64,000 nucleotides of DNA from Octopus sinensis (lineage: Eukaryota): positions 74,896,001-74,960,000 of the forward strand of contig NC_043007.1 of NCBI RefSeq assembly GCF_006345805.1. Reading direction: 5' to 3'. The notes beneath the pieces are model-generated. The model made no database searches. It was not told where the DNA came from and worked only from the letters and a program-made list of their open reading frames with translations. The position numbers and the translations under genes are program-made. Below, one piece after another: positions 1-64,000 of the stretch. Every line of letters begins with the position of its first letter. Positions within the stretch are counted from its first letter, which is position 1.

Positions 1-457
1 AATCAATAGAATAGAATATCTATTGAATATCTATTGAAAGAACATACACATGTACAGGGTACAATGAGTAAATTGTCACTTCGTTTCTATCTATTTTAAT
101 ATTTTATATCTACACTTTATTTCTATCAGTGTGAACTCTAATTGTCAGCAGGAATCTTATTGTTGGATGTGTACATAACACTAGACTGGTAGATAAGAGC
201 ATTGCTATATTGCATTCTATGTTTGAAACCACTCCAGTACTGTGTACATGTTTCAAATAAGACACTTGGTGACAATTGGAAATCAAATCAACATAAACAT
301 GTGTAAATGTAAATCTTAAAGTATTTTCTTCCCTAAACAAGTTAATAGTCAGAAAAATTATCATATTAACAATATCTCATCTCAAGTGTATAGACAGTTA
401 AGTAGTGTGTCACTGGTTAATTCACTTTCTATTTTGGAAATGTCAAAATACATTTAA

Positions 458-1013
458 CTTTTCAGCATTTAAACCAACCAAATCAGGCCCAAATATTCTA
501 CTTGTTTCATGCTGAAATTGGTGAGATCCAGTTTCTCACATCTACTCTACAAAGTCATTTTAAAAATAAACATTCACATTATTGAAATCTCAAAGCTATG
601 AAATAACACCTGATTAATTCAAAACAATGTGAAATAAATAAGCATTATTTTTCAACAGAATGTGCATGGCTTAGTGGTTAGGGCATTCAGCTCACGATTG
701 TAAAGTCGTGAGTTCAATTCCTGACAACGCATTGTGTCCTTGAGCAAGACACTTTATTTCACGTTACTCTAGTCCACTCAGCTGGCAAAAATGAGTTGTA
801 CCTGTATTTCAAAGGGCTGGCCTTGTCACACTCTGTGTCATGCTGAATCTCCCTGAGAACTACGTTAAGGGTACACGTGTCTGTGGATTGCTCAGTCACT
901 TGCACGTTAATTTCACGAGCAGGCTGTTCCATTGATTATATCAGCTGGGACCCTCGTCGTCGTAACCTACGGAGTGCTCCTATATTCAACAGAATAATCT
1001 GAATGTGGAAAGA
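458..1013. mobile_element. piggyBac-like (TTAA) MITE, degenerate, interrupted by a SINE
   Basis: Body matches the intact copy at 50119-50339; TTAA at 454-457 and 1014-1017. Confidence 0.6.
662..984 (+). mobile_element. tRNA-headed SINE with 11-bp target-site duplication
   Basis: A/B-box-like head (tggcttagtggttagg...gagttcaattcc); TTCAACAGAAT at 651-661 and 985-995. Confidence 0.8.
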
Positions 1014-1454
1014 TTAATCTACCCAAAATTATTATATAGAAGTCCCATCAAATTACCTTGCTGTCTTTATTCTTGTACACCCAACTATTTATTTTTGTTG
1101 TAGCATCTCAAGTTACTCAACAGATCTAAATTTTAATGAGCCCAATTAATAGAAGTTAACAATAACTTCAGAACTCTCCATGACCAACACACACATAAAT
1201 CTAATAAACCTGTAAAAGGTTTCTATGGAAGATACAGTTTTACTGCTGCAAACACAGTTCCATTGGCAAGCTGTCTGTACTGCCAATATACTTCAATAAT
1301 AGATTGTGTGATAGTGCAAATCCTTCCACTGCCAAGCAAATAAAATCCAAAGATAACAACTTTAAATTCCACATTTTGCATTTACACCAAAGCTAATAGT
1401 TTGCTGTCTGTGATACATTTTTTTTATAACATTTCCAAAACTTGATATTTTTAG

Positions 1455-1558
1455 GTCAGAGATGATGCAAGGAAAAAACATCCCTGTCTCTGTACTTTTG
1501 AACAACTGCCAATGTCTGAGAAAAAATATGATATTACGCTGGCTTTTGAAACATTAAG
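1455..1558 (+). CDS. RyR: RyR exon (RY repeat 1): VRDDARKKHPCLCTFEQLPMSEKKYDITLAFETL
   Basis: tttttag acceptor, ag|gtgatt donor, phase 0 to 2. Confidence 0.93.
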
Positions 1559-1697
1559 GTGATTAAATACACATATTTTTTTGCTTATTATCTGTGATAT
1601 TTAACATAAACTGCTTTTTAGTTGAAAATAATATTATCTTGTAACTGAATACAATACTATAAAATCTTACAAATCTAAGTAAACATATTCTTTATTA

Positions 1698-1745
<48 letters not shown>

Positions 1746-1749
1746 CCAT

Positions 1750-2060
1750 TAAGGTGGCAAGGTGGCAGAATTGTTAGCATATCGGGCAAAATGCTTAGTA
1801 GCGTTTCATCTGTCTTTATGTTCTGAGATCAAATTCTGCTATTGTCGACTTTGCCTTTCATCCTTTTGAGATCAATAAGTTTTAGAATAAGGGGTAAGTC
1901 GAGTATATCAGCCCTAGAGCTCAACTGGTATTTATTTTATCAACCTCTAAAGGATGAAAATCAAAGTCAATCTTGGTGGCATTTGAACTCAGAGTGTAAA
2001 GACAGGATGAAATACCACTTAGCATTTTGTCCTGCATGCTAATGAATCCTCCATCTCACT
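1750..2060. mobile_element. Two oppositely oriented copies of the abundant 'ggcagaa...gcaaaatgcttag' SINE
   Basis: Plus copy about 1750-1905 and minus copy about 1910-2060; the family recurs many times in the window. Boundaries approximate. Confidence 0.65.
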
Positions 2061-2550
2061 ACCTTTAATTATAATACAATAACTTAATTTAAATAATTAA
2101 TTTACTGTGTTCCACAACCATTGATGGAATTGTAGGGCTTTATTCTTATCTTGTATACACAACTGAGACTGGATTAAATTAAAATAGTCGTTTATGTATT
2201 GTACTTAATATGTATATACTATCAACAGTAAGGCTCCAAAAGAGCAAAATGTCTCCTGACATTCTCACTGTCCACTGTAGGACAAATCTTCATTTCCTTG
2301 TTTTTAACACTGCATGTCCATAAGAGATGTTATCTTGGGACAAGTATGGCCATAACTGGCCTATCAACAGTGTATATACATTAAATACAATTCATAGATG
2401 CCTATTTTTATATTTCTATTAAGTCTATTTGAAATAGTTTAAAGAAGACATAATTTAAAACTGTTCCTTTTGTTGAAGTTTTTTCTAAGGAATGCTCCGA
2501 TATTATTTCTTATATTACTTTATAATTGATTTCCCTGTTTCCATTTTCAG

Positions 2551-2634
2551 AACATTGTTAGCCTTGGGGTATCATATCAGCATCCAACATAAAAAAGAAT
2601 CAAGCAGGCTGAAGATGGTAAAACTTGGATCCTA
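2551..2634 (+). CDS. RyR: RyR exon: TLLALGYHISIQHKKESSRLKMVKLGS
   Basis: ttttcag acceptor, gtaagt donor, phase 2 to 2. Confidence 0.93.
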
Positions 2635-3319
2635 GTAAGTAAATGACTAATATATTATTGTATATTATTGTATATGTTATCAATTTAACACAAACAATAC
2701 CTGACTTCAAATAGAAAAGGAAAAAGAAAAAGAAATTCCTACACAATGTAGGCTTTGTTATTTTAGAGAATCATTCCTGCCATGAATTAAGATTTTATTT
2801 TAAGTAGCAATTCAAATATTTAAATACTGTTTGCTTCAATAATATCCACTTTGTTTAGGATGTTCATTGCTATAGAAGTGCTTCAAATCTGGATTTTCTC
2901 AATCTGCTTAAACATAAATAGTTTGAGAAGTAAGTTTCGGAAAATGATATTAGGTAATGGAAGAATAAGAATTTTCATTTTTGTATCATACATAAGAAAC
3001 CCCACAACAAATTAAGAAAGATTTGAGTAAAATTGAGATTAAAACAATAGATGCAGGCAGCATATGAACACAAGCTGCGGCTGTGTGGTTGAGAAGTTTG
3101 CTATCAAACCATGGGGTCTCAAGTTCAACCTCACAGCATGCTACCTTAGGCAAGTGTCTTTTACTAAACCCCCAGGCTGACCAAAGCCTTGTGAGTGAAT
3201 TTGGGAGATAGAAATTAAAAGAAGCCTGTTGTATAGTCCTCCAGATCATAACAGAAATTTAAGACTGGTTACCCACCTTTAAAACCCCCATTTTATTAAA
3301 AATTATTTTTATTTTTCAG

Positions 3320-3479
3320 TTATTTGCAAGGTAATGGATACAAGCCCTGCCCACTGGATTTAAATACAATCCATTTGAATGAAAAGATGGAAGAACTAGT
3401 TGATCTTCTTGCTGAAAACACTCATAATGTTTGGGCAAAAGATCGCATTAAACAAGGCTGGACATATGGACTTTGTGAG
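3320..3479 (+). CDS. RyR: RyR exon (RY repeat 2): [14 protein letters not shown]...[24 protein letters not shown]
   Basis: tttttcag acceptor, gag|gtacta donor, phase 2 to 0. Confidence 0.95.
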
Positions 3480-3591
3480 GTACTATATATTGACATTAAA
3501 ATATATATGTATGCATGTGTGTGCATGTGTGTGTGTGTCTGTGCATGTGTGCATGTGCTTGTGCATACACACAAATGAATATATATATATA

Positions 3592-3945
3592 GGAGGCACA
3601 TGGCCTAGTGGTTAGAGCAGCGGAGTCGCGGTTGAGGGATCGCGTGTTTGAATCTCTGACCAGGTGATGTGTGTTTATGAGCGAAACACATAAGCTTCAC
3701 ACAGCTCCGGCAGAAGGTAATGGCGAACTTCTGCTGACTCTTTCGCCACAACTTTCTCTCACTCTTTCCTCCTGCATCTTGCAGCTCACCTGCGACAGAC
3801 CAGTGTCCCATCCAGGTGGGGAACCTATACACCAAGGAAACCGGGAAACTGGCCCTGGGAGCCAGGCATGGCTTGAGAAGGAACAAACAATATATATGGA
3901 TTTCAAAGCTATTCACCTGACGACATGGGAGCTGCTGGATCATAT
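3592..3945 (+). mobile_element. tRNA-headed SINE
   Basis: ggcacatggcctagtggttagagcagcgg head; related to copies at about 47880 and 53450. Confidence 0.75.
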
Positions 3946-4338
3946 TTATTTATATAACATTTTATGTAGTAGTATGATATGGAAAACTCAGCAACTGACT
4001 GTTGTTACCATTGCAGAGAAACAATTGTTGTGATTTGTAATTAAGGCCTGTTCATTCCATCTTCTTGTTTTATATATATATAATAAAAATATGAGGGAAT
4101 ATTATTCCAAACTTACTGGGAAAAATTCAATTTAGAAATACAAAATCAAATTTCACAAATATAATATAATATATATATATATATAAATTAGAAAAAAAAC
4201 ACCTTTTATCAATTCAATAATGAAAAATTTAATTATGCCATTTAGAAAAATTACATATTATAGGAAGATTAAATATAGGATAAAACATATAACAATGATA
4301 AAGTTATGTGCAACATAGTAAATAAAACACACACACAC

Positions 4339-4415
<77 letters not shown>

Positions 4416-5041
4416 TGCATGTCTTTTTCAAGATGCCTAGAGTTGCAACAAATATCATGAGAAAGTAATGGTATATTTTTACTATTTAAATTAGTTTCTC
4501 TTTACTCACCACTTTACTAGAATAGGTCACAGATATCAGAGGAAAATCTGTTCAATGAATAGTTCAGTAGAAGTTTTCAACTGCAGACTTATATGTGTGT
4601 TACATACCACTGATGATTTGGGTAGAATGAGACAATTGGGGTGGGGAAACGGTTGTGGGGAAACAGATTATTTTTTTCTTTGGATAACATCAGGTAATAG
4701 AGAGTTGGAGATTTTGGAAATTTCTGGCCTTCCATAAAAACACCTTACATAGGCATACCCCTTGAAAAAGAACTTTCCAGATGCAGATATATAATCAAAC
4801 CTACTGACAGAAGGCTTAAACATGTGTGCATGCACACACACACGCATGCACACACACATGCACACACACACACACACACATACACACACACACACACACA
4901 CACTACATGCATATGCACAAATATATATATAAAAGAATGAGGGAAAGAGAGAGAGAGTGAGTGTGTGAGACATTTCAATTTATTAATTGAATATGGTTGA
5001 CATTAACACATTTTATACCTTTTGTCATTGTTTTTTCACAG

Positions 5042-5207
5042 GATAATGTCAACAAACGAAGTCCATACCTTGTACCTTACAGCAAAGTTGATGAGCATAT
5101 CAAGAAAGCAAATCGTGATACAGCCAGTGAGACTGTCAAGACGTTAATGGCCTATGGTTACATTCTGGAACCACCAACAAATGAAGGGGGTGACGGAGGA
5201 TCACAAG
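5042..5207 (+). CDS. RyR: RyR exon: [16 protein letters not shown]...[12 protein letters not shown]
   Basis: ttttcacag acceptor, g|gtattt donor, phase 0 to 1. Confidence 0.93.
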
Positions 5208-6910
5208 GTATTTATTCTGCACCACCATCAAGTTATATTGACCACTAACATTGATTGATTAGTTCAGCTCTATCAAAGAATTAATAATCATATGTTAGAA
5301 TGGTATTGTATGCAATTTATGTACTCTGTTCAGGTGCTTGAGTATAGTAACTTCATTATGATTATCAATATCCTATTCATCAGGTTTACTTTCAGTAGTT
5401 TTTCTCTGCATCTGTTCTGTTACAGCCTTGAGCCCACCAAAACCTTGTGAGTGGATTTTGCAGACAGAAATTGAAAGAATCCCATAATGTAATTGTTTGT
5501 GTGTGTGTACGTGTGTGTACATGTATATGTGTATACATGTGTGTGTAAATGTATGTGTATGTGCATGTATGTGTGTGTACACATGTGTATGTGCACGTAT
5601 GTGTGTATGTGCTCTTGTCTTTATACTATGGTTGTAAACAAGCATGACAGTCTACATTTGATGTTGTTTGTGAAAAACATGTCTGGCCATGGAGAAATAT
5701 TACTTTGCTTGGAAACAGGTGAAGGTTGGTGATGACAGGAAGGGCATCTGGCTGTAGAAAACATTCTTCAACAAATCCTTTCTGACCCTTGTAGGCATGG
5801 GAAAGTGAATGTTAAATGGTGATGATGTTCAACCTTGCTACAGTGGATTCTACAGTGGTCTGCTTAGAAGTCCATTTTATTCAGCAAACTTTCATGTATC
5901 CTGACCCTAATGCCTTCACTACTAGTTCAACTTCTACTGTTATTGATGCTTAGCCCAGATCAACTTTGACTGAGTAGTCATAAGGTCAAAGGTGTTCTAA
6001 CTGTGATTATCCTGTATTTCTGCAGAACTAGGTCAACATTTCCTAATGTGCTCACGCATTTTTAAGAAGGCAAGGAAAGATTTGAAGAAATTCAGTTGCT
6101 ACTTTTAGCAGGGAAAGCAACCACATAAAGATTCTCTCACTGACTCATACTGATTCTGTTAATGTTTGTTGTTATGTTTCTGGTAATAATATTTTGTATG
6201 AGCTCTTGGTTAAGCTCTTTACCACTAGATGTCCTTCTTGTTATCATCCTTTGTGACATACTCATGTTGATAATGTAAAGCTTATGTCACTTTTCAGCTG
6301 AAATTAATTTATTTGAAGATAACCTCCTTGAGACCAAAAATCTCTCAATATTTTTATAATGTTTTTCAAATCAATCTGCCTGAAACTGCATTTCTTTCTG
6401 TAATATAAATTTCTTGCTTCAAAATTATTGGAATTAAAACTTTTCATCAAAGCATATATTCATTTATGCTCCAAACACCAGCTTGATTATAACAGTTACT
6501 TTACAAACCTAATTATTTTCAAACTTATCTGTAACAAAGGCAGTATGGTTTTACAGAAATATGATAACAAAAAGACTTAATTATTCAAACAAGCCAAGTC
6601 ATATGAGTACAGATATAGGCTTTACTTAAGAATGTAAATAATAACATCTTGATTCACTAAAAATGATTCATTTGTAAATCTTATGGGAAGCATTGGTATC
6701 TTTCATGTTTCCTATCATTTGGCTGTAGTTTCACTTTCTTTAGTACTTTAGTTGCTGCTTTTAGTGGGGAAGGTGACCACATAAACATTGCCTCACTGGC
6801 TCATGCTACCAAAACACTTCTAATCAATTTTTTTTTTTTCATTATACTTTTTTTATTATTATTTCTTTACTTTTCTATCACATGTTTATCAATTTTTTCT
6901 TTTCTTTTAG

Positions 6911-6992
6911 TGACACAGACAATAGCTGAAAAGAAATCTACATCAAGAACATACAGAGCAGAACTTACTTATGCAATTTCACATGGCAAGTG
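6911..6992 (+). CDS. RyR: RyR exon (start of SPRY2): TQTIAEKKSTSRTYRAELTYAISHGKW
   Basis: cttttag acceptor, gtgagt donor, phase 1 to 2. Confidence 0.92.
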
Positions 6993-7119
6993 GTGAGTAA
7001 ATCTTCAAACATTAGCTTAATTTTTTTCCATTTATCATAGCTTGTTAATTGGAATATTGTAATTCAATTAATCTAATAGATATGACTGCAGTCCAAAGTG
7101 CTACTGTAAAAATCCTAGT

Positions 7120-7410
7120 AACTGCCATTTTTAATGGCAACTTCTTGGTTGAGGTAGCTGTTTATAGGGCAAAGATCCAGACTGATAATAGTCCTACACA
7201 TAAAGCAGAGCCACAGAAAGCAACTTCAAGGCAAGATTTTATCTACACAAAAATTCCTTTAACTGCCTGGTAAAAAGATCAACAAGTTTATCAAAATATG
7301 TATGGCAATTGTACCACTCCCTTCAAAATCCAATGGTTTCTCTTGGAAAAGGCAAACCCATATGGGTATGGAACATGTTGCCTTCTATAAACATCTGTTA
7401 TAGATAAGTT
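7120..7410 (+). mobile_element. Penelope-like element GIY-YIG endonuclease remnant (frameshifted)
   Basis: NGNFLVEVAVYRAKI / SNFKARFYLHKNSF...STSLSKYVWQL / PFKIQWFLLEKANPY read across frameshifts. Confidence 0.7.
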
Positions 7411-8151
7411 TTTTATCCTGTTTCAAGACAAATCCCACAAACCATAAATCTGAACTACTGAACTGTTGTAAATATTTTTCCAATTTTCTGACCTCAAGGC
7501 CTTTGCTACCTAACAGTTAATACATAAACATTGCTACTTCTCACTGTTACACATCTTATTTTTATCATCATAACTTTGAATATGTTGGATGTAATCCTGA
7601 ACTAGGATTGTTTCCTTCCAACCAGCTCTGTGCATGTAGACTTGGAAGATGAGAACTGAGTTAAATCATTTATGCTAGTGGAGTACTTTCCAGAATATTA
7701 TTAATATTAACCAAAAGGGGTATTTCCAGAAAGTTATTTTTGCTAACTAAAAGAAAGACGTTGTGAGAACAAATTTGCATGTGATTTGCTTGTTACATGA
7801 CCAACAAAAATTTAACCAGTGCTGTGAGTATTAATAACATAAGTGGAGAATTTTCCATGAGCATTTAATGTTTAAATTCCATTATTAGAGCATCAAATAT
7901 AAGTTAGAAATAGCAAAAGGACCACATGTTCTTAAGAACTACTAGAGATGATTAACAGATCTATTTCTGATCCTTCCATAAATTTGAAATTTTTTCCAAT
8001 TTATATCAAATTTCCAAAAGTTGCTTGTTCTTTTCTGAGTATTTTGCTGGAATAGATAATTGGATATGTCCATTTTCTGGATTTATAATGAAAACAATTA
8101 TTAATCACATTTGAATTAAATGTGTCAACAACATCTGTTTACTTTATCTAG

Positions 8152-8272
8152 GTACTATGAGTTTGAAGTAATCACTCCTGGCTATATGCGACTTGGATGG
8201 GCCAAGGCTTCCTTTGATCCTGGGTGTGAATTGGGAACTGATGGCTTATCCTACGGTTTTGATGGCTTTTTG
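8152..8272 (+). CDS. RyR: RyR exon (SPRY2): YYEFEVITPGYMRLGWAK...SYGFDGFL
   Basis: atctag acceptor, gtaaga donor, phase 2 to 0. Confidence 0.95.
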
Positions 8273-8559
8273 GTAAGAAATCGAATTATTTTAATAAATT
8301 ATACTAGATTTTCTATCAGTGAGAAAAAGATAGTCTATGTGTAAAAGAAAGATTAAGAGAGAGGGAGGCAGAGAAAGAGGAAGAGGAAGAAAGAGTGGAA
8401 GAGAAAGAAAATGAGAGATGATGGATGGAAAAAGTAATTTTATAATAAAATAAATTTGAGTATTATCATATTACAACAAAGATTGTGCATTCAGGGAGGA
8501 ATAAGTATTTTCAATTGATTGGTTTGGTTAGAAGGAGTTATGTCTCTATAGGCCACATG

Positions 8560-8960
8560 TTGTATGAAACTGGTTGAGATTGGTGGTGCTAATATTCCTC
8601 TTCAATATCTTCAATAATTACAAGTTGATGATATCAAGGAAAAAATATGAGCAAGGTGGGAATTGTAGAGATCTAATGATCTGAGAAGGAAGGTCTGAAT
8701 GTAGGGACTAGTGTTGGAGCTAGGGAAGTGACACAAAATGGGTTATGTAAGATGCAGAAAGACGAGTAACTTAGAAGTTACTTGAATTATGCAGACATGA
8801 GAACAAGAAACCCTAAAGGGCAGAGGCTAGTATAGTAGTGATAGGAAAGGCAGAGAGAAGAGACACAGTATGTCTGTGGGGAAGAGGTTGGTATGTGTTG
8901 ACTAGGGACCTCACCAGTGAATCAAGGATGGGGGTGTGACAATGCATGGAACTAGTAATC
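8560..8960 (-). mobile_element. L2/CR1-group LINE 3' remnant, highly decayed
   Basis: Minus-strand fragments (H..VSLL, HPFCV, NISTTNL-like) resemble L2 ORF2 C-terminus; boundaries approximate. Confidence 0.45.
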
Positions 8961-9631
8961 TGAGGGCTGATAGAAACAGTGTGATACAAATTTCAATGTT
9001 CCAAAATATTGATAATAAATGACTTGGAGATCAATCGATCAGAATTTAGTAGCTATCAAACAGAACAATTCACCAGAATAGTGGAACAGGGGGCCATAAA
9101 AATAAATAGGGAGCATGATAAAAATAAGCATGATAAAGGGATTTAATTGATTAAACAAATGTATCATCCTTACAAATAGCCTTTAACATGATGTGTTGTT
9201 AAGGGACAACTACAGAAGCAATTCTTGCTATTAATTCTTGGCTCAAAAGAAAACAATTACAACGAGATGCTATCAATGAAGATAATCCTTCTTTGCTGTG
9301 ATTATGCAAGTAGTAATTACTAGTTTCAAGTTTTGGCACAAGGCTAGCAATTCCGGTGGTTTTAAGTCAATTATATTTAAGTCAATTATATTAAGTCAAT
9401 TATATTGATTCCCATTTCCACTCAGAAAGGATGAAAGTTGACCTCAGTAGGTTTTGAAATCAAGACATAAAAGGTGGATGAAATGCCGCTAAGCATTTTC
9501 CTAATGTGCTAATGATTTTACCAGCTCACCTAATGATATGCAGGTAATAATTATTGTGAATATCTTAGATAATAATAACATAAATTTGAATAACCTAATT
9601 GGTTAAACATTTTTTTTTTCACTTTATAAAG

Positions 9632-9728
9632 GCAAGAAAATGGTTCCAAGGTTCTGAACCTTATGGGAAATGTTGGCAAGCAGGAGATGTTATTGGTTGC
9701 ATGTTAGATCTTAATGATTTTATCATAA
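9632..9728 (+). CDS. RyR: RyR exon (SPRY2): ARKWFQGSEPYGKCWQAGDVIGCMLDLNDFII
   Basis: T-rich tract then aag acceptor, gtaagt donor, phase 0 to 1. Confidence 0.93.
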
Positions 9729-9810
9729 GTAAGTAAAGATATTTTGTGTATTTTAAATGATTATCTTTCATTCCTATTTACTTAATGCTTTATTTTACTT
9801 TACATTCATA

Positions 9811-10259
9811 CTAGCTGTATAGCCCGGCGTTGCTCGGGTTTGTTTTTTAGTTGTGCTTAAAACAGCAGACTGTGATGTCGCATTAACAAAGTTTTGACAT
9901 AGTTAAATCTTTTTTGAAAAGTAAAAATTCTGCATTATGTAGCTTGTTATTCTCTTTAAGTGAACATTTTTCTGGTTGAAATACACCAAAAAATGGCGAC
10001 ACAGCAGTCAAAAAATCATAAAAAATAGGGATTTTCATAGAAAAAAAGCATCTTTTTGAGGTAAATAATTTTTGGTCTTAACATGGTCCAATTTGAATTT
10101 TTTCTTCTACGAAAGGAAGAGCAAGCCTTCTTCTATCATACTCTTAATTGTGATCAACTTGTGCTGCAGGGACTTGGAGGAGATAGTGTTAGTTGAAGGC
10201 TACCAAACCTGCGACACACACACACATACACACAGACAACTTCAGCTTTATATGTATGA
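9811..10259 (-). mobile_element. Non-autonomous Helitron
   Basis: Minus strand ends CCCGAGCAACGCCGGG hairpin + 8 nt + CTAG|T; starts TCATACATATAAAGCTGAAG then (TG)n. Confidence 0.8.
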
Positions 10260-10311
10260 ATTAAAACAAGTCAAAGTGTGTTTTAATGGATTTTCTTATT
10301 TTAATTTTCAG

Positions 10312-10389
10312 CATTCTCCTTAAATGGTGAATTAATGATGGACGCCTTAGGCCAAGAGATAGCTTTCCGGGATATCGAAACAAATGAAG
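10312..10389 (+). CDS. RyR: RyR exon (SPRY2): FSLNGELMMDALGQEIAFRDIETNE
   Basis: ttttcag acceptor, g|gtaact donor, phase 1 to 1. Confidence 0.93.
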
Positions 10390-10612
10390 GTAACTATTTT
10401 CAAAATCAAATGAAATATGACAAATCTTTCAAACTGCAAAAATAATTTAGTGTTATTAAACTTCTTCCTTGTTTCTGAATTTTAAACTTCATACTTCTAA
10501 TCCCACCAAATATTGTGAAGAAACTATTATTTCCCTTCTGCTAACTGGCCACCAAAAGATACCATGTGTTTTTTCCTTTTATTTTTATAACCACCCGATG
10601 TTTTCTTTCTAG

Positions 10613-10671
10613 GTTATGTACCTGCTTTCACCCTTGGTGCTCACCAACAAGCCAGAGTCAGTTTTGGGCAG
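10613..10671 (+). CDS. RyR: RyR exon (SPRY2): YVPAFTLGAHQQARVSFGQ
   Basis: ctttctag acceptor, cag|gtaagt donor, phase 1 to 0. Confidence 0.93.
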
Positions 10672-11349
10672 GTAAGTAATCAAATTAAATTTTGTGGTGG
10701 GGAGGAGGTATTAATTCTCTCTTTCAATTTATATTCATAATTAGCTTAGTTCTAAAATATATATCACTAAAATGATAATAAAAAATAGGGTTATGCAGAC
10801 ACACACACAAGGCTGGAGTCTTTGAAATACTGATACTACTCATTTTTACCAGCTGAGTGGACTGGAGCAATGTGAAATAAAGTATCTTGCTGAAGAACAC
10901 AACTCACCACCAGGAATTGAACTCATGACCCTACAATCATGAGCCAAATATCCCTAGCCACTAAGTCACACGCCTTCACTGTACTAATAAGGAGATAAGC
11001 AAAAGCAGTACATGTTGGTCATTGTGTTTTTAATATGTAAGGGTAAACTACATTCTCCTTCCCTCCCTCTGCTTTCTCCTTCCCCCTCCTATTTCACATT
11101 CCCCCTCCTCTTTCTCTTTCCCTCCTTATTTCTCTCTCTCTCTCTCACTCAAATGAAACAAATACTCCTGAAAAACAGACAAAATTCCGAGTTGTTCTTA
11201 AGCTTCTTATGCTGAGAGAGACCTTTCATTTGATCCCTGGAGGCCTGTTATTTGTAAAGCAAGGTAAAGTGTATGCTATGTTCTGAATTCAAATACTGCC
11301 TGTGTTGACATTGTCATTTATCCTTTTAGGGTCGATAAAATAAGTATCA

Positions 11350-11690
11350 GTTAAACTCTGGGGGGGTCAATGTATTTCTTTATTGCCCACAGGGGGCTAA
11401 ACATAGAGGGGGCAAACAAGGACAGACAAGGGTGTTAAGTCGATTACATCGACCCTCAGTGCATAACTGGTACTCATTTATTCAACCCCGAAAGGATGAA
11501 AGGCAAAGTCGACCTCGGCAGAATTTGAACTCAGAACGTAGCGGCAGACGAAATACCGCTAAGCATTTCGCCTGGCATGCTACCATTTCTGCCAGCTCGC
11601 TGCCATTTCTGGTGGTAGTGGGGTCAATGTAATCGACTTACCCCCTCTCCCAAATCACTGGCCTTGTGCCAAATGTTTAAACCAATTAAA
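11350..11690 (-). mobile_element. SINE (ggcagaa family)
   Basis: ggatgaaaggcaaagtcgacctcggcagaatttgaactcagaacg is the reverse complement of the 33560-33790 copy. Confidence 0.75.
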
Positions 11691-11896
11691 TTTAAACATG
11701 TAAATTTATATAAACTCATCCACAAACATGCTGCATCAGTATCATAATTAACAATATTGACTACATAAATTTCTTTACAATTTAGTCATCTAAATAAAAC
11801 TTTTATTTTTTTAATTAATTGAATATTAAAATACTTATTGGTTATTAATTATATATATTGTATCTCTAATTTAAATTTTCTGTTCTTTATTTGTAG

Positions 11897-11961
11897 GACA
11901 TCAATAAGCTGAAATATTTTACTTGCTATGGTCTCCAGGAAGGTTATGAACCATTCTGTGT
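11897..11961 (+). CDS. RyR: RyR exon: DINKLKYFTCYGLQEGYEPFCV
   Basis: ttgtag acceptor, gtatgt donor, phase 0 to 2; GLQEGYEPF hallmark. Confidence 0.94.
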
Positions 11962-12189
11962 GTATGTATATCTTTTATCATTATCTCTAAGTGTATTAGA
12001 AGTGATATATTTAGTGAAAGCCAATGAATAGTATTTAGTTTAATGCTTCCCATTTCCAGTTCAAATTTCATCCAGATCACCATTTCTTCAAGTCATTTCG
12101 GAGGTGATAAAATACCAATATATTTTGGTTCTTATTCCATTGATTTCAAACATTCACTTGCAGAGAAGTGATTGGGGATTATATACTTA

Positions 12190-12755
12190 TGAAGCTTCAG
12201 CTTTCTAGAGGAGAAAATATGCAAATTAATATTTATGTCGAAATCAAACTCGATTGTGAAGACTTGTTGAAGCACATGAAATCGAAATCAAACTCGGTGA
12301 CTGGCATCCGTTGCTAGTGGAGTGCTAAGAGTACCATATGAGTGAGATCATTGCCAGAGCAACAAGCTGGTCTTCATGCCGATGGCACATTAAACGCACC
12401 ATTCGAGTGTGATCATTACCACATCGCCTTACTAGCACTTGTACTGGTGGCATGTGAAAAAAAAAAAAATTTGAGCGAGGTCGTTGCCAGTCCCGCTGGA
12501 CTGGCTCCTGTGCAGGTGGCACATAAAAAGCACCATTTGAGCGTGGCCGTTGCCAGTACCAACTGGCCCTCATGCCGGTGGCATGTAAAAGCAACCCGCT
12601 ACACTCTCGGAATGGTTGGCATTAGGAAGGGCATCTAGCTGTAGAAACTCTGCCAGATCAGATTGGAATCTGGTTCACTAGACCTCAGTCAAATCGTCCA
12701 ACCCATGCTAGCATGGAAAGCGGACGTTAAATGATGATGATGATGATGATGATGA
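12190..12755 (+). mobile_element. Retroposon with (GAT)n tail (similar copies about 35300-35930 and 57030-57500)
   Basis: Shared gagcgaggtcgttgccagt...gtagaaactctgccagatca...cggacgttaaatgatgatgat. Confidence 0.7.
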
Positions 12756-13442
12756 ACTTTCTTTGAGGCATCCAGATTAGGAAAAGCAATTACAAATAAG
12801 AGCTGAAAGTGGGTCTCTGTCCTTATTCATATAAAACTTACACCATACAGCTTACAGCAAAGATTAATAAGTACATAAGTAACATAATGTGGTATAGTTC
12901 TTCATTCTAAGCAGTAGTGTTGATGAAGTTGCAGAACATAATTCAATTCTTCCCTGAGTAAAAGAGTATCTTTGTCAGGAGAAGTAAGTTGAATGAGTCA
13001 TACTTATCAGTAAAAAAATAATCTCATTATTGTAATCCAACCCATGCCAGCATGGAACATGAACGTTAGATGATGATGATAATGGTGTAATGTATGATCC
13101 TGATGATGAAGGAAGGGAGGGAAATCTATAAATGTTTTGAGGAAACAAAAAAGGCCTTTATGTGATTGCTTGAGTTGCAAGAAATAGCAGTCAAATCTCA
13201 CATCATATTACACCTATCATCTTAAAAGAAGAAAGAGAGCCATTGAATAATGTATTTTAGATACACTATAGAAGCAAAAAAGAGCTGAAGGTTAGCAAGA
13301 TGAAACTTCGAAGTCACTATTCTAATAAAAGTTTGATAAACATGTACTCTATATCGAAAAGGATCAAATAACTCTTCCATTTAATATCAAATTGTTTTTA
13401 AATATAACTTTAAATAAAAACACACATTCACATTGATATATA

Positions 13443-13490
<48 letters not shown>

Positions 13491-13539
13491 ATATATATAT
13501 ATTCCAGATATGAATTTATGTTTTGTTTATCTATTATAG

Positions 13540-13644
13540 AAATATGACAAGACAAATGACACTCTGGTATTCAAAAAATCAACCTATTTTTGAGCCATTG
13601 ACTTCAGACCATTCCCGTTTGGAAGCTGTAAGAATACCTGGAGG
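13540..13644 (+). CDS. RyR: RyR exon: NMTRQMTLWYSKNQPIF...VRIPGG
   Basis: ttatag acceptor, gtatgt donor, phase 2 to 2. Confidence 0.92.
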
Positions 13645-13905
13645 GTATGTATTTCTATAAACATTTTATAGCTATTTTAATTTTGCAAGTTGATAAAGGT
13701 ATATTATGTAATGTTCTTCATAGGCGAGGCTGTGTAGTTAAGAAGCTTTACAGCCATATGGTTTCAGGTCCAGTCTTACTGCGTGGCACCTTGGGGAGTA
13801 TAAGTAGGCTTCATCTCTAAAGAACATATATTACATATATAAATTAGGGAGGGGTGCAGTGTTAGTTTTAATCTTTTATCCTTTACTTGTTTTAGTCACT
13901 GGACT

Positions 13906-13951
<46 letters not shown>

Positions 13952-14372
13952 TCAAGTCTGTTACGTATTCTGTCAATCTCTTTTACTGAACCACTAAGCT
14001 GCCGGAATGTAAATAACCAGCACCGATTGTCAAGTGGTAGTGGGGAAACAAACATAAACACACACATACACACATACACACACATATGTACATGCATATG
14101 ATGTATGCATGTATGTATCTATACAGTAGGTTTCCATGCAGTTTCTGTCTACCAAACCAACTCACAAGGCTTTGGTCAGCCTGGGGCTATAGTAGAAGAC
14201 ACTTGGCAGAACTTGAACTCAGAACGGAAAGACGGAATATCACTAAGCATTTTACCCAGCATGCTAACATTTTTGTTAATTGACTGCTTTATATGGCAAC
14301 TTAATATTAAATATCCTTTTCCCAATTTCTAGATTATTTATTCTAATCTTGATTATTTTTTTGCATTTTCAG

Positions 14373-14492
14373 AACTAACATCACACCAGCATTAAAAATT
14401 TCTTCAAAAAACTTTGGTACTTTGGAACACGTATGCTTGGAATACGTTCGCCTAAGTTTACCAGTAACTTGTATGGAAGAATATGTTGCTAG
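14373..14492 (+). CDS. RyR: RyR exon: TNITPALKISSKNFG...EYVRLSLPVTC
   Basis: ttttcag acceptor, ag|gtaagt donor, phase 2 to 2; RLSLPV hallmark. Confidence 0.93.
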
Positions 14493-14606
14493 GTAAGTAA
14501 AAGCCTACCTTGTCATTAATAATTTATAATGATGCTGTTCACTGGCTCAGGAACCAGAGGTGCAGAGTATACAAGCACACCCACTAAAATTTTGGTTGGG
14601 CAATGA

Positions 14607-14924
14607 GAATGCTTTGAACATCTGCCTGAAATCTTCTGTTGTATCACAGAACAATCAAATAAAAGGTTTAATGGGCACAGATTCGATGTCAGACATGATA
14701 ACAGTAGTTCGACAGAACTTGCCAAACATTTCGTTTCAAATGACTGCAATTTTGAAAAAGATTTGAAAGTGCATATTCTCAGAAAATATTCTGAATCTGC
14801 TTCACTTTCACTACTCAGAATGCATGAGGAGAAATATGTTTGCAGGTTATTAACATCACACCCTGGAGGAATTAATAAAATGACAGGAGAATATCATCAA
14901 ATTTATACAAAACTGTTTGATTAA
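14607..14924 (+). mobile_element. Penelope-like element GIY-YIG endonuclease C-terminal part, stop-free frame
   Basis: TEQSNKRFNGHRFDVR...STELAKHF...DLKVHIL...EEKYVCRLLTSHPGGIN; TAA at 14922-14924. Confidence 0.75.
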
Positions 14925-15644
14925 ATATTCTTCTTTTTCCTTTTCTTTTTTCTTTCTTCTTTTTTTTCTGTCTTTTTCTATTAAATAAATTATAAAATTG
15001 AAACTTAAAGACCAATGATGTCATTCCATCAACGTGTGGACACTGATTGCCCTCGTTCATATTTTAAATTTACATTTCTATAATGGTGGTGGTGGTGGTG
15101 GTGGTGGTGCTGCTGCTGCTGCTGCTGCTCATCCACACAACTAAAGATTTTCTGAGCTCTACTACATTTAAGAGACAATTAAACAAAATGCTTTGAAAGC
15201 AACAGAGAAGAGTTTGGGAAGCTAACAAATCCAGCATAGAAGATCTGAGAGAAGTTTTATCGTAAAAAGTAACCTGTACATAAAATGGCATATGCCAGAT
15301 TTCTCACCAGACATAGCAGAAAAGTTCATACTGAAGTTTTTAGATATGTATGTGCATGTATACTTCTTTAAGCACTTTGCTCCCACTGGAGCACAGACCA
15401 TCAATGACTTTTTTCCCACTGTTCATAACTTTGAATTGTCTTTTCTGCTTCTTTCCACTTAGTTTGTGTCAAGTGTTTCCCTGAATGAAGGCCTTCACTT
15501 CTCACATTATGTTGATTTTGAATTATCAACAATGCTTCTGTAACTTTGTTTTTTTTTTTTCTAAGCAGGGATGTTGGCCATATGCAAACCCATTTTTACC
15601 TCTGGAAAGTGGTAGTTCATAATTTCTTTGCCTTTATTCTTTGA

Positions 15645-15975
15645 AGGCATTTGGCTTTAGTGGTTAAAGCATCGGACTCACAGTCATGAGGTAGTGAGTT
15701 TGATTCTTGGATAAGGCTGTGTGTTGTGTTCTTGAGCAAGACACTTTATTTCATGTTGCTCCAGTTCACTCAGCTGTAGAAATAAGTTACAACATCACTA
15801 GTACCAAGCTGTATCAGCCTTTACCTCTCCCTTGGATAATATTGGTGGTGTGAAAAGGGGAGGCTGGTATGCATGGGCAACTGCTGGCCTTCTATAAACA
15901 CCTTGCCCAGATGTGCTTTGAGGGGAAACTTTTCAGGTGCAATTCCATGATTATTCATGACAAAAGAGGGTCCTT
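15645..15975 (+). mobile_element. tRNA-headed SINE
   Basis: Same family as 55432-55732 (cttgagcaagacactt core, gccaagctgtatcagcc tail). Confidence 0.75.
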
Positions 15976-16111
15976 ACTTTTACTTTTTTATCTTTTGACT
16001 TCTCCAACATGGGAAGCTCTACCAGGAACTTGCTCTCTGCTGGCATAGTTCTCAGGGTTATTGAGATACATAAAGCCACCATACTGTAACAAGCACTGGA
16101 TCTTATGTATA

Positions 16112-16490
16112 TCTATTATATAAAATCCGTTCTGTTTGTCTGTGTATGTGTCTTCTAGGATCTCGGACATCCTCCATCTGATTGCACTCAAATTTGATAT
16201 GTAGATACCAACGGTATCAGGGCGGGTATAAGTCTTGAAAAAATTATAAAAATCGATTCCAGGTGAGAATGCGATCAATAAAGCATTCTTTGAAATAGAA
16301 AAAAGTCTGTCTTTATTTCTTCTTTTGCTGGTGTCTCAAATTTAGGTTAAATCAGTGTTTCTCAAAGGGGAGGCCTATGGGACGGTCAGACAAGTTGTTT
16401 TGAGAAAATTTGTTTAAATGTTTAATTGTTTAAATGTTTGACAACTCAGCACCATCCATTGGATGGGGGCGTTTTGTTCATATGATATAA
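16112..16490 (+). mobile_element. Helitron-like non-autonomous element
   Basis: A|TCTATTATATAAAA 5' end, gtctgt-type repeats, CCATCC-att-GGATGG hairpin near the end; no clear CTRR terminus. Confidence 0.45.
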
Positions 16491-16561
16491 ATGAAGAAGA
16501 AAATTTATGCTAAAGTAAGCTTTTCTTATATAAAACTATATAATGTATATGAAATTTTTAG

Positions 16562-16734
16562 GGACAGAACCATCCAGTCTGAAATAGATCACAAAATGAA
16601 TTTAGAAAATATTCGACGTCATGAAATGGACATTGAAGAGGAGAGAAATGCTTATGCTGATATGCCAGGCCAGAACTACAGCGATGCCAATATAAGTGAT
16701 GCTTCAGTTGAAAAAGGAAGCAAAGTAATTGCTG
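16562..16734 (+). CDS. RyR: RyR exon (SPRY2-SPRY3 linker): DRTIQSEIDHKMNLENIRRHEMD...GSKVIA
   Basis: tttttag acceptor, g|gtaagt donor, open frame, phase 2 to 1 bridges flanking exons; sequence itself is divergent. Confidence 0.85.
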
Positions 16735-18291
16735 GTAAGTAGATTCTACTTTCTTTGCTTGTTACCATTTTGTTTCTTTTCTTTATTAAAATACGGCTTT
16801 TAGAATCTCTGACATTATTAAATGACTAACTCACATTACAAGGTTTTCATTAATACTTTACCTGTTTCATAACAAACAAATGGACTCTTCTCACAAATGT
16901 TCTGTACAATTAATTACAGCATGTATCTGTTTCATTAAAATATCTCACTTTTTATTGTTTGTTTTTTTTTCAAATACTAAATTATTAACAAAAAAATTTA
17001 ATCTTGTGAGAAAAACATTTTTGTTTATTCAAGGTTGATCTCCAGAAACAAACTAGCTGCAAGTTTTGCTGCTTTTGATTCTGCTGCTTCAATGAATAAT
17101 TTTGATTTTATTTAATTGTAAAATACATAATTAATCTAATAAATGAAGATTATTAAAGATAATTTTTCATTCTCTGATTTTGAACAATTCTTTCTAAATA
17201 AATTGCTTCTCAAGCTTGTATTGCATGTCTTCTTCAGAATAACTGTACTATTTTCCTGATATTGATTTGAGATATTCTTCTTTAAAAAATCTACACATTT
17301 TTTTTTTGTTTATAATTTTATTGCTTTTTTTTTAATCTTATTTTTCACAACTACCTGCTTGAAGCATTTCATATTTTTAACTTTCTCACTTTCTTGGTTT
17401 TTATAACATATATTGTCATACCTTTACATATACATTCAAGTAGAAATATTTTTATAAGCAGCTTTGAAGTTTAATTACTTAATTTAAGGCCAAAATTATA
17501 GTGAATAGAAACTATTCTTAACGTCATTTCAGCTAATTGTTTTGTAACTATCCTGTCCATGTACACAACAAAGAGGTTTGGGAAAGAATTGAACCTGGAT
17601 CCAAAGCACCAGAACGTTTAAAAACCTCTCTTTCTTTCTAAGTCAAATTTTTAAAAAATCTTAGTTAAAATAAATTACAGTAACAGAATATTAGTAATAC
17701 TAACTATAGTTATGGTAAATATGTTCTGGCTTGCCCTTAGCAGAATTTGTAATAGAGAGAGACAACAATAATAGATTGAATTTTAATATTGAACTCCAGC
17801 CATTATTGGAGTTATATATATAAATCTAACAAGTAAAATGTCTGATTCATTATTTAAAGTAAATATTTTTTGGTATTAAAATATAATCTACAATTCTGAG
17901 AAACTTTTGCAACAGATAATTTTAGAGTGTCAAATACTTCAGTTTGCTTCTACGCCAAATTGAAACTGTTCATTTCTCAAAGCCACATTCGCTTCAACTA
18001 ATAGTAGTGGTATTTCTCTGATTTCTTTAACAGAATTGAATCTATGAAAAACTACATTTCTTTTTTTTTTATTTCCCCACTTTATAAATTATAAAACATA
18101 ATTCTCATTATTGATTTATATTTCAGATCAAACATAATCTGAATTTTAACTAACTGCACTTCAAATAGTGTATGCTATTTCCTTTAATTGGTGACTAGTT
18201 TATAGATTTAGTGCTTAATTGTCAACTGATTTTATTAGAACTAAATCAGAATTAAATCTTGTAAACCAGTCACCAAGTCCAGAATATATAT

Positions 18292-18341
<50 letters not shown>

Positions 18342-18568
18342 CCACACATATACATGTACACATCATCTAATAATCCATAACTTAAAAATAATGCAGGCCT
18401 TCATACATTTGTCAATAGGGTATGTCAATATTTATACTTTACAGTAATATAGATCCATTTCAGCTGATTTTACCAACCAGTTTCATGAGCTCCATCTTAG
18501 GTTAATGCTGATTGCCTAATTTGTGTACAAAACTTATTAGTAAAATCAACTGAAATAGATCTATAACA

Positions 18569-18605
<37 letters not shown>

Positions 18606-18611
18606 TATATA

Positions 18612-18950
18612 TGGGGTACTGAGAAGCAATGTCATATTTTATGTAATGAGTTCAAATCAGCATGAAACATATTGTAAGTATATTTATTCATTCAAACAAT
18701 AATCACCATCACTAGCAAAAACATTTTCTCATCTCAAAACTAGTTTTCTGATTCCTTGAGTTAAAAAAAAATCAGGGTCTTTAGAAGAGGAAAGGGTTTA
18801 GAGTGACATTTCAAAATCATACTGACTTCTGAATTTTTTTTTTCTTTCTCTCTTGGTAAAGTTTTCCTGTGACCTGAATAAGTAAAAATCTGATGGTGTT
18901 AGGTGTCTGGTGAGTTGGGTGAGCAAGGTAAAACTTCTTAGCAAAATGAA
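18612..18950 (-). mobile_element. mariner transposase C-terminal remnant with terminal segment
   Basis: HLTPSDFYLFRSQEN...KKKFRS..DFEMSL...SSKDPDFF matches the mariner PDLAPSDY.LFRSL C-terminus; flanked by a TA run. Confidence 0.75.
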
Positions 18951-19009
18951 TTTATCTTTTCTTGAGTTACTTTGTTGAATGCCCTGCTTTATTCTCAGGG
19001 CACAGCTCA

Positions 19010-19205
19010 TTTCCCTTCTCTTTACACATTTATACCAATAATAATTGGTGCCCTTGGTTTTGTGAGTAAATGCCTAAGTAACAATCAGGACAAGGCAGGG
19101 TCTTTCAGAAAAAGAAATCAATCAACTAACTCACACATTAAAAATACGATCTGTAAGTGAAACAGTAAAAATATGCAAGACTTTTCTCAAGTTTAAAATA
19201 TAACA
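19010..19205 (+). mobile_element. RLE-type LINE (R2/R4 group) 3' remnant
   Basis: YTFIPIIIGALGFVSKCL then (frameshift) LKIRSVSETVKICKTFLKF*, homologous to the 36321 element end. Confidence 0.7.
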
Positions 19206-19899
19206 TTAATCTACATTCTAATGATGGAACTTTGTACTTTGTTAGAAACTAGCCCATTCCTCAGAGGAAGAATTTAAATAATTAAAAGCAGAAGAGAACA
19301 TATATATTCCAAATAAGAAGACAAAGAATGAATTTAATACATCTTTATTAATAGTTGCAATTGTTTCAAAACCATTCTGTTTTTAATGTTGTTACATGAG
19401 AATGTAGATAGCCAGGAGTTCAGGTTGAGTACTGCTATGGAAATTCTGTAATTCTCTACCCTATCAGGGCTCACAATATACTTTTATATATTTAAACAGA
19501 ATCCTAGTTTTTATGATTAAAAAAAATTCTCTAAACAATTGATTACCCCCAAAACCTTCCATAAATGTTGTATTTTCATAGTTCTTTATTTGTTAAAGGA
19601 ATAAGAAAACCATTCTACTCTTTCTATTCTTATTCAAATTTCTCTGAAAACTGAGACTCATTTTCCAATATGTTTATTTTTAAAAACAAAACTGTTTTTA
19701 TTATTTGTCATAATCTTCATAATGTTTCTAAGGATTGTTATTATTCTGTTGATGAATTCTACTTGTGCACAAGCATCCTTGAGTATTTATCACTATTCTT
19801 CTGATCTCAGTCGACAAACTCCAGCTAAGATGTAGTAGCTTAGGCTTCACAATACTAGTTGCTTATCACATAACATCCAATGATGTCTCTATTTTCTCT

Positions 19900-20280
19900 A
19901 TTAACATTATCTGATATGATCTAAATATGATGAAAACTGGTACACATCAGCAATAAATTTTAAATTGAGTGATGGAATCTTGAGCAAAACTACTACACTG
20001 AGGCAAATGATCATTCTATTCATGTTACTTTGCTCTTATTCTGGCTTTTAATTTTAGCCAGCTCTTTGTATATTTTCTACAGTTCTTCCACAGACCCTGC
20101 GCATAGATCTAAATAGCAGATGTTGCTAAGGCAACATATAGGTAGTACTTTAGTATGATTATCTCAATGAGCATGATGAAAAGGCAGCTCAAAACAGAGC
20201 CTTGGTGAACACCTACCTCATAACCTCAAATCTCTTGCTAAATTCACTGTCAATGTAGACTCTAAATACTTTACATTCAT
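19900..20280 (-). mobile_element. RTE-clade reverse transcriptase remnant
   Basis: SEFSKRFEV / VGVHQGSVLS motif on the minus strand. Confidence 0.6.
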
Positions 20281-20444
20281 ACATAATCCTAAAATTTTCC
20301 CAGTGTGGCCTTTACTGAGTTTTAGTTACAGTTAAAAATAACTGCTTTATACATAATCTTTTTTATCACACCTCACTTTCTTATTCCCTACTATAATGCA
20401 AGTAAACTGAGAGATTCCTCCTAGTGCTTATTATTAACTAAGAA

Positions 20445-20885
20445 GAAGGCAGTGAGCTGGCAGAAACGTTAGCATGCTGGGCAAAATGCTTAGCGGTATT
20501 TCGTCTGCCGTTACATTCTGAGTTCAAATTCCGCCGAAGTCGACTTTGCCTTTCATCCTTTCGGGGTCAATAAATTAAGTACCAGTTATTCACTGGGGTT
20601 GATGTAATCGACTTAATCCCTTTCTCTGTCCTTGTTTGTCTGTCCCCTCTATGTTTAGCTCCTTGTGGGCAATAAAGAAATAAGAAATGTTAGCATGCAG
20701 GATGGAATTGCTTAGCAGTATTTCATCTGTCTTTGTGTTCTGAGTTCAAATTCTGCCAAGGTCAACTTTGCCTTTCATCCTTTCAGGGTCGATAAATTAA
20801 GTATGAGTTGCGTACTGGGGTCAATCTAATCAACTGACCCTCTCCCCAAAAATTTCAGGCCCTGTGCCTTGAGTAGAAAAGATTA
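20445..20885 (+). mobile_element. Two tandem SINE copies (ggcagaa family)
   Basis: Two successive agttcaaattc...gtcgactttgcctttcatcc units. Confidence 0.75.
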
Positions 20886-21861
20886 TTAAACTAAGAAGTT
20901 CTCTTACAGTTGCCTCACTACAAGTACAGCCTTTCTTCTGCCACAAATTGCACTCAATCAAATATAACTCATGTCTACATGAAGTTTACTATGACTTCTT
21001 CTATTGCTTTGATTACTTGATTAAATAGTCTTTAGAGAACTAATTCCGCCTCATAATATATCTCCTTTACCTTTGTAGTCATTGACAACAATGCTTCAAT
21101 ACCAATTAATGAGAATAACTCCTGCACAAACTAATTGACTTGTGTAACCCACAACCCTTGCTTTCAACATTTATACATTCTTTTAATATCTGGAAACATT
21201 TATATTCAATAATTATCTAATTTAAACTTAATCTAAATGTGGGTGTTTTATGAACAGTAATAAGTTTTTCCCTATACAGTGAGTGACTTCTCCTTGAATG
21301 TAACCATGGATCAAATAAACACTGTACAGCAACTATTACTTTCATTGCTATTTAACATGGCTCACTGTCTCTTAGATTCTTTACATAGCTCTTCAAAAAT
21401 TAAGGAATCAATATGAAATTCTTCTTTAGCTGAAGGGAGGTTTAAAACCAACTATCCAGTATATTTTTATGAAATCGAAAGATTTATTAAATTTTATTTG
21501 AAAGAAAACCACATCTATATTAAAGAACAATCTCTACTTCAATCTTAATGCCCTGACCATCAAAGAATCTATAAAGAATCACAGAATCAATAAATATATA
21601 TTTCATCAATTGTTCCGAGAAGTGATCTTATTTCAAACATTGACAAATAGGGACATAATTTTCTAATTTTCCACATTCATTCATTATTTTCATCCATAGT
21701 GTGTATATTTAATACCAATTTCAAATTTTAGCACAAGTCTAGATGTGTGTGTGTGTGTGTGCATGCAATATTTTGTGTGTTATTAGTGTATATATTTAAT
21801 ATCAAGCATATATATTGCCTATGTAATATTAAGTGTATATATAGGATATATCTAATATTTA

Positions 21862-21912
<51 letters not shown>

Positions 21913-22001
21913 AATTACGTAGTGTATATTTAATATTTAATCAGTTTAGTTGCTGTAAACAGCCAGGTGTAATCCTTATAATCTTGTGTACATCATTAGT
22001 A

Positions 22002-22132
22002 CCTGATTTATAGACTCAGCCCCTTTGTAGCCTTTGACTTTTACTAGCTAAAGGAGTTTTTTAACCTAATCTTTACACACTGTTACTTATAACTTTATCT
22101 GCTTCGCATTTCCATTCCCCCAAAATAATAAG

Positions 22133-22197
<65 letters not shown>

Positions 22198-23175
22198 ATA
22201 TATATATATATATACAACATATATATATATGTATATATGTATAAGATCCATATATGTGTGTGTATAGTTTTTTCCCAATTATAATCTGCCACATTTTCCA
22301 GTATAACACCAACTTAGAATTTAGTCATTTATAGATGATACAGAAATAGTTTTTTTCTTATTCTCAAACACATGATAATGCTAAGACATAGCGTGATCAG
22401 GATAAATTATCCGTACATCGCAGAAAAATACGTTACCAGCCAGCCATTTATATTTGGTTTAGTAATATTTATGAATTAGCTTGAGAGTTAAATTCACACA
22501 TACATGTGCATACGTATACAGGCACATGCACACACACACACATGCACACACACACACACACATGCATACACACTATCTAAATATTTTATGCTACTTACTA
22601 GGTTAGGCAGTTAGGTATATTTTCTCTGAGAAGTATTCAAAAAGCTATGAAACAGTCCATTAGAAAATTCCCTTCCTCTTTTTTCTACATTTCTATATTA
22701 ATGACAAACAAAGAACGTTTTTACATACTTGTTACTCCCACAGTGTGTCTTCCTAAAACACACACTTATTCAAAGTTGACTCACTGAAGAGCTCATTTGT
22801 TTCAACTGCCTATATTCTTTCTAGAGTAAGTTCAGAAACTCAACAAATGTGGATTTCATCCAGGGGGAAATGGTTTTATCAATAACAAAATTACTACACA
22901 AGGGACACCTTATCTAAAACCAGCATTGAATGTTTTATTGCCAAAACATATGTAAAAGTTAAGGGAGTTCTTAGAAATATCTATACTTATAAATGCATAT
23001 TTGTGTGTATGTGTGGCTGTATCGACTCCCTGATTTATAGACTCAACCCCATTGTAGCCTTTGACCTTTTACTAGCTAAAGGAGTTTTTTAGCCTAATCT
23101 TTACACACTGTTACTTATAACTTTATCTGCTTCAAGTTTCCATTCCCCCAAAATAATAAGATATACATATATATA
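22002..23175 (+). repeat. Direct duplication of about 145 nt (22002-22145 and 23029-23172), each followed by (TA)n
   Basis: cctgatttatagactca...ccccaaaataataagatatacat at an offset of 1027 nt. Confidence 0.85.
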
Positions 23176-23364
23176 TATATAATATATATATATATATATA
23201 CACATATATATATATATAAATAGATGACTGTACTTTTCCCTTGTTAACAATTAACACAGAAAAAATAGATAAATAGTTACAAGGGTAGCAAAAATCACAC
23301 AAGTAAAGAGGTTGTAACTCGTTTTTAAAGGTAGAAACTTCGGGTTTACGTGGAATTTTTTGTA

Positions 23365-23429
<65 letters not shown>

Positions 23430-26400
23430 TCCATATATGTATGGAGATACACAAACACACACACACATACAAATACATACGCACACACACACATACACAC
23501 ACACATACACACACATACACATGCACTCTTTCAGATGAAGGAATAGGATAAGCCCCTGCTTCATTTCGAGACTGAGATCAGTGAAGTAAATTTTCCAGCA
23601 TCTCATTACTTATCTGGAGTTAGTAATTACAATCTCTGCCTCAATAAGCAACTACCTATACTACAATAGCCTTCAGAATCCCTGAAGAGAAAAAAAAACA
23701 TTGTATTTCATTGTTGTCACCAATTAGACTCCCCTATTAACCAACTTCAAAGCATTGGCAGCTTATAATGTAGAAAGCCCATCTTTATCCTTGCAGGCTC
23801 ATGCACAACCTTATGGTATGCAATTGTTGTTTACTCAGAGTAATATTATTTTGTCTTCTATCTACTATGACTAGGGACTACTATTATCCAGCTAAAATTA
23901 CATCAGGCAGCCATGCTTCACATGCAGAATGGTATGTAATCTGATACCATCAAACTAGTTATGTCACCATACAATAACTGCATGGCTGAAATTGCAAATG
24001 CAGCAAATTGCCAACTACCTGAAACCATTATCTTGTCTGCTCTATCGTGGGGAACATCTTATAAAAAGATTGCTGTCACTGCCTAGTCAAAGTATCCAGA
24101 TTACCATAACTGATCAGTGAAGACATAAATATTCTCCTTTTGAAGCCATTTACATAAAGTTGTTTTAAATTCTCTCTTCTCTCACTCTCTACTACTGAGG
24201 ATGGGGATGTGTTCTGTGGCCAAGAAACTAGTAGAACTAAATCAATCTGTTTCCTACACACACACACACACATATGAATCTGCATGTATGTGTACTGGTA
24301 AACAGATACAAAACCACTCTTGTATTTGACTATTTTTCAAAGCAATCCTGTTTGCAAAGGCATATGCAAATACCAGTAGGAGCATTTCAGTATCATGTTC
24401 TCTAGGTTTCTCATTAAATAAGACAGGCAAGCGGTTTTCATGTAAAATAACCAGCTTTACAAAAGCAAAGTTTATGTAACAGGTAATAAAAGAATGTTGG
24501 GCACTGTATTTCAATAGTATGAGTAGCAACCTTCTCAAATAACATTCAGGGAATTGGCCTGAGAACAGCAGTTGAAATGTAAATTTCCTGAGTATTATGC
24601 TTAGCATTACCTCAAAATCACACAAGTAAAATATATAGCAACTCATTCTATAAGCACCAAAATTCAAACCACATACCTAACATCCTCAAGCATGTACCCA
24701 AAGGCATGATGATGAAAATAATCTACCCTTAACCGAGGTGAGGAGTACTAAACTGAGGTACTAACATGCAGCCACCCCATAAAGATGATTATGTACTCAC
24801 CAGTAACAATCATAATATTATTAAATAAACATCTTAACAGTCTGAGTTCAACTTTGCTGTTCACCCTTTCGGGATTGATAAAATGAGTAAGAGTTGAACC
24901 CTAGGGTCAATGTAATCAACTTACTCCTTCCCTCGAAATTGCTGATCTTCTGCCAAAATTTGGATCCAATATTATTAAATAAAGAAATAAAATATAATAT
25001 AGCTGCTATGTAACATTGTTTCAAAACTAACAGAATGAGGAACTTATTCTGTTTTACCATGAAGCACATCTCAATTATTCCATCAGCTGTTCCCACAAAA
25101 ACCAATGCAATGATGACCTTTTGCCCGTCCAGATTATACACAGTGTTATCAAATATTTTAACCTTATTGCATTAAGAACTATCTCTGTAGTTTCAAGTTC
25201 AATTCTATTGTGGGACACTTGAGACAAATATTTCTTGTCTTAGTCTTAGGTCAACCAAAGCTTTGTAAATGAAATTTGGTTGATGGAAACTGTATGAAAG
25301 TCTAGTGGGAGAAGATTCCTGTTTTAGGGTGGAATATTTAACCTTTCATCTGGTTTAATGTCACTGCATACCTTCAGTAGATCAGCCTCAGATTACAGCC
25401 TTCGTGCCTGGTCTCTGGCCTGGAGGTAACTTAAACCCACAAGTTTTTGGAGGCCTTGAAAAAGATCATGGATTCTGCCCTCTTCCTTCTTTGGTTAAGC
25501 TAACTAAGACAGTTAAGACTCAATAAACAATTATTGGTGTATGGAGCTCTTTCTGGCACCTGAAAGCAAAGTACATTGAAAATTGTATAATCTGCCTTGA
25601 TAAGATCACAACAATGAAAAAAAATTCCCTTCACAAACTCTACAGGTCTCACAGACCCTCCATTCAGAAATTTCCTCATGAATACAATGGACTACACTGC
25701 TATTGGGAAAATACACCCAAAATTTACTTGGAAATCAAGAGTTGGCATTTCTGATTAAGGCATCAACATTTACAAATAAGTTAAGGTGTTGTGACTTCTG
25801 CTTTACCACAAAACCTCAAACATCATTTAATATTCTACCACAATTCTAAACAGAAAAACTTACTCATGTTTGAACTGTTGTCACAAGTCTAGATTTCTTC
25901 TTCCGAAATTCGATAAAGACTCTCCTGATTCATAAATGATACACTGTGCCATATGGATGTTTCATGATGCCATGAACCATTTCTTATTTCAATCTATAAT
26001 GACTTCATTAGATAAATAAAGCTGGTCTAATAAATTTTTTAGGTATGAATTTGTATTCTTGATTAACTCGTATACACAAATTAAATTCTACATACTTTTA
26101 GCAGAAGGAAATATTGAGCACTTTGTTTTGATACAAAAAAAAAGCACAAATACTCAGCTCTGAGTGCCATGATTGTTATAGCAGAAACAGCTCTAGGTCA
26201 ATGAAGTTGGTTCCTTTTGTCAGTCCTATTTCTTTTGTCATTCAATAAGTTACATACACACACACATACACGCACTAATCTAATCTAATCTAAGAAATTT
26301 AAAAGCTCAAAAAGCATTCAATTTATCCTAATATATTGGTCCCAATTTAATCAGTTTCATAGGTTCTCTTGTGTATTATAATCATTTTGAGAAATAGTTC

Positions 26401-27306
26401 ATTTACCATATTTTCCCCAATATTTGCATGAATATTTATTTTTAACTTATGAAATTTTATAATCTGTTTTTAGCTGTAGTGTTATTTTTTTTATGCAAAT
26501 AGAATTGTAGATTATTTGTTTTAGCAAAAGAATTTCTTTCAAACACATTAGTTGAATGTATTGAAATATTCATTTAAAAACTGTTCAAATCAATTTCCTT
26601 ATTAATAAGTTCCATCAGTTTTTTTTTTTTTTCTATGTAACTTAAATACTTGTACACAACATTGTATGGCAACTGATCCATTTGTTTGTAGCTGTCTCTC
26701 TTAAGTAACCAATATAAATGTACAACCAATCACTTTAAGTCAGTATATGAGCTTCACTCTAATACAGGGAATATAAAAATAACGCAGATGATTAAAAACA
26801 ATTATAGCTGATTATAATGAGAATTAGTTTGTACAATAAATTATCAAGAAACAACTTTATAAATGCTGCAATATACTTCATATTATACACATTACCTCTT
26901 CATTCTACATTTTTGATACTGTTCTGAACCACTGCCCATGAATTTATATATATTAAAGTTTTCACAAAATATTGTAAATTAAAACATTAAACAGTGAAGG
27001 GGAATTTTTTTAATTATTAAAGTACCACAAATGAAAGAAAATTATGGCCTATCTGAAAAGGAAATATACATAAAAATATCTATACTTCCATGTATGGAAG
27101 ATATCTTTGAAATATAACTTTAATATTAAATGTAAATAATATCATGAAAATTGTTGTATTACAAATTTCACAACTACTAAGGCAGTATTATTATAGCCTG
27201 CCATTGCAACTACAAATGTGTAGATTTGAGCAAGAAACTAGCATGTTGTATATGAATGGTTGACAACCGCATGAAACAAACATTCTGCATGGTTTTTCCT
27301 GGGCAG

Positions 27307-27414
27307 ATACCTTGAAGAGGATAGCAGGGGGTACCTCTGATTCCAGCACTACTGAATCACATCGAGAAGGATCGCTCAACATCAGTGATACTACTGAAAA
27401 GTCTGACGGTGGTA
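27307..27414 (+). CDS. RyR: Candidate RyR cassette exon 1 (108 nt): DTLKRIAGGTSDSSTTESHREGSLNISDTTEKSDGG
   Basis: tttttcctgggcag acceptor, a|gtaagt donor, phase 1 to 1, no stop, GC-richer than flanks, not repeat-derived by eye. Confidence 0.7.
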
Positions 27415-28020
27415 GTAAGTAGATCTAGTCCTAATCTTTGATAGTGATGTTTGTTAATATATATATATATATATGTGTGTGTTGTGTGTATCTTAAACTG
27501 TTGCTGACAAAGTTTTGTAACCCAGACTTCGTTTGGTTAATGTTGAATGGCTGTCATTGTGCTTTATTAAATTCAATAACAACAACAACAATACTAAAAC
27601 CATACTAATTTCTGGAATGCTTCTGAGATGTGAAAAATTTAGTTGCAAACTTGGTTTTACTTGTTGATAAGTTCCACTAAAACTTACCATTCCATGATAC
27701 ATTTTTATGATATTCTATAAAATATGTAAACTTAGAATGTTAGATTTTCATTGTTTTATTTATCACTGTTTGTTTCTAAATCATTAAAGATAAATATATA
27801 TCTTATATGTATATATACATATATATATATATCTTATGCATATCATCATTCATCATCATTTCATTTAATGTTCGTTTTCCATGCTGGCATGGGTTGGATG
27901 GTTTGACAGGAGCTGGCAATGCCAGGAACCATACAGGCTTTGTTGTCTGTTTTGGCATGGTCTCTACAGCTGGATGCCTTTGCTAATGCCAATATATACA
28001 TACATGTATCTTATATGTAT

Positions 28021-28051
<31 letters not shown>

Positions 28052-28599
28052 CATATATGCATATATATTGTCAGTATGTATATATAGATATAGATATCTC
28101 TATGCGTGTGTCTGTGTGTTCAGTATGTATATTTAGGTATACATTTGGTGTACATTTTGGTGTATTATGTGTGTATTCAATTCATTGTGACTGTTCTAAT
28201 TAATTGCTACTCACGAGTTTCCCTTATATGAAGCCACTTCTCTTCCTGACCAAGGAAGCAGCTGCATGCTAAGGAAACACTAGAATAACAGGCCAAATTA
28301 AATTATTAAACTCTAAGATGGTATCAAGTACCTTTTCTCACATTACTTAACGACAGCAAAAGTGTATGTGTGTGTGTGTGTGTGTGCATAGTGTAAGTTT
28401 AATACAGCCTGTATTGAGTACTCTTTTCATCTTTTGTAGTTCTTTGAACCATTATGTGTATATATCATATATACACTGATGGGATGACCGTCCCCATAGG
28501 TTACCAGGGGTTTGAATATGGTCACACCCCATGTTTGTAAATATATTGGCTCTGCCAGTACTTCTTTCAAATGACAGTCATCCTTCAGAGTCCCAGAAA

Positions 28600-28790
28600 G
28601 ATGGTTTGTCACATCCTTGGCTTGCATGTATGGTACCTCAAAGATCAAGGGACCCTGTGTGATATAAGGTGGAAAATAATTGATCAGGGCCATTGCAAAA
28701 TCTGCATCATGGAAAGAGCCAAAATTCTTAAGGACTTTACAAAACCTGGCACGTTAAATAGTCATAAAGAAGTGTTTTCTAAATGTGTCC
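28600..28790 (+). mobile_element. Penelope-like element GIY-YIG C-terminal remnant
   Basis: HVWYLKDQGTLCDIRWKIID..CKICIMERAKIL...TLNSHKEVFSKC. Confidence 0.75.
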
Positions 28791-28971
28791 AAGTGCTACC
28801 TACTGGAAAATGGGATCTCCCCATTTGCTTGTTAGGCCTTTTTGGGTCTATAAGGGAATTCAGGAGAGACAACCTGTCCTCATTAACGTTTTTTTGTTAA
28901 GATGTATTTCTCAATTTCTGAGCATATCCTCTCGTTCATGATGTAAAAATATTTTTGTCTTTATATAGAGT

Positions 28972-29039
28972 ATGATGAGCTGTCCATAAGGCATTAGCTT
29001 AGTGGATATGAAACCTTGGGTCACTTTAAGTCCAAGATA
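28972..29039 (+). ncRNA. Decayed hammerhead-ribozyme-like fold downstream of the Penelope remnant
   Basis: aUGAUGAG core, stem II, UGAAAC, stem III CUUGG/CCAAG, AUA; core substitutions and no clear stem I. Confidence 0.35.
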
Positions 29040-29110
29040 TAACATTTTGGGGTTGTAACAATTACTGCCTTATTCTTTAGAGTATGCTTCTTTTCTGTCA
29101 TATGTTTTAT

Positions 29111-29143
<33 letters not shown>

Positions 29144-30699
29144 CAGAATAAGAAGACAGAGGACTTTTAACATATCTTTAATAATTAGTTACAGTTATTT
29201 CTGTACCAACTCTCCTTTCAGTGCCAGTTTATGCAAAATTTCCAAGTGAAAATTTACATAATATTTGTGGTTTTAAACTTTAGAGTGGCATTTCTTAAGA
29301 CCTGCATTAAAGGTGCACTCTTACATTGTGTTCTCTTACATTCTACTCTCTCAGGACCTTTATATATATATATATATATATACGTTCAGCAAAATTTAGA
29401 TTCAGATGAATATGGTACTTAAATTAAAGGCACCAGAATTTGGTATGGTGTTATCCATATGGGGTGATTATAATCAAAATAAGCAACAAGTATATCCAAG
29501 GTAGTGTAGTACAATCGTTTCAGCTACTTCATTTTATTAAACACTGTAAGTATTACATCAGTTTATATATATATATATATATATGTATATATACCCTTAA
29601 ATAGCAGAAACAATAAAGTGACTTCAAGAACGAAGTGGTCCATGTTTCATACAGGTATTTATCAGCTAATTGGCCATTATGTCACTTTTTAAATTCTGTC
29701 AGATAAAAATAATAAAAAATACATACACTCATGTATTTAGTTCTAACCTACATAAATATGATAACAAAAAGATTAAAACAAATATGCTGTCTGAGAGGGT
29801 AAAAAATTGAAAATACCCAGGAAAAAGAAATTCTCTATAATCTTAGGGAATGATATCAATGTAAGCAGCATGAGATTTGAACAGTTCATCTTTCAGCTAG
29901 GATCTGACTTGGATGTCACACTTAAAAGAGCAGGGTGAATTTGCTGAAGGTGTCATGATGATTCTATAAACTATGTTTAAAAAACAAATCAAATTCTTTG
30001 AAGTGTAACCCTGTATTTCTTCAACAGCAAGAAACCTCTTCCGATTTCTTCTTTTCTAATTTAACCTCTCATCTCATAGTATAAAGCTGCCTTCCTCTCT
30101 ACTTTAGTCCCACTCAGTCATTGTTAGTTTTGCAAGATACATGGTGACCTTACTAGTGCTGGTACCATGAAGCAAAGTACCCAGTACACTCTGTCAAGTA
30201 ATTAACATTAAGAATGATATGCAGCCATAGAAATTATAACCAAAACAGATGTTAGAGCATACTGCAATCCTCTGACTCACTGGACCCTGTTAAACTAACT
30301 AACCCATGCCAGCATAGAAGATGGACATTAAAAGGGGATGATGATGATGGTGGTGGTGGTGGTGGTGGTGGTGGTGTGTGTGTGTGGTGTGTGTGTGTGT
30401 GTGTTTGTGTGTGTGATTGTGTGTGTGTCTGTGTGTGTGTGTTTTGCATCTGTTATAATATGCTCATATTTGTTATATCATTTTGTGCTTAGATACAAGT
30501 GATTTCAGAAGAATACAATTGTCAATGTTTTTGTACTTTGGAAGACAGCCATGGTAACTGTCTGTTTCTGCTTTTTTTTTTTCTTTGCATAAAGAAATAC
30601 TTGGTAATTTTTTGTAGGTGAAACTTATTTGTGGAGCATTGTCACAAAGATACTGTACATCCAGATATAGTGTTAACGTCTCTTTATTCAAAGGTTAAT

Positions 30700-31216
30700 T
30701 ACCATAAATCCTTGAGTATAGTCCGCCCTTGAGTATAATACGCAGGGGATTTTTAGGGGGCTGTACCTCTTAAAAACCTAAACTTTGTGTATACTATGGA
30801 CCTCTTCTTTAACTTGAGTCAAAGAGATCTATATAATGTCCTTGGTTTGTAAAAATGTATACGGTAACATTCTTTATTATTATTGTATATATAACATAAT
30901 GCAAACATGTATCTTTTTTGTACATTTTGTTTGCAGAAAATAAAGAAATAACAGTAATAACGTTTAATAAATGTTGCTTACTGCAAGTTATGGATGATTC
31001 TTTCATGACTTCATTGCTTTCAGGTTTAGCTTAAGGTATTTTCGTGCCCGACATCACAAAATGCATCTGAATAAGCATTGCCGAACAGCAAATAGAGACT
31101 CAGACATTGCTTAGAAAATAATTTTCATTTTTTAACCTCGTATATAGTACGCACTAGGGATTTTGACCTTTACATTTTGGGATAAAAATGCAGATTATAC
31201 TCGAAGATTTACAGTA
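30700..31216. mobile_element. pogo/Tigger-like non-autonomous DNA transposon
   Basis: About 27-nt imperfect TIRs taccataaatccttgagtatagtccgc / gcagattatactcgaagatttacagta with TA ends. Confidence 0.75.
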
Positions 31217-31927
31217 AATATCTTTAGGTTTCTATCCCTGGAGTACAGTATAACATGCTTTTTATAATACATTTTTGAAAAAAAGCACCAAAATATATTT
31301 ACTTTCTCTAAAATATGCCTTGAGTAAACATTTTAGAACTCATTTTATTAGAGCCATGATATGAAATATATTGTGGCATTTAACTAAGGTCCTGGACGTT
31401 CTAGATTCACGATCATCTTGGCCATTTATCCTTCCAAAGTCAATAAAAAAGGTAACTACTCAAGTATTGGGCTTGATTTAGCTGATTACCCCACTCCCCT
31501 CAAATTTCTGGCTTTGTACCTATATAAGAAATTATTATTACTTTTATTATTAAAGCGGTAGGCTAATGGAATATTTAGTACACTGGGCAAAATGCTTAGT
31601 GGAATTTCACCCAGCTTTATATTTTGAGTCCAAATTTTACCGTGGTCACCTTTGCCCTGCTTCCTTCCAGCGTTGACAAAAATAAGTAGCAGTTGAACTC
31701 TGGGGACAATGTCATTGACAAACCCCGACCCCAAAATTGCTGGTCTTGTACCAAAATTTGAAACCACAAGGCACATGCATGGCCTAGTGATTAAGGTGTT
31801 GCACTCACAATCGTAAAATTGTGGTTTCAATTCCTAGACCATGTGGTGCATTGTATTCTTGAGCAAAACACTTCGTTTCATGTTGCTCTGTGACCACTTT
31901 GACACCTCACATGTGGGACACCACATG

Positions 31928-32778
31928 TGAGGTTTGAAGTTTGAAATCGACCTTGGTATATGACTGGTAATTATTTTATCAACCACAGACGAACATTGAG
32001 CACAAACATTTGGTCACTATGAACAAATCATTTATGCAGATCGTTTGGCAAAAGCTGGATGCTCATACGTTGTCTTCAACAGGAGAGTCCATTATTATTA
32101 TTATTATTATTATTACGGAGACAAGCTCAAAGAATCATTGGCAAGTTGGGCAAAATGCTTAGCAGCATTTCTTGTAAGTTATGTTCTGATTTTGAATCTT
32201 GCCAAGGCTGACTTTGCCTTTCATCCTTTTAGGTTCAATAAAATAGGTGCCATTTGAGCATTTGGGGTGGGGTGAAGTAATCAACTAATTCCCTCCCCTT
32301 AAATTTCTGGCCTTGTGCCAAAATCAGAAAGAATTATTCTTGTTGCTTGGGCAGTGCTCTAGTAGAATTGTTAGTATCAAAAGGAATGTTTTGAGGTATT
32401 TCTTCTAATCCTTTGTGTTCTGAGTTCAAATTCTGCTGAGGTTATCTTTGCTTTACATCTATTTGGGGATTAATAAAATAAAGTAGCAATCAATTTCTGG
32501 GGTCAGTGGGATTCACTGAACCCATCCCACCTCAAAATTGTTGGCCTCGTGACTAAATCAGAAACCATTATTGTTGTTGTTGTTGTTGCTGTTGTTATTG
32601 TTGTCAGGGATCTGAAGTAGCGGAATATAGAGCAGAGTACTGTACTGAATGATTGTGTATCCCCCCTGTGTGTTACAAGTTCAAATCCTGTCAGAGCTAG
32701 TTTTGCTTTATGTTCGTCTGTGGTTGATAAAATAATTACCAGTCATATACCAAGGTCGATTTCAAACTTCAAACCTCA
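31928..32778. repeat. Perfect 69-bp inverted repeat (31928-31996 / 32710-32778)
   Basis: Checked base by base: 69/69 reverse-complement identity, 713-nt spacer. Confidence 0.95.
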
Positions 32779-32878
32779 TCATCATCATCATCATCATCAA
32801 CATCATCATTATCATCGCTGTTGTTATACATATCTACTTTAAATTGAATTTTAATTGAAGTAAATATCAAAATAAACA

Positions 32879-33066
32879 TTTCTGAAAATTAATTTTGAGA
32901 CAAAAAAGAAATACAAATTCTGCTTTTTTTTTGTTGTTGTTTTTTTTTTTAATTCTTATCAAATGAATACTTTCTGAAAATTAATTTTGAGACAAAAAAA
33001 AAATGAAATACAAATTCTGCTTTTTTTTTGTTGTTTTTTTTTTTTATTTTTATCAAATGAATACTT
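32879..33066 (+). repeat. Tandem duplication of about 93 nt, two copies
   Basis: tttctgaaaattaattttgagacaaaaaa...tatcaaatgaatac occurs twice. Confidence 0.85.
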
Positions 33067-33299
33067 TTGAAAGATTTCCATTTCAGTGAATAAAAAAGAA
33101 CAAAGATCCAATATTACATATGACTGTGTCTTTTATTTTATCAGAAAATAGAATAAATGTGCTTGTGTGACATTTTACTGTGAAAAACATTCTCTTGTTA
33201 TGTGGCTTGTTAACCCTGTAACTTATCAAGTTGTTGTACCTAATTGATGTCAAAGTGTAAATATGTCCCTGTAGAGCTATTGTAGCAAACAATACACTG

Positions 33300-33790
33300 A
33301 GTCTCACTTTCAGCACCATCCTTAATTCTGCATAGCAGCAGCAGTGGTGGTGGTGGTGGTGGTGGCAGTAGTAGTAGTAGTAGTAGTAGTAGCAGTGGTA
33401 GTAGTAGTAGTGTAGTAGTAGTAGTAGTAGCAGTGGTAGTAGTAGTAGTGGGTAGTAGTAGTAGTGGGTAGTAGTAGTAGTAGTAGTAGTAGTAGGGTAG
33501 TAGTAATAGTAGTAGTAGTAGTAGTAGTAGTAGGGTAGAAGTAGAAGTAGTAGTAGTAGCGGCGAGCTGGCAGAAACGTTAGCACACCGGGCGAAATGCT
33601 TAGCGCTATTTCGTCTACCGCTACGTTCTGAGTTCAAATTCTGCTGAGGTCGACTTTGCCTTTCATCCTTTCGGGGTCAATTAAATAAGTACCTGTTACG
33701 CACTGGGGTCGGTATAATTCACTTAATCCATTTGTCTGTCCTTGTTTGTCCCCTCTGTGTCTAGCCCCTTGTGGGCAGTAAAGAAATAAG
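33300..33790 (+). mobile_element. (GTA)n microsatellite plus a young-looking SINE copy
   Basis: ggcgagctggcagaaacgttagcacaccgggcgaaatgcttagc retains CpGs. Confidence 0.8.
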
Positions 33791-34445
33791 TAGTAGTAGT
33801 GGTAGTGGTAGTGGTAGTAGTGGTATAGAGTTAATGTTGGTACAAAATTAGAGGCTTCTATGTGGTTCACTCAGCCTGGTAGAAATAGAAACTAAATCTC
33901 CTTTAATTCACAACCTGCTGCCTTCAAGCAGAAAGGACTTGTTAGTCCATGTAGTATTCAGTGAATTGGCAGAACCATTAGTGCACCAGACAAAATGTCA
34001 TGTGGATTCATTACATTCTGATTTCAAATCCCACTGAGGTCAACTTTGCCTTTCATATTTTTGAAGTCAAGTAAACTAAGTATCGATCAAGTACTGGAGA
34101 ATTTATAATCAACTATTCTTTCTTCCTTGTAAAAATGTCTGGAAGTTTCATGTCAGAAGAACAAAGCAAAAGAAGAAATGGTCAAAGCTGGAACAGTTTT
34201 AACCATAATTTTTACTTGACTAAGCTTGACCTGGGATTGATCTAGGACTAAAAAAAAAAACAATAAAGCATAGAAGCAGAAATCCTCAAGAGAATGCGTG
34301 TGTTTTGTACCAGTGTTATATGTGTGTGTGTATGTGTGGGTCTGTTTGTGTGTGTGTGTCATTTGGAAGGAAGTTCTATTATTTCAGTAGACGTATCTGA
34401 CTTGTAGCATGTTTCTTTTGTTTGTGGATGTTCCTAGAAAATGTT

Positions 34446-34825
34446 GACCATATTCCACAATGGAATTAACTTTTGTGCAATTAAATTTATGGAAATATAT
34501 AATGTGGACCATATTCCACAATGGAATTAACTTTTGTGCAATTAAATTTATGGAAATATATAATGTGGACCATATTCCACAATGGAATTAACTTTTGTGC
34601 AATTAAATTTATGCAAATATATAATGTGAACCATATTCCACATTGTAATTAAATTTTGTGCAATTGAATTTATGGAAATATATAATGTGGACCATATTCC
34701 ACATTGTAATCAAATTTTGTGTAATTAAATTTATGGAAATATATAGTTTGAACCATATTTTACTTTGTAATTAACCTTTGTGCAATTAAATTTATGCAAA
34801 TATATAATGTAGACATATTTTCACA
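34446..34825 (+). repeat. 61-bp minisatellite, 6 copies plus a partial
   Basis: Units start at 34446, 34507, 34568, 34629, 34690, 34751, 34812. Confidence 0.92.
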
Positions 34826-36320
34826 CATGCAATTTCACTGAAATGCACATATAGAATGTCATTAAAAGTTTGTTAATTAAAATCTTGGGAAAGCCATTAA
34901 TAAAAAGCATATTTCTGTTTGAAATTCAGTTTTTGTGGAATTTCCTGGTATTTCATCTTCTTCAAACATTCTAGATTCCCATCCTTGAGACTTAATGTTT
35001 GATTTTTATTGTAATGTTTATCAACAACAAAGTTTGTAGCACTGTTGATAACTGGAATTATTTTTTCAAGGATATTCCTAGAGCTTTAATGTATTCTTCA
35101 ATGAGGAAATGATAAAATAGTATTGTCATTTTGTCCATATTCAGCCACATATTCCAGTAATGATAAGGAGTGGGGCTATAAGTTATATTTTTTCCGTCAA
35201 TCATTTAAAAGGAAATATCATTTAAACAAGTGACTTTGGCTTTTTCCTATTCTGCGTCAGTAATTAATCATAAACACACACATATATACAGACATGCTTG
35301 TATGAAGCACGACATTTGAGCATTAGGCCTCAGCGAGGCAATGACTAGTGACCGAGACCTTTGGAAATATGCTGTGCTTGAGAAGACCCAGCAATAAGAT
35401 CATAACCCATGGCCTATGCCAGTGGCGTAACCAGCCCACTTAGTCATACCTTTCTTTCAATGGACACTAAACTCTGCTCACAAAGACCTGTTGAGGCAAG
35501 TGAAATCGAAATCAAATTCGGTGACAACACCGCATGAATGGCATCCATGCTAGTGGAGTGCTAAGAGCACCATCCGAGTTGTTGGCACCATGTTGGTGGC
35601 ACGTAGAAAGAACCATTTGAATGGGATTGTTACCCGCGTCGCCTTACTGGCACTTATGCCAGCGGTACATGAAAAACAGAAAAACAACATTCAAGTGAGG
35701 GCATTGTCAGTGCTGCTGGACTGGCTCCTGTGTAGGTGGCATATAAAAACACCATTTGAGCATGGCCGTTGCCAGTACCACCTAAAAGCACATAAACGCA
35801 CCCACTACACTCTCAGAGTGGTTGGTGTTAGGAAGGGCATCCAGCTGTAGAAACTCTGCCAGATCAGATTGGAGCCTGATGCAGCCATCTGGCTCACCAG
35901 TCCCCAGTAAAACGATGATGATGATGATGACGATACATACAAAAAGCACAAACACACAGACACACAGACACACATGTGTGCTTATGTATTTAAAAGCATG
36001 AACACACACACACACATGTGTGTGTGTGTATATACACATACATATATATACATACACTTATACATACATAGATTCTTCAGATGAATAGATGCACACATGG
36101 GTAAGTGTAGTGACAGCTCAAATGACACACCAACTCTACCACATATTTACAAACACCAGGAACCTTCTAACTTCAAATAGTCTTGTTGCTTTTTTAGTGA
36201 CCAGCTCGAGCTCTTTTAAGGACTTAAATAAATCTCAAAGAAAAAGATATACATACATGCATACATACATGCATACATATGTACATACATACATAATACA
36301 TCTATATATACATACATACA

Positions 36321-37377
36321 TGGATATGTAAGTAGAAAGCTCCGAGATGATAGTAACATTGATCACCTAAGAAGTTTATGAAGGACCAATAGCCGAATTA
36401 CTACCTCCCACTTTGAAGGGTATGTGTTTGCAATCCAGGAACAGGAAATATCAACCAAGCACTTGATGCACAAAAGGGATAGAGATGCAAGAAAGCAGTA
36501 AAATGTGACAACTGATGCAGACTTTGTGGAGTTAACACTGAAAATATCACCCATATCATAAGCAGTTGTCTGAAAATGTCATCATGGTACTATCTACCGA
36601 AGACATGATGTGGCTAGGACACTCTATAATGAAATCTGTTGAAAGGATAACCCCGAGGACAAAGAAATGAGAACCCACAATATGGTAGAAGCCACAGCCA
36701 CTCATAATAAAAAAGAGTACTGGTGGAATGTCCCAGTGAAGACCTCAATAAAATGTAAGCACAACAGATCTGATGTAATGGTTTGGGATAGAGAATAGAA
36801 GCTGTACACAACTGTGGAAATTAGCTGCCCAGCAGATGTTAACATAAAGCTGAAGATCAGTGAAAAAGAGAACACATACGCTGAACTATTGAGAAATCTG
36901 AAGTTACTCTATCCAGATTACAAGTTCAGGTTTATACCCGTAATTATTGGGGCATTGGGATATGTAATACACTGCCTAAATACCAATTTTGAGAAATTAA
37001 GCTTCTCGAAACCAAAAAGAAGAAAACTAATTCGAAGACTACATAGCCAATCCATCACTAGAACTGTAAAACTTTCATTTAGATATATACGAGCATGTCT
37101 AGATATGCAACTATATGCATGAGAATACATACATAAAGCAAAACATACAAATCTGCACACATACATACATACATACATACATACATACATACATAATACA
37201 TACATACATACATACATACATACATACATACATACAAACAAACAAACAAACAAACAAACAAACAAACAAAAAATACCCTGCTGTTGATGTTGAAATTCCA
37301 ATGAAGGAGTCTTGATTCTAGGTTAGAAACGAGCTTTTTCTCTGTTGGCAAGAAATCTTGAAATAAACTGAATAATG
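36321..37377 (+). mobile_element. 5'-truncated RLE-type LINE (R4/Dong-like) within (TACA)n
   Basis: CRLCGVNTENITHIISSC knuckle at 36516; RSDVMVWD..VEISCPADVN..EKENTY..FIPVIIGALG endonuclease. Confidence 0.85.
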
Positions 37378-38102
37378 ACATACATGCATGCATACATACA
37401 TACATACAGGCATACATACATACATACATACATACATACAAACAAACAAACAAACAAACAAACAACAAACAAAGTAGAGTTTATGATATATATATCTTAT
37501 TCAAGTAATTCATTTATGTACTTGGTTTGCAAGATTCTTGGTGTAAACATATATGTTAAAACATATTTCATTGTATTTCATATAGGCATAATGATCCTTT
37601 CATTATTCAAATTCATTTAGTCACAAAATATACAAATGCTTTAAAAGATGTAGGAGAAAACTATAGGACAATTCATCTAACATGATAAATAAATATGAGT
37701 TTTAAGGTTGTTTGTTTGAACACTCAAACCTTGAAATGAATACTTATCTCTTCTAATTACCATCATTAAAAGAAATTTATTCAAATTAAGTAAAACTAAT
37801 TTAAAAAGCAAACATAATTCAATTTTCAAAGAAAGCTTTCATTAAATTGAATTTTTTTTTTCAGTGTTTTTTTTTTCAACCTAAACTCTATGAAAATCTT
37901 GCATGATTAATTGAATTCTCTTTCACTTGCACTTTCAAACTACGACTCTTTTGGTTTATTGGATATTAATTTTTCAATAACAAAGCATCAATGTTTTCAT
38001 TATTATTACTATTATCATTATCATTATCATTACTATTATTATTATTATTTGCATTTTGCTTGTCTTTCTTTTTTTTTTTTACATCTCTTTCTCCATCTCT
38101 AG

Positions 38103-38159
38103 CTGATGATTTCTTCCCACGACATATAAATGGTGGCCCTGAGTTAACATTAAGGAAAT
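38103..38159 (+). CDS. RyR: Candidate RyR cassette exon 2 (57 nt): ADDFFPRHINGGPELTLRK
   Basis: About 45-nt pyrimidine tract then ctag acceptor, t|gtgagt donor, phase 1 to 1, no stop. Confidence 0.7.
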
Positions 38160-38263
38160 GTGAGTCCTTGGTTTAGAAAATAAAAACAATAGCAAAATGT
38201 AGAACCTTTATCATTGTAACCCTGGTCACGTGTGTGATCTTTTGGTTAGTTATGTGCTATGTA

Positions 38264-38303
<40 letters not shown>

Positions 38304-39986
38304 ATGTTGTTTAATTATTTGTAACCCTGTACATATGTGTAGAATATAGTTAAACACAAATGTGATTTTTTTTTCTGGCAAGCATGAAGATGATGTTAAT
38401 TCCATAACTTTAATTTATAGAATTTTCTTTTTAAAAATTCAATTTTACATTTCTGCAAATAAATTCTAAAATTGGTGGTATTCAACGTGTATTTTATGTT
38501 TATTGAGTGGCTGTTTAGTTCAGTGGTTCTCAACCCACTAAATACCAGTTACCCCAACCCCACAAAAAATGTATTAGTGAATGTATTTTTTTTTATATCC
38601 CTACCCCCTATCATTATTAAAGAGAGGGTTCACATTCTGCCATGGTCGACTTTGCCTTTCATCCTTTCGGGATTAATAAATTGAGTACCAGATGCATACT
38701 GGGGTCAATCTAATCGACTGGCCCCTTCCCCAAAATTCTGGGCCTTGTGCCTAGAGTAGAAAAGATTATTAAAGAGAGGGCAGAACAGATTTTGCCTCTA
38801 TATAATTCTGCTTGCTTTGCTATGATATCAGACAATTTTTAAAAACTACCTCAAATATATTAGGCATCATGATTTGTCCATCTTACTTTCAATCTTCACT
38901 GACACCCCGCCCCTTGGCAGGATTCTAGGAAATGTTGGATTAGCTGACATTGTTTAATTTTATTAAGACATTCATTATAACATTATATACTGTTTCATTC
39001 ATTATAACATTATTATACAGTTTTCATCAGGAGAAAACAGTAACTTACTGCATTGCTGCATTGTTGGTTACCAACATCTGTTGGTAGGCAGATACAAGCT
39101 GAGAATCTGCCTACCAACTAATGTCATTTTAATTTTTATGCTTTTTTCAAAATCCTATGAAAATTAGAATCTCTTATGGATAGCTTCCTTTTCTCAGCAT
39201 ACTTTCAACAAACCATTTTAAAGGTCTTTCTGATTTAAAGTCTTAAGCAGAAGTTTTATTTGTTTTTTATAACACATAAGGTTACTTTAAAGAAATTTAA
39301 GGATGATTTGGGGTCCACAAAAGATAAATTCCTTTCTAAATATCTATTTGTAATGTTAACCAATTCTTTACCATTTCTTAGTGCTGTATATTTTGTGACT
39401 GCTCATCAATTCTCATTATCTTCATTGTTCCATTTAGTTTCTGAAGTCATCATTGCCTTAATTATTGTTTGGTTATGTCATTGTTTGCTTCTGTTTCAGC
39501 AATGCATGAGGTTTTTTGTTGTATGATTCTAACCCAATTCTCCATTGCATATTATTGTTAATTTCTCAGTATTTTTTAATGTCACATTGATAACTAATTA
39601 CAGCAATAAGAGCTAAATATTACTAATTAAGTGCTCGAAAATATTGAACTGAATCAATTTCACTTGACCAATTTTCTTAAATGTGTTACTATTTTCTTTG
39701 AATGTAGGATGTTAAAACTTAAGATAAATGTAATATTACTTTGAGCTTAAAAACAAACTCATTTCAAAAATAATTTTTTTAATTTCTGAAAAGACTGTTA
39801 AGATAAGAATTTATCAAATTGGAAAATGGACAACATTTGTTAAAAAACAAACTAATAACAAATAATAATAATCCTTTCTTTAATAGGCACAAGGCCTGAA
39901 GTTTGAGGGAGGGGATTAGTCAATTATTTTGATTGGTACTTATTTTACCAACCCCAAGAGGATGAAAGGCAAAGTTGACCTTGGAC

Positions 39987-40034
<48 letters not shown>

Positions 40035-40653
40035 GGATTTCAAATTTTGGCACAAGGCCAGTAATTTCAGGGGTGGTGGTAAGTCGATTATATTGTCTCC
40101 AGTGCACAACTGGTACTTATTTTGTTGACCCTGAAAAGCAAAGTCAACCTTGGCAGAATTTGAACTCAGAATGTTAATTCAGATGAAATTCCACTAAACA
40201 TTTTGCCTGGCATGCTAACAATTCTACCAGCTCACCACCTTAATGTTTTCTATTATAGGCTCTAGGCCTGAAAGTGGGTGAGAAAGGGCTAGTCAATTCT
40301 GTCGACCTCAGTGCTATACTGGTGCCTATTTCTTCAACTTCCAAAAGGATGAAAGGCAAAGTCAACCACGGCAGAATTTGGCTGCAGAATGGCCTACACT
40401 CTCAGAGTGGTTGGCATTAGGAAGGGCATCCAGCTGTAGAAACTTTGCCAAATCAAGATTGGAGCCTGGTTCAGCCATCTGGTTCGCCAGTCCTCCATCA
40501 AATCGTCCAACCCATGCTAGCATGGAAAGCAGACATTAAACGACAATGATGATGATGATGATGATGAATGTAAAAACAGACCAAATTCCACTAAGTGTTT
40601 CCTCTGGCATGCTAATTATTCTGCTACTTATTTCCTTAATAATAATAATAATA

Positions 40654-41362
40654 GCAAGCACTTAGAACAAACTACATAAAATACAGAATAGACAACACAT
40701 CAGAAAGTGATAAGTGCAGAATCTGTGGACAAAATGGTGAAACCATATGGCATATTACCAGCCAATGTATGCCACTAACCCAGAAGGAATATAAGAGATG
40801 CCACAACAATATAGCCAGCCTTGTCCATTGAACACTTTGCAACAAGTATGATCTTGACAGAGCAAAAAATTGGTACGACCATAAACCTGAAGGCATTGTT
40901 GAAAATAGAAATGCAAAGATCCTTTGGGATTTTATGATGCAGTGCAACCATGAGATAGAGAATAGGAAGTCAGACACAGTCTTAATTGAGAAAGAAAACA
41001 AACTATGCTGGATCATAGATATAGCATGCCCAGCTGACAACAAGGTATGCAATAAGGAAGAAAGAAAAGTCAAGAGATATGACAGGTTAGCTCAGGAAGT
41101 TAAGCAGTTGTGGTCGATGAAAAAGGAAGCAGTAGTACCAATAATTGCCAGAGCCCTGGAGACAGTGAGCAAAAATCTTGAGAAGTACGTGGAACAAATA
41201 AGGGCTGCAATAAGGGTGGAGCACTTGCAGAAAACCGCACTGCTTGGAACCACTTGAATACTCCAGAAGGTGCTCAAAAAATAAGAGGTGTCACTTTAGT
41301 TAACTGGTGGTGAACAGCTGACACTGTAGTACCTCTCCAGCGTTAGAAGCTGTGCAAAGGCG
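40654..41362 (+). mobile_element. 5'-truncated RLE-type LINE (R4/Dong-like) within (TAA)n
   Basis: CRICGQNGETIWHITSQC at 40715; ILWDF..RKSDTVLIEK..IIDIACPAD..K.KRY; two in-frame TGA; (TAA)n on both sides. Confidence 0.88.
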
Positions 41363-42091
41363 ATAATAATAATAATAATAATATTAATAATAATTGACAT
41401 CTCTAGTTGAAACTTGGATACAGTTTCCAAAGGCAAAACAAGAAGAAGAAGTGATGATAATGACAAAAATACAATAAAAGAAGTATCCTATTTGCCTGTG
41501 TATAAATTTTCCTAGTTTATATTTGATCTTTACAAAAGAAAAGTGGGCTGCATCTTATACATAGGGTGAAAGCTAAAACTGTTTTGAAAACAAAGGGGAA
41601 AAACTTTTTGCATCAAGTTTTAATAACTAAATTAGGAGTACAACTTATACACAAGTAAATATATTAACTCACAGCAAAAATTAATCTAAGGTGGATTAAA
41701 ATTAATTGTAGCAAGAAAGGAAAAAAAAATAATCAAGACTGACAGGGTTAAAGTATTGGACCGCTGACCACTTGATTGTAATTAGAATGTTGATATAGTC
41801 TCAGTGTTGTTGTTGTTGTTATAGATGTTGTTGATGGTGTTGATGTTGCTGCTTAGACTTACTGTAACCCTGATTAAACAAACATGATCAAAAACATTCC
41901 AACTGTGACCATCACATCTTTTATTCTGGACCATGCTAGTCAATGTGTCCTGTTCTTTTTAAGGAAGTAGGGAATGATTTAAGAGATATTTAGCTTCTAT
42001 TACCGACAAATCAAGCAACTGCATGGCGGTTCACTCTCTTATTGAACTATGTTCCTCAGCTCTGATTGACAGAAGTTCATCATATGTGTGT

Positions 42092-42132
<41 letters not shown>

Positions 42133-42599
42133 CATACACACACACATTTATGTCTGTATGTGTGTATGTATATATGTGTGTTTGTGTCTTCTTATCTTGA
42201 CATTGTGCAATAGTTGTAAATGAATGTCACTGTCATACAAGCAGTGTCTTCATGCCTAATCTTCTGTGGAAACAGGTTTAGTCATGAGGAAATGATATCT
42301 TGCTTGGAAAGAGGCGAGAGCTGGCAACAGGAAGGCCATTTACCTGTAGAAAATCTGCCTTATAAATTCTGTCTGACCTATGCAGGCCTGGAAAAGTAAA
42401 TGTTAAAGTTATGATGTACTCTATAAAGTCTCAAAGAAAATTCCCCTTCAACTGCCACTGTAATAAAATTATACTAATGACTAGGTTGTAGATGTGTCAT
42501 AATACTTAACTCTTTAACTAGTTTCAGTTTGAGAGTTGTGGCCATGTTGGGGTACCACTTTTAGCTTTGCTATACCTTCACTACTTGAAACCTCCTCTA

Positions 42600-43020
42600 A
42601 TATGTGGAATTTGGTGAATGAGGGAGTTTGATGCTGTTGCCCTCATCTGTTTTTCCTGCTGTGAGGTAGGCTCATCTGGAACCCTTGATAGGAAGAGATC
42701 CAGTTTTGTTTTGAAAACACCTGCATCTATGCCATGCAGGTCTCACAGGATTTTTGAGAGGATATTGAAGAGTTGTAGGTCCTTGAAACCCAAGCTGTTG
42801 CAGTATCTGGTCCTGTATTCTGATGGCAATGTAGGGATTTTTGACACTATGCAGTGATACCCCGAAGAGAACACCTCAACACATCGTCATTGCCATCTTC
42901 ACTCTCTTTTCCAACAGGGGTAGAATGTATCTCTCTTGCAGTGAGACACCTGTTCCTTCATCTCTATCATACTTTAATTTCTCATCACCAGGTATAAAGC
43001 CCCCCTCCCTCTATACTACT
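42600..43020 (-). mobile_element. CR1/L2-group LINE 3' remnant
   Basis: NSLGFKDLQLFNILSK..FKTKLDLFLSRVPDEP...SNSLIHQ on the minus strand. Confidence 0.75.
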
Positions 43021-43648
43021 CCTCATCTCATTTGAGAGATTTTGTCTTGCAAGTTATTTGGAAACCTCATTGGTGTTGGTGTCATGTAGACAAAAATGCC
43101 CAGTCCACTCTGTAAAGTGGTTGGAACTGGGAAGGGCATCCAAATGCAGAAACCATGCCAAAGCAGATATTTGAGCTTGGAGCCATCCTCTAACTCATTG
43201 GCTCCTGTCAAACCATCTTGTCTATGCCAGAATGGAAAACAGACATTCAATGATGATGATGATGATGATAAAGCTAATTTTGTGCAGTGATTTATTATGC
43301 ATGTTTTCTTCAACAAACCCATCCAGCATCTGTTGTTTTTTAGATATTTACATGTTAAATACTTATGAAAATTACCAAAAACAGCAAGACCTTATATAAT
43401 GAAATTACATTGAACCTTGATTCGTTATCAGTCTATTTAGTGATAACACAATATTCTCATATTTTTATCCAAAGACAAATTACTTTGAAAATGTTTTGTA
43501 CCAAGTTTGAATATTTTATTTTCCATAGAAGATCCAAACCCTTTTACACTCAATGCCTTCTATAGCAGCTCTTGATATTTGCCATCTTCTTGTCAGCACA
43601 GAACATGCTCAGATGGGTACTCTTGGCCAAGTTAAGCACTGCCTCAAG

Positions 43649-43815
43649 TAGTAGTGTAGCTAGAGTGTGTGCTGCCCAGGTAGCCCTTCAGTTTGCTGCC
43701 CCTCAGCCCCCACAAAAAATACATATTGCCTACAGCAGACCCAAAAGAGTGCCACCCCCAGAAAAGTACCACCCGGAGTGGACCGCCCCCTCCACCCCAT
43801 CTAGCTATGCTAGTG
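43649..43815. mobile_element. hAT-like MITE (167 bp)
   Basis: 15-nt imperfect TIRs tagtagtgtagctag / ctagctatgctagtg; 8-bp flanks gcctcaag / gtctcaag (7/8). Confidence 0.75.
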
Positions 43816-44304
43816 GTCTCAAGTCCTAGGACTCATTGGGTCAGTTACTCAGTTTTCCTGGTGTATAAATGACTGAGATCACAATATTTCCCCCTGGATA
43901 GGGTGCCAATTCATCGCAGAGTTACTCTCTTATGGCTGAGTGGACAGAAGCAGCATAAAGTGAAGTGTTTTGCTCAAGAACACAACACCAACTAGTCTAT
44001 GAACCAAAACCATGATTTTGCAATCATGCATGCAACACTGTAACCACCAGACCCTGCACCCTTATCACTAGGTCATGCACTGTCACTCCAGGTAAAGAAT
44101 CATTGCTTTAAAGTACTCAATACTATCATGAAATAAAATGAAGGTGAATATAACAATTACATGTGTTTTAAATGGTTATCACGATTCTTCTACAATGTTA
44201 TGGTTAGTATGTTTGAAGAAATTGTTGAGCCAGTTCTAATAAAACTGAAACTTCAAAGTTCTATTTCTTATAATGGAATGTTCTTTTTATTTTGATTTTC
44301 ATAG

Positions 44305-45082
44305 CACTTCATCATGACTATGCTGGTGACGAATCTCTGTCTGATGCTGATCAAAGAAGAACATCCTTTTTGAGGAACAAAAATGCCCACCATTCTTTAG
44401 ATGAACCAACTCTGCATGATTCTAGTCTTCCCGGCATGAAGACTGCAGCGAGTGAATCTCATTTGGTCGACGGTTATTTAGGAATTGATAATGAGAGAAA
44501 GAAATCTACTTCCAAACTTTCTCTTTTGGCTGAAAAACTCAGTGATCCAAAGGCCAGCAAAGCAGCTAAAAATTCCAAGTCACCATTTGCAACACTGTTT
44601 CGAAGATCAAAATCCAGGGAACCTTCTCCAACTCCTCGAGATGTGAAATCTAAAACACTCGATTCATTGAAACCTGGCAAACTTGGCAGGTCTCAACGCT
44701 CCAACAGATCTATAGCTGGTTCTCAGAATATGCATAAGGGTGATGTGGAAGGTGGCAGCCCTGCAATTAATATCGAAGGTCCTGATGGATTGATTCCATA
44801 TGAGTTTCAGGATGTCAAAGATATACACCATGGATTCAGCAATGTCTCTATGGGTTCCGACTATGAAATGTCCGAGGCTGAAATTGCTGAAATGAATGCC
44901 TTGACTGAAACAATGCATGAATATTACTATTCTGTACGCATCTTCCCTGGGCAGGACCCCAATCAGCTATATGTTGGTTGGGTCACCCCTGGCTTTCACA
45001 TGGGAGGCAGGTCCTTCGATATGAAGAAGATCAGGAATGTCATCATCTCAACCCAAGATGTAGAATATAAATACAGACAAAG
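44305..45082 (+). CDS. RyR: RyR large exon (778 nt): Ser/Lys/Arg-rich linker then SPRY3 (YYYSVRIFPGQDP...VGWVT)
   Basis: ttttcatag acceptor, ag|gtaatc donor, phase 1 to 2; matches ORF 44292-45086. Confidence 0.95.
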
Positions 45083-45312
45083 GTAATCCTTATATTTTTA
45101 CTTTTATTACTAGTGTTGCTATTATTTATACCATAAGTAGTATACAAGGTACTGATACATATTTTATAATTTATGAAGTATCTGGTACTAAACAACAAAA
45201 TATTTGAATATTTTTTAAATGCAAAATATTTTTATCAATAATTATATAATGTATTACAGAGATGTACTTGCATAGCAAGTGACATGATCTGAGATCGTGT
45301 GCTGGAACGAAA

Positions 45313-45580
45313 ACAATTGCAGCATGGAAGGTGTTTATAAGAAACACACAAAAACCGTTAGATTCACTTCAACATTTAAATTTAATTTGTCAAAATATTT
45401 TCGTCACTTTCAGACTGCGACCTGTTCACAGACAAAACTCCGTGCTGCATCTGTCAGTGAACAGTTCGCAGTCTCCAAATGACGAAAATATTTTGACAAA
45501 TTAAATTTAAATGTTGAAGTGAATCTAACGGTTTTTGTGTTTCTTAAATGGCTTATAAACACCTTCCACGCTGCAATTGT
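45313..45580. repeat. Long palindromic fold-back element (arms about 125 nt)
   Basis: acaattgcagc...ctgttcac pairs with gtgaacag...gctgcaattgt; short loop. Confidence 0.92.
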
Positions 45581-46252
45581 TATATAATGTATATTATTTG
45601 ATTTTAAAAATATCATTCATCAGATATTCAGCGTATTATTTAAATTACTTTAATTACACTAATATCTGACCATTGGTGGTGATTATCTCTTTTAAGACCT
45701 AAATAACTACTTCATTCATCATAACATTAGAATTAGGAAAATAAATATATTTATGAATTTGTTTTGAAAGATTCCTGATGTGAAACCATGTGTTGAAACA
45801 TATGTTGTTATATCTCAGGATGGTCATTTTTTTTTCACCTTGCCAAATATTTGGCAAGAAAAAATTAAGGAAAATGACCATTCTGAAATATAAATACTTT
45901 TATGTCCCACCCACACAAGCATGGGAAAACAGATGTGAAGATGACTGTAATAAAGATGATTATGTTAGTAATGATGGTGGTGGTTGTTGTTGTTGTTGTT
46001 ATGCAACAAGATGGGTAAGGGTGATTAGGTGATGGTCTAGGGCTTAGGGGTGGGAGACCCCAGACCTTGGAAAAAAAAAACTTTGGTCATCTTGTTGTAG
46101 TCGAGGGCTCTTCGTTGACGCCCAACACCACTGGGAGGTAGCCCTCGAGGTCGCTGGAAATGGAGATCTCCAGGTCCAAATTCTTGAATGGCTGGTGGTG
46201 GTAGTGATGGTGGTTGTGATGATGGTTAATGATTTATGTTCTTTCATTTCAG

Positions 46253-46433
46253 TGTAAGCCGCAAAAATTGCTATATGGTATGTGCAGGTGTATTACAACA
46301 GCGTTACGGTGGAACTCATGAAGAATCAAGCAAAAAATCCTCACCAGGTCTTGTTATTGGCTGCTACATTGATACAGCCACAGGAATATTAAGTTTTAGT
46401 GTTAATGGAAAGGAGGTGGCAAATAAATACCAG
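46253..46433 (+). CDS. RyR: RyR exon (SPRY3): RKNCYMVCAG...GCYIDTATGILSFSVNGKEV
   Basis: catttcag acceptor, cag|gtaatc donor, phase 2 to 0. Confidence 0.95.
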
Positions 46434-47182
46434 GTAATCATTCAATTTTTTTTTGTGTGTTTGCTTTTCTTAGAAGTTTTCATTTTGTTGCAATATATTT
46501 TTATTACATTAATCTGTTGGAGCAGATTGTTGTAACCTATTTCCCTCTCTAATGCCATTCTTTAAAATATGGTAAAAAATCTAGAATTCAATGAAATTAG
46601 TGCTGGTCTATATTGGTAAATACTGGTTTTACATTTTGGCACAAGGCCAGCAATTTCTGGTGGTGAGGATAAGTCGATTACATAGACTTCAGTGCTCAGC
46701 TGGTATTTATTTTATTGACCCTGAAAGGATGAAATACAAAGTGAACCACAGCAGCATTTGAACTCAGAGCCTAAAGTTGAAAGAAATGCCACTAAGTATT
46801 TTGTCTGATATGCTAACAATTCTGCCAGCTCACCAGCTTATATATTGGTAAATATTAATACTTAAGAGAGTTCTCTGATGGAAAAATTACTATCTCTAGC
46901 TTTCAAGCATCTACCATTGACAAAGCCAAGGAAGGTCGAAATCACATGATCTGGTAGCCCTGGTGGCTATGGCAGATGATTATCTCCCTCTAGCAATATA
47001 AACACAAGTGATTTTATGCACCACAAGTCCATATGAGAGATTCTCTCATGGTAACTATCAGAGTATTCCGTGTTCTAACACAACATCCACTTTTACTTAG
47101 GGATAAATATTACCTTCTTTATATTTAGCATATGATATTAGAATTACTACATAATATTAAATTTATTATATCTTTATTTCAG

Positions 47183-47269
47183 GTTGAACCTGGAACCAAA
47201 CTTTTTCCAGCTGTAATTTTTGAACCAACAATCAAAGAAATGTTCCAGTTTGAATTGGGACGGACAAAA
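47183..47269 (+). CDS. RyR: RyR exon (SPRY3 end): VEPGTKLFPAVIFEPTIKEMFQFELGRTK
   Basis: tttcag acceptor, gtaaga donor, phase 0 to 0. Confidence 0.95.
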
Positions 47270-47514
47270 GTAAGAAGTTTTAACATGCATTTATTTTATT
47301 TAAATTTTTACCTTTTACTTGCTTCCGCCCATAAGCTCTGGCCATGCTGGGGCACTGCCATTGATATTTATCATGTTCATTTATGTCTTGAAAAGTTATT
47401 TCCTTTCTTTGAGTATCTTTAATAATTGGTGCTAGATTTTTGTTTCCTTCCCTCAATTTCTTGATGAGGTCAAATTTACATTTTATTATTCTGAGGTTGA
47501 TGAAATAACTGGCA

Positions 47515-47830
47515 CTCTGTTGGTTATGACGACAAGGTTTCCAGTTTATACAATTAATGGAACAGCCTGCTCTTGAAATTAATGTGGAGGTGGCTGACCA
47601 CTCCACAGTGTAAAATTAATATAGTTCTCAGGGAGATTCAGCATAACACAGAATGTGATAAGACTAGACCTTTGAATTACAGGGACAACTTATTTTTCCC
47701 AGTTGAGTGCACTAGAGTAATATGAAATAAAGTGTCTTGCTCAAGGACATAATGCACCACTGAGAATTGAACTCACAACCTTACGATCATGAGCCAAATG
47801 CCCTAATCAGTAAACCAAGTGCCTTCACAT
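47515..47830 (-). mobile_element. tRNA-headed SINE (662-984 family)
   Basis: Reverse complement of the 662-984 body. Confidence 0.7.
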
Positions 47831-47879
47831 GATTGATGGAAGAAAGAAACTGTAAAGTACAGTTTAATAATCCTACTTT

Positions 47880-48195
47880 TTTTATGCACCCTTTTCAAGC
47901 CTAGTCAGACTCATGGGCCCAGTTTCCCGGTTTCTGTAGTGTATGTGTTCCCCCAGCTGGACAGGACACCATTCCATCGCAGCATTACTCAAAAAACAGG
48001 AAGAGAAAGTGAGAGAAAGTTGGGGCGAAAGAATACAACAGGGGTCGTTACCACCCCCTGCCGGAACCTCGTGGAACACCTTGCTTTTAGGTGTTTTTGC
48101 TCAATAAACAAACACAACACCCAGCCTGGGAATCAAAACCGCGATCCTCTGACCACAAGTCCACTGTCCTAACCACTGGGCCATCGCAACTCCAC
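47880..48195 (-). mobile_element. tRNA-headed SINE
   Basis: Reverse complement of 53450-53755. Confidence 0.8.
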
Positions 48196-49156
48196 AATAA
48201 TCCTATTATGCATCTTAAATCCAAATGGAAATACTATACAAGTATTGAAATATATTTGGTCAAGGGTCTTACTATTTCTGCCTGTCTATCACCTTAATAC
48301 AAATTATATGTTGAAAGTGTTGCAAATGAAGGACTTAGTATTATATGCATAAATAGATGCAGGCATGGCTATGGTTAAAAGTTTGCTTGCCATCCAGTTG
48401 GTGTCAGGTTCAATCCCACTGTGTAACACCTTAGGTAATTGTCTTCTACTATAGCCTCAAGCCTTGTGAGTGAATTTGGTAGGTGGAATCTAAAAGTCTG
48501 TCATGTGTATACGTGTGTGTGAAAGTGTTCATATCTCCTTGTCTGTGGTTCAGATAAAGCAGGTAACAGATATAAGAGAGTCAAGATTTATATAACTGTG
48601 CAACTAAGATTTAGAAGTTCACTTTGCAACCATGTGGTTTTTGGTTCAGTCCCATTGCACAGCACCTTGGGTAAATGTCCTCTACAATATCCCCAGGTCA
48701 ACTAATGCCTTGTGAATAAACTTGTTAGAAGGAAACTGTGTGGAATCCCATCATATGTGTGTGCATGTGTTCTTATGTCTGTACTTGTCTCAGCCACTAC
48801 AACTTGTTTACATGCCTGTGACTTAACAGTATGGCAAATGTGACCAACAGAATACACACCAAATTAAAAAAAAAGTACCGGCATTGATTTGTTCAACTAA
48901 ATACCTGCCAAGGCAGAGCCCCAACATGGCCACAGTACAATGTCTGAAAGAAAAAGGTAAAAGAGTCATAAATTTAATTTGTCAAATTTATAGTTTCCTT
49001 TAATGTAGTCTAAAAGAAATGGATGAAGGACTTTGGATCTGAGTTGAAGTTAAATACAAGCAAGAAATAAATAGCCCTGCCAAAAATAAAAGCAAATGTT
49101 TAAAAATAATAGCAAATAGTGGATTTTATTGAATGTATATAATTTTTCTATTTCAG

Positions 49157-49343
49157 AATACTTTGCCCTTATCTGCTGCCCTGTTCCGTGGCCCTAAATC
49201 TATCCAACCTGCCTGTCCACCACGCTTAGATTTACAAGTAATAAAACCTTCACATTGGGCAAGAGTCCCAAATACATCCCTCAAATCACACTCAATAAAG
49301 ATGTCAGAAGTACGAGGCTGGAGTTTGGTATGTGATGAACCAG
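49157..49343 (+). CDS. RyR: RyR exon: NTLPLSAALF...CPPRL...WARVPN...GWSLVCDEP
   Basis: tttcag acceptor, g|gtcagt donor, phase 0 to 1. Confidence 0.95.
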
Positions 49344-49553
49344 GTCAGTTAATTATATGTATTTATTATTCTGATTATTATTATTATTGTCATTTCATCT
49401 GTCCTAACGTTCTGAGTTCAAATTCCACCAAGGTGGACTTTGCCTTTCATCTTTTCGTTGTTTATAAATTAAGTACAAGTGAAACACTGGGTTGATGTAA
49501 TCAACTAATCCCCTCCCCCAAAATTTCAGGCCTTGTGCCTTTAGTCAAAAGGC

Positions 49554-49605
<52 letters not shown>

Positions 49606-50118
49606 CATTATTATCATCATTATCATTATTATTGAATAAGGTGGTGAGCTGGCATAATCGTTACCATGCCAGGCAAAATGCCTAGTGACATTTTGTCCAT
49701 CTCTATGTGCTAAGTTCAAATTCCACCAAGGTCGACTTTGCATTTAGTTCTTTCAGGGTCAATAAAATAAGTACCAGTTGAACACTGGGATCGATGTAAT
49801 TGGCTTGCCTCCTCCTCCAAGCCTGCTGGCCTTGTGCCAAAATTTGAAACCATTATTACTATTATTGAATGAGTGAGCAGCGCTTGCTATCAAAGTGATA
49901 CTGGGGTATAAGTATATGAATATATATATATTAAACATCTTGACTACCCATCTGATAAGGATATAGTAGGCACATGCATCACAACCATATATGCATAACA
50001 TGGTGACCTCATATCAAGAGAAAAAAAAGCATGACCTTGCTGATGGGGCCCAGTTAGAATTCTCTTCAAGCTGAGTAGCCCATCCTGCTCAAAAGGTCCC
50101 TGAATAAAGCTTGTTTAA

Positions 50119-50339
50119 CCCTTTAGCATTTAAACCGGCCATATCCGGCCAAAAGTATTCTGCCTGTTTTATGGTGAAACTGACCAGATCTGACATCTCA
50201 CACCGACCCTACTATGTCGTTTTAAAAATTAACAGCTTCCTCATCAAAATCTCATAGCTACAAAATAATGAATGATTAGTTCAAAACAATGTGGATGAAA
50301 AAGCATTAATTTTGGTAGAATAATGTGAACACTAAAGGG
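50119..50339. mobile_element. piggyBac-like MITE (221 bp), intact ends, nested in an older retroposon
   Basis: TTAA|CCCTTTAG...CTAAAGGG|TTAA. Confidence 0.8.
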
Positions 50340-50886
50340 TTAAGGATGATGAGCGAAAGACCCATTTTTCCAGAGGTGAATTATTCAAACCCCAAATAAT
50401 CCCTCTCAACACACAGCTATGATGCTGCTTCACTACTCCTGCTAGTGATCAGAGGTGCACATATTGTAAACTACTAAGTGACATGTTCAACTGGTTATGG
50501 TCAAGTGACTGACAAAGCAAATCTGCAGTATCGGGCAGAATATTTGCTGTAACCCATTTTTTTACACCAAGACAAAAGTTGTATTATTTATTGGGCATGC
50601 TCTGCCCTCATGACAATTCTAAATTAATAAACAAAAATTATTATTGTTGTTGTTGTTGAAATATTTCATATTACAACACTTTGGTTAAAAATTAAATAAA
50701 AATTTAATTCGAAGTTATAAACCTATAATTAATAGAAAAAGTCAGGAAAATTAACAACAATAATTTTGAAAGTAATTTTTGTTCTCAACTTTTTAATAGT
50801 TTTTACTATTCCTTTTTTAAAATTTAACATGAAAAACTCATCGCTATTTAATGACTAATTGAGATAATTACAATTTATTGTTTCAG

Positions 50887-50968
50887 TTTCTATGATGGCT
50901 GTCTACATACCAGAAGAAGATAGTTGTCTTGATGTGCTAGAGCTTATAGAACATCCATTATTACTGAA
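50887..50968 (+). CDS. RyR: RyR exon: SMMAVYIPEEDSCLDVLELIEHPLLL
   Basis: tttcag acceptor, gtaatt donor, phase 1 to 2. Confidence 0.93.
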
Positions 50969-51431
50969 GTAATTCATTTTTATTTGTTTTTTTATATTGA
51001 ATATAAGCAGTGTTTTGTTAAATATTTGTATAAATCAGGTAGATATCAGAAAATAAAACTGAAAGGGAAAGGAGTTATGTTATTTAGAATGGTTGGGCAA
51101 TGAGCTGGTGGAATCATGCAAGACAAAATGTTTAGTGGCATTTCTTCTAATTCTTTATGTTGTGTGCTCAAAGCCTGCCAAAGTGAACTTTGCTTTCATC
51201 CTTTGGATGGAGTGACATGGGGAAAATAAAGTACCAGTCTTGTACTGGGGATGATGTAATCAATTTGCCTAATTCTTTCTAAATTGCTGGGCTTGTGCCA
51301 AATTTAGAAAGAATTATTTAGAACAGTGTTTTGCAAAGAGAATACCATGAAAAAATTTTATTAAAATTTATTTCATAAAATATTGTTCATCATTTTCAAA
51401 TTTGAGATGAAATATCTTGTAAGTTACTCGA

Positions 51432-52787
51432 TCACCCTGCCATGTAAAAAGCACTGGTGCTGGTGCCATGTAAAAATCACTGGTGCCACATAAAAAGCAC
51501 TGATGCTGGCATCTCATAAAAAGCACTGATGATGGTGCCACAAAAAAAAACACTGGTGATTATGCCTTGGAAAAAGCACCTGTGCTGATACTACATAAAG
51601 AACACTGTTGCTGTTGCATATAGAAAAGCACTGGTTCTGGTTCCACATAAAAGGCACCATTACTGGTACCACATAAAAAGCATTGTTGCTGGTGTCACAT
51701 AGAAAAGCACTGGTGCTGGTGCCACATAAAAGGCACTATTGCTGGTACCACATAAAAGGTACTGTTGCTGGTGTCACATTAAAAACGCCAGTGCTGGTGC
51801 CACATAGAAAAGCACTGGTGCTGGTGCCACATAAAAGGCACTATTGCTGGTACCACATAAAAGGTACTGTTGCTGGTGTCACATTAAAAACGCCAGTGCT
51901 GGTGCCACATAGAAAAGCACTGGTGCTGGTGCCACATAAAAGGCACTATTGCTGGTACCACATAAAAGGTACTGTTGCTGGTGTCACATTAAAAACGCCA
52001 GTGCTGGTGCCACATAGAAAAGCACTGGTGCTGGTGCCACATAAAAGGCACTATTGCTGGTACCACATAAAAGGTACTGTTGCTGGTGTCACATTAAAAA
52101 CGCCAGTGCTGGTGCCACATAGAAAAGCACTGGTGCTGGTGCCACATAAAAGGCACTATTGCTGGTACCACATAAAAGGTACTGTTGCTGGTGTCACATT
52201 AAAAACGCCAGTGCTGGTGCCACATAGAAAAGTACTGGTGCTGGTGCCACATAAAAGGCACTATTGCTGGTACCACATAAAAGGTACTGTTGCTGGTGTC
52301 ACATTAAAAACGCCAGTGCTGGTGCCACATAGAAAAGTACTGGTGCTGGTGCCACATAAAAGGCACTATTGCTGGTACCACATAAAAGTACTGTTGCTGG
52401 TGTCACATTAAAAACGCCAGTGCTGGTGCCACATAGAAAAGTACTGGTGCTGGTGCCACATAAAAGGCACTATTGCTGGTACCACATAAAAGGTACTGTT
52501 GCTGGTGTCACATTAAAAACGCCAGTGCTGGTGCCACATAGAAAAGTACTGGTGCTGGTGCCACATAAAAGGCACTATTGCTGGTACCACATAAAAGGTA
52601 CTGTTGCTGGTGTCACATTAAAAACGCCAGTGCTGGTGCCACATAGAAAAGTACTGGTGCTGGTGCCACATAAAAGGCACTATTGCTGGTACCACATAAA
52701 AGGTACTGTTGCTGGTGTCACATTAAAAACGCCAGTGCTGGTGCCACATAGAAAAGCACTGGTGCTGGTGCCGCATAAAAAGCACAC
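51432..52787 (+). repeat. 26/27-bp monomer array with 105-bp higher-order repeat inside a (GAT)n-tailed retroposon
   Basis: HOR starts at 51791, 51896, 52001, 52106, 52211, 52316, 52420, 52525, 52630, 52735 (partial); decayed monomers 51432-51685; retroposon tail to about 52960. Confidence 0.93.
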
Positions 52788-53144
52788 GATACACTCTGTA
52801 AACTGGTTTGCATTAAGAAAGGCATCCAACTGTAGAAACCATGCTAAAAGAGACAATGGAACAGGTGCAACCTTTGGCCTTACCAATCCCTGTCAAACTA
52901 TTCAACTCATGCCTGCATGGTAAATGGACATTAAATGGTGATGATGATGATGATGAGGCTACAAATGAGAACTGTAGATCAGTTGGGCAGTGTGCAGAAC
53001 AACCAATTAACTCTTGGATTAGATGAGAGTGAAATGAAAGTTGGTAACCAATAAGTCAGCTAGAAAAAGCTGCAATATTTTTTTAACCTGTCTGTCTTTT
53101 ACCCTAATATGCTAATAAAAAGTGTTTCTTGTTCTTATCCACAG

Positions 53145-53266
53145 CTTTCATGCACGAACCCTGGATTTGTACCAAGCAGTATGTTCTCACGGCAATCACC
53201 GAGTTGCCCATGCACTCACAAGACACATTGATGAGAAACAATTATACTATTGTATTGAAAGTGAAT
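53145..53266 (+). CDS. RyR: RyR exon: FHARTLDLYQAVCSHGNHRVAHAL...CIESE
   Basis: ccacag acceptor, gtaagt donor, phase 2 to 1. Confidence 0.95.
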
Positions 53267-53449
53267 GTAAGTTGAATCTCTTTTTGCTCTTATTAGGATG
53301 TAGCAGAGTGGCAGGGAAGATTCATGATTTGAAAAGAATGATATAATACTAAACTAAATTACCCTTCTATATTTGAGTTTAAATTTTGCATTATTTCAGT
53401 CAGTACAAGCATTATACTTACTTTAGGTGTGCCATGTCCAGAATGTGTG

Positions 53450-53755
53450 GAGGAGCAATGGCCCAGTGGTTAGGGCAGTGGACTCGTGGTCAGAGGATCG
53501 CAATTTTGATTCCCAGACCAGGCATTGCATGTGTTTATTGAGCGATAACACCTAAAGCTCCATGAGGTTCCAGCAGGGGGTGGTGGCGACCCCTGTTGTA
53601 CTCTTTCGCCCCCAACTTTCTCTTACTTTCTCTTCCTGTTTCTTGAGTAATACTGTGATGGACTGGCATCCCGTCCAGCTGGGGGGGAACACACACAATC
53701 CACAGAAACCGGGAAACCGGGCCCATGAGCCTGGCTAAGCTTGAAAAGGGCGCAT
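53450..53755 (+). mobile_element. tRNA-headed SINE
   Basis: ggcccagtggttagggcagtggactc head. Confidence 0.8.
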
Positions 53756-53849
53756 AAATAAAATAAATAATGTCCAGAATGTAGGACATAAATCACAGTT
53801 CTCTGATATTTGTTTTCTGTAACAGTTCCACTTCCTGATGTTTAATGCC

Positions 53850-54620
53850 TCTTCCAACCAACTCGTCAAGCTTGACATCCATGTCATCTTTTCTCTGCTT
53901 CTTTTGTCTTCTTTTTTTATTCTATCTTTCTGGTCATCTCTAGGTTGTCTTTCCTCATCACATGACCAAGAAATGTCAGTTGCTTGGCCTTTATCTCACA
54001 AAACAGTTTCCTATTTACCACAGCCTGGGTCATCACTTCTCCATTAGACACTTCGTCTGTCAAAGAAATGCATTTCACAGCTCTCCAAGCACCATCTCAT
54101 TATTTATGTTATTGATCATGCCTCACTTCCATACATTAATACAGGGTAGACATAGCAGTCCAATATATGGATCTTGGTCTTGATACTCAGAGTACAGTTT
54201 CTCAAGATGTTATACAATTTAGAGAATTGTATATTTATCTACTAAATCCATTCCAAATTCCCCTACTTAATACAGCAATCCTTCTAGCTTACAGCGTATC
54301 TGTTACCTGAGTACACCACTCATTAATAAATAATAACTTGAAATCTGCAACTCACTCTATAATCATTACTATCTTCCTAGGATTTTATTTTACAATCCTT
54401 CAAATAATAGAATATAGGAATTTCAACCGTGTTTCGTGGTCTGCTACCACAACAGCTCCTTTATAGGATCCAGTTAGCTCAAGACATCATCAGGATGATA
54501 GTTCCAAGATAGTTGAATGATGATACTTGCTTAATGATTTGGTTGTTCACTTTCAGTATGCATATATCTAGTATAATGCTTGTGTCCCACACAAGCATTA
54601 TACTGGATTCAATTCAATTG
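53850..54620 (-). mobile_element. RTE/BovB-like LINE RT C-terminal remnant
   Basis: KIHILDCYVYPVLMYGSE...VSNGEVM...KQLTFLGHVMRK on the minus strand. Confidence 0.75.
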
Positions 54621-54687
54621 TAGTAGCATAGGAGGAAAGAACAATCCACCCAGGTAACACTTTTATGGGGGTAGCACTTTTGATCAG

Positions 54688-54725
<38 letters not shown>

Positions 54726-54911
54726 TTTCTTGCTACTAGCCTTCCCACACCCATGGGTCTAATCAGATCCTGTCAAACCGTCCAACCCATACCAGCATAG
54801 AAAAACGGACGTTACATTCCACTACTGTCATTATGTCTTTCAGTTTCTTTTATTGGTTATTACCATTTTAAGTTTTCACAAGAGTAATACATTTTGATTA
54901 AATAGTTTCCG

Positions 54912-54949
<38 letters not shown>

Positions 54950-55126
54950 TGTGTGCATGTATGTGTGTGTGTATGTGTGTGTTTTTGCATGCATGTGTAT
55001 GTTTCTACATGTGTGTATCTGTATATATATGTGTGAATCTGTGTGTATGTGTGTACAAGAGTGAAAAAATTTTTAAGCATTATGTTTATACAAATCTAAA
55101 TTCAACATTTCATTTTAATTAATCAG

Positions 55127-55202
55127 ATATGTCAGGTCCTTTAAGACATGGATTCCATGGTTTACTAATTTCTATGCACATGGAGTATCACAGCAAAGCC
55201 AG
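55127..55202 (+). CDS. RyR: RyR exon: MSGPLRHGFHGLLISMHMEYHSKA
   Basis: aatcag acceptor, ag|gtaaga donor, phase 1 to 2. Confidence 0.93.
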
Positions 55203-55232
55203 GTAAGATTTTAGAAATCCTATTTTAATTAA

Positions 55233-55764
55233 CCCTTTAGCATTTAAACTGACCATAACCAGCTAAAATTTTCTACCTGTTTTATGTTCAGATTGGTCAA
55301 ATCAAGCCTCTCACACCTACCTTACAATGTTACTCTAAAAATAAATAATCACATCATTGAAATCTCAAAGCTACAAGTTAATGCATGATTAATTCAAAAC
55401 AATATGAATAAATAAGCATTACATTTGACAGTGAAGGCACATGGCTCAGTAGTTAGAGCATCGAGCTTACAAACATGAGGTTGTGAGTTTGAATCCCAGA
55501 CCGGGCTGCGTGTTGTGTTCTTGAGCAAGACACTTTATTTCACGTTGCTCCAGTTAACTCAGCTGTAGAAATGCGTTGCAGCATCACAGGTGCCAAGCTG
55601 TATCAGCCCCTTTGCCTTTCCCTTGAATAACACTTGTGGCGGGGAGAGGGGAAGTCGGTATGCATGGGCGACTGCTGGTCTTCCATAAACAACCTTGCCC
55701 GGACTTGTGCCTGGGAGGGGGTCTCCGCAACAACATTTGATAAAGTGTTTTGAATGCTAAAGGG
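55233..55764. mobile_element. piggyBac-like MITE interrupted by a SINE (55432-55732)
   Basis: TTAA|CCCTTTAG...CTAAAGGG; SINE flanked by acatttgaca / acatttgata. Confidence 0.75.
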
Positions 55765-55958
55765 ATAAAATAAATTTGAATTCAGTTCACTTTATATAAG
55801 AATTTATTCACTCTAAAGTTTATGCAAATGAAACCATAATAATGTTCATCTAATAAGTATGCTCATCCACTTGCTTAATAAGATTATAGTTTTCATTCTA
55901 AATTATTTACTTGATCTCAAATTATGAAACCATACCCTTGTTCAGCTGATTGGTTTAA

Positions 55959-56183
55959 CTCTTCTGTATTTAAACTGGTTATATCCAACCCAACTCAAAT
56001 TTTCTACCTGTCTTATGTTAAAACAGGTCAGATCTGGCCTCTCACACCTACCCTACAGTGTCATTTCAAAAATATACAATCACATTGTCAAAACCTCAAA
56101 GCTACACTACAATGCATGATTAATTCAAAACAATGTGACTAAATAAGCATCACATTTGACAGAGTAATCTGAATGTTTAAGGG
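55959..56183. mobile_element. piggyBac-like MITE, uninterrupted
   Basis: Body matches 50119-50339; ends aaggg|ttaa. Confidence 0.7.
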
Positions 56184-56260
56184 TTAATAAAATAAGTCTT
56201 TACTTTTTGTTTTTGGATTTGGTTTGCAAGATTCTTTATATGAGTTCGTGTTTTGAAGCA

Positions 56261-56467
56261 TATTCTGTTGTGTCTGGGGAGAGTCATTTTCTTTTTTGTG
56301 CATTATAATTTAACACACTCACCGGTAAAATACCCACTTATTTCTTTTTTGTATTTTTTTATTTAAAAAAAAATTTTTTAATAAGAAATAAGTAGAAATT
56401 TTACCAGTGAGTGTGTTACATTATAAGGTACAAAAAGAAAATGACTCTCCCCAGACAAAACGGAATA
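56261..56467. repeat. Imperfect fold-back palindrome (arms about 85 nt)
   Basis: gtctggggagagtcattttc...acacactcaccggtaaaat versus attttaccagtgagtgtgt...gaaaatgactctccccagac. Confidence 0.85.
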
Positions 56468-56481
56468 TACATAAATATATG

Positions 56482-56555
<74 letters not shown>

Positions 56556-56724
56556 CATACATGAGTCTCCCCAGACACGACAGAAAGTCTTTGCTTATTT
56601 TATCAATAAATAAGTCTTCTATTAATGAATAAGTCTTCACATATTTCATTTTATCTAAAATTATGCATTTTATACTTTTGATTTATTTCAAGTGATATAT
56701 TATAATAATTTATGAATTTCCCAG

Positions 56725-56901
56725 GTTTATGACTCAGAATGAATACATCATACCCCGCAGTGAAAAAACCAGAGCCTTAACTTTATATCGTAAACCAGTC
56801 GAGGCAGCTTCAGTCAAATTAAGTGATACTATACCAAAAGTGGAAGATAGTGTATCAATTCGTCCTTGCCTTTACACTACTGAGAAAGAAATTGAAGACA
56901 G
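56725..56901 (+). CDS. RyR: RyR exon: FMTQNEYIIP...SIRPCL...EIED
   Basis: ttcccag acceptor, ag|gtatgt donor, phase 2 to 2. Confidence 0.92.
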
Positions 56902-58113
56902 GTATGTAACTTTTCAGTTGAGACTGTAGTCTTTATCAATGGTTTATTAGCATCGATATTATTTGAGAGAGGAATTTTTGCTGCAGTGTCAGTACTAGTA
57001 TCAAAGAGTGTAGTTCTCCAATCCATACCGGAGATTTTGACAAGTCTCTGACTTAATCACCCACATCCCTGTGTCACCAATAGTTACCTGCATCGCCAAT
57101 CGTTACCTGCGTCACCTTACTAGCAATCGTTACCTGCATCACCTTATTAGATCATTACCTGCGTCACCTTACTAGCGCTTGTAAGAAAATATTTGAGTGA
57201 GGTCGTTGCCAGTGCCGCTGGACTGGCTCCTGTGCAGGTGGCACATAAAAAGCACCATTTGAGTGTGGCCATTGCCAGTACCACCTAACTGGCCCTCGTG
57301 CTGGTGGCACGTAAAAGCACTCACTACACTCTAGGAGTGGTTTGTGTTAGGAAGGGCATCCAGCTGTAGAAACTCTGCCAGATCAAAACTGGAGCCTGGT
57401 GCAGCCATCTGGTTCACCACACCTCAGTCAAATCGTCCAACCCATGCTAGCATGAAAAGCGGACGTTAAACGACGACGACGACGACCATCATCATCATCA
57501 TCCCCCCCACTTGCTGATATAATAATCCAAGCCTCTACTAACCAGTGTACTTGGCTCATGATCATAAGGTCAGGAGTTCATTCCCTGATGGTACATTGTA
57601 ACCTTGAGCAAGATGCTTCATTTCTTGTTGCTCTAGTCCACTCAGCTGACAATAATGAGTTGTGCCTGTAATTCAAAGAGCCAGACTTGTCACATTCTGT
57701 GTCATGCTGAGTCTCCCTGAGAACTATGTTATGGGTGTATGAGTCTGTGGAGTGCTCAGTCACTTGCATGTTAATTTCATGAGCAGGCGCAGGAGTGGCT
57801 GTGTGGTAAGTAGCCTGCTTACCAACTGCATGGTTCTGGGTTCAGTCCCACTGCAAGGCACCTTGGGCAAGTGTCTTGTGAGTGGATTTGGTAGAGAGAA
57901 ACTGATCATTTTTATTGGAGGCTTTAAACATGCAGTATATATTTATTATACCTTTACATTTATCAGCAATATAAAGATTATAAATGTTTAGTCTGTCAGT
58001 GACTCGGTACTCAGCATCACATGTATAGGCATTGAAAATGTTTTGTTTTTATTTTTTCATGAAATTTACTCTAATAAAGCTGGCCTCTTTCATTTCTTGC
58101 TTCATATTTTCAG

Positions 58114-58263
58114 AGCAAAAACTATCCCCAAAGAGTCTCTCTGTCCATATTATCCAATGGATAAACTAAAACAGCATGTAATATACTCCCTGAATGAAGC
58201 TGTTGTAAAAGGTGCTTCTCATATCAGAGATCCAATTGGTGGAAGCAATGAAAATCTTTTTGT
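58114..58263 (+). CDS. RyR: RyR exon: ...PYYPMDKLK...HIRDPIGGSNENLFV
   Basis: ttttcag acceptor, gtgagt donor, phase 2 to 2; RDPIGGS hallmark. Confidence 0.94.
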
Positions 58264-58863
58264 GTGAGTATTGCAGTAATTCTTCTTGCTTCCTTTATTT
58301 CTGTGCATAGTGTTATCTTAAGGCATAGTCACATTGCTAGTTGTTCAGGGGTTCTAGGAGCTCGATGCTAATCTACATATGTTGCAATTTGCTGTCAATA
58401 AATAAATGTTATAGGCTCCAGTGCATTGCTTTGCCCAGGGATATATAAAGCTATTCAGGCAAACCCATCTATATAAATATATAAATTCAGTATTTAATCT
58501 GTTTTATGCTACTGAAGCACTGTCAAAGTATGATACAAATAGCTATCTATATATTATACATAATGTATATACACAACTGATTAGCCAGTTACTGTGGTAT
58601 TCACCGCAGATAACATCAATGTGTTTACATTAAGTATATTACATAGATGGCTATTTCAATATTTAATGTTCCAATATTTAGAGTCATTCTAGTGATATTT
58701 ATAGAGTTACCATATTTAAACATATACTAAAGTAAAACTAACAGAATATTTATTCTGAATGTTTTCATTTTCTTCCAAATTTTATTAATTAAGTTGTTTC
58801 ATTTTTCCAAATTTCATTCATTAAAATATCTCCCTATACATATTTTCCTCTTCATATTTTTAG

Positions 58864-58979
58864 TCCTCTCTTTCGTGTTTGTGACAACCTTCTGTTGATG
58901 GGATTATTAAACGATGATGACCTCCTAATATTACTAAGCCTCATTGATCCAGCTTCATTTGATCCTAATGGAGAACGAG
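58864..58979 (+). CDS. RyR: RyR exon: PLFRVCDNLLLMG...LIDPASFDPNGER
   Basis: tttttag acceptor, g|gtaaat donor, phase 2 to 1. Confidence 0.93.
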
Positions 58980-59194
58980 GTAAATTTCTGTTATTTCATA
59001 AACCTAGAAATTATCTAAAAAAAATTATCACTTAATTATACAATACACCTTGGCTGCAAAGCAAGTTTCTTAATGACACAGCCCTGTTTGTGGCGTAATT
59101 ATAATTATGATTTCAAATACAATTCATTAACTTTTTTTAATTAATATTTAAATGTTTATTGAAACACTTGTTAATATTTCCTTATTTTGATCAG

Positions 59195-59250
59195 TTGCAG
59201 TAAAACATGGCTTACTTAGTATGGAGTTGGCAGAACCAGTCAAAGTCGAG
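59195..59250 (+). CDS. RyR: RyR exon: (V)AVKHGLLSMELAEPVKVE; alternative in-frame start at 59201
   Basis: atcag|ttgcag| tandem acceptors, gag|gtatgt donor, phase 1 to 0. Confidence 0.9.
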
Positions 59251-60153
59251 GTATGTAGTCTTTTAGTAATTGCATAAGGAACATAATTCTAAACAACAAT
59301 AAAAAGAGAATATTACAGAACATAACTTTTTTTCATTTTTAGTATTACTAACGTAACTAGTCCAGGTATAAAAAAATATTTATGCCTGTATATATGTTCT
59401 TTATGTTCTTAATTTCGTGAGTTTAATTTTTTATTATTTCATATATTATTGGCACTAATGAATTTATCATCATCATCATCATCATCATCATCATCGGTAG
59501 CGGCAGTGGTGTCATCATCATTGTCATTATTTAACGTCCACTTTCTATGCTGGATGGTTTGACAGGGAACCAGTGAACTGCAGGGATCCGTTGAGTTCCA
59601 ATGTCATTTTTGGCATGGTCTCTATGGCTGGGTGCCCTTCCTAATGCCAACCACTTTACAGAGTTTACGGTGTGTACTAGGTGTTTATCTTGTGCCACCA
59701 GCACTAATGTGGTTACCATGTATCTTGGAAGAAAGAGATTGGGAAAAGTTCCCACTACTAAGAGGAACATTTGGGAGAGGGGGAGATGTGTGGCCAGGTC
59801 TATACCTGGTGTTGAAAGGCTAAAGTGTGATAAAGGTGCAAGCTGAAGGAGACAAGAGGTAACCAATTGTTATAAAGTCTTTGGCATTGGGGAATGTAAC
59901 AGGCTTAGGAACCATACCAAAGCAGACTTTGGAGCTTGATGCAGTCCTCCATGGTGGCATGAAAATGATCGTTAAATGATGGTGGTGATGATGATACAAT
60001 TTTGCAGACCAAAAACATCAATGCTTTTTCCGTTCATCTAATGCACACACCCACACATCTAGTTCTTACCATAGTTTGATCTTCTTTTGACCTCTTGCTA
60101 AAACAACACTTCCCAGCACTTACTTAAGTAGTGCTGATTCTACACACACACAC

Positions 60154-60190
<37 letters not shown>

Positions 60191-60628
60191 TGTATGTATG
60201 TATGTATGTATGTATGTATGTATGTATGCATGTATGTGTGAATGTATGTATGTATGCATGTATGTGTGAATGTATGTATGTATGCCTGTATGTATGTATG
60301 CGTGAATGTATGTATGTATGCATGTATGTGTGTATTTGTACTGTCTATTAGTCGTAAGACACCCGCTGTTTTTGTCCTGTTTTTACCATTATTGTTTTTT
60401 GTATTTTATATTCGTGTGGCATCGTCTGTTTTTCTGTCCCTGTTTCGTATACATTCGATCCTTCTTCCAAGAAATCTAATGCTCGTAGCTTAGTTTTTCC
60501 TTGGGGCTGGCCGGATCGGAGCGATCTCAAGATTAATCAGCCGAAATTGCTAGGCTTCGAATGTCTCGTCCTTTTTTTTTGTAACGTCTTCTAAATGTTT
60601 TACGTTCTTGTCCCAGTTTGTATTTTTC

Positions 60629-60708
<80 letters not shown>

Positions 60709-61285
60709 GCAAAAAGTGAGCTAAGAGAAATAACTCAGAGTCGCCAGTGGCATGTATTCAAACAACATAGACAAACACAGATATATCAAATACCATACAC
60801 CATAAATTCTTTATCTATTGAAACCATTTCCAGAGGATGTGTCATAATTACCAAATGGCAATTATGGCCAGATCCACTTGAGAAGGGGAGGTAATCAAAA
60901 GAAACAAAAATTGTCTAAAGTTGACATGTCATTAAACAAAAAGATGGACGTATTCTCTGGAGATAAGAGGACAATTTTGGGTACATGTGTTTGTGGCTCA
61001 GTAGCTATACCTGTATTTGCCATATATATGCATGTGCGTGTATGTGTATATGTGTACATGCATGTGTGTGTATGTGTGTGTGCACGCATTTGTGTATGTG
61101 TACATGCATATATATATGTGTGTGTGTGAAAGACTGTATATTTATTGGTGTATGGAAACAATATTGTTTAAATTTTAAACAACTCAAAGACATCATCTGC
61201 ATGAAAAACAATTACTACATATAATTTTATTGAATTAATTTTTAAATAAAGATGCTAATAATATGATATAAATATTCTTTAACAG

Positions 61286-61384
61286 ATGTGTCGAATTCTG
61301 CAGCATTTATGTGACTACCAGTTGCGACATCGTGTTGAAACTATAGTTGCATTTTCTGATCATTTTGTGGGAGAATGCCAAACA
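61286..61384 (+). CDS. RyR: RyR exon: [33 protein letters not shown]
   Basis: aacag acceptor, gtaagt donor, phase 0 to 0. Confidence 0.95.
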
Positions 61385-61604
61385 GTAAGTCATTTGTTTG
61401 CTTTCATCTTTATCTATTTAATTCTTTATTTTCATTCGAAAATCCTAAGTGATAATGCTAAGCATCATGATATTAGTTCTCAGCCTGAAGACCTGTTAGA
61501 AATGCATGCAACAGTGAGCCCTACTTAAGACCCACAAGGATCATCCGGTTTTCTTGTATCTCTATGTGATGGACATTATTACGATGTCCTAGGGGGGTGG
61601 GATG

Positions 61605-61940
61605 AATCTGATAAAAGATTCCGCCGGTTACGACGATGAGGGTCCCAGCTGATACGATCAACGGAACAGCTTGCTCGTGAAATTAACGTGCAAATGGCTG
61701 AGCATTCCACAGACACGTGTACCCTTAACGTAGTTCTCGGGGATAATCAGCGTGACACAGAGAGTGACAAGGCTGACCCTTTGAAATACAAGTACAACTC
61801 ATTTTTGCCAGCTGAGTGGACTGGAGCAACGTGAAATAAAGTGTCTTGCTCAAGGACACAACGCGTCGCCGGGAATCGAACTCACAACCTTACGATCATG
61901 AGCCGAATGCCCTAACCACTCAGCCACGCGCCCTCACGCA
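61605..61940 (-). mobile_element. tRNA-headed SINE (662-984 family), CpG-rich young copy
   Basis: Reverse complement of the 662-984 consensus. Confidence 0.8.
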
Positions 61941-62256
61941 TGAATCTGATAAGGTGTGGCAGTGTGGTTAAGAAGACTGCTTCCCAAACACATATTTTCA
62001 GGTTAGTCCCTTTAAGTAGCACCTGGGGCAAGTGTCTTCTACTATAGACTCTGGCTGAGTCTATAAGCATCAAATGGCTATGAGGGTCCACTCAAATTAA
62101 ATTGGAATCAAGGGAGTCTATGGGTAAAAAAATGTTTGAGAACTAGATATAGAGGCTCCTTCATTTTTATTGGAAACATTTTTGTGCTTCAATTATGAAA
62201 TAACAAAACACTTCATGACTTTGATATCTGAATGCTTCCAATATTTCCGTTTCCAG

Positions 62257-62355
62257 GACCAGTTGCGTCGTTACAATACCATCAAACAATCAGATCTTCC
62301 TTCTGCTGTTACTGCTAAGAAAACCAGGGAATTTCGATGTCCACCACAACAACAG
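62257..62355 (+). CDS. RyR: RyR exon: [33 protein letters not shown]
   Basis: ttccag acceptor, cag|gtatag donor, phase 0 to 0. Confidence 0.95.
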
Positions 62356-62554
62356 GTATAGAATTTCATCATTATTTGCAAGTAATAAGTTTTATATTTA
62401 CATGTATGTATATTTACTTACTCACATAGGAAGTTCTAGGTTTGAGTTCTAGGCACGACTCTTTGGGTTTAGGTTTTCTACCATAGAGTCAAGTCTTGTA
62501 AGAAAAATTTATAAACAGAAATTGCATGTATTATTTGTGTGTGTGTGTGTGTGT

Positions 62555-62599
<45 letters not shown>

Positions 62600-63542
62600 G
62601 ACCTTGTTAACTTGTCTTCAGCAATAAGTAGTCCTAGTTTTACATCAATCAAAATATAATGCTTTCCATTAATTAAAAAGATTATCCTACTGTAAACTCT
62701 TTAAGAAAAACAGGTATAGCTCAGTAGTTGAGAAGCTTACTTCCCAACCAAGTGATCTTGGGTTCAGTTCCACTGTGAGAGATGTTTGGTAATGTGCATG
62801 TGTGTGTGGGGGGTGGGGTATTAGTGTGTACCCTTGTGTAGACATCATGTGATGTCTATAAATGAACATCATTGTCATTCAAGCAAGGTTGCTTGCTTCC
62901 ACTCTTCCATGAAAAACATATCTGGCCATGGGAAAATATTACCTTGCTTAGAAACAGGTGAAAGTTGGCAACCGAAAGAGCATCCAGCTGTAGAAAATCT
63001 ACTTCAACAAATTCTATCTACCCCTTGCAAGAATAGAAAAGTGGATGTTAAAATGACAATGATGATTGTCAATAAACCACTTCAGAATGTTGTCCTCAGC
63101 AAACCCTTTTGATCCAGTAGCATACAATAACACTCATAAAATCTATAACCACAAAGAAAATATTAATTCAAAGAATCAAATAGGAATTCTATGCAATTTG
63201 AATATTTGTTGTTTTTCTGAAAAGCAATTTGATGCATTTTAATGTATGAAATTACTGTATTTGATAGTATGTAAGATGCACTTATTTTCCAAGGAAATTT
63301 CTCAAAAAGTCTCTCCACATCCTATATGAGAAGTTGGCCTCGATTACATGTTTTAGCATATCAAAAGCAATTTTCTCCTAAATATACTCTACTAAAATTA
63401 GTATACATCTATCATGCTCATGCATTTTTTACACCATCAAACACAGTACTATATATGTTTAATTTACCAATTTTTCCTTTAGAAAATATTTCAGAAATGT
63501 TTCTAAATATTAAAATTTGTTTTTAATTTTTCCCATTCTTAG

Positions 63543-63816
63543 ATGAAGAATCTTCTTAAATTCAAATCTGAAGAAGAATTTGATGAAGACATTTGTGCAT
63601 GCCGAGAAGATTTTCGAGAGTCTCTTTTGAATTACCATCAAACTTTAATGATTCATTGTGAAATGCCAACTTTGCAAAAACAACCTGAAGCAAATGAAAC
63701 TGAGCAGTTAGATGACTCGCCGAAATCGATGAAAGAAAAATTAAAAAGCTTGATCTGGAGGGTTAAAAAAGAAGAAGAAATCAAAGAAAAATCATCTGAC
63801 GAAGAAACCAAAAATG
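63543..63816 (+). CDS. RyR: RyR exon: MKNLLKFKSEEE...LLNYHQTLMIHC...EETKN
   Basis: ttcttag acceptor, g|gtatag donor, phase 0 to 1. Confidence 0.92.
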
Positions 63817-64000
63817 GTATAGATATTATTTTATTTGTTCTGTAATATTATGAATGCTTTGGTTCTGAAACATTCAATTAGTTTATAATTTCAGTGATGT
63901 TGTTTGAAGTGGCATTTGATATCAAAGACAAAAATTATATTCCATCAATTTGGGTTCAGTTCCACAGAGAGAGATGTTTGGTAATGTGCATGTGTGTGTG

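Follow-up and report, generated by a model that had tools for sequence, protein, structure and literature searches.

In muscle and neurons, the ryanodine receptor (RyR) is the principal channel of intracellular calcium release; in most invertebrates, a single RyR gene serves all tissues. In vertebrates, the linker region between the SPRY2 and SPRY3 domains distinguishes the three RyR paralogues. In the 64,000-nt stretch of Octopus sinensis DNA analysed here (hereafter the window), the coding sequence of this linker is interrupted by an exceptionally long gap, which raises the question of whether the gap holds further exons and whether their use could provide, from one gene, several forms of the channel.

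Results

Gene structure and identity of the linker

The RyR gene was modelled in the window on the forward (+) strand as 27 exons with consistent phases and no in-frame stop, the exons being placed with a guide sequence that served as a lead only. The assignment to RyR proposed in an earlier note was borne out by alignment: the flanks of the linker matched residues 1200-1314 and 1424-1625 of RyR2 in the right order (E 1e-86) and also aligned to RyR1 and RyR3 chains, the SPRY3 part corresponding to residues 1432-1633 of RyR1 and to the second of the RyR2 segments. RyR-specific modules (RY repeats upstream, the Jsol/helical region downstream) neighbour the linker on the same strand and in one reading chain of the 27-exon model, and homologous loci bear the Pfam families SPRY, RYDR_ITPR and RYDR_Jsol. 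The segment that could not be aligned to any solved RyR measured 263-264 aa, very close to the approximately 265 aa first estimated, and no Pfam family was found in it. It falls between residues ~1298 and 1432 of RyR1 and between 1314 and 1424 of RyR2, in agreement with the claimed position of vertebrate divergent region 2 (DR2), which we take to comprise RyR1 residues about 1342-1403 and to be mostly missing from RyR3; no alignment to vertebrate DR2 was obtained across the 264 aa.

The spacing of 27,570 nt between exons 13 and 14 proved exact, and the remaining 25 introns measured 215-2,176 nt, within the bound of about 2.5 kb previously given. The description of the gap as one intron did not hold, as exon A divides it into at least two introns (10,572 and 16,890 nt), or three if candidate B is real (Table 1). 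Joined directly, exons 13 and 14 read in frame as ...GSKVIA-A-LHHDYAGDES.... Exon 13 homologues, ending in ...GSKVIA G^gt (^, splice junction), were present in L002, L003, L007 and L009. Exon 14 codes for the remainder of the linker and then for the start of SPRY3 (EYYYSVRIFPGQDP...), and its acceptor position is common to L001, L040 and many homologues. Approximately 20% of the gap consists of intra-window repeat, with many microsatellites in addition, and the ORFs located between exon A and candidate B presumably resemble retrotransposon tails. In a search of the gap for a nested gene or non-coding RNA, none of ten intronic ORFs matched a Pfam family, and neither Rfam families nor tRNAs were detected.

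Table 1. Exons, introns and conserved element of the SPRY2-SPRY3 linker region, in window coordinates (^, splice junction).
Feature	Position	Strand	Length	Phase	Sequence features
RyR exon 13 (gene model)	16562..16734	+			tttttag^GG ... TGCTG^gtaagtag
Intron, exon 13 to exon A	16735..27306	+	10,572 nt		microsatellites and interspersed repeats
Conserved intronic element	27269..27306	+			GCATG 27269-27273, TGCATG 27286-27291, weak polypyrimidine tract, acceptor (ttttcctgggcag)
Exon A	27307..27414	+	108 nt	1/1	encodes (D)TLKRIAGGTSDSSTTESHREGSLNISDTTEKSDGG; donor A^gtaagtag
Intron, exon A to candidate B	27415..38102	+	10,688 nt		repeats, microsatellites, ORFs
Candidate exon B	38103..38159	+	57 nt	1/1	encodes (A/T)DDFFPRHINGGPELTLRK; donor T^gtgagtcc
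Intron, candidate B to exon 14	38160..44304	+	6,145 nt		
RyR exon 14	44305..45082	+		1	ttcatag^CACTTC ... ACAAAG^gtaatcct

Candidate exons within the gap

Candidates were recovered by listing the AG...GT segments open in phase 1 within the gap. The two phase-1/phase-1 segments singled out by the earlier note, which gave no coordinates for them, were recovered in this way, one adding 36 aa and ending in A^ (exon A), the other adding 19 aa and ending in T^ (candidate B). The junction codons had been read correctly as G^CA (Ala), A^CA (Thr) and T^CA (Ser), further codons at the 5' sides being G^AT (Asp) and G^CT (Ala) or A^CT (Thr), and each of the four exon combinations indeed stays in frame. 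Since the gap contains 872 such open segments of 30-300 nt, the mere occurrence of segments resembling A and B is not significant; similarly, their symmetry is weak evidence because 9 of the 27 constitutive exons also have a length divisible by three. Exon A and candidate B exceed chance through their splice-site strength, scored with PWMs built from 26-27 sites only, and through their codon score, to which exon A adds cross-species conservation. The proposal that both are exons was upheld for A, which is conserved across species, while B is without comparative support.

Exon A and its upstream element

An orthologue of exon A was found in a related species (P0028 / L039), with the same length of 108 nt, 33 of 36 aa identical, 84% nucleotide identity and both splice sites kept. 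The two sequences differ by 13 synonymous and 3 non-synonymous changes (pS 0.52, pN 0.039, omega 0.044), whereas the other two frames contain stops and show non-synonymous changes only. Exon A is the sole non-repeat colinear block that could be aligned in 20 kb of the related species' locus; its sequence is not repetitive, and its codon score is 0.34. Judged by this pattern of substitution, exon A is a genuine protein-coding exon kept by purifying selection. It also has marks of the cassette type, namely a conserved intron flank, a suboptimal splice site (acceptor PWM score of -0.5, lower than 27 of 27 constitutive acceptors) and a lowered synonymous rate, its synonymous sites diverging less than those of exon 14 (Fisher p 0.03).

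Deeper homologues extended this picture. The same four genomes that hold exon 13 homologues have the layout exon 13, A-type exon of 225-258 nt, 24-nt microexon and exon 14, with all junctions in phase 1 and four combinations in frame. The A-type exon occupies the same place and phase, starts with D[TA]LRRLVN... and has the donor A^GTAAGT. Across genomes, its start fits D[TA]L[RK]R[LI]; when the window was translated in all six frames, D[TA]L[RK]R[LIVM] was located a single time, at the acceptor of exon A (0.003 expected). The microexon encodes (N/D)EDDLSLT, all six of its six variable positions being synonymous, and together with its intronic flanks it is 84-89% identical, compared with 65-79% for exon 14. 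In a more distant lineage (L008, L015), no conserved block was found from the exon 13-like sequence to that of exon 14, and the short contigs L001 and L013-L017 end before the upstream exons.

The intronic element that precedes exon A (Table 1) matches the related species almost base for base, the rest of the intron being unalignable. Of six sequences, five (the window, L039, L002, L003 and L007) have TGCATG at -20 to -27 and four have a further GCATG at -36 to -39, against a background of 0.2-0.6 per kb. In L009, TGCATG is absent upstream but occurs at +42.

Candidate exon B

Candidate B is preceded by a long polypyrimidine tract (...ctctag^); its acceptor ranks 16th of 1,490 and its donor 31st of 1,541, and by splice score it is second among 874 short symmetric candidates, the first being microsatellite-encoded. 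Its codon score of 0.39 falls among the best 5% of decoys and towards the top of the range of true exons, and its sequence is unique. No orthologue was detected in the 20 kb compared from the related species; by proportion, its expected spot falls in about 10 kb outside this comparison. Candidate B and the 24-nt microexon are alike in order and phase, but the only sequence feature common to both, (x)DD and a hydrophobic residue next to the acceptor, has a chance expectation of 0.26, so that their similarity is at chance level.

Two possible counterparts were rejected. A segment of L040 at position 1274 (ag^ATGATGACTTTGGG..., DDFGVRH) scored poorly at its splice sites, lacked a symmetric strong donor and had dissimilar flanks, and the 11-mer ATGAAGATGAT at 38384, identical to the microexon start of the other genomes, had no usable in-frame acceptor, 0.69 such matches being expected by chance. 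Searching a word index with the ORFs that surround A and B gave no match, a result which is uninformative because the same search missed P0028 (88% identical), short ORFs apparently not being indexed. When the four-module linker served as a protein query, the matches were all single-exon genomic ORFs of exon 14, with no spliced products, and a metagenome scan with exon 14 returned distant invertebrate RyR fragments only, with no close relative. All homologues in the protein collections were ORFs of genomic origin, and none of the collections searched yielded a sequence derived from a transcript.

Discussion

A probable modular linker with a putative regulated cassette

We consider it fairly likely that the linker is built of four phase-1 modules (exon 13, exon A, probably B, and exon 14) and that exon A is a regulated cassette in an invertebrate RyR gene of the single-copy type. 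Exon A is real and carries marks of regulated splicing; therefore, one gene can probably yield variants of the channel with different forms of a flexible linker, and up to four variants could arise if both A and B are optional. From a mechanistic point of view, the weak 3' splice site of exon A is overlapped by the conserved (U)GCAUG pair, and an Rbfox-type factor bound there may block recognition of the branch point or of the 3' splice site. Exon A would then be skipped where the factor is abundant, typically in muscle and neurons, and included elsewhere. Inclusion would add 36 Ser/Thr/acidic residues to a surface-exposed linker, and B would add 19, which may alter the length and charge of the linker, as well as likely sites of phosphorylation or partner binding, while leaving the SPRY folds untouched. 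Such small exons would be set within large introns filled with transposable elements and microsatellites. The conserved block could instead be the branch-point region or a site for another factor.

The alternative that A, and B if real, are constitutive, with two or three large introns, one linker form and no switch, seems unlikely to us. Purifying selection and deep conservation are equally expected of a constitutive exon, and symmetry, found in a third of the constitutive exons, is of little help in this respect. Against constant inclusion, however, the acceptor of exon A scores below every constitutive acceptor, its 3' splice-site region contains conserved (U)GCAUG motifs, its synonymous divergence is reduced and the introns that flank it are 5-50 times longer than the others. 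Moreover, the flanks of the microexon in the other genomes are better conserved than the adjoining constitutive exon, and the corresponding linker of Caenorhabditis elegans is a proven hotspot of alternative splicing (PMC7644089).

A more serious reservation concerns B, for which there is slightly less than an even chance that it is an open segment arisen beside a T-rich microsatellite mimicking a strong acceptor, exon A alone being real; if B is not real, at most two isoforms can exist, not four. In line with this, neither L039 nor L040 yielded an orthologue, an HMMER library search found exon A with no match to B, and the polypyrimidine tract comes after an ATT/T-rich simple repeat. Resemblance to the microexon is expected 0.26 times by chance, and a rough estimate from site counts predicts ~0.1-0.3 open pairs of strong acceptor and strong donor in the gap. 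On the other hand, B is surpassed in splice score only by a microsatellite-encoded segment, it codes like the best of the true exons, it is placed as in the A-then-B order of four other genomes, and the expected spot of its orthologue falls outside the part of the related contig that was compared. That both A and B are chance ORFs in a repeat-expanded intron, the sole mRNA junction being 16734-44305, would agree with the 872 open segments of the gap and with its wealth of repeats and microsatellites, but we hold it to be extremely improbable: for exon A, it is excluded by frame-specific purifying selection, by the lack of any other alignable block in 20 kb and by the homologous exon in four further genomes.

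Comparison with known systems

Alternative splicing of the RyR linker would not be new in kind, being preceded by that of unc-68, the single RyR gene of C. elegans (PMC7644089). In unc-68, the sequence coding for DR2 is a hotspot of alternative splicing that involves exons 10, 12 and 13 (Marques et al., 2020, PMC7644089); experiments established when these exons are used, their tissue specificity, with exon 13 in pharyngeal muscle, and the resulting phenotypes (PMC7644089). As in the worm, the present locus combines a single invertebrate RyR gene with small, possibly optional exons in a long, poorly conserved, DR2-aligned linker; exons and splice sites are conserved (in the worm, within the genus), and the proposed role is that of a substitute for vertebrate paralogue diversity. 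By contrast, exon usage in the worm was shown by experiment, whereas here it is predicted from genomic sequence; the worm exons have no detectable homology to A or B, and their introns are small, while those of the octopus gene measure 6-11 kb. The authors of the worm study favour convergence for this hotspot (PMC7644089).

The likeness to vertebrate DR2 is one of place, between the SPRY2-side strands (RyR1 to ~1298) and the SPRY3 core (from ~1432), and of character, both regions being disordered and varying in length and composition between isoforms. In vertebrates, however, this variation exists among paralogous genes and not among splice forms, and no sequence similarity was found. The part played by DR2 in excitation-contraction coupling, as it is cited within PMC7644089, is a vertebrate skeletal-muscle result and cannot be transferred to the present linker.

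In insects, too, the RyR is encoded by one gene, whose optional exons of 12-45 nt are regulated by developmental stage and tissue (PMC3989282), and the SPRY2-SPRY3 linker is the divergent region IDR1 (PMC8301844). The octopus locus has in common with them a single gene, a divergent linker and, probably, regulated optional exons. In insects, however, mutually exclusive exons lie within SPRY2, and optional exons lie after SPRY3, between RyR repeats 3 and 4 and near RIH-associated, with no optional exon in the linker reported among the sites of these studies (PMC3342285, PMC3787966, PMC3989282). A lepidopteran optional exon that was considered as lying between SPRY2 and SPRY3 actually sits between RyR repeats 3 and 4.

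With respect to regulation, an upstream UGCAUG promotes exon skipping (PMC5840707), and Rbfox also controls microexons (PMC4317164). Exon A resembles Rbfox cassette exons in its conserved (U)GCAUG beside a small symmetric exon, its weak splice site and its long flanking introns. It differs from them in that its predicted binding motifs, at -20 to -40, are unusually near the acceptor and may coincide with the branch point, and in that the L009 motif lies downstream.

Implications

A wider reading, in which the 13/A/B/14 layout is an ancient module of two cassettes, gated by (U)GCAUG motifs and common to the RyR genes of lophotrochozoans or at least of molluscs, is in our opinion speculative and rather improbable. 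If true, a single gene would provide muscle, neuronal and other forms of the channel, distinguished by a DR2-equivalent surface loop. Combined with the hotspot in nematodes, it would imply that tuning of the loop by splicing may be ancestral to bilaterians, and that vertebrates would have replaced it by the divergence of paralogues following gene duplication. If molluscs and nematodes both tune the linker by conserved cassettes, isoform diversity of this loop would be a general means of channel specialisation. Cephalopods would be well suited to testing the function of the loop because they have fast muscle and large nervous systems, and the conserved (U)GCAUG element offers a concrete handle for minigene tests. 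For annotation, gene models that join 16734 straight to 44305 would omit the conserved exon A.

Position of the long interval in the RyR gene

The window contains part of a ryanodine receptor (RyR) gene on the forward strand. Exon-sized matches were located with a stretch of mammalian RyR1 that served merely as a guide, and AG/GT borders were then picked by a phase-consistency search, yielding a model of 27 exons joined without a stop or phase break. Exons 13 and 14 are 27,570 nt apart, versus 215-2,176 nt for the remaining 25 introns, which bears out the sizes stated in the earlier note. Their direct join translates as ...GSKVIA-A-LHHDYAGDES..., within a linker between the SPRY2 and SPRY3 domains. 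In a search of solved structures, the residues preceding this linker matched RyR2 1200-1314 (RyR1 1187-1298) and those following it matched RyR2 1424-1625 (RyR1 1432-1633), with 264 residues between them that do not align to any solved RyR structure and in which no Pfam family was found. Since the flanks align and the residues between them do not, the linker occupies the place of divergent region 2 (DR2) in vertebrates; this correspondence is positional only, as no sequence similarity was found between the linker and vertebrate DR2.

Features of the interval between exons 13 and 14 and of neighboring RyR introns (a slash marks a splice border)
Feature	Position	Strand	Borders or description
Exon 13	16562-16734	+	3' border G/gtaagtag
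Interspersed repeat	20428-20890, 32090-32602, 33559-33790, 38628-38773, 39987-40391
GCATG	27269-27273	+	in conserved ~38 nt upstream of A
TGCATG	27286-27291	+	in conserved ~38 nt upstream of A
Exon A	27307-27414	+	...ttttcctgggcag/AT ACC TTG ... GGT A/gtaagtag
Minisatellite	32879-33072		2.1 copies of 97-nt unit
Minisatellite	34440-34819		6.2 copies of 61-nt unit, 91% identity
Two ORFs	36814-37122, 40934-41257	+	…CPAD…YxxLxxxxKxLw…IPVIIGALG…
Candidate B	38103-38159	+	long T/C tract ...ctctag/CT GAT GAT ... AAA T/gtgagtcc
Exon 14	44305-45082	+	5' border ttcatag/CA
Tandem array	51677-52920	+	~12 copies of 105-nt unit; intron between exons 18 and 19
COX3 fragment	54140-54463	+	intron between exons 19 and 20; Pfam E 5e-5, 4.5e-8

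Two candidate exons

Candidate exons, for which the earlier note gave no coordinates, were recovered by listing the AG...GT segments that are open on phase-1 entry. The interval holds 872 such segments of 30-300 nt, so the mere existence of a candidate carries no meaning; among those of 108 and 57 nt, only two look exon-like, A and B. The earlier observation of two phase-1/phase-1 candidates (+36 and +19 aa) within this interval was confirmed overall, and the junction codons claimed for the exon combinations agree with the borders of A and B. Scored with splice-site matrices derived from the 27 acceptors and 26 donors of the gene model, A had a strong donor (rank 18 of 1,541 GT) and an acceptor score of -0.5, under every constitutive acceptor (leave-one-out range 0.2-14.0). 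Both sites of B were strong (acceptor rank 16 of 1,490, donor rank 31 of 1,541), and B came second among 874 short symmetric open candidates, the first being microsatellite-encoded. Codon log-odds per codon reached 0.34 for A and 0.39 for B (true exons, 0.05-0.46), placing both in the top 4-6% of 547 decoys, and neither lies in sequence repeated elsewhere within the window.

Conservation of exon A

When the ORFs surrounding A and B were run in an exhaustive HMMER search, a single protein was matched, P0028, which corresponds to exon A in a closer related species. A word-index protein search had missed a 50-aa ORF 88% identical to the query, caught by the exhaustive search, so word-index negatives for short ORFs are untrustworthy. 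The contig encoding P0028 (ENA ERZ21867824 ctg95579l, 60.6 kb, loci L039/L040) also bears exon 14, with 83% protein identity to that of the window and synonymous sites that are saturated between the two species (pS 0.74). No alignment was obtained between the introns of the two species, and a permissive alignment over 20 kb gave as its sole non-repeat colinear match a 181-nt block of 84% identity, consisting of exon A and about 35 nt on either side. Within exon A, 13 differences are synonymous and 3 non-synonymous (pS 0.52, pN 0.039, omega 0.044), pN being equal to that of the SPRY3 core (0.031) and threefold below that of the remaining linker (0.117). The other two frames contain stops in both species, and in them all but about half of one difference would change a residue. 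Both species retain the acceptor AG as well as the donor GTAAGTAGATC, and translation 5' of the acceptor gives unrelated residues. In view of this frame-specific constraint, the kept splice sites and the uniqueness of the aligned block, exon A is almost certainly a real coding exon. Exon A and exon 14 are separated by 29,986 nt in the related species and by 16,890 nt in the window, and in the former exon 13 precedes exon A by more than 10 kb; the big introns are common to both species, with their content completely turned over.

In public assemblies, all exon 14 homologues are genomic single-exon ORFs, four of which, in more distant genomes (loci L002, L003, L007 and L009), had sufficient upstream DNA. 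In all four, the exon 13 homologue ends in ...GSK[VM]IA G/gt, exon 14 starts with ag/G[AC] ATG AG, and the two are spaced by 3.3-7.9 kb. In close pairs, this interval contains two conserved blocks only, an A-type exon and a 24-nt microexon. The A-type exon (225-258 nt, phase 1 on both sides) encodes D[TA]LRRLVN right after the AG and ends in ...SS A/gtaagt; searched across the window, it matches best at the beginning of candidate A. When all 64 kb are translated in six frames, D[TA]L[RK]R[LIVM] has a single occurrence, which falls at the A acceptor (0.003 expected per shuffled interval). The longer A-type exons have a Ser/Thr-rich end that also aligns with A, over its C-terminal half. The microexon, ag/A[TC] GA[AG] GAT GA[TC] TT[GA] TC[AT] CT[CG] ACA G/gt, encodes (N/D)EDDLSLT; its six variable positions are all synonymous, and its intronic flanks are 84-89% identical, versus 65-79% for exon 14. 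All four combinations of A-type exon and microexon are in frame in each of the four genomes. Downstream of exon 14 in L003 (12288-15482), nine gene calls with an 84-aa product each surround the SPRY3 exons; their spacing, mostly about 310 nt, suggests that this intron of the other genome contains a tandem repeat.

Signs of regulated splicing

Rbfox proteins bind (U)GCAUG, and the approximately 38 nt upstream of the A acceptor, nearly identical in the window and the closer relative, include two such motifs. TGCATG was also found at -26 or -27 in L002, L003 and L007, two of which carry another GCATG some 10 nt farther upstream; in L009 the motif is absent upstream and present at +42. TGCATG occurs in these loci at 0.2-0.6 per kb, which gives a chance match within a given 10-nt stretch a probability of 0.002-0.006 per sequence. 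Rbfox sites located upstream of an exon favor skipping and those located downstream favor inclusion (PMC5840707), and microexons are also under Rbfox control (PMC4317164). Synonymous divergence was lower in A (13/25) than in exon 14 (126/170; Fisher p 0.03), and the introns flanking A are 5- to 50-fold longer than the others. Such motifs, together with a weak acceptor, low synonymous divergence and long introns, are what regulated cassette exons usually show, and from them we infer regulation; judged on these sequence features, exon A is probably alternatively spliced.

The nearest precedent for a spliced DR2-equivalent linker is unc-68 of C. elegans, in which pharyngeal muscle is enriched for exon 13 and deleting exons alters behavior (PMC7644089). 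In insects, the SPRY2-SPRY3 linker is recognized as a divergent region (PMC8301844) and the documented alternative sites are elsewhere, namely inside SPRY2, after SPRY3, between RyR repeats 3 and 4 and near the RIH-associated domain (PMC3342285, PMC3787966, PMC3989282). For cephalopods and the other molluscs, our literature search turned up no publication on the splicing of RyR.

Candidate B and the four-variant scheme

The earlier interpretation, in which both exons could combine to give up to four channel variants, was supported in part. It has backing for exon A; for B, no counterpart was found in the first and last 10 kb between A and exon 14 of the related species. Proportional placing would put B in the 10 kb between those two segments. 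Compared with the 24-nt microexon, B lies in the expected order relative to A and exon 14, and shares only (x)DD plus a hydrophobic residue after the acceptor, a likeness for which 0.26 occurrences are expected by chance. We consider the chances evenly balanced as to whether B is a real exon, and the four-isoform scheme doubtful. Another candidate, ATGAAGATGAT (38384-38394), equals the first 11 nt of the L002/L003 microexon and sits 225 nt downstream of B, behind a T-run; it was rejected for want of an in-frame acceptor, and coincidence is probable, since chance alone would yield about 0.69 such 11-mers.

Other content of the interval and window

About 20% of the interval has further copies elsewhere in the window, in families with as many as 17 members, and tandem repeats were called 45 times in it, for the most part with di- to tetranucleotide units. 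Neither a Pfam family in its ten intronic ORFs nor an Rfam family or tRNA was found, and no nested gene was seen. The interspersed repeat, with up to 17 partial copies in the 64 kb, including RyR introns on either side of the big interval, looks like a SINE-type family. The two ORFs listed in the table, neither of which has a Pfam match, resemble the tail at the C terminus of ORF2 proteins from non-LTR retrotransposons. The fragment of mitochondrial cytochrome oxidase subunit III (COX3), apparently mitochondrial DNA that was inserted into the nuclear genome, is broken by a standard-code stop that, if TGA, would be mitochondrial Trp. In the 105-nt repeat array, Pfam matches were rejected as repeat artefacts without a matched stretch; one frame of the array stays free of stops over 244 and 187 codons (KALVLVPHKRHYCWYHIKGTVAGVTLKTPVLVPHR...), and its GC content is raised to about 43%.

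Follow-up and report, generated by a model that had tools for sequence, protein, structure and literature searches.

The DNA analysed here, a stretch of 64,000 nucleotides from Octopus sinensis (contig NC_043007.1, positions 74,896,001 to 74,960,000; hereafter the window), is AT-rich and microsatellite-rich animal DNA with a G+C content of about 34%. A ryanodine receptor (RyR) gene, the only gene of the window, lies on the + strand and was recognized by stop-to-stop open reading frames encoding RyR-repeat and SPRY peptides. In muscle and neurons RyR is the principal channel for the release of intracellular calcium. As there is a single RyR gene in invertebrates, the isoform diversity of their channel must come from splicing.

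The exon chain of the gene was built using tblastn with fragments of invertebrate RyRs combined with inspection of the splice sites. Upstream of the region of interest it comprises 8152-8272, 9632-9728, 10312-10389, 10613-10671, 11897-11961, 13540-13644, 14373-14492, and 16562-16734, and downstream of it 44305-45082, 46253-46433, 47183-47269, 49157-49343, 50887-50968, 53145-53266, and 55127-55202, all on the + strand, with the candidate exon 27307-27414 between the two groups. The chain is stop-free from 13540 on, and the part upstream of this is stop-free after the donor has been shifted by 2 nt to 11961. When the 812-residue translation was compared with PDB it matched RyR2 with E = 3e-162 and RyR1 with E = 5e-149. 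The alignment to RyR2 consists of two blocks, residues 1102-1314 and 1424-1716, and the chain aligns with SPRY2, SPRY3, and the following solenoid region, which identifies the gene as a RyR gene. The unaligned gap between the blocks, RyR2 residues 1314-1424, is divergent region 2 (DR2) in SPRY3, which is represented by about 300 residues in the window. DR2 of the vertebrate channels has been implicated in isoform-specific coupling, and the region is disordered and poorly understood.

The candidate exon lies inside the DR2 gap, in a 27.5 kb phase 1 intron (16735-44304). A first-pass annotation of the window had pointed to a cassette exon of 108 nt here, preceded by three RBFOX-type motifs, and the positions it gave for motifs, acceptor, exon, and donor were all exact on recheck. 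The exon upstream of the intron, 16562-16734 on the + strand, is constitutive. It is 173 nt long, goes from phase 2 to phase 1, and ends in ...NYSDANISDASVEKGSKVIA. The downstream exon, 44305-45082 on the + strand, is 778 nt long, is entered in phase 1, and encodes what remains of the DR2-like region together with the beginning of the conserved SPRY3 core. The candidate (27307-27414, + strand, phase 1-1) encodes (D)TLKRIAGGTSDSSTTESHREGSLNISDTTEKSDGG(T). Its acceptor and a short, interrupted pyrimidine tract (gtttttcctgggcAG) occupy 27292-27306 on the + strand, with the AG at 27305-27306, and the donor that follows directly 3' of the exon at 27415-27420 (+ strand) is indeed the perfect GTAAGT described earlier. 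The splice sites were scored with an approximate matrix, which is useful for ranking only; on this scale the candidate acceptor obtains a rough score of 2.5, while the median of the 16 other mapped acceptors is about 4.4.

The candidate is open in reading frame 2, and both of the introns flanking it are phase 1, as exon 16562-16734 leaves one nucleotide and exon 44305-45082 supplies two. Inclusion gives the stop-free product ...GSKVIA-D-TLKRIAGGTSDSSTTESHREGSLNISDTTEKSDGG-T-LHHDYAG... (TLKRI...SDGG), and skipping gives ...KVIA-A-LHHDYAG... with the frame kept, so that the exon is frame-preserving in both directions, as had been proposed. A direct splice from 14373-14492 to the candidate was also considered, and this gives a phase 2 junction that runs into a stop codon; exon 16562-16734 is needed between 14492 and the candidate because it restores phase 1. 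The G+C content is 46% in the candidate and 29% in the 300-nt flanks, a composition like that of the real exons of the RyR gene. An origin from a repeat or a transposon was rejected, the sequence being unique in the window. Downstream of the candidate a (TA)n(TG)n microsatellite at about 27453-27495 is the only element with matches elsewhere in the window.

The encoded peptide, TLKRIAGGTSDSSTTESHREGSLNISDTTEKSDGG, contains 37% Ser and Thr, in agreement with its first description as Ser/Thr-rich. The RxxS motif (REGS) noticed in it is present, but shuffling the peptide yields such a motif in 34% of cases, and it is not conserved, the orthologues reading ESKGSEN; the segment does not have the properties of a phospho-regulatory RxxS insert. 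It probably forms a 36-residue insert, rich in Ser, Thr, Asp, and Glu and putatively disordered, in the DR2 loop of SPRY3. The loop aligns to no solved RyR, and the insert might plausibly act as a phosphorylation or interaction module.

The frequency with which such an interval arises by chance was estimated for a class defined as phase 1, open, a multiple of three, at least 105 nt long, followed by a GTAAGT donor and preceded by an acceptor that scores no lower than that of the candidate. The host intron contains one member, the candidate itself, while Markov-3 simulated introns contain 0.01 on average; these figures are somewhat optimistic, as the thresholds were fixed after the fact to equal those of the candidate. 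The sense strand of the window has three such intervals, and among these 14373-14492 and 2551-2634 are verified RyR exons. When the donor requirement is relaxed, the simulated expectation rises to as much as about 0.2-0.6 per intron (0.22 in one setting). The higher expectation with a relaxed donor and the post hoc thresholds make the interval statistics by themselves suggestive, not conclusive. A second pseudo-exon in the host intron, 23797-23931 (135 nt), is open in phase 2 only, which is incompatible with a phase 1 intron.

Comparison with other animals is decisive. Genomic open reading frames that cover the big DR2 exon are available for many invertebrates, some of them on long contigs, and the DNA around them, taken from ENA and SRA assemblies, was compared with the window. 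An orthologous exon was found in ten further RyR loci (L001, L003-L009, L013, and L016), probably of molluscs. These represent nine lineages; L005 and L009 are from the same sample. L010-L012 were left out; in these the big exon is at the start of the contig, without upstream sequence. In the ten loci the exon follows an exon of the '...GSKVIA' type and precedes the big DR2 exon wherever the contig extends that far. L003, L004, and L005 have an exon ending in '...NYSDANMSDASIERGSKVIA', which is the orthologue of 16562-16734, and then an exon that starts exactly like the candidate. Exon 16562-16734 is 57-60% identical to its counterpart in L003-L005 and L013, while the preceding exon at the '...GSKVIA' place in L001 and L016 is shorter.

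The boundaries of the exon are also shared. In L003 it begins cttag/ATACCCTCAGAAGG..., encoding (D)TLRRLV..., and in the window gcag/ATACCTTGAAGAGG..., encoding (D)TLKRIA...; the L003-type exon ends in ...STESKGSENS..NS.SPKSS-A/gtaagt and the window exon in ...TESHREGSLNISDTTEKSDGG-A/gtaagt. The peptide start DTL[KR]R[IL] is common to the window and L003-L009, and it reads DALRRL in the more divergent copy of L013 (DALRRLVNH...). The donor is GTAAGT in the window, L003-L009, and L013, but not in L001 and L016. The copies differ in length, 108 nt in the window and 108, 96, 225, 228, 258, 225, 255, 255, 258, and 243 nt in the others, yet 11 of 11, the window included, are multiples of three and phase 1-1. 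The 36-residue peptide of the window is a shortened version in which the start and the end are kept and the middle is missing. Against composition-matched shuffles its similarity to the exons of L003-L008 gives z = 4.4 and P = 0.0005. For L001 the corresponding P value is 0.35; at the peptide level neither the L001 exon nor that of its relative L016 can be aligned, and they are counted as orthologues because of their position, phase, and motif.

The test for coding constraint concerned the orthologues and not the lineage of the window; equal-length pairs of orthologues differ by 8/8/20 and 7/8/30 at the three codon positions. It follows from this third-position excess that the segment is a translated exon in the candidate frame in those species. 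The AG and GT boundaries, a frame compatible with both neighbors, and conservation of a coding type are what is expected of a coding exon, and the same place, the same phase, coding substitution, and a shared peptide start in other RyR loci argue that it did not arise by chance. The view that the segment is a coding exon is thus borne out by orthologues with the same position in the gene, phase, and peptide start. We consider it very likely that 27307-27414 is a real coding exon of the RyR gene, and very probably it is evolutionarily old.

A profile search with the exon alignment returned five genomic open reading frames, which were used, and loci L006-L009 stem from four open reading frames found in this way. 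An HMMER scan of 1.84 billion representatives with the same alignment gave no further copies, and a scan of the JGI metagenomes gave no match, nor did the sense and antisense open reading frames around the candidate when used as protein queries. With the exon in its isoform context, a search of the protein collections matched only genomic open reading frames of the 778-nt exon from other species and no transcripts, and these collections include no mollusc RyR of transcript origin for this region. The best match to this exon, P0001, is 81% identical and comes from a 1-kb contig without upstream sequence. A 24-nt microexon present in other loci was not found in the host intron of the window.

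Three copies of GCATG precede the candidate on the + strand. The proximal one, at 27286-27291, is part of the full RBFOX hexamer TGCATG (-21/-20 relative to the acceptor) and lies between a putative branch site and the 3' splice site; the middle copy is at 27269-27273 (-38), and the distal copy, which is without counterpart in the other loci, is at 27241-27245 (-66). These are the upstream positions at which (U)GCAUG would be expected in an exon of the class repressed by RBFOX proteins. The putative branch site, TTGAC at 27260-27264 on the + strand, would have its branch A at 27263 (-44) and is the sole match to yUnAy in the 70 nt upstream of the exon. No GCATG is found within 300 nt downstream of the candidate or inside the window's own candidate exon.

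GCATG is frequent in the window in general, with 180 occurrences on the two strands (105 sense, 75 antisense) whereas dinucleotide shuffles give 126 +/- 12. Even with the 1.64 copies per kb that are present, at least three copies in a fixed 66 nt have a Poisson probability of about 2e-4. Other 51-nt windows with at least three copies occur at five places in the window, three overlapping on the + strand (3513-3555, 54955-54995) and two on the - strand (4829-4861, 22525-22565). All five are in TG/CA-rich stretches that translate to repeats of Cys, His, Val, and Thr, and the cluster at 27241-27291 has no other match in the window. Among the 17 mapped exons the candidate alone has a splice site with GCATG within 100 nt (0 of the 16 others).

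Conservation of the motifs in other cephalopods had been suggested as a check, and in the invertebrate loci compared here the outcome is favorable: TGCATG is retained between -21 and -33 relative to the acceptor in nine of ten lineages, the window counted, L013 being the exception. It is found at -21 in the window, -28/-24 in L001 (as GCATGCATGCATG), -27 in L016, L003, and L005/L009, -28 in L004, -33 in L006, and -26 in both L007 and L008. The probability that a hexamer occurs by chance in a window of about 20 nt is estimated as about 0.005 per independent lineage, and the hexamer is common to at least three deeply separated groups, i.e., the window, L001/L016, and L003-L009. A second GCATG is found about 10 nt further upstream in L003 (-36), L004 (-37), and L006 (-42), comparable to the copy at -38 in the window, and L003-L009 have in addition an exonic GCATG at +44 to +53. 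The hexamer context TGCATGTG is specific for the sense strand in L003, L004, and L006-L008, and the conserved block in L003-L008, TGTTTrTGCATGyr, is longer than the hexamer. Conservation of the motif is above background. In the region from -60 to -1 the identity is 0.55 for the candidate exon, 0.40 and 0.30 for the two neighboring exons, and 0.25-0.30 for background, while the downstream flank of the candidate is not conserved (0.30). Beyond about -50 the introns of L003-L008 cannot be aligned; a forced alignment gives 41% identity compared to 70% around the hexamer. A length that is a multiple of three, a symmetric phase, and an upstream flank conserved above that of the neighbors are the features of conserved alternative exons, and all of them are found here.

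The best match to a branch site (TTGAC, CTGAC, TTAAC, CTTAC, or CTAAC) lies at -42 to -52 from the AG in the window, L001, L003, and L005-L009. The branch site is thus distal, and the hexamer therefore lies between it and the AG in these loci. L013 differs in that GTATG replaces the upstream GCATG, a perfect CTAAC is found at -20, and TGCATG is found 42 nt downstream of the donor. In this lineage the regulation would be different or absent.

The exon is taken to be a cassette because of its phase symmetry, weak pyrimidine tract, conserved upstream intron, and motif, and on these features of the sequence it is likely to be alternatively spliced. By analogy with characterized exons, repression by an RBFOX protein is favored on balance. 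The first-pass annotation had assumed as a general rule that RBFOX binding upstream of an exon leads to skipping, and this is well established (PMC2777236, PMC2018636). According to the mechanism we propose, the 3' splice site would be weak by design, with a branch-site match at about -44 and a pyrimidine tract that is short and interrupted. UGCAUG at -21 would be placed between the branch site and the acceptor, and GCAUG copies are present in addition at -38 and -66. An RBFOX-family protein bound to these elements would block the access of SF1 and U2AF to the branch site and the pyrimidine tract, and the exon would be skipped. By analogy with other animals RBFOX should be expressed in neurons and muscle, where RyR too is mainly found, while elsewhere the strong GTAAGT donor would let the exon be included. 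Which way the motif acts, and in which tissues, is deduced by analogy only. Taken as a whole, from a tissue-regulated cassette exon to its skipping through an RBFOX-type factor, this scheme seems to us reasonably probable.

Other explanations have to be weighed against it. A real but constitutive RyR exon, whose upstream GCATG copies are either unused for tissue-specific skipping or only fine-tune the efficiency of splicing, seems unlikely. Such an exon would be conserved and under coding constraint in other lineages, as this one is; its donor is a perfect GTAAGT, and L013 manages without the upstream motif. However, a hexamer that is kept in nine of ten lineages amid a scrambled intron needs a function, and the weak acceptor with its distal branch site also speaks against it. 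Phase 1-1, a length divisible by three, and an upstream intron more conserved than those of the neighbors are the usual marks of alternative exons, and the length range of 96-258 nt and the fast divergence fit a dispensable, disordered insert. The exon could alternatively be a regulated cassette with another reader or another direction of regulation, so that RBFOX enhances inclusion or another factor acts on the UGCAUG block, possibly together with the neighboring GU-rich sequence, and skipping does not track RBFOX abundance. UGCAUG is highly specific for the RNA-recognition motif of RBFOX, which is conserved in metazoans, and every upstream, branch-site-proximal case characterized in PMC2777236 is repressive, making this quite improbable. 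It would nevertheless agree with the conserved block in L003-L008, which is longer than the hexamer and has room for more than one factor, and with the hexamer of L013, which is downstream of the exon in the position of an enhancer. Co-factors are also known, as SUP-12 acts with FOX-1/ASD-1 at egl-15 (PMC2777236).

Least probable by far is a chance pseudo-exon that happens to lie beside a chance GCATG cluster in a long intron and is never spliced in. Against it stand the expectation of 0.01 per intron with a GTAAGT donor, the exon-like composition, and the significant peptide similarity to an exon that is under coding constraint in other species and has the same position, phase, donor, and hexamer. 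It is also improbable in itself that two independent rare signals should lie together. Long AT-rich introns are on the other hand rich in AG...GT intervals (0.22 per simulated intron with the relaxed donor), and the antisense strand of the window has four relaxed-donor intervals distributed over three phases. GCATG is moreover enriched throughout the window, and the exon and its antisense strand are both open across the GC-richer patch.

If the preferred reading, an RBFOX-repressed cassette exon, is correct, it describes a splice-regulatory element conserved across deeply diverged invertebrates, and a concrete, testable old RBFOX target in a calcium-handling gene. The gene models for mollusc RyRs would be improved as well, since an exon of this size is readily overlooked in 27 kb of intron. 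A cassette exon with RBFOX motifs is in itself of an ordinary kind, and the value of this one would be its unusually clean comparative support. A wider interpretation can be offered tentatively, with the odds somewhat against it, namely that the exon is part of an ancient and possibly pan-molluscan switch. The UGCAUG between the distal branch site and the 3' splice site of this DR2-loop cassette exon would then have been kept since the cephalopods split from the sampled lineages; the channel of RBFOX-positive excitable cells would have a short loop, and that of other cells a long and heavily phosphorylatable one. In L013, where the motif would have moved to the downstream intron, the switch may be inverted. 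The searchable literature contained no mollusc-type RyR in which a cassette exon of the DR2 loop goes with a deeply conserved UGCAUG, and nothing relevant was found there on RyR splicing in cephalopods and other molluscs or on octopus RBFOX.

Exons repressed by RBFOX through upstream motifs are textbook knowledge, and RyR splicing is well known in insects and mammals. The RBFOX (Fox-1) family is conserved across metazoans; its members bind (U)GCAUG through an RNA-recognition motif that is conserved to the same extent, and binding in the upstream flank represses exons (PMC2777236). Fox-1 and Fox-2 repress exon 4 of the calcitonin/CGRP gene via two UGCAUG elements, one at -34, where SF1 is blocked, and one at +45 (Zhou et al., 2007; Zhou and Lou, 2008, summarized in PMC2777236). 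The candidate resembles it in having UGCAUG some 20-35 nt from the 3' splice site (-34 in calcitonin, -21 in the window, -24 to -33 in the orthologues), and the GCAUG at +45 has a parallel in the exonic GCATG at +44 to +53 in L003-L009. The expected outcome is also the same, skipping when RBFOX is present. The two are in different genes and different phyla, however, and the window exon is without an exonic GCATG and has two extra intronic copies. Binding, blockade of SF1 and U2AF, and the tissue pattern have been demonstrated for calcitonin, while they are inferred for the RyR exon. Calcitonin exon 4 is in addition a terminal exon coupled to polyadenylation, whereas the RyR candidate would be an internal cassette.

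Exon 9 of F1-gamma (ATP5C1) is repressed through several upstream GCAUG, and the same class includes CaV1.2 exon 9* and C. elegans egl-15 exon 5B, both repressed by RBFOX and preceded by (U)GCAUG (PMC2777236, PMC2018636). In these cases, as in the window with its three copies within 66 nt, several GCAUG precede an internal exon. CaV1.2 is also the gene of a calcium-handling channel, and egl-15 demonstrates that the mechanism works in an invertebrate, presumably via interference with the branch site. Repression of the F1-gamma exon differs in that it acts on the E complex of the downstream intron, and for the RyR candidate, unlike these three exons, the regulation is a prediction from sequence.

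Splicing of RyR itself has been described in insects, where IASI consists of mutually exclusive exons in SPRY2 and IASII is an optional exon between RyR repeats 3 and 4; splice variants of mammalian RyRs are mentioned in the same paper (PMC3342285). The papers examined on IASI and IASII describe no link between these sites and RBFOX. As in the proposed octopus case, a single-copy invertebrate RyR owes its diversity to alternative exons in cytoplasmic modulatory regions that are under developmental or tissue control, and the inserts are short and frame-preserving. The candidate differs from IASI and IASII in its place within the channel, a DR2-like loop of SPRY3 that is equivalent to the insect IDR between SPRY2 and SPRY3 (PMC8301844).

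The pentamer GCATG is over-represented in the window as a whole, with 180 occurrences compared with 126 +/- 12 in dinucleotide shuffles, and it is more frequent on the sense strand of the RyR gene (105) than on the antisense strand (75). Part of the excess is supplied by TG/CA-type microsatellites. Three copies at 54955-54995, 136-172 nt upstream of the exon at 55127-55202, lie within such a microsatellite, and this trio is probably no counterpart of the cluster at 27241-27291 that precedes the inferred cassette exon.

Among the comparison RyR loci, L013 is the only lineage whose orthologue of the cassette exon (4572-4814) lacks any upstream GCATG; GTATG is found there instead, and the branch site, CTAAC, is proximal (-20). 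A TGCATG is present 42 nt downstream of the donor of this exon. The RBFOX site may have been relocated in L013 from the upstream to the downstream side of the exon, and if so, the opposite regulation is predicted.

The RyR gene of another comparison locus, L004, contains tandem arrays at 12110-15705 and 19777-20885. The first consists of more than 20 copies, with a period of about 155 nt, of the SPRY3 exon segment SVGRKNCYMVCAGDLQQRYG...GLLIGCTIDTSTG, while the repeated unit of the second, with a period of about 104 nt, is the exon VQLLSVYIPEVDRCLDILELIEYPHLLE. These arrays are either exon-derived satellites or an assembly artefact. The window itself carries a minisatellite of 105-nt units at 51677-52920, in the intron between the exons at 50887-50968 and 53145-53266. 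It displays 83% self-identity at the 105-nt period, and one frame is open for 244 and 187 codons (KALVLVPHKRHYCWYHIKGTVAGVTLKTPVLVPHR...). The intron at 16735-44304 contains ORFs at 40832-41254 (141 aa) and 36799-37119 (107 aa). They share a motif (...CPAD..., ...GALG...) and look like retrotransposon-derived fragments. Some of this intron's GC-rich patches are due to these ORFs.

A scan for pseudo-exons picked up an 84-nt interval at 2551-2634 with a GTAAGT donor, encoding TLLALGYHISIQHKKESSRLKMVKLGS. We take this peptide to match the RyR-repeat 1-2 region of RyR1 ('TLLALGCHVG...'), and the interval is therefore a real upstream exon of the RyR gene of the window, additional to the mapped exon chain.

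Mollusc-type RyR loci have a perfectly conserved 24-nt microexon of phase 1-1, encoding (T)DEDDLSLT(G), which is positioned downstream of the cassette exon and upstream of the large DR2 exon. It is found at 7771-7794 in L003, 7809-7832 in L004, 6935-6958 in L005, 9513-9536 in L007, 9174-9197 in L008 and about 5809-5832 in L013. Simple DNA and peptide searches did not find it in the window intron 16735-44304. The intron preceding the microexon is very highly conserved (identity 0.77 over -60 to -1) and has a long pyrimidine tract with TGC inside. The microexon looks like a regulated one of the neural type.

Follow-up and report, generated by a model that had tools for sequence, protein, structure and literature searches.

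Small optional exons are well known from genes for ryanodine receptors (RyRs). Insect RyRs vary by optional exons of 12-45 bp and by a mutually exclusive pair in SPRY2, and mammalian RyRs have several small variants (PMC3989282, PMC3342285, PMC8301844). The optional exons of Bactrocera dorsalis are ASII (45 bp), ASIII (12 bp) and ASIV (24 bp), an exon c is described from Cnaphalocrocis medinalis, and inclusion of the insect optional exons varies by tissue and stage (PMC3989282, PMC3342285, PMC8301844). In mammals, ASI/ASII of RyR1 and the small alternative exons of RyR2 are few-residue insertions or deletions that tune channel behaviour (PMC8301844). No splice variant among those described in PMC3989282, PMC3342285 and PMC8301844 falls in the linker between SPRY2 and SPRY3, and our literature search found nothing on cephalopod RyR splicing.

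The locus considered here lies in a 64-kb stretch of DNA (hereafter the window) that is AT-rich, with about 30-40% GC and abundant microsatellites, and whose + strand is a long stretch of a mollusc gene for RyR, a calcium-release channel. Exons ~3300-3479 and 5042-~5190, when joined, match the full Pfam profile PF02026 (RyR; E = 9.4e-34). Joined exons from 8152 to 47269 are collinear with human or mouse RyR2 (E = 3.8e-111) over 1102-1314, which covers SPRY2 and beyond, and over 1424-1562, which is SPRY3; RyR2 1653-1740 is aligned contiguously by the later exons 55127-55202 and 56725-56901. The host gene is a ryanodine receptor by both its RyR repeat domain and its collinearity with solved RyR structures (SPRY2, SPRY3 and handle). 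Its closest relatives in the protein collection were exon-sized open reading frames (ORFs) from mollusc genomic contigs.

One upstream exon of this gene is of separate interest. By position and size, the 97-nt exon at 9632-9728 (+; ARKWFQGSEPYGKCWQAGDVIGCMLDLNDFII) appears to be the equivalent of the insect SPRY2 a/b mutually exclusive exon. No second copy of it was found in the window, so the insect mutually exclusive pattern is apparently not shared here.

The candidate cassette exon lies between exons C and D of the gene model, which has the following features:

14373-14492, + strand: exon B (TNITPALK...EEYVA), with two codon bases at its end
16562-16734, + strand: exon C, the upstream constitutive exon (R-DRTIQSEIDHK...GSKVIA), with one codon base (G) at its end and a GTAAGT donor
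16735-44304, + strand: host intron, 27.6 kb, phase 1
37999-38049, unstranded: (ATT)n microsatellite, period 3, 17 copies, family D2, directly upstream of the pyrimidine tract
38056-38102, + strand: pyrimidine tract and AG acceptor, AG at 38101-38102
38103-38159, + strand: candidate cassette exon, 57 nt (3 x 19), phase 1/1, (A)DDFFPRHINGGPELTLRK(S), composite score 20.9
38160-38165, + strand: donor GTGAGT, preceded by AAT
38262-38300, unstranded: (TAT/ATT)n microsatellite, ~100 nt downstream of the candidate donor
44305-45082, + strand: exon D, the downstream constitutive exon (LHHDYAGDES...EYKYRQ), with two codon bases (CA) at its start

The preliminary description of this locus had reported a strong pyrimidine tract with its AG, a 57-nt stop-free exon followed by a GTGAGT donor, phase 1/1 and a Ser that exists only on inclusion, and each of these elements is present in the sequence. 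The tract, tttgcttgtctttcttttttttttttacatctctttctccatctctAG (before the AG also given as tttgcttgtctttcttttttttttttacatctctttctccatctct), reaches 38102. Within it, TTTAC could be a branch point, judged from the yUnAy consensus only; its A, at 38081, precedes the 3' splice site by 21 nt. At the upstream junction, G|CT encodes Ala and is followed by the stop-free DDFFPRHINGGPELTLRK, and at the downstream junction with exon D at 44305, T|CA encodes Ser and is followed by LHHDY. When the candidate exon is skipped, the junction codon is G|CA (Ala). This codon arithmetic at both junctions bears out phase 1/1: both junction codons of the candidate exon are sense, and inclusion and skipping both preserve the frame. 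Peptides of the predicted inclusion isoform are PELTLRKSLHHDY (containing the junction Ser), ADDFFPRHINGGPELTLRKS and SLHHDYAGDESLSDADQR.

Our main reading is that 38103-38159 is a splice-competent, frame-preserving optional exon of the mollusc RyR gene, probably lineage-restricted and used in some transcripts, to which we give a probability of about 50%; its actual use we infer from the sequence. The donor of exon C (16734) would be spliced to the AG at 38102, and the candidate's GTGAGT (38160) to the exon D acceptor (44305). Inclusion would then insert 19 residues, DDFFPRHINGGPELTLRK plus the junction Ser replacing Ala, into the linker that separates SPRY2 from the SPRY3 core. This linker is long and shows little conservation, and a loop of this kind should accept an insertion without disturbing the fold. 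The protein context favours this reading. The first ~200 residues of exon D form a divergent Ser/Lys/Arg-rich linker and its 3' end encodes the start of SPRY3; within exon D, the alignment to RyR2 1424-1562 is confined to the C-terminal part. Exon C together with the first ~200 residues of exon D (query 214-477) had no alignable counterpart in any solved RyR, and this segment, which contains the insertion point, corresponds to the mammalian divergent segment that is absent from solved RyRs. Because the linker lacks alignment to solved structures, it is probably exposed. The exon-level homologs P0001-P0033 begin at the exon D acceptor.

The candidate was scored with position weight matrices (PWMs) derived from splice sites of the host gene whose placement was confident (21 acceptors, 21 donors). 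The candidate acceptor scored 10.1 bits, compared with -1.0 to 15.0 bits (median 9.3) for real acceptors under leave-one-out, and among the host intron's 1490 AGs just 3 reached this value. The donor, in which the T at -1 is off consensus, scored 6.0 bits, compared with 2.3 to 12.3 bits (median 7.4) for real donors; 6 of the 21 real donors fell below it, and 55 of the 1543 GTs in the host intron reached it. By these gene-specific matrices, the splice signals on both sides of the exon look functional. When sites had to reach the lower quartile of the real ones, the host intron retained just three open pseudo-exons that preserve the frame: the candidate, a fragment of 21 nt and a microsatellite. 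With the candidate's own splice scores as thresholds, each further + strand match in the 64-kb window had the acceptor of a real exon as its anchor, and no - strand match appeared in any frame.

Codon usage was assessed by a log-likelihood ratio contrasting 1086 coding codons of the host gene with intronic triplets. The candidate obtained +4.8, which places it at the 98.3rd percentile of equal-length stop-free intronic windows and, among real-exon windows, at the 74th. Adding the acceptor, donor and coding terms gave a composite score of 20.9, higher than 56% of 18 real exons (leave-one-out) and 78% after length normalisation. Across the + strand, among loci that had not been used for training, 56725-56901 (31.9) alone scored above the candidate. 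Below it came 59343-59365 (18.9), which is out of frame and superfluous to the gene model, and then 55127-55202 (18.6) and a poly-Asp/Gly tract (18.3). Both 56725-56901 (FMTQNEYIIPRSEKTRALTLY…) and 55127-55202 (…SGPLRHGFHGLLISMHMEYHSKA) are genuine + strand RyR exons outside the training set; they align to RyR2 1653-1740, and the scan therefore does detect real exons. The candidate thus ranks between two genuine RyR exons. No other unannotated stretch on the window's + strand looks as exon-like, so the label of cassette exon candidate given in the preliminary description was fair, and its interpretation is partly supported. In practice, cassette-exon candidates can be ranked with models that have learned from the exons of the gene in question.

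The intron surrounding the candidate contains many microsatellites, SINE-like repeats and retroelement ORF fragments. Two of these ORF fragments (36799-37119 and 40655-41254, +) are of similar type (…ISCPADxN…KxxEKxxxY…) and look like tails of a retrotransposon ORF; 40655-40828 gave only a weak Pfam zf-RVT hint (E = 0.0026), below the cut-off. A short interspersed element forms an inverted pair at 38640-38771 and 39866-39984 (core ...GACTTTGCCTTTCATCCTTTCGGG...), 0.5-1.8 kb downstream of the candidate exon. Its translation, 'FAFHPF(R/G)V(D/N)KLSTS', is found again at many places in the window, and the copy at 39920-40174 has an (ATT)n run inside. Further downstream, the intron between exons 50887-50968 and 53145-53266 holds a minisatellite (51438-52785) of 12.5 copies of a 105-nt unit with 93% matches, a 26-nt sub-period and a long open frame (KALVLVPHKRHYCWYHIKGTVAGVTLKTPVLVPHR…). 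A single TGCATG occurs at 37900, ~200 nt upstream of the candidate exon; we gave it no weight because one such match is expected by chance.

We also considered where the exon sequence might have come from. The window contains just one copy of the 205-bp core that the (ATT)n arrays at 37999-38049 and 38262-38300 enclose, and it has no paralog of the candidate peptide, so the candidate derives neither from exonisation of a repeat copy nor from exon duplication. A repeat or transposon origin was ruled out by the single-copy core, and a duplicated or mutually exclusive exon by the lack of a paralog of either the candidate or the SPRY2 exon at 9632-9728.

The orthologous intron measures 7 kb in one mollusc (L004) and about 0.8 kb in another (L002/L003), versus 27.6 kb here. 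Exon C of L004 is 63% identical and has the same phase-1 donor (...KVIA-G|gtatgt); it is joined across the 7-kb intron to an exon D that begins GA ATG AGC. The same phase-1 C-to-D junction is present in L002/L003, and on this comparison it is the direct joining of C to D that is conserved. Searches of the complete orthologous introns of these two molluscs (tBLASTn, tBLASTx) found no counterpart of the candidate exon. A deeply conserved cassette exon is ruled out by these empty introns; as both molluscs are distant (exon D ~40% identical), the negative result excludes only an exon of that kind. In L002 (9996-10018, and in L003), the pyrimidine tract before exon D contains TGATGATTTCTT, which equals the 12 nt of the candidate exon after its first base. 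As homology, this 12-nt identity was rejected, being at chance level (tBLASTn E = 12).

Protein-level searches covered a much larger set of sequences. The inclusion isoform (exons B and C, the candidate and exon D), searched against 5.8 billion proteins, retrieved only exon-D-sized ORFs from genomic contigs; for the host gene this collection holds exon-level genomic ORFs only, and the source species is absent from it, giving low power for inclusion. The best exon D match (P0001, 81% identical) came from L001, a 1060-bp genomic Logan contig that was the only cephalopod contig found (1 kb) and whose intron flanks are unrelated. No protein among the 5.8 billion clusters shared three 5-residue words with the 42-aa junction peptide. 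HMMER searches with the genomic ORF 38060-38173 against 1.84 billion representatives returned only unrelated LRR-type or other repeat proteins (P0037-P0039), and no JGI metagenome contig matched a degenerate DNA pattern that encodes FFPRHINGGPE. In the literature, neither the candidate peptide nor its tryptic fragments were found in any paper. The preliminary description had staked its reading on a transcript or homolog containing the peptide, and all searches for one were negative, which is a low-power test.

These negative results also fit the main alternative, in which the candidate is an unused pseudo-exon. In a very long AT-rich intron, a T-rich low-complexity tract beside an (ATT)n microsatellite would then by chance be followed by an AG, a stop-free run of 19 codons and a GT; the splicing machinery would ignore or repress the segment, and it would be functionless. 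We consider this a serious possibility, at a little under even odds, since no search returned a homolog, a transcript or a conserved counterpart. Long introns hold many good-looking false exons, and at permissive thresholds the host intron contains 62 frame-preserving open pseudo-exons. Third-order Markov simulations of the intron yielded 0.1 pseudo-exons per phase at the candidate's splice scores (0.085-0.1 per intron; 8.5% of simulations), and 0.01 were expected in the required frame class when the codon term was added to give the composite score. The rate from real sequence was higher than that of the composite simulation: three combinations at two - strand loci equalled or exceeded the candidate's composite score, which amounts to ~0.07 for the host intron and class (3 combinations over ~122 kb, 9 frame classes). 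One of these decoy loci is a poly-Asp tract and the other a repeat, and the splice sites of both are poor, whereas all three score components of the candidate are good, and there was no + strand real-sequence decoy with a composite score as high. The antisense of the candidate locus also scores high (composite 20.3, with a high coding term), and the coding term therefore partly reflects base composition. Chance assembly is further favoured by the pyrimidine tract, which adjoins the (ATT)n microsatellite and may be its by-product; the T at -1 of the donor counts against the optional exon. Chance assembly fits less well with a candidate that no other unannotated object on the + strand equals in exon-likeness and that scores above more than half of the real exons under leave-one-out. 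The candidate exon itself defined every threshold, post hoc. The after-the-fact p-value of roughly 0.01-0.1 marks the candidate as modestly more than chance, which is suggestive but not decisive.

Use by the spliceosome need not imply a role in the protein. The candidate could serve as a stepping-stone or decoy exon for removing the 27.6-kb intron in two steps, or be a rare noise exon. The great length of the intron, which the candidate splits into 21.4 kb and 6.1 kb, and the strong splice signals are compatible with such a use, but the locus lacks a recursive site of juxtaposed AG|GTAAGT, and both frame preservation and coding-like codon use would be superfluous to it. We regard this explanation as very improbable.

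Any function of the candidate exon, phosphorylation of the junction Ser included, is speculation. The preliminary description had proposed that inclusion could add a basophilic-kinase site, and a site of PKA/PKC type at the junction (LRK-S-LHH) would act as an isoform-specific switch. The Ser codon does exist only on inclusion, the R at -2 and the Leu at +1 fit a minimal R-x-S-hydrophobic pattern, and the surrounding linker is rich in Ser/Thr and Lys/Arg. What stands of the proposal is this minimal R-x-S, a motif that is very common by chance: in the junction T-L-R-K-S-L, position -3 is Leu, so that the Arg which PKA, CaMKII and Akt sites classically have at -3 is missing and the sequence departs from the R-R/K-x-S/T consensus. 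Moreover, the constitutive flank already has R-x-S/T and [RK][RK]-x-[ST] motifs three times each, among them RRTSF, RKKST and RRSKS. RRTSF (44350-44364, +), in exon D, is a classical basophilic-kinase motif 19 residues downstream of the junction, 17 residues inside the exon. It is found in P0001 (identical) and P0018, with RRKTF in P0002 and P0012, all mollusc homologs. Given this recurrence in several molluscs, every isoform carries a stronger basophilic site 19 residues away, and by its sequence RRTSF is a better candidate for a regulatory site than the junction Ser. A weak added site beside a conserved strong one would make no compelling switch, and the proposal further depends on the candidate exon being real; we consider the kinase switch very doubtful.

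A broader version of the same idea would be that the divergent RyR linker carries a micro-insertion, specific to cephalopods and regulated by tissue, in the region equivalent to mammalian DR2, with a phospho-acceptor Ser at its junction through which splicing and kinase signalling would jointly tune calcium release. The mammalian DR2 segment is implicated in coupling to the voltage sensor. We rate this scenario as highly unlikely.

How the candidate relates to the described systems differs from case to case. Intronic pseudo-exons resemble it in that it is an acceptable AG...GT pair in a long intron. Typical pseudo-exons, however, do not score like real exons on all measures while keeping frame, and the candidate keeps frame and scores like real exons on all three; if it is nevertheless a pseudo-exon, it has no importance. 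The mammalian RyR1 and RyR2 variants lie in other regions of the protein and are experimentally established, whereas the candidate is predicted. With the insect a/b exons (IASI/ASI), the candidate shares alternative splicing in the N-terminal SPRY region of an invertebrate RyR, but those are a duplicated pair inside SPRY2 and the candidate has no paralog.

The closest likeness is to the insect optional exons, which are also short and frame-preserving, belong to a single invertebrate RyR gene and fall in inter-domain linkers. Those exons are known from cDNA clones and the candidate, here, from genomic sequence alone; there is no sequence similarity between them, and their positions differ, the insect exons being located between SPRY3 and RIH2, between RyR repeats 3 and 4 and near the RIH-associated domain, and the candidate in the SPRY2-SPRY3 linker. 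If real, the candidate would add one more isoform of an invertebrate calcium-release channel, at a linker position without a variant reported in the papers cited above, and would offer a handle on cephalopod diversification of the single RyR gene that is also useful for annotation. Such an exon would not be surprising, because the RyR genes of insects and mammals carry several small optional exons.
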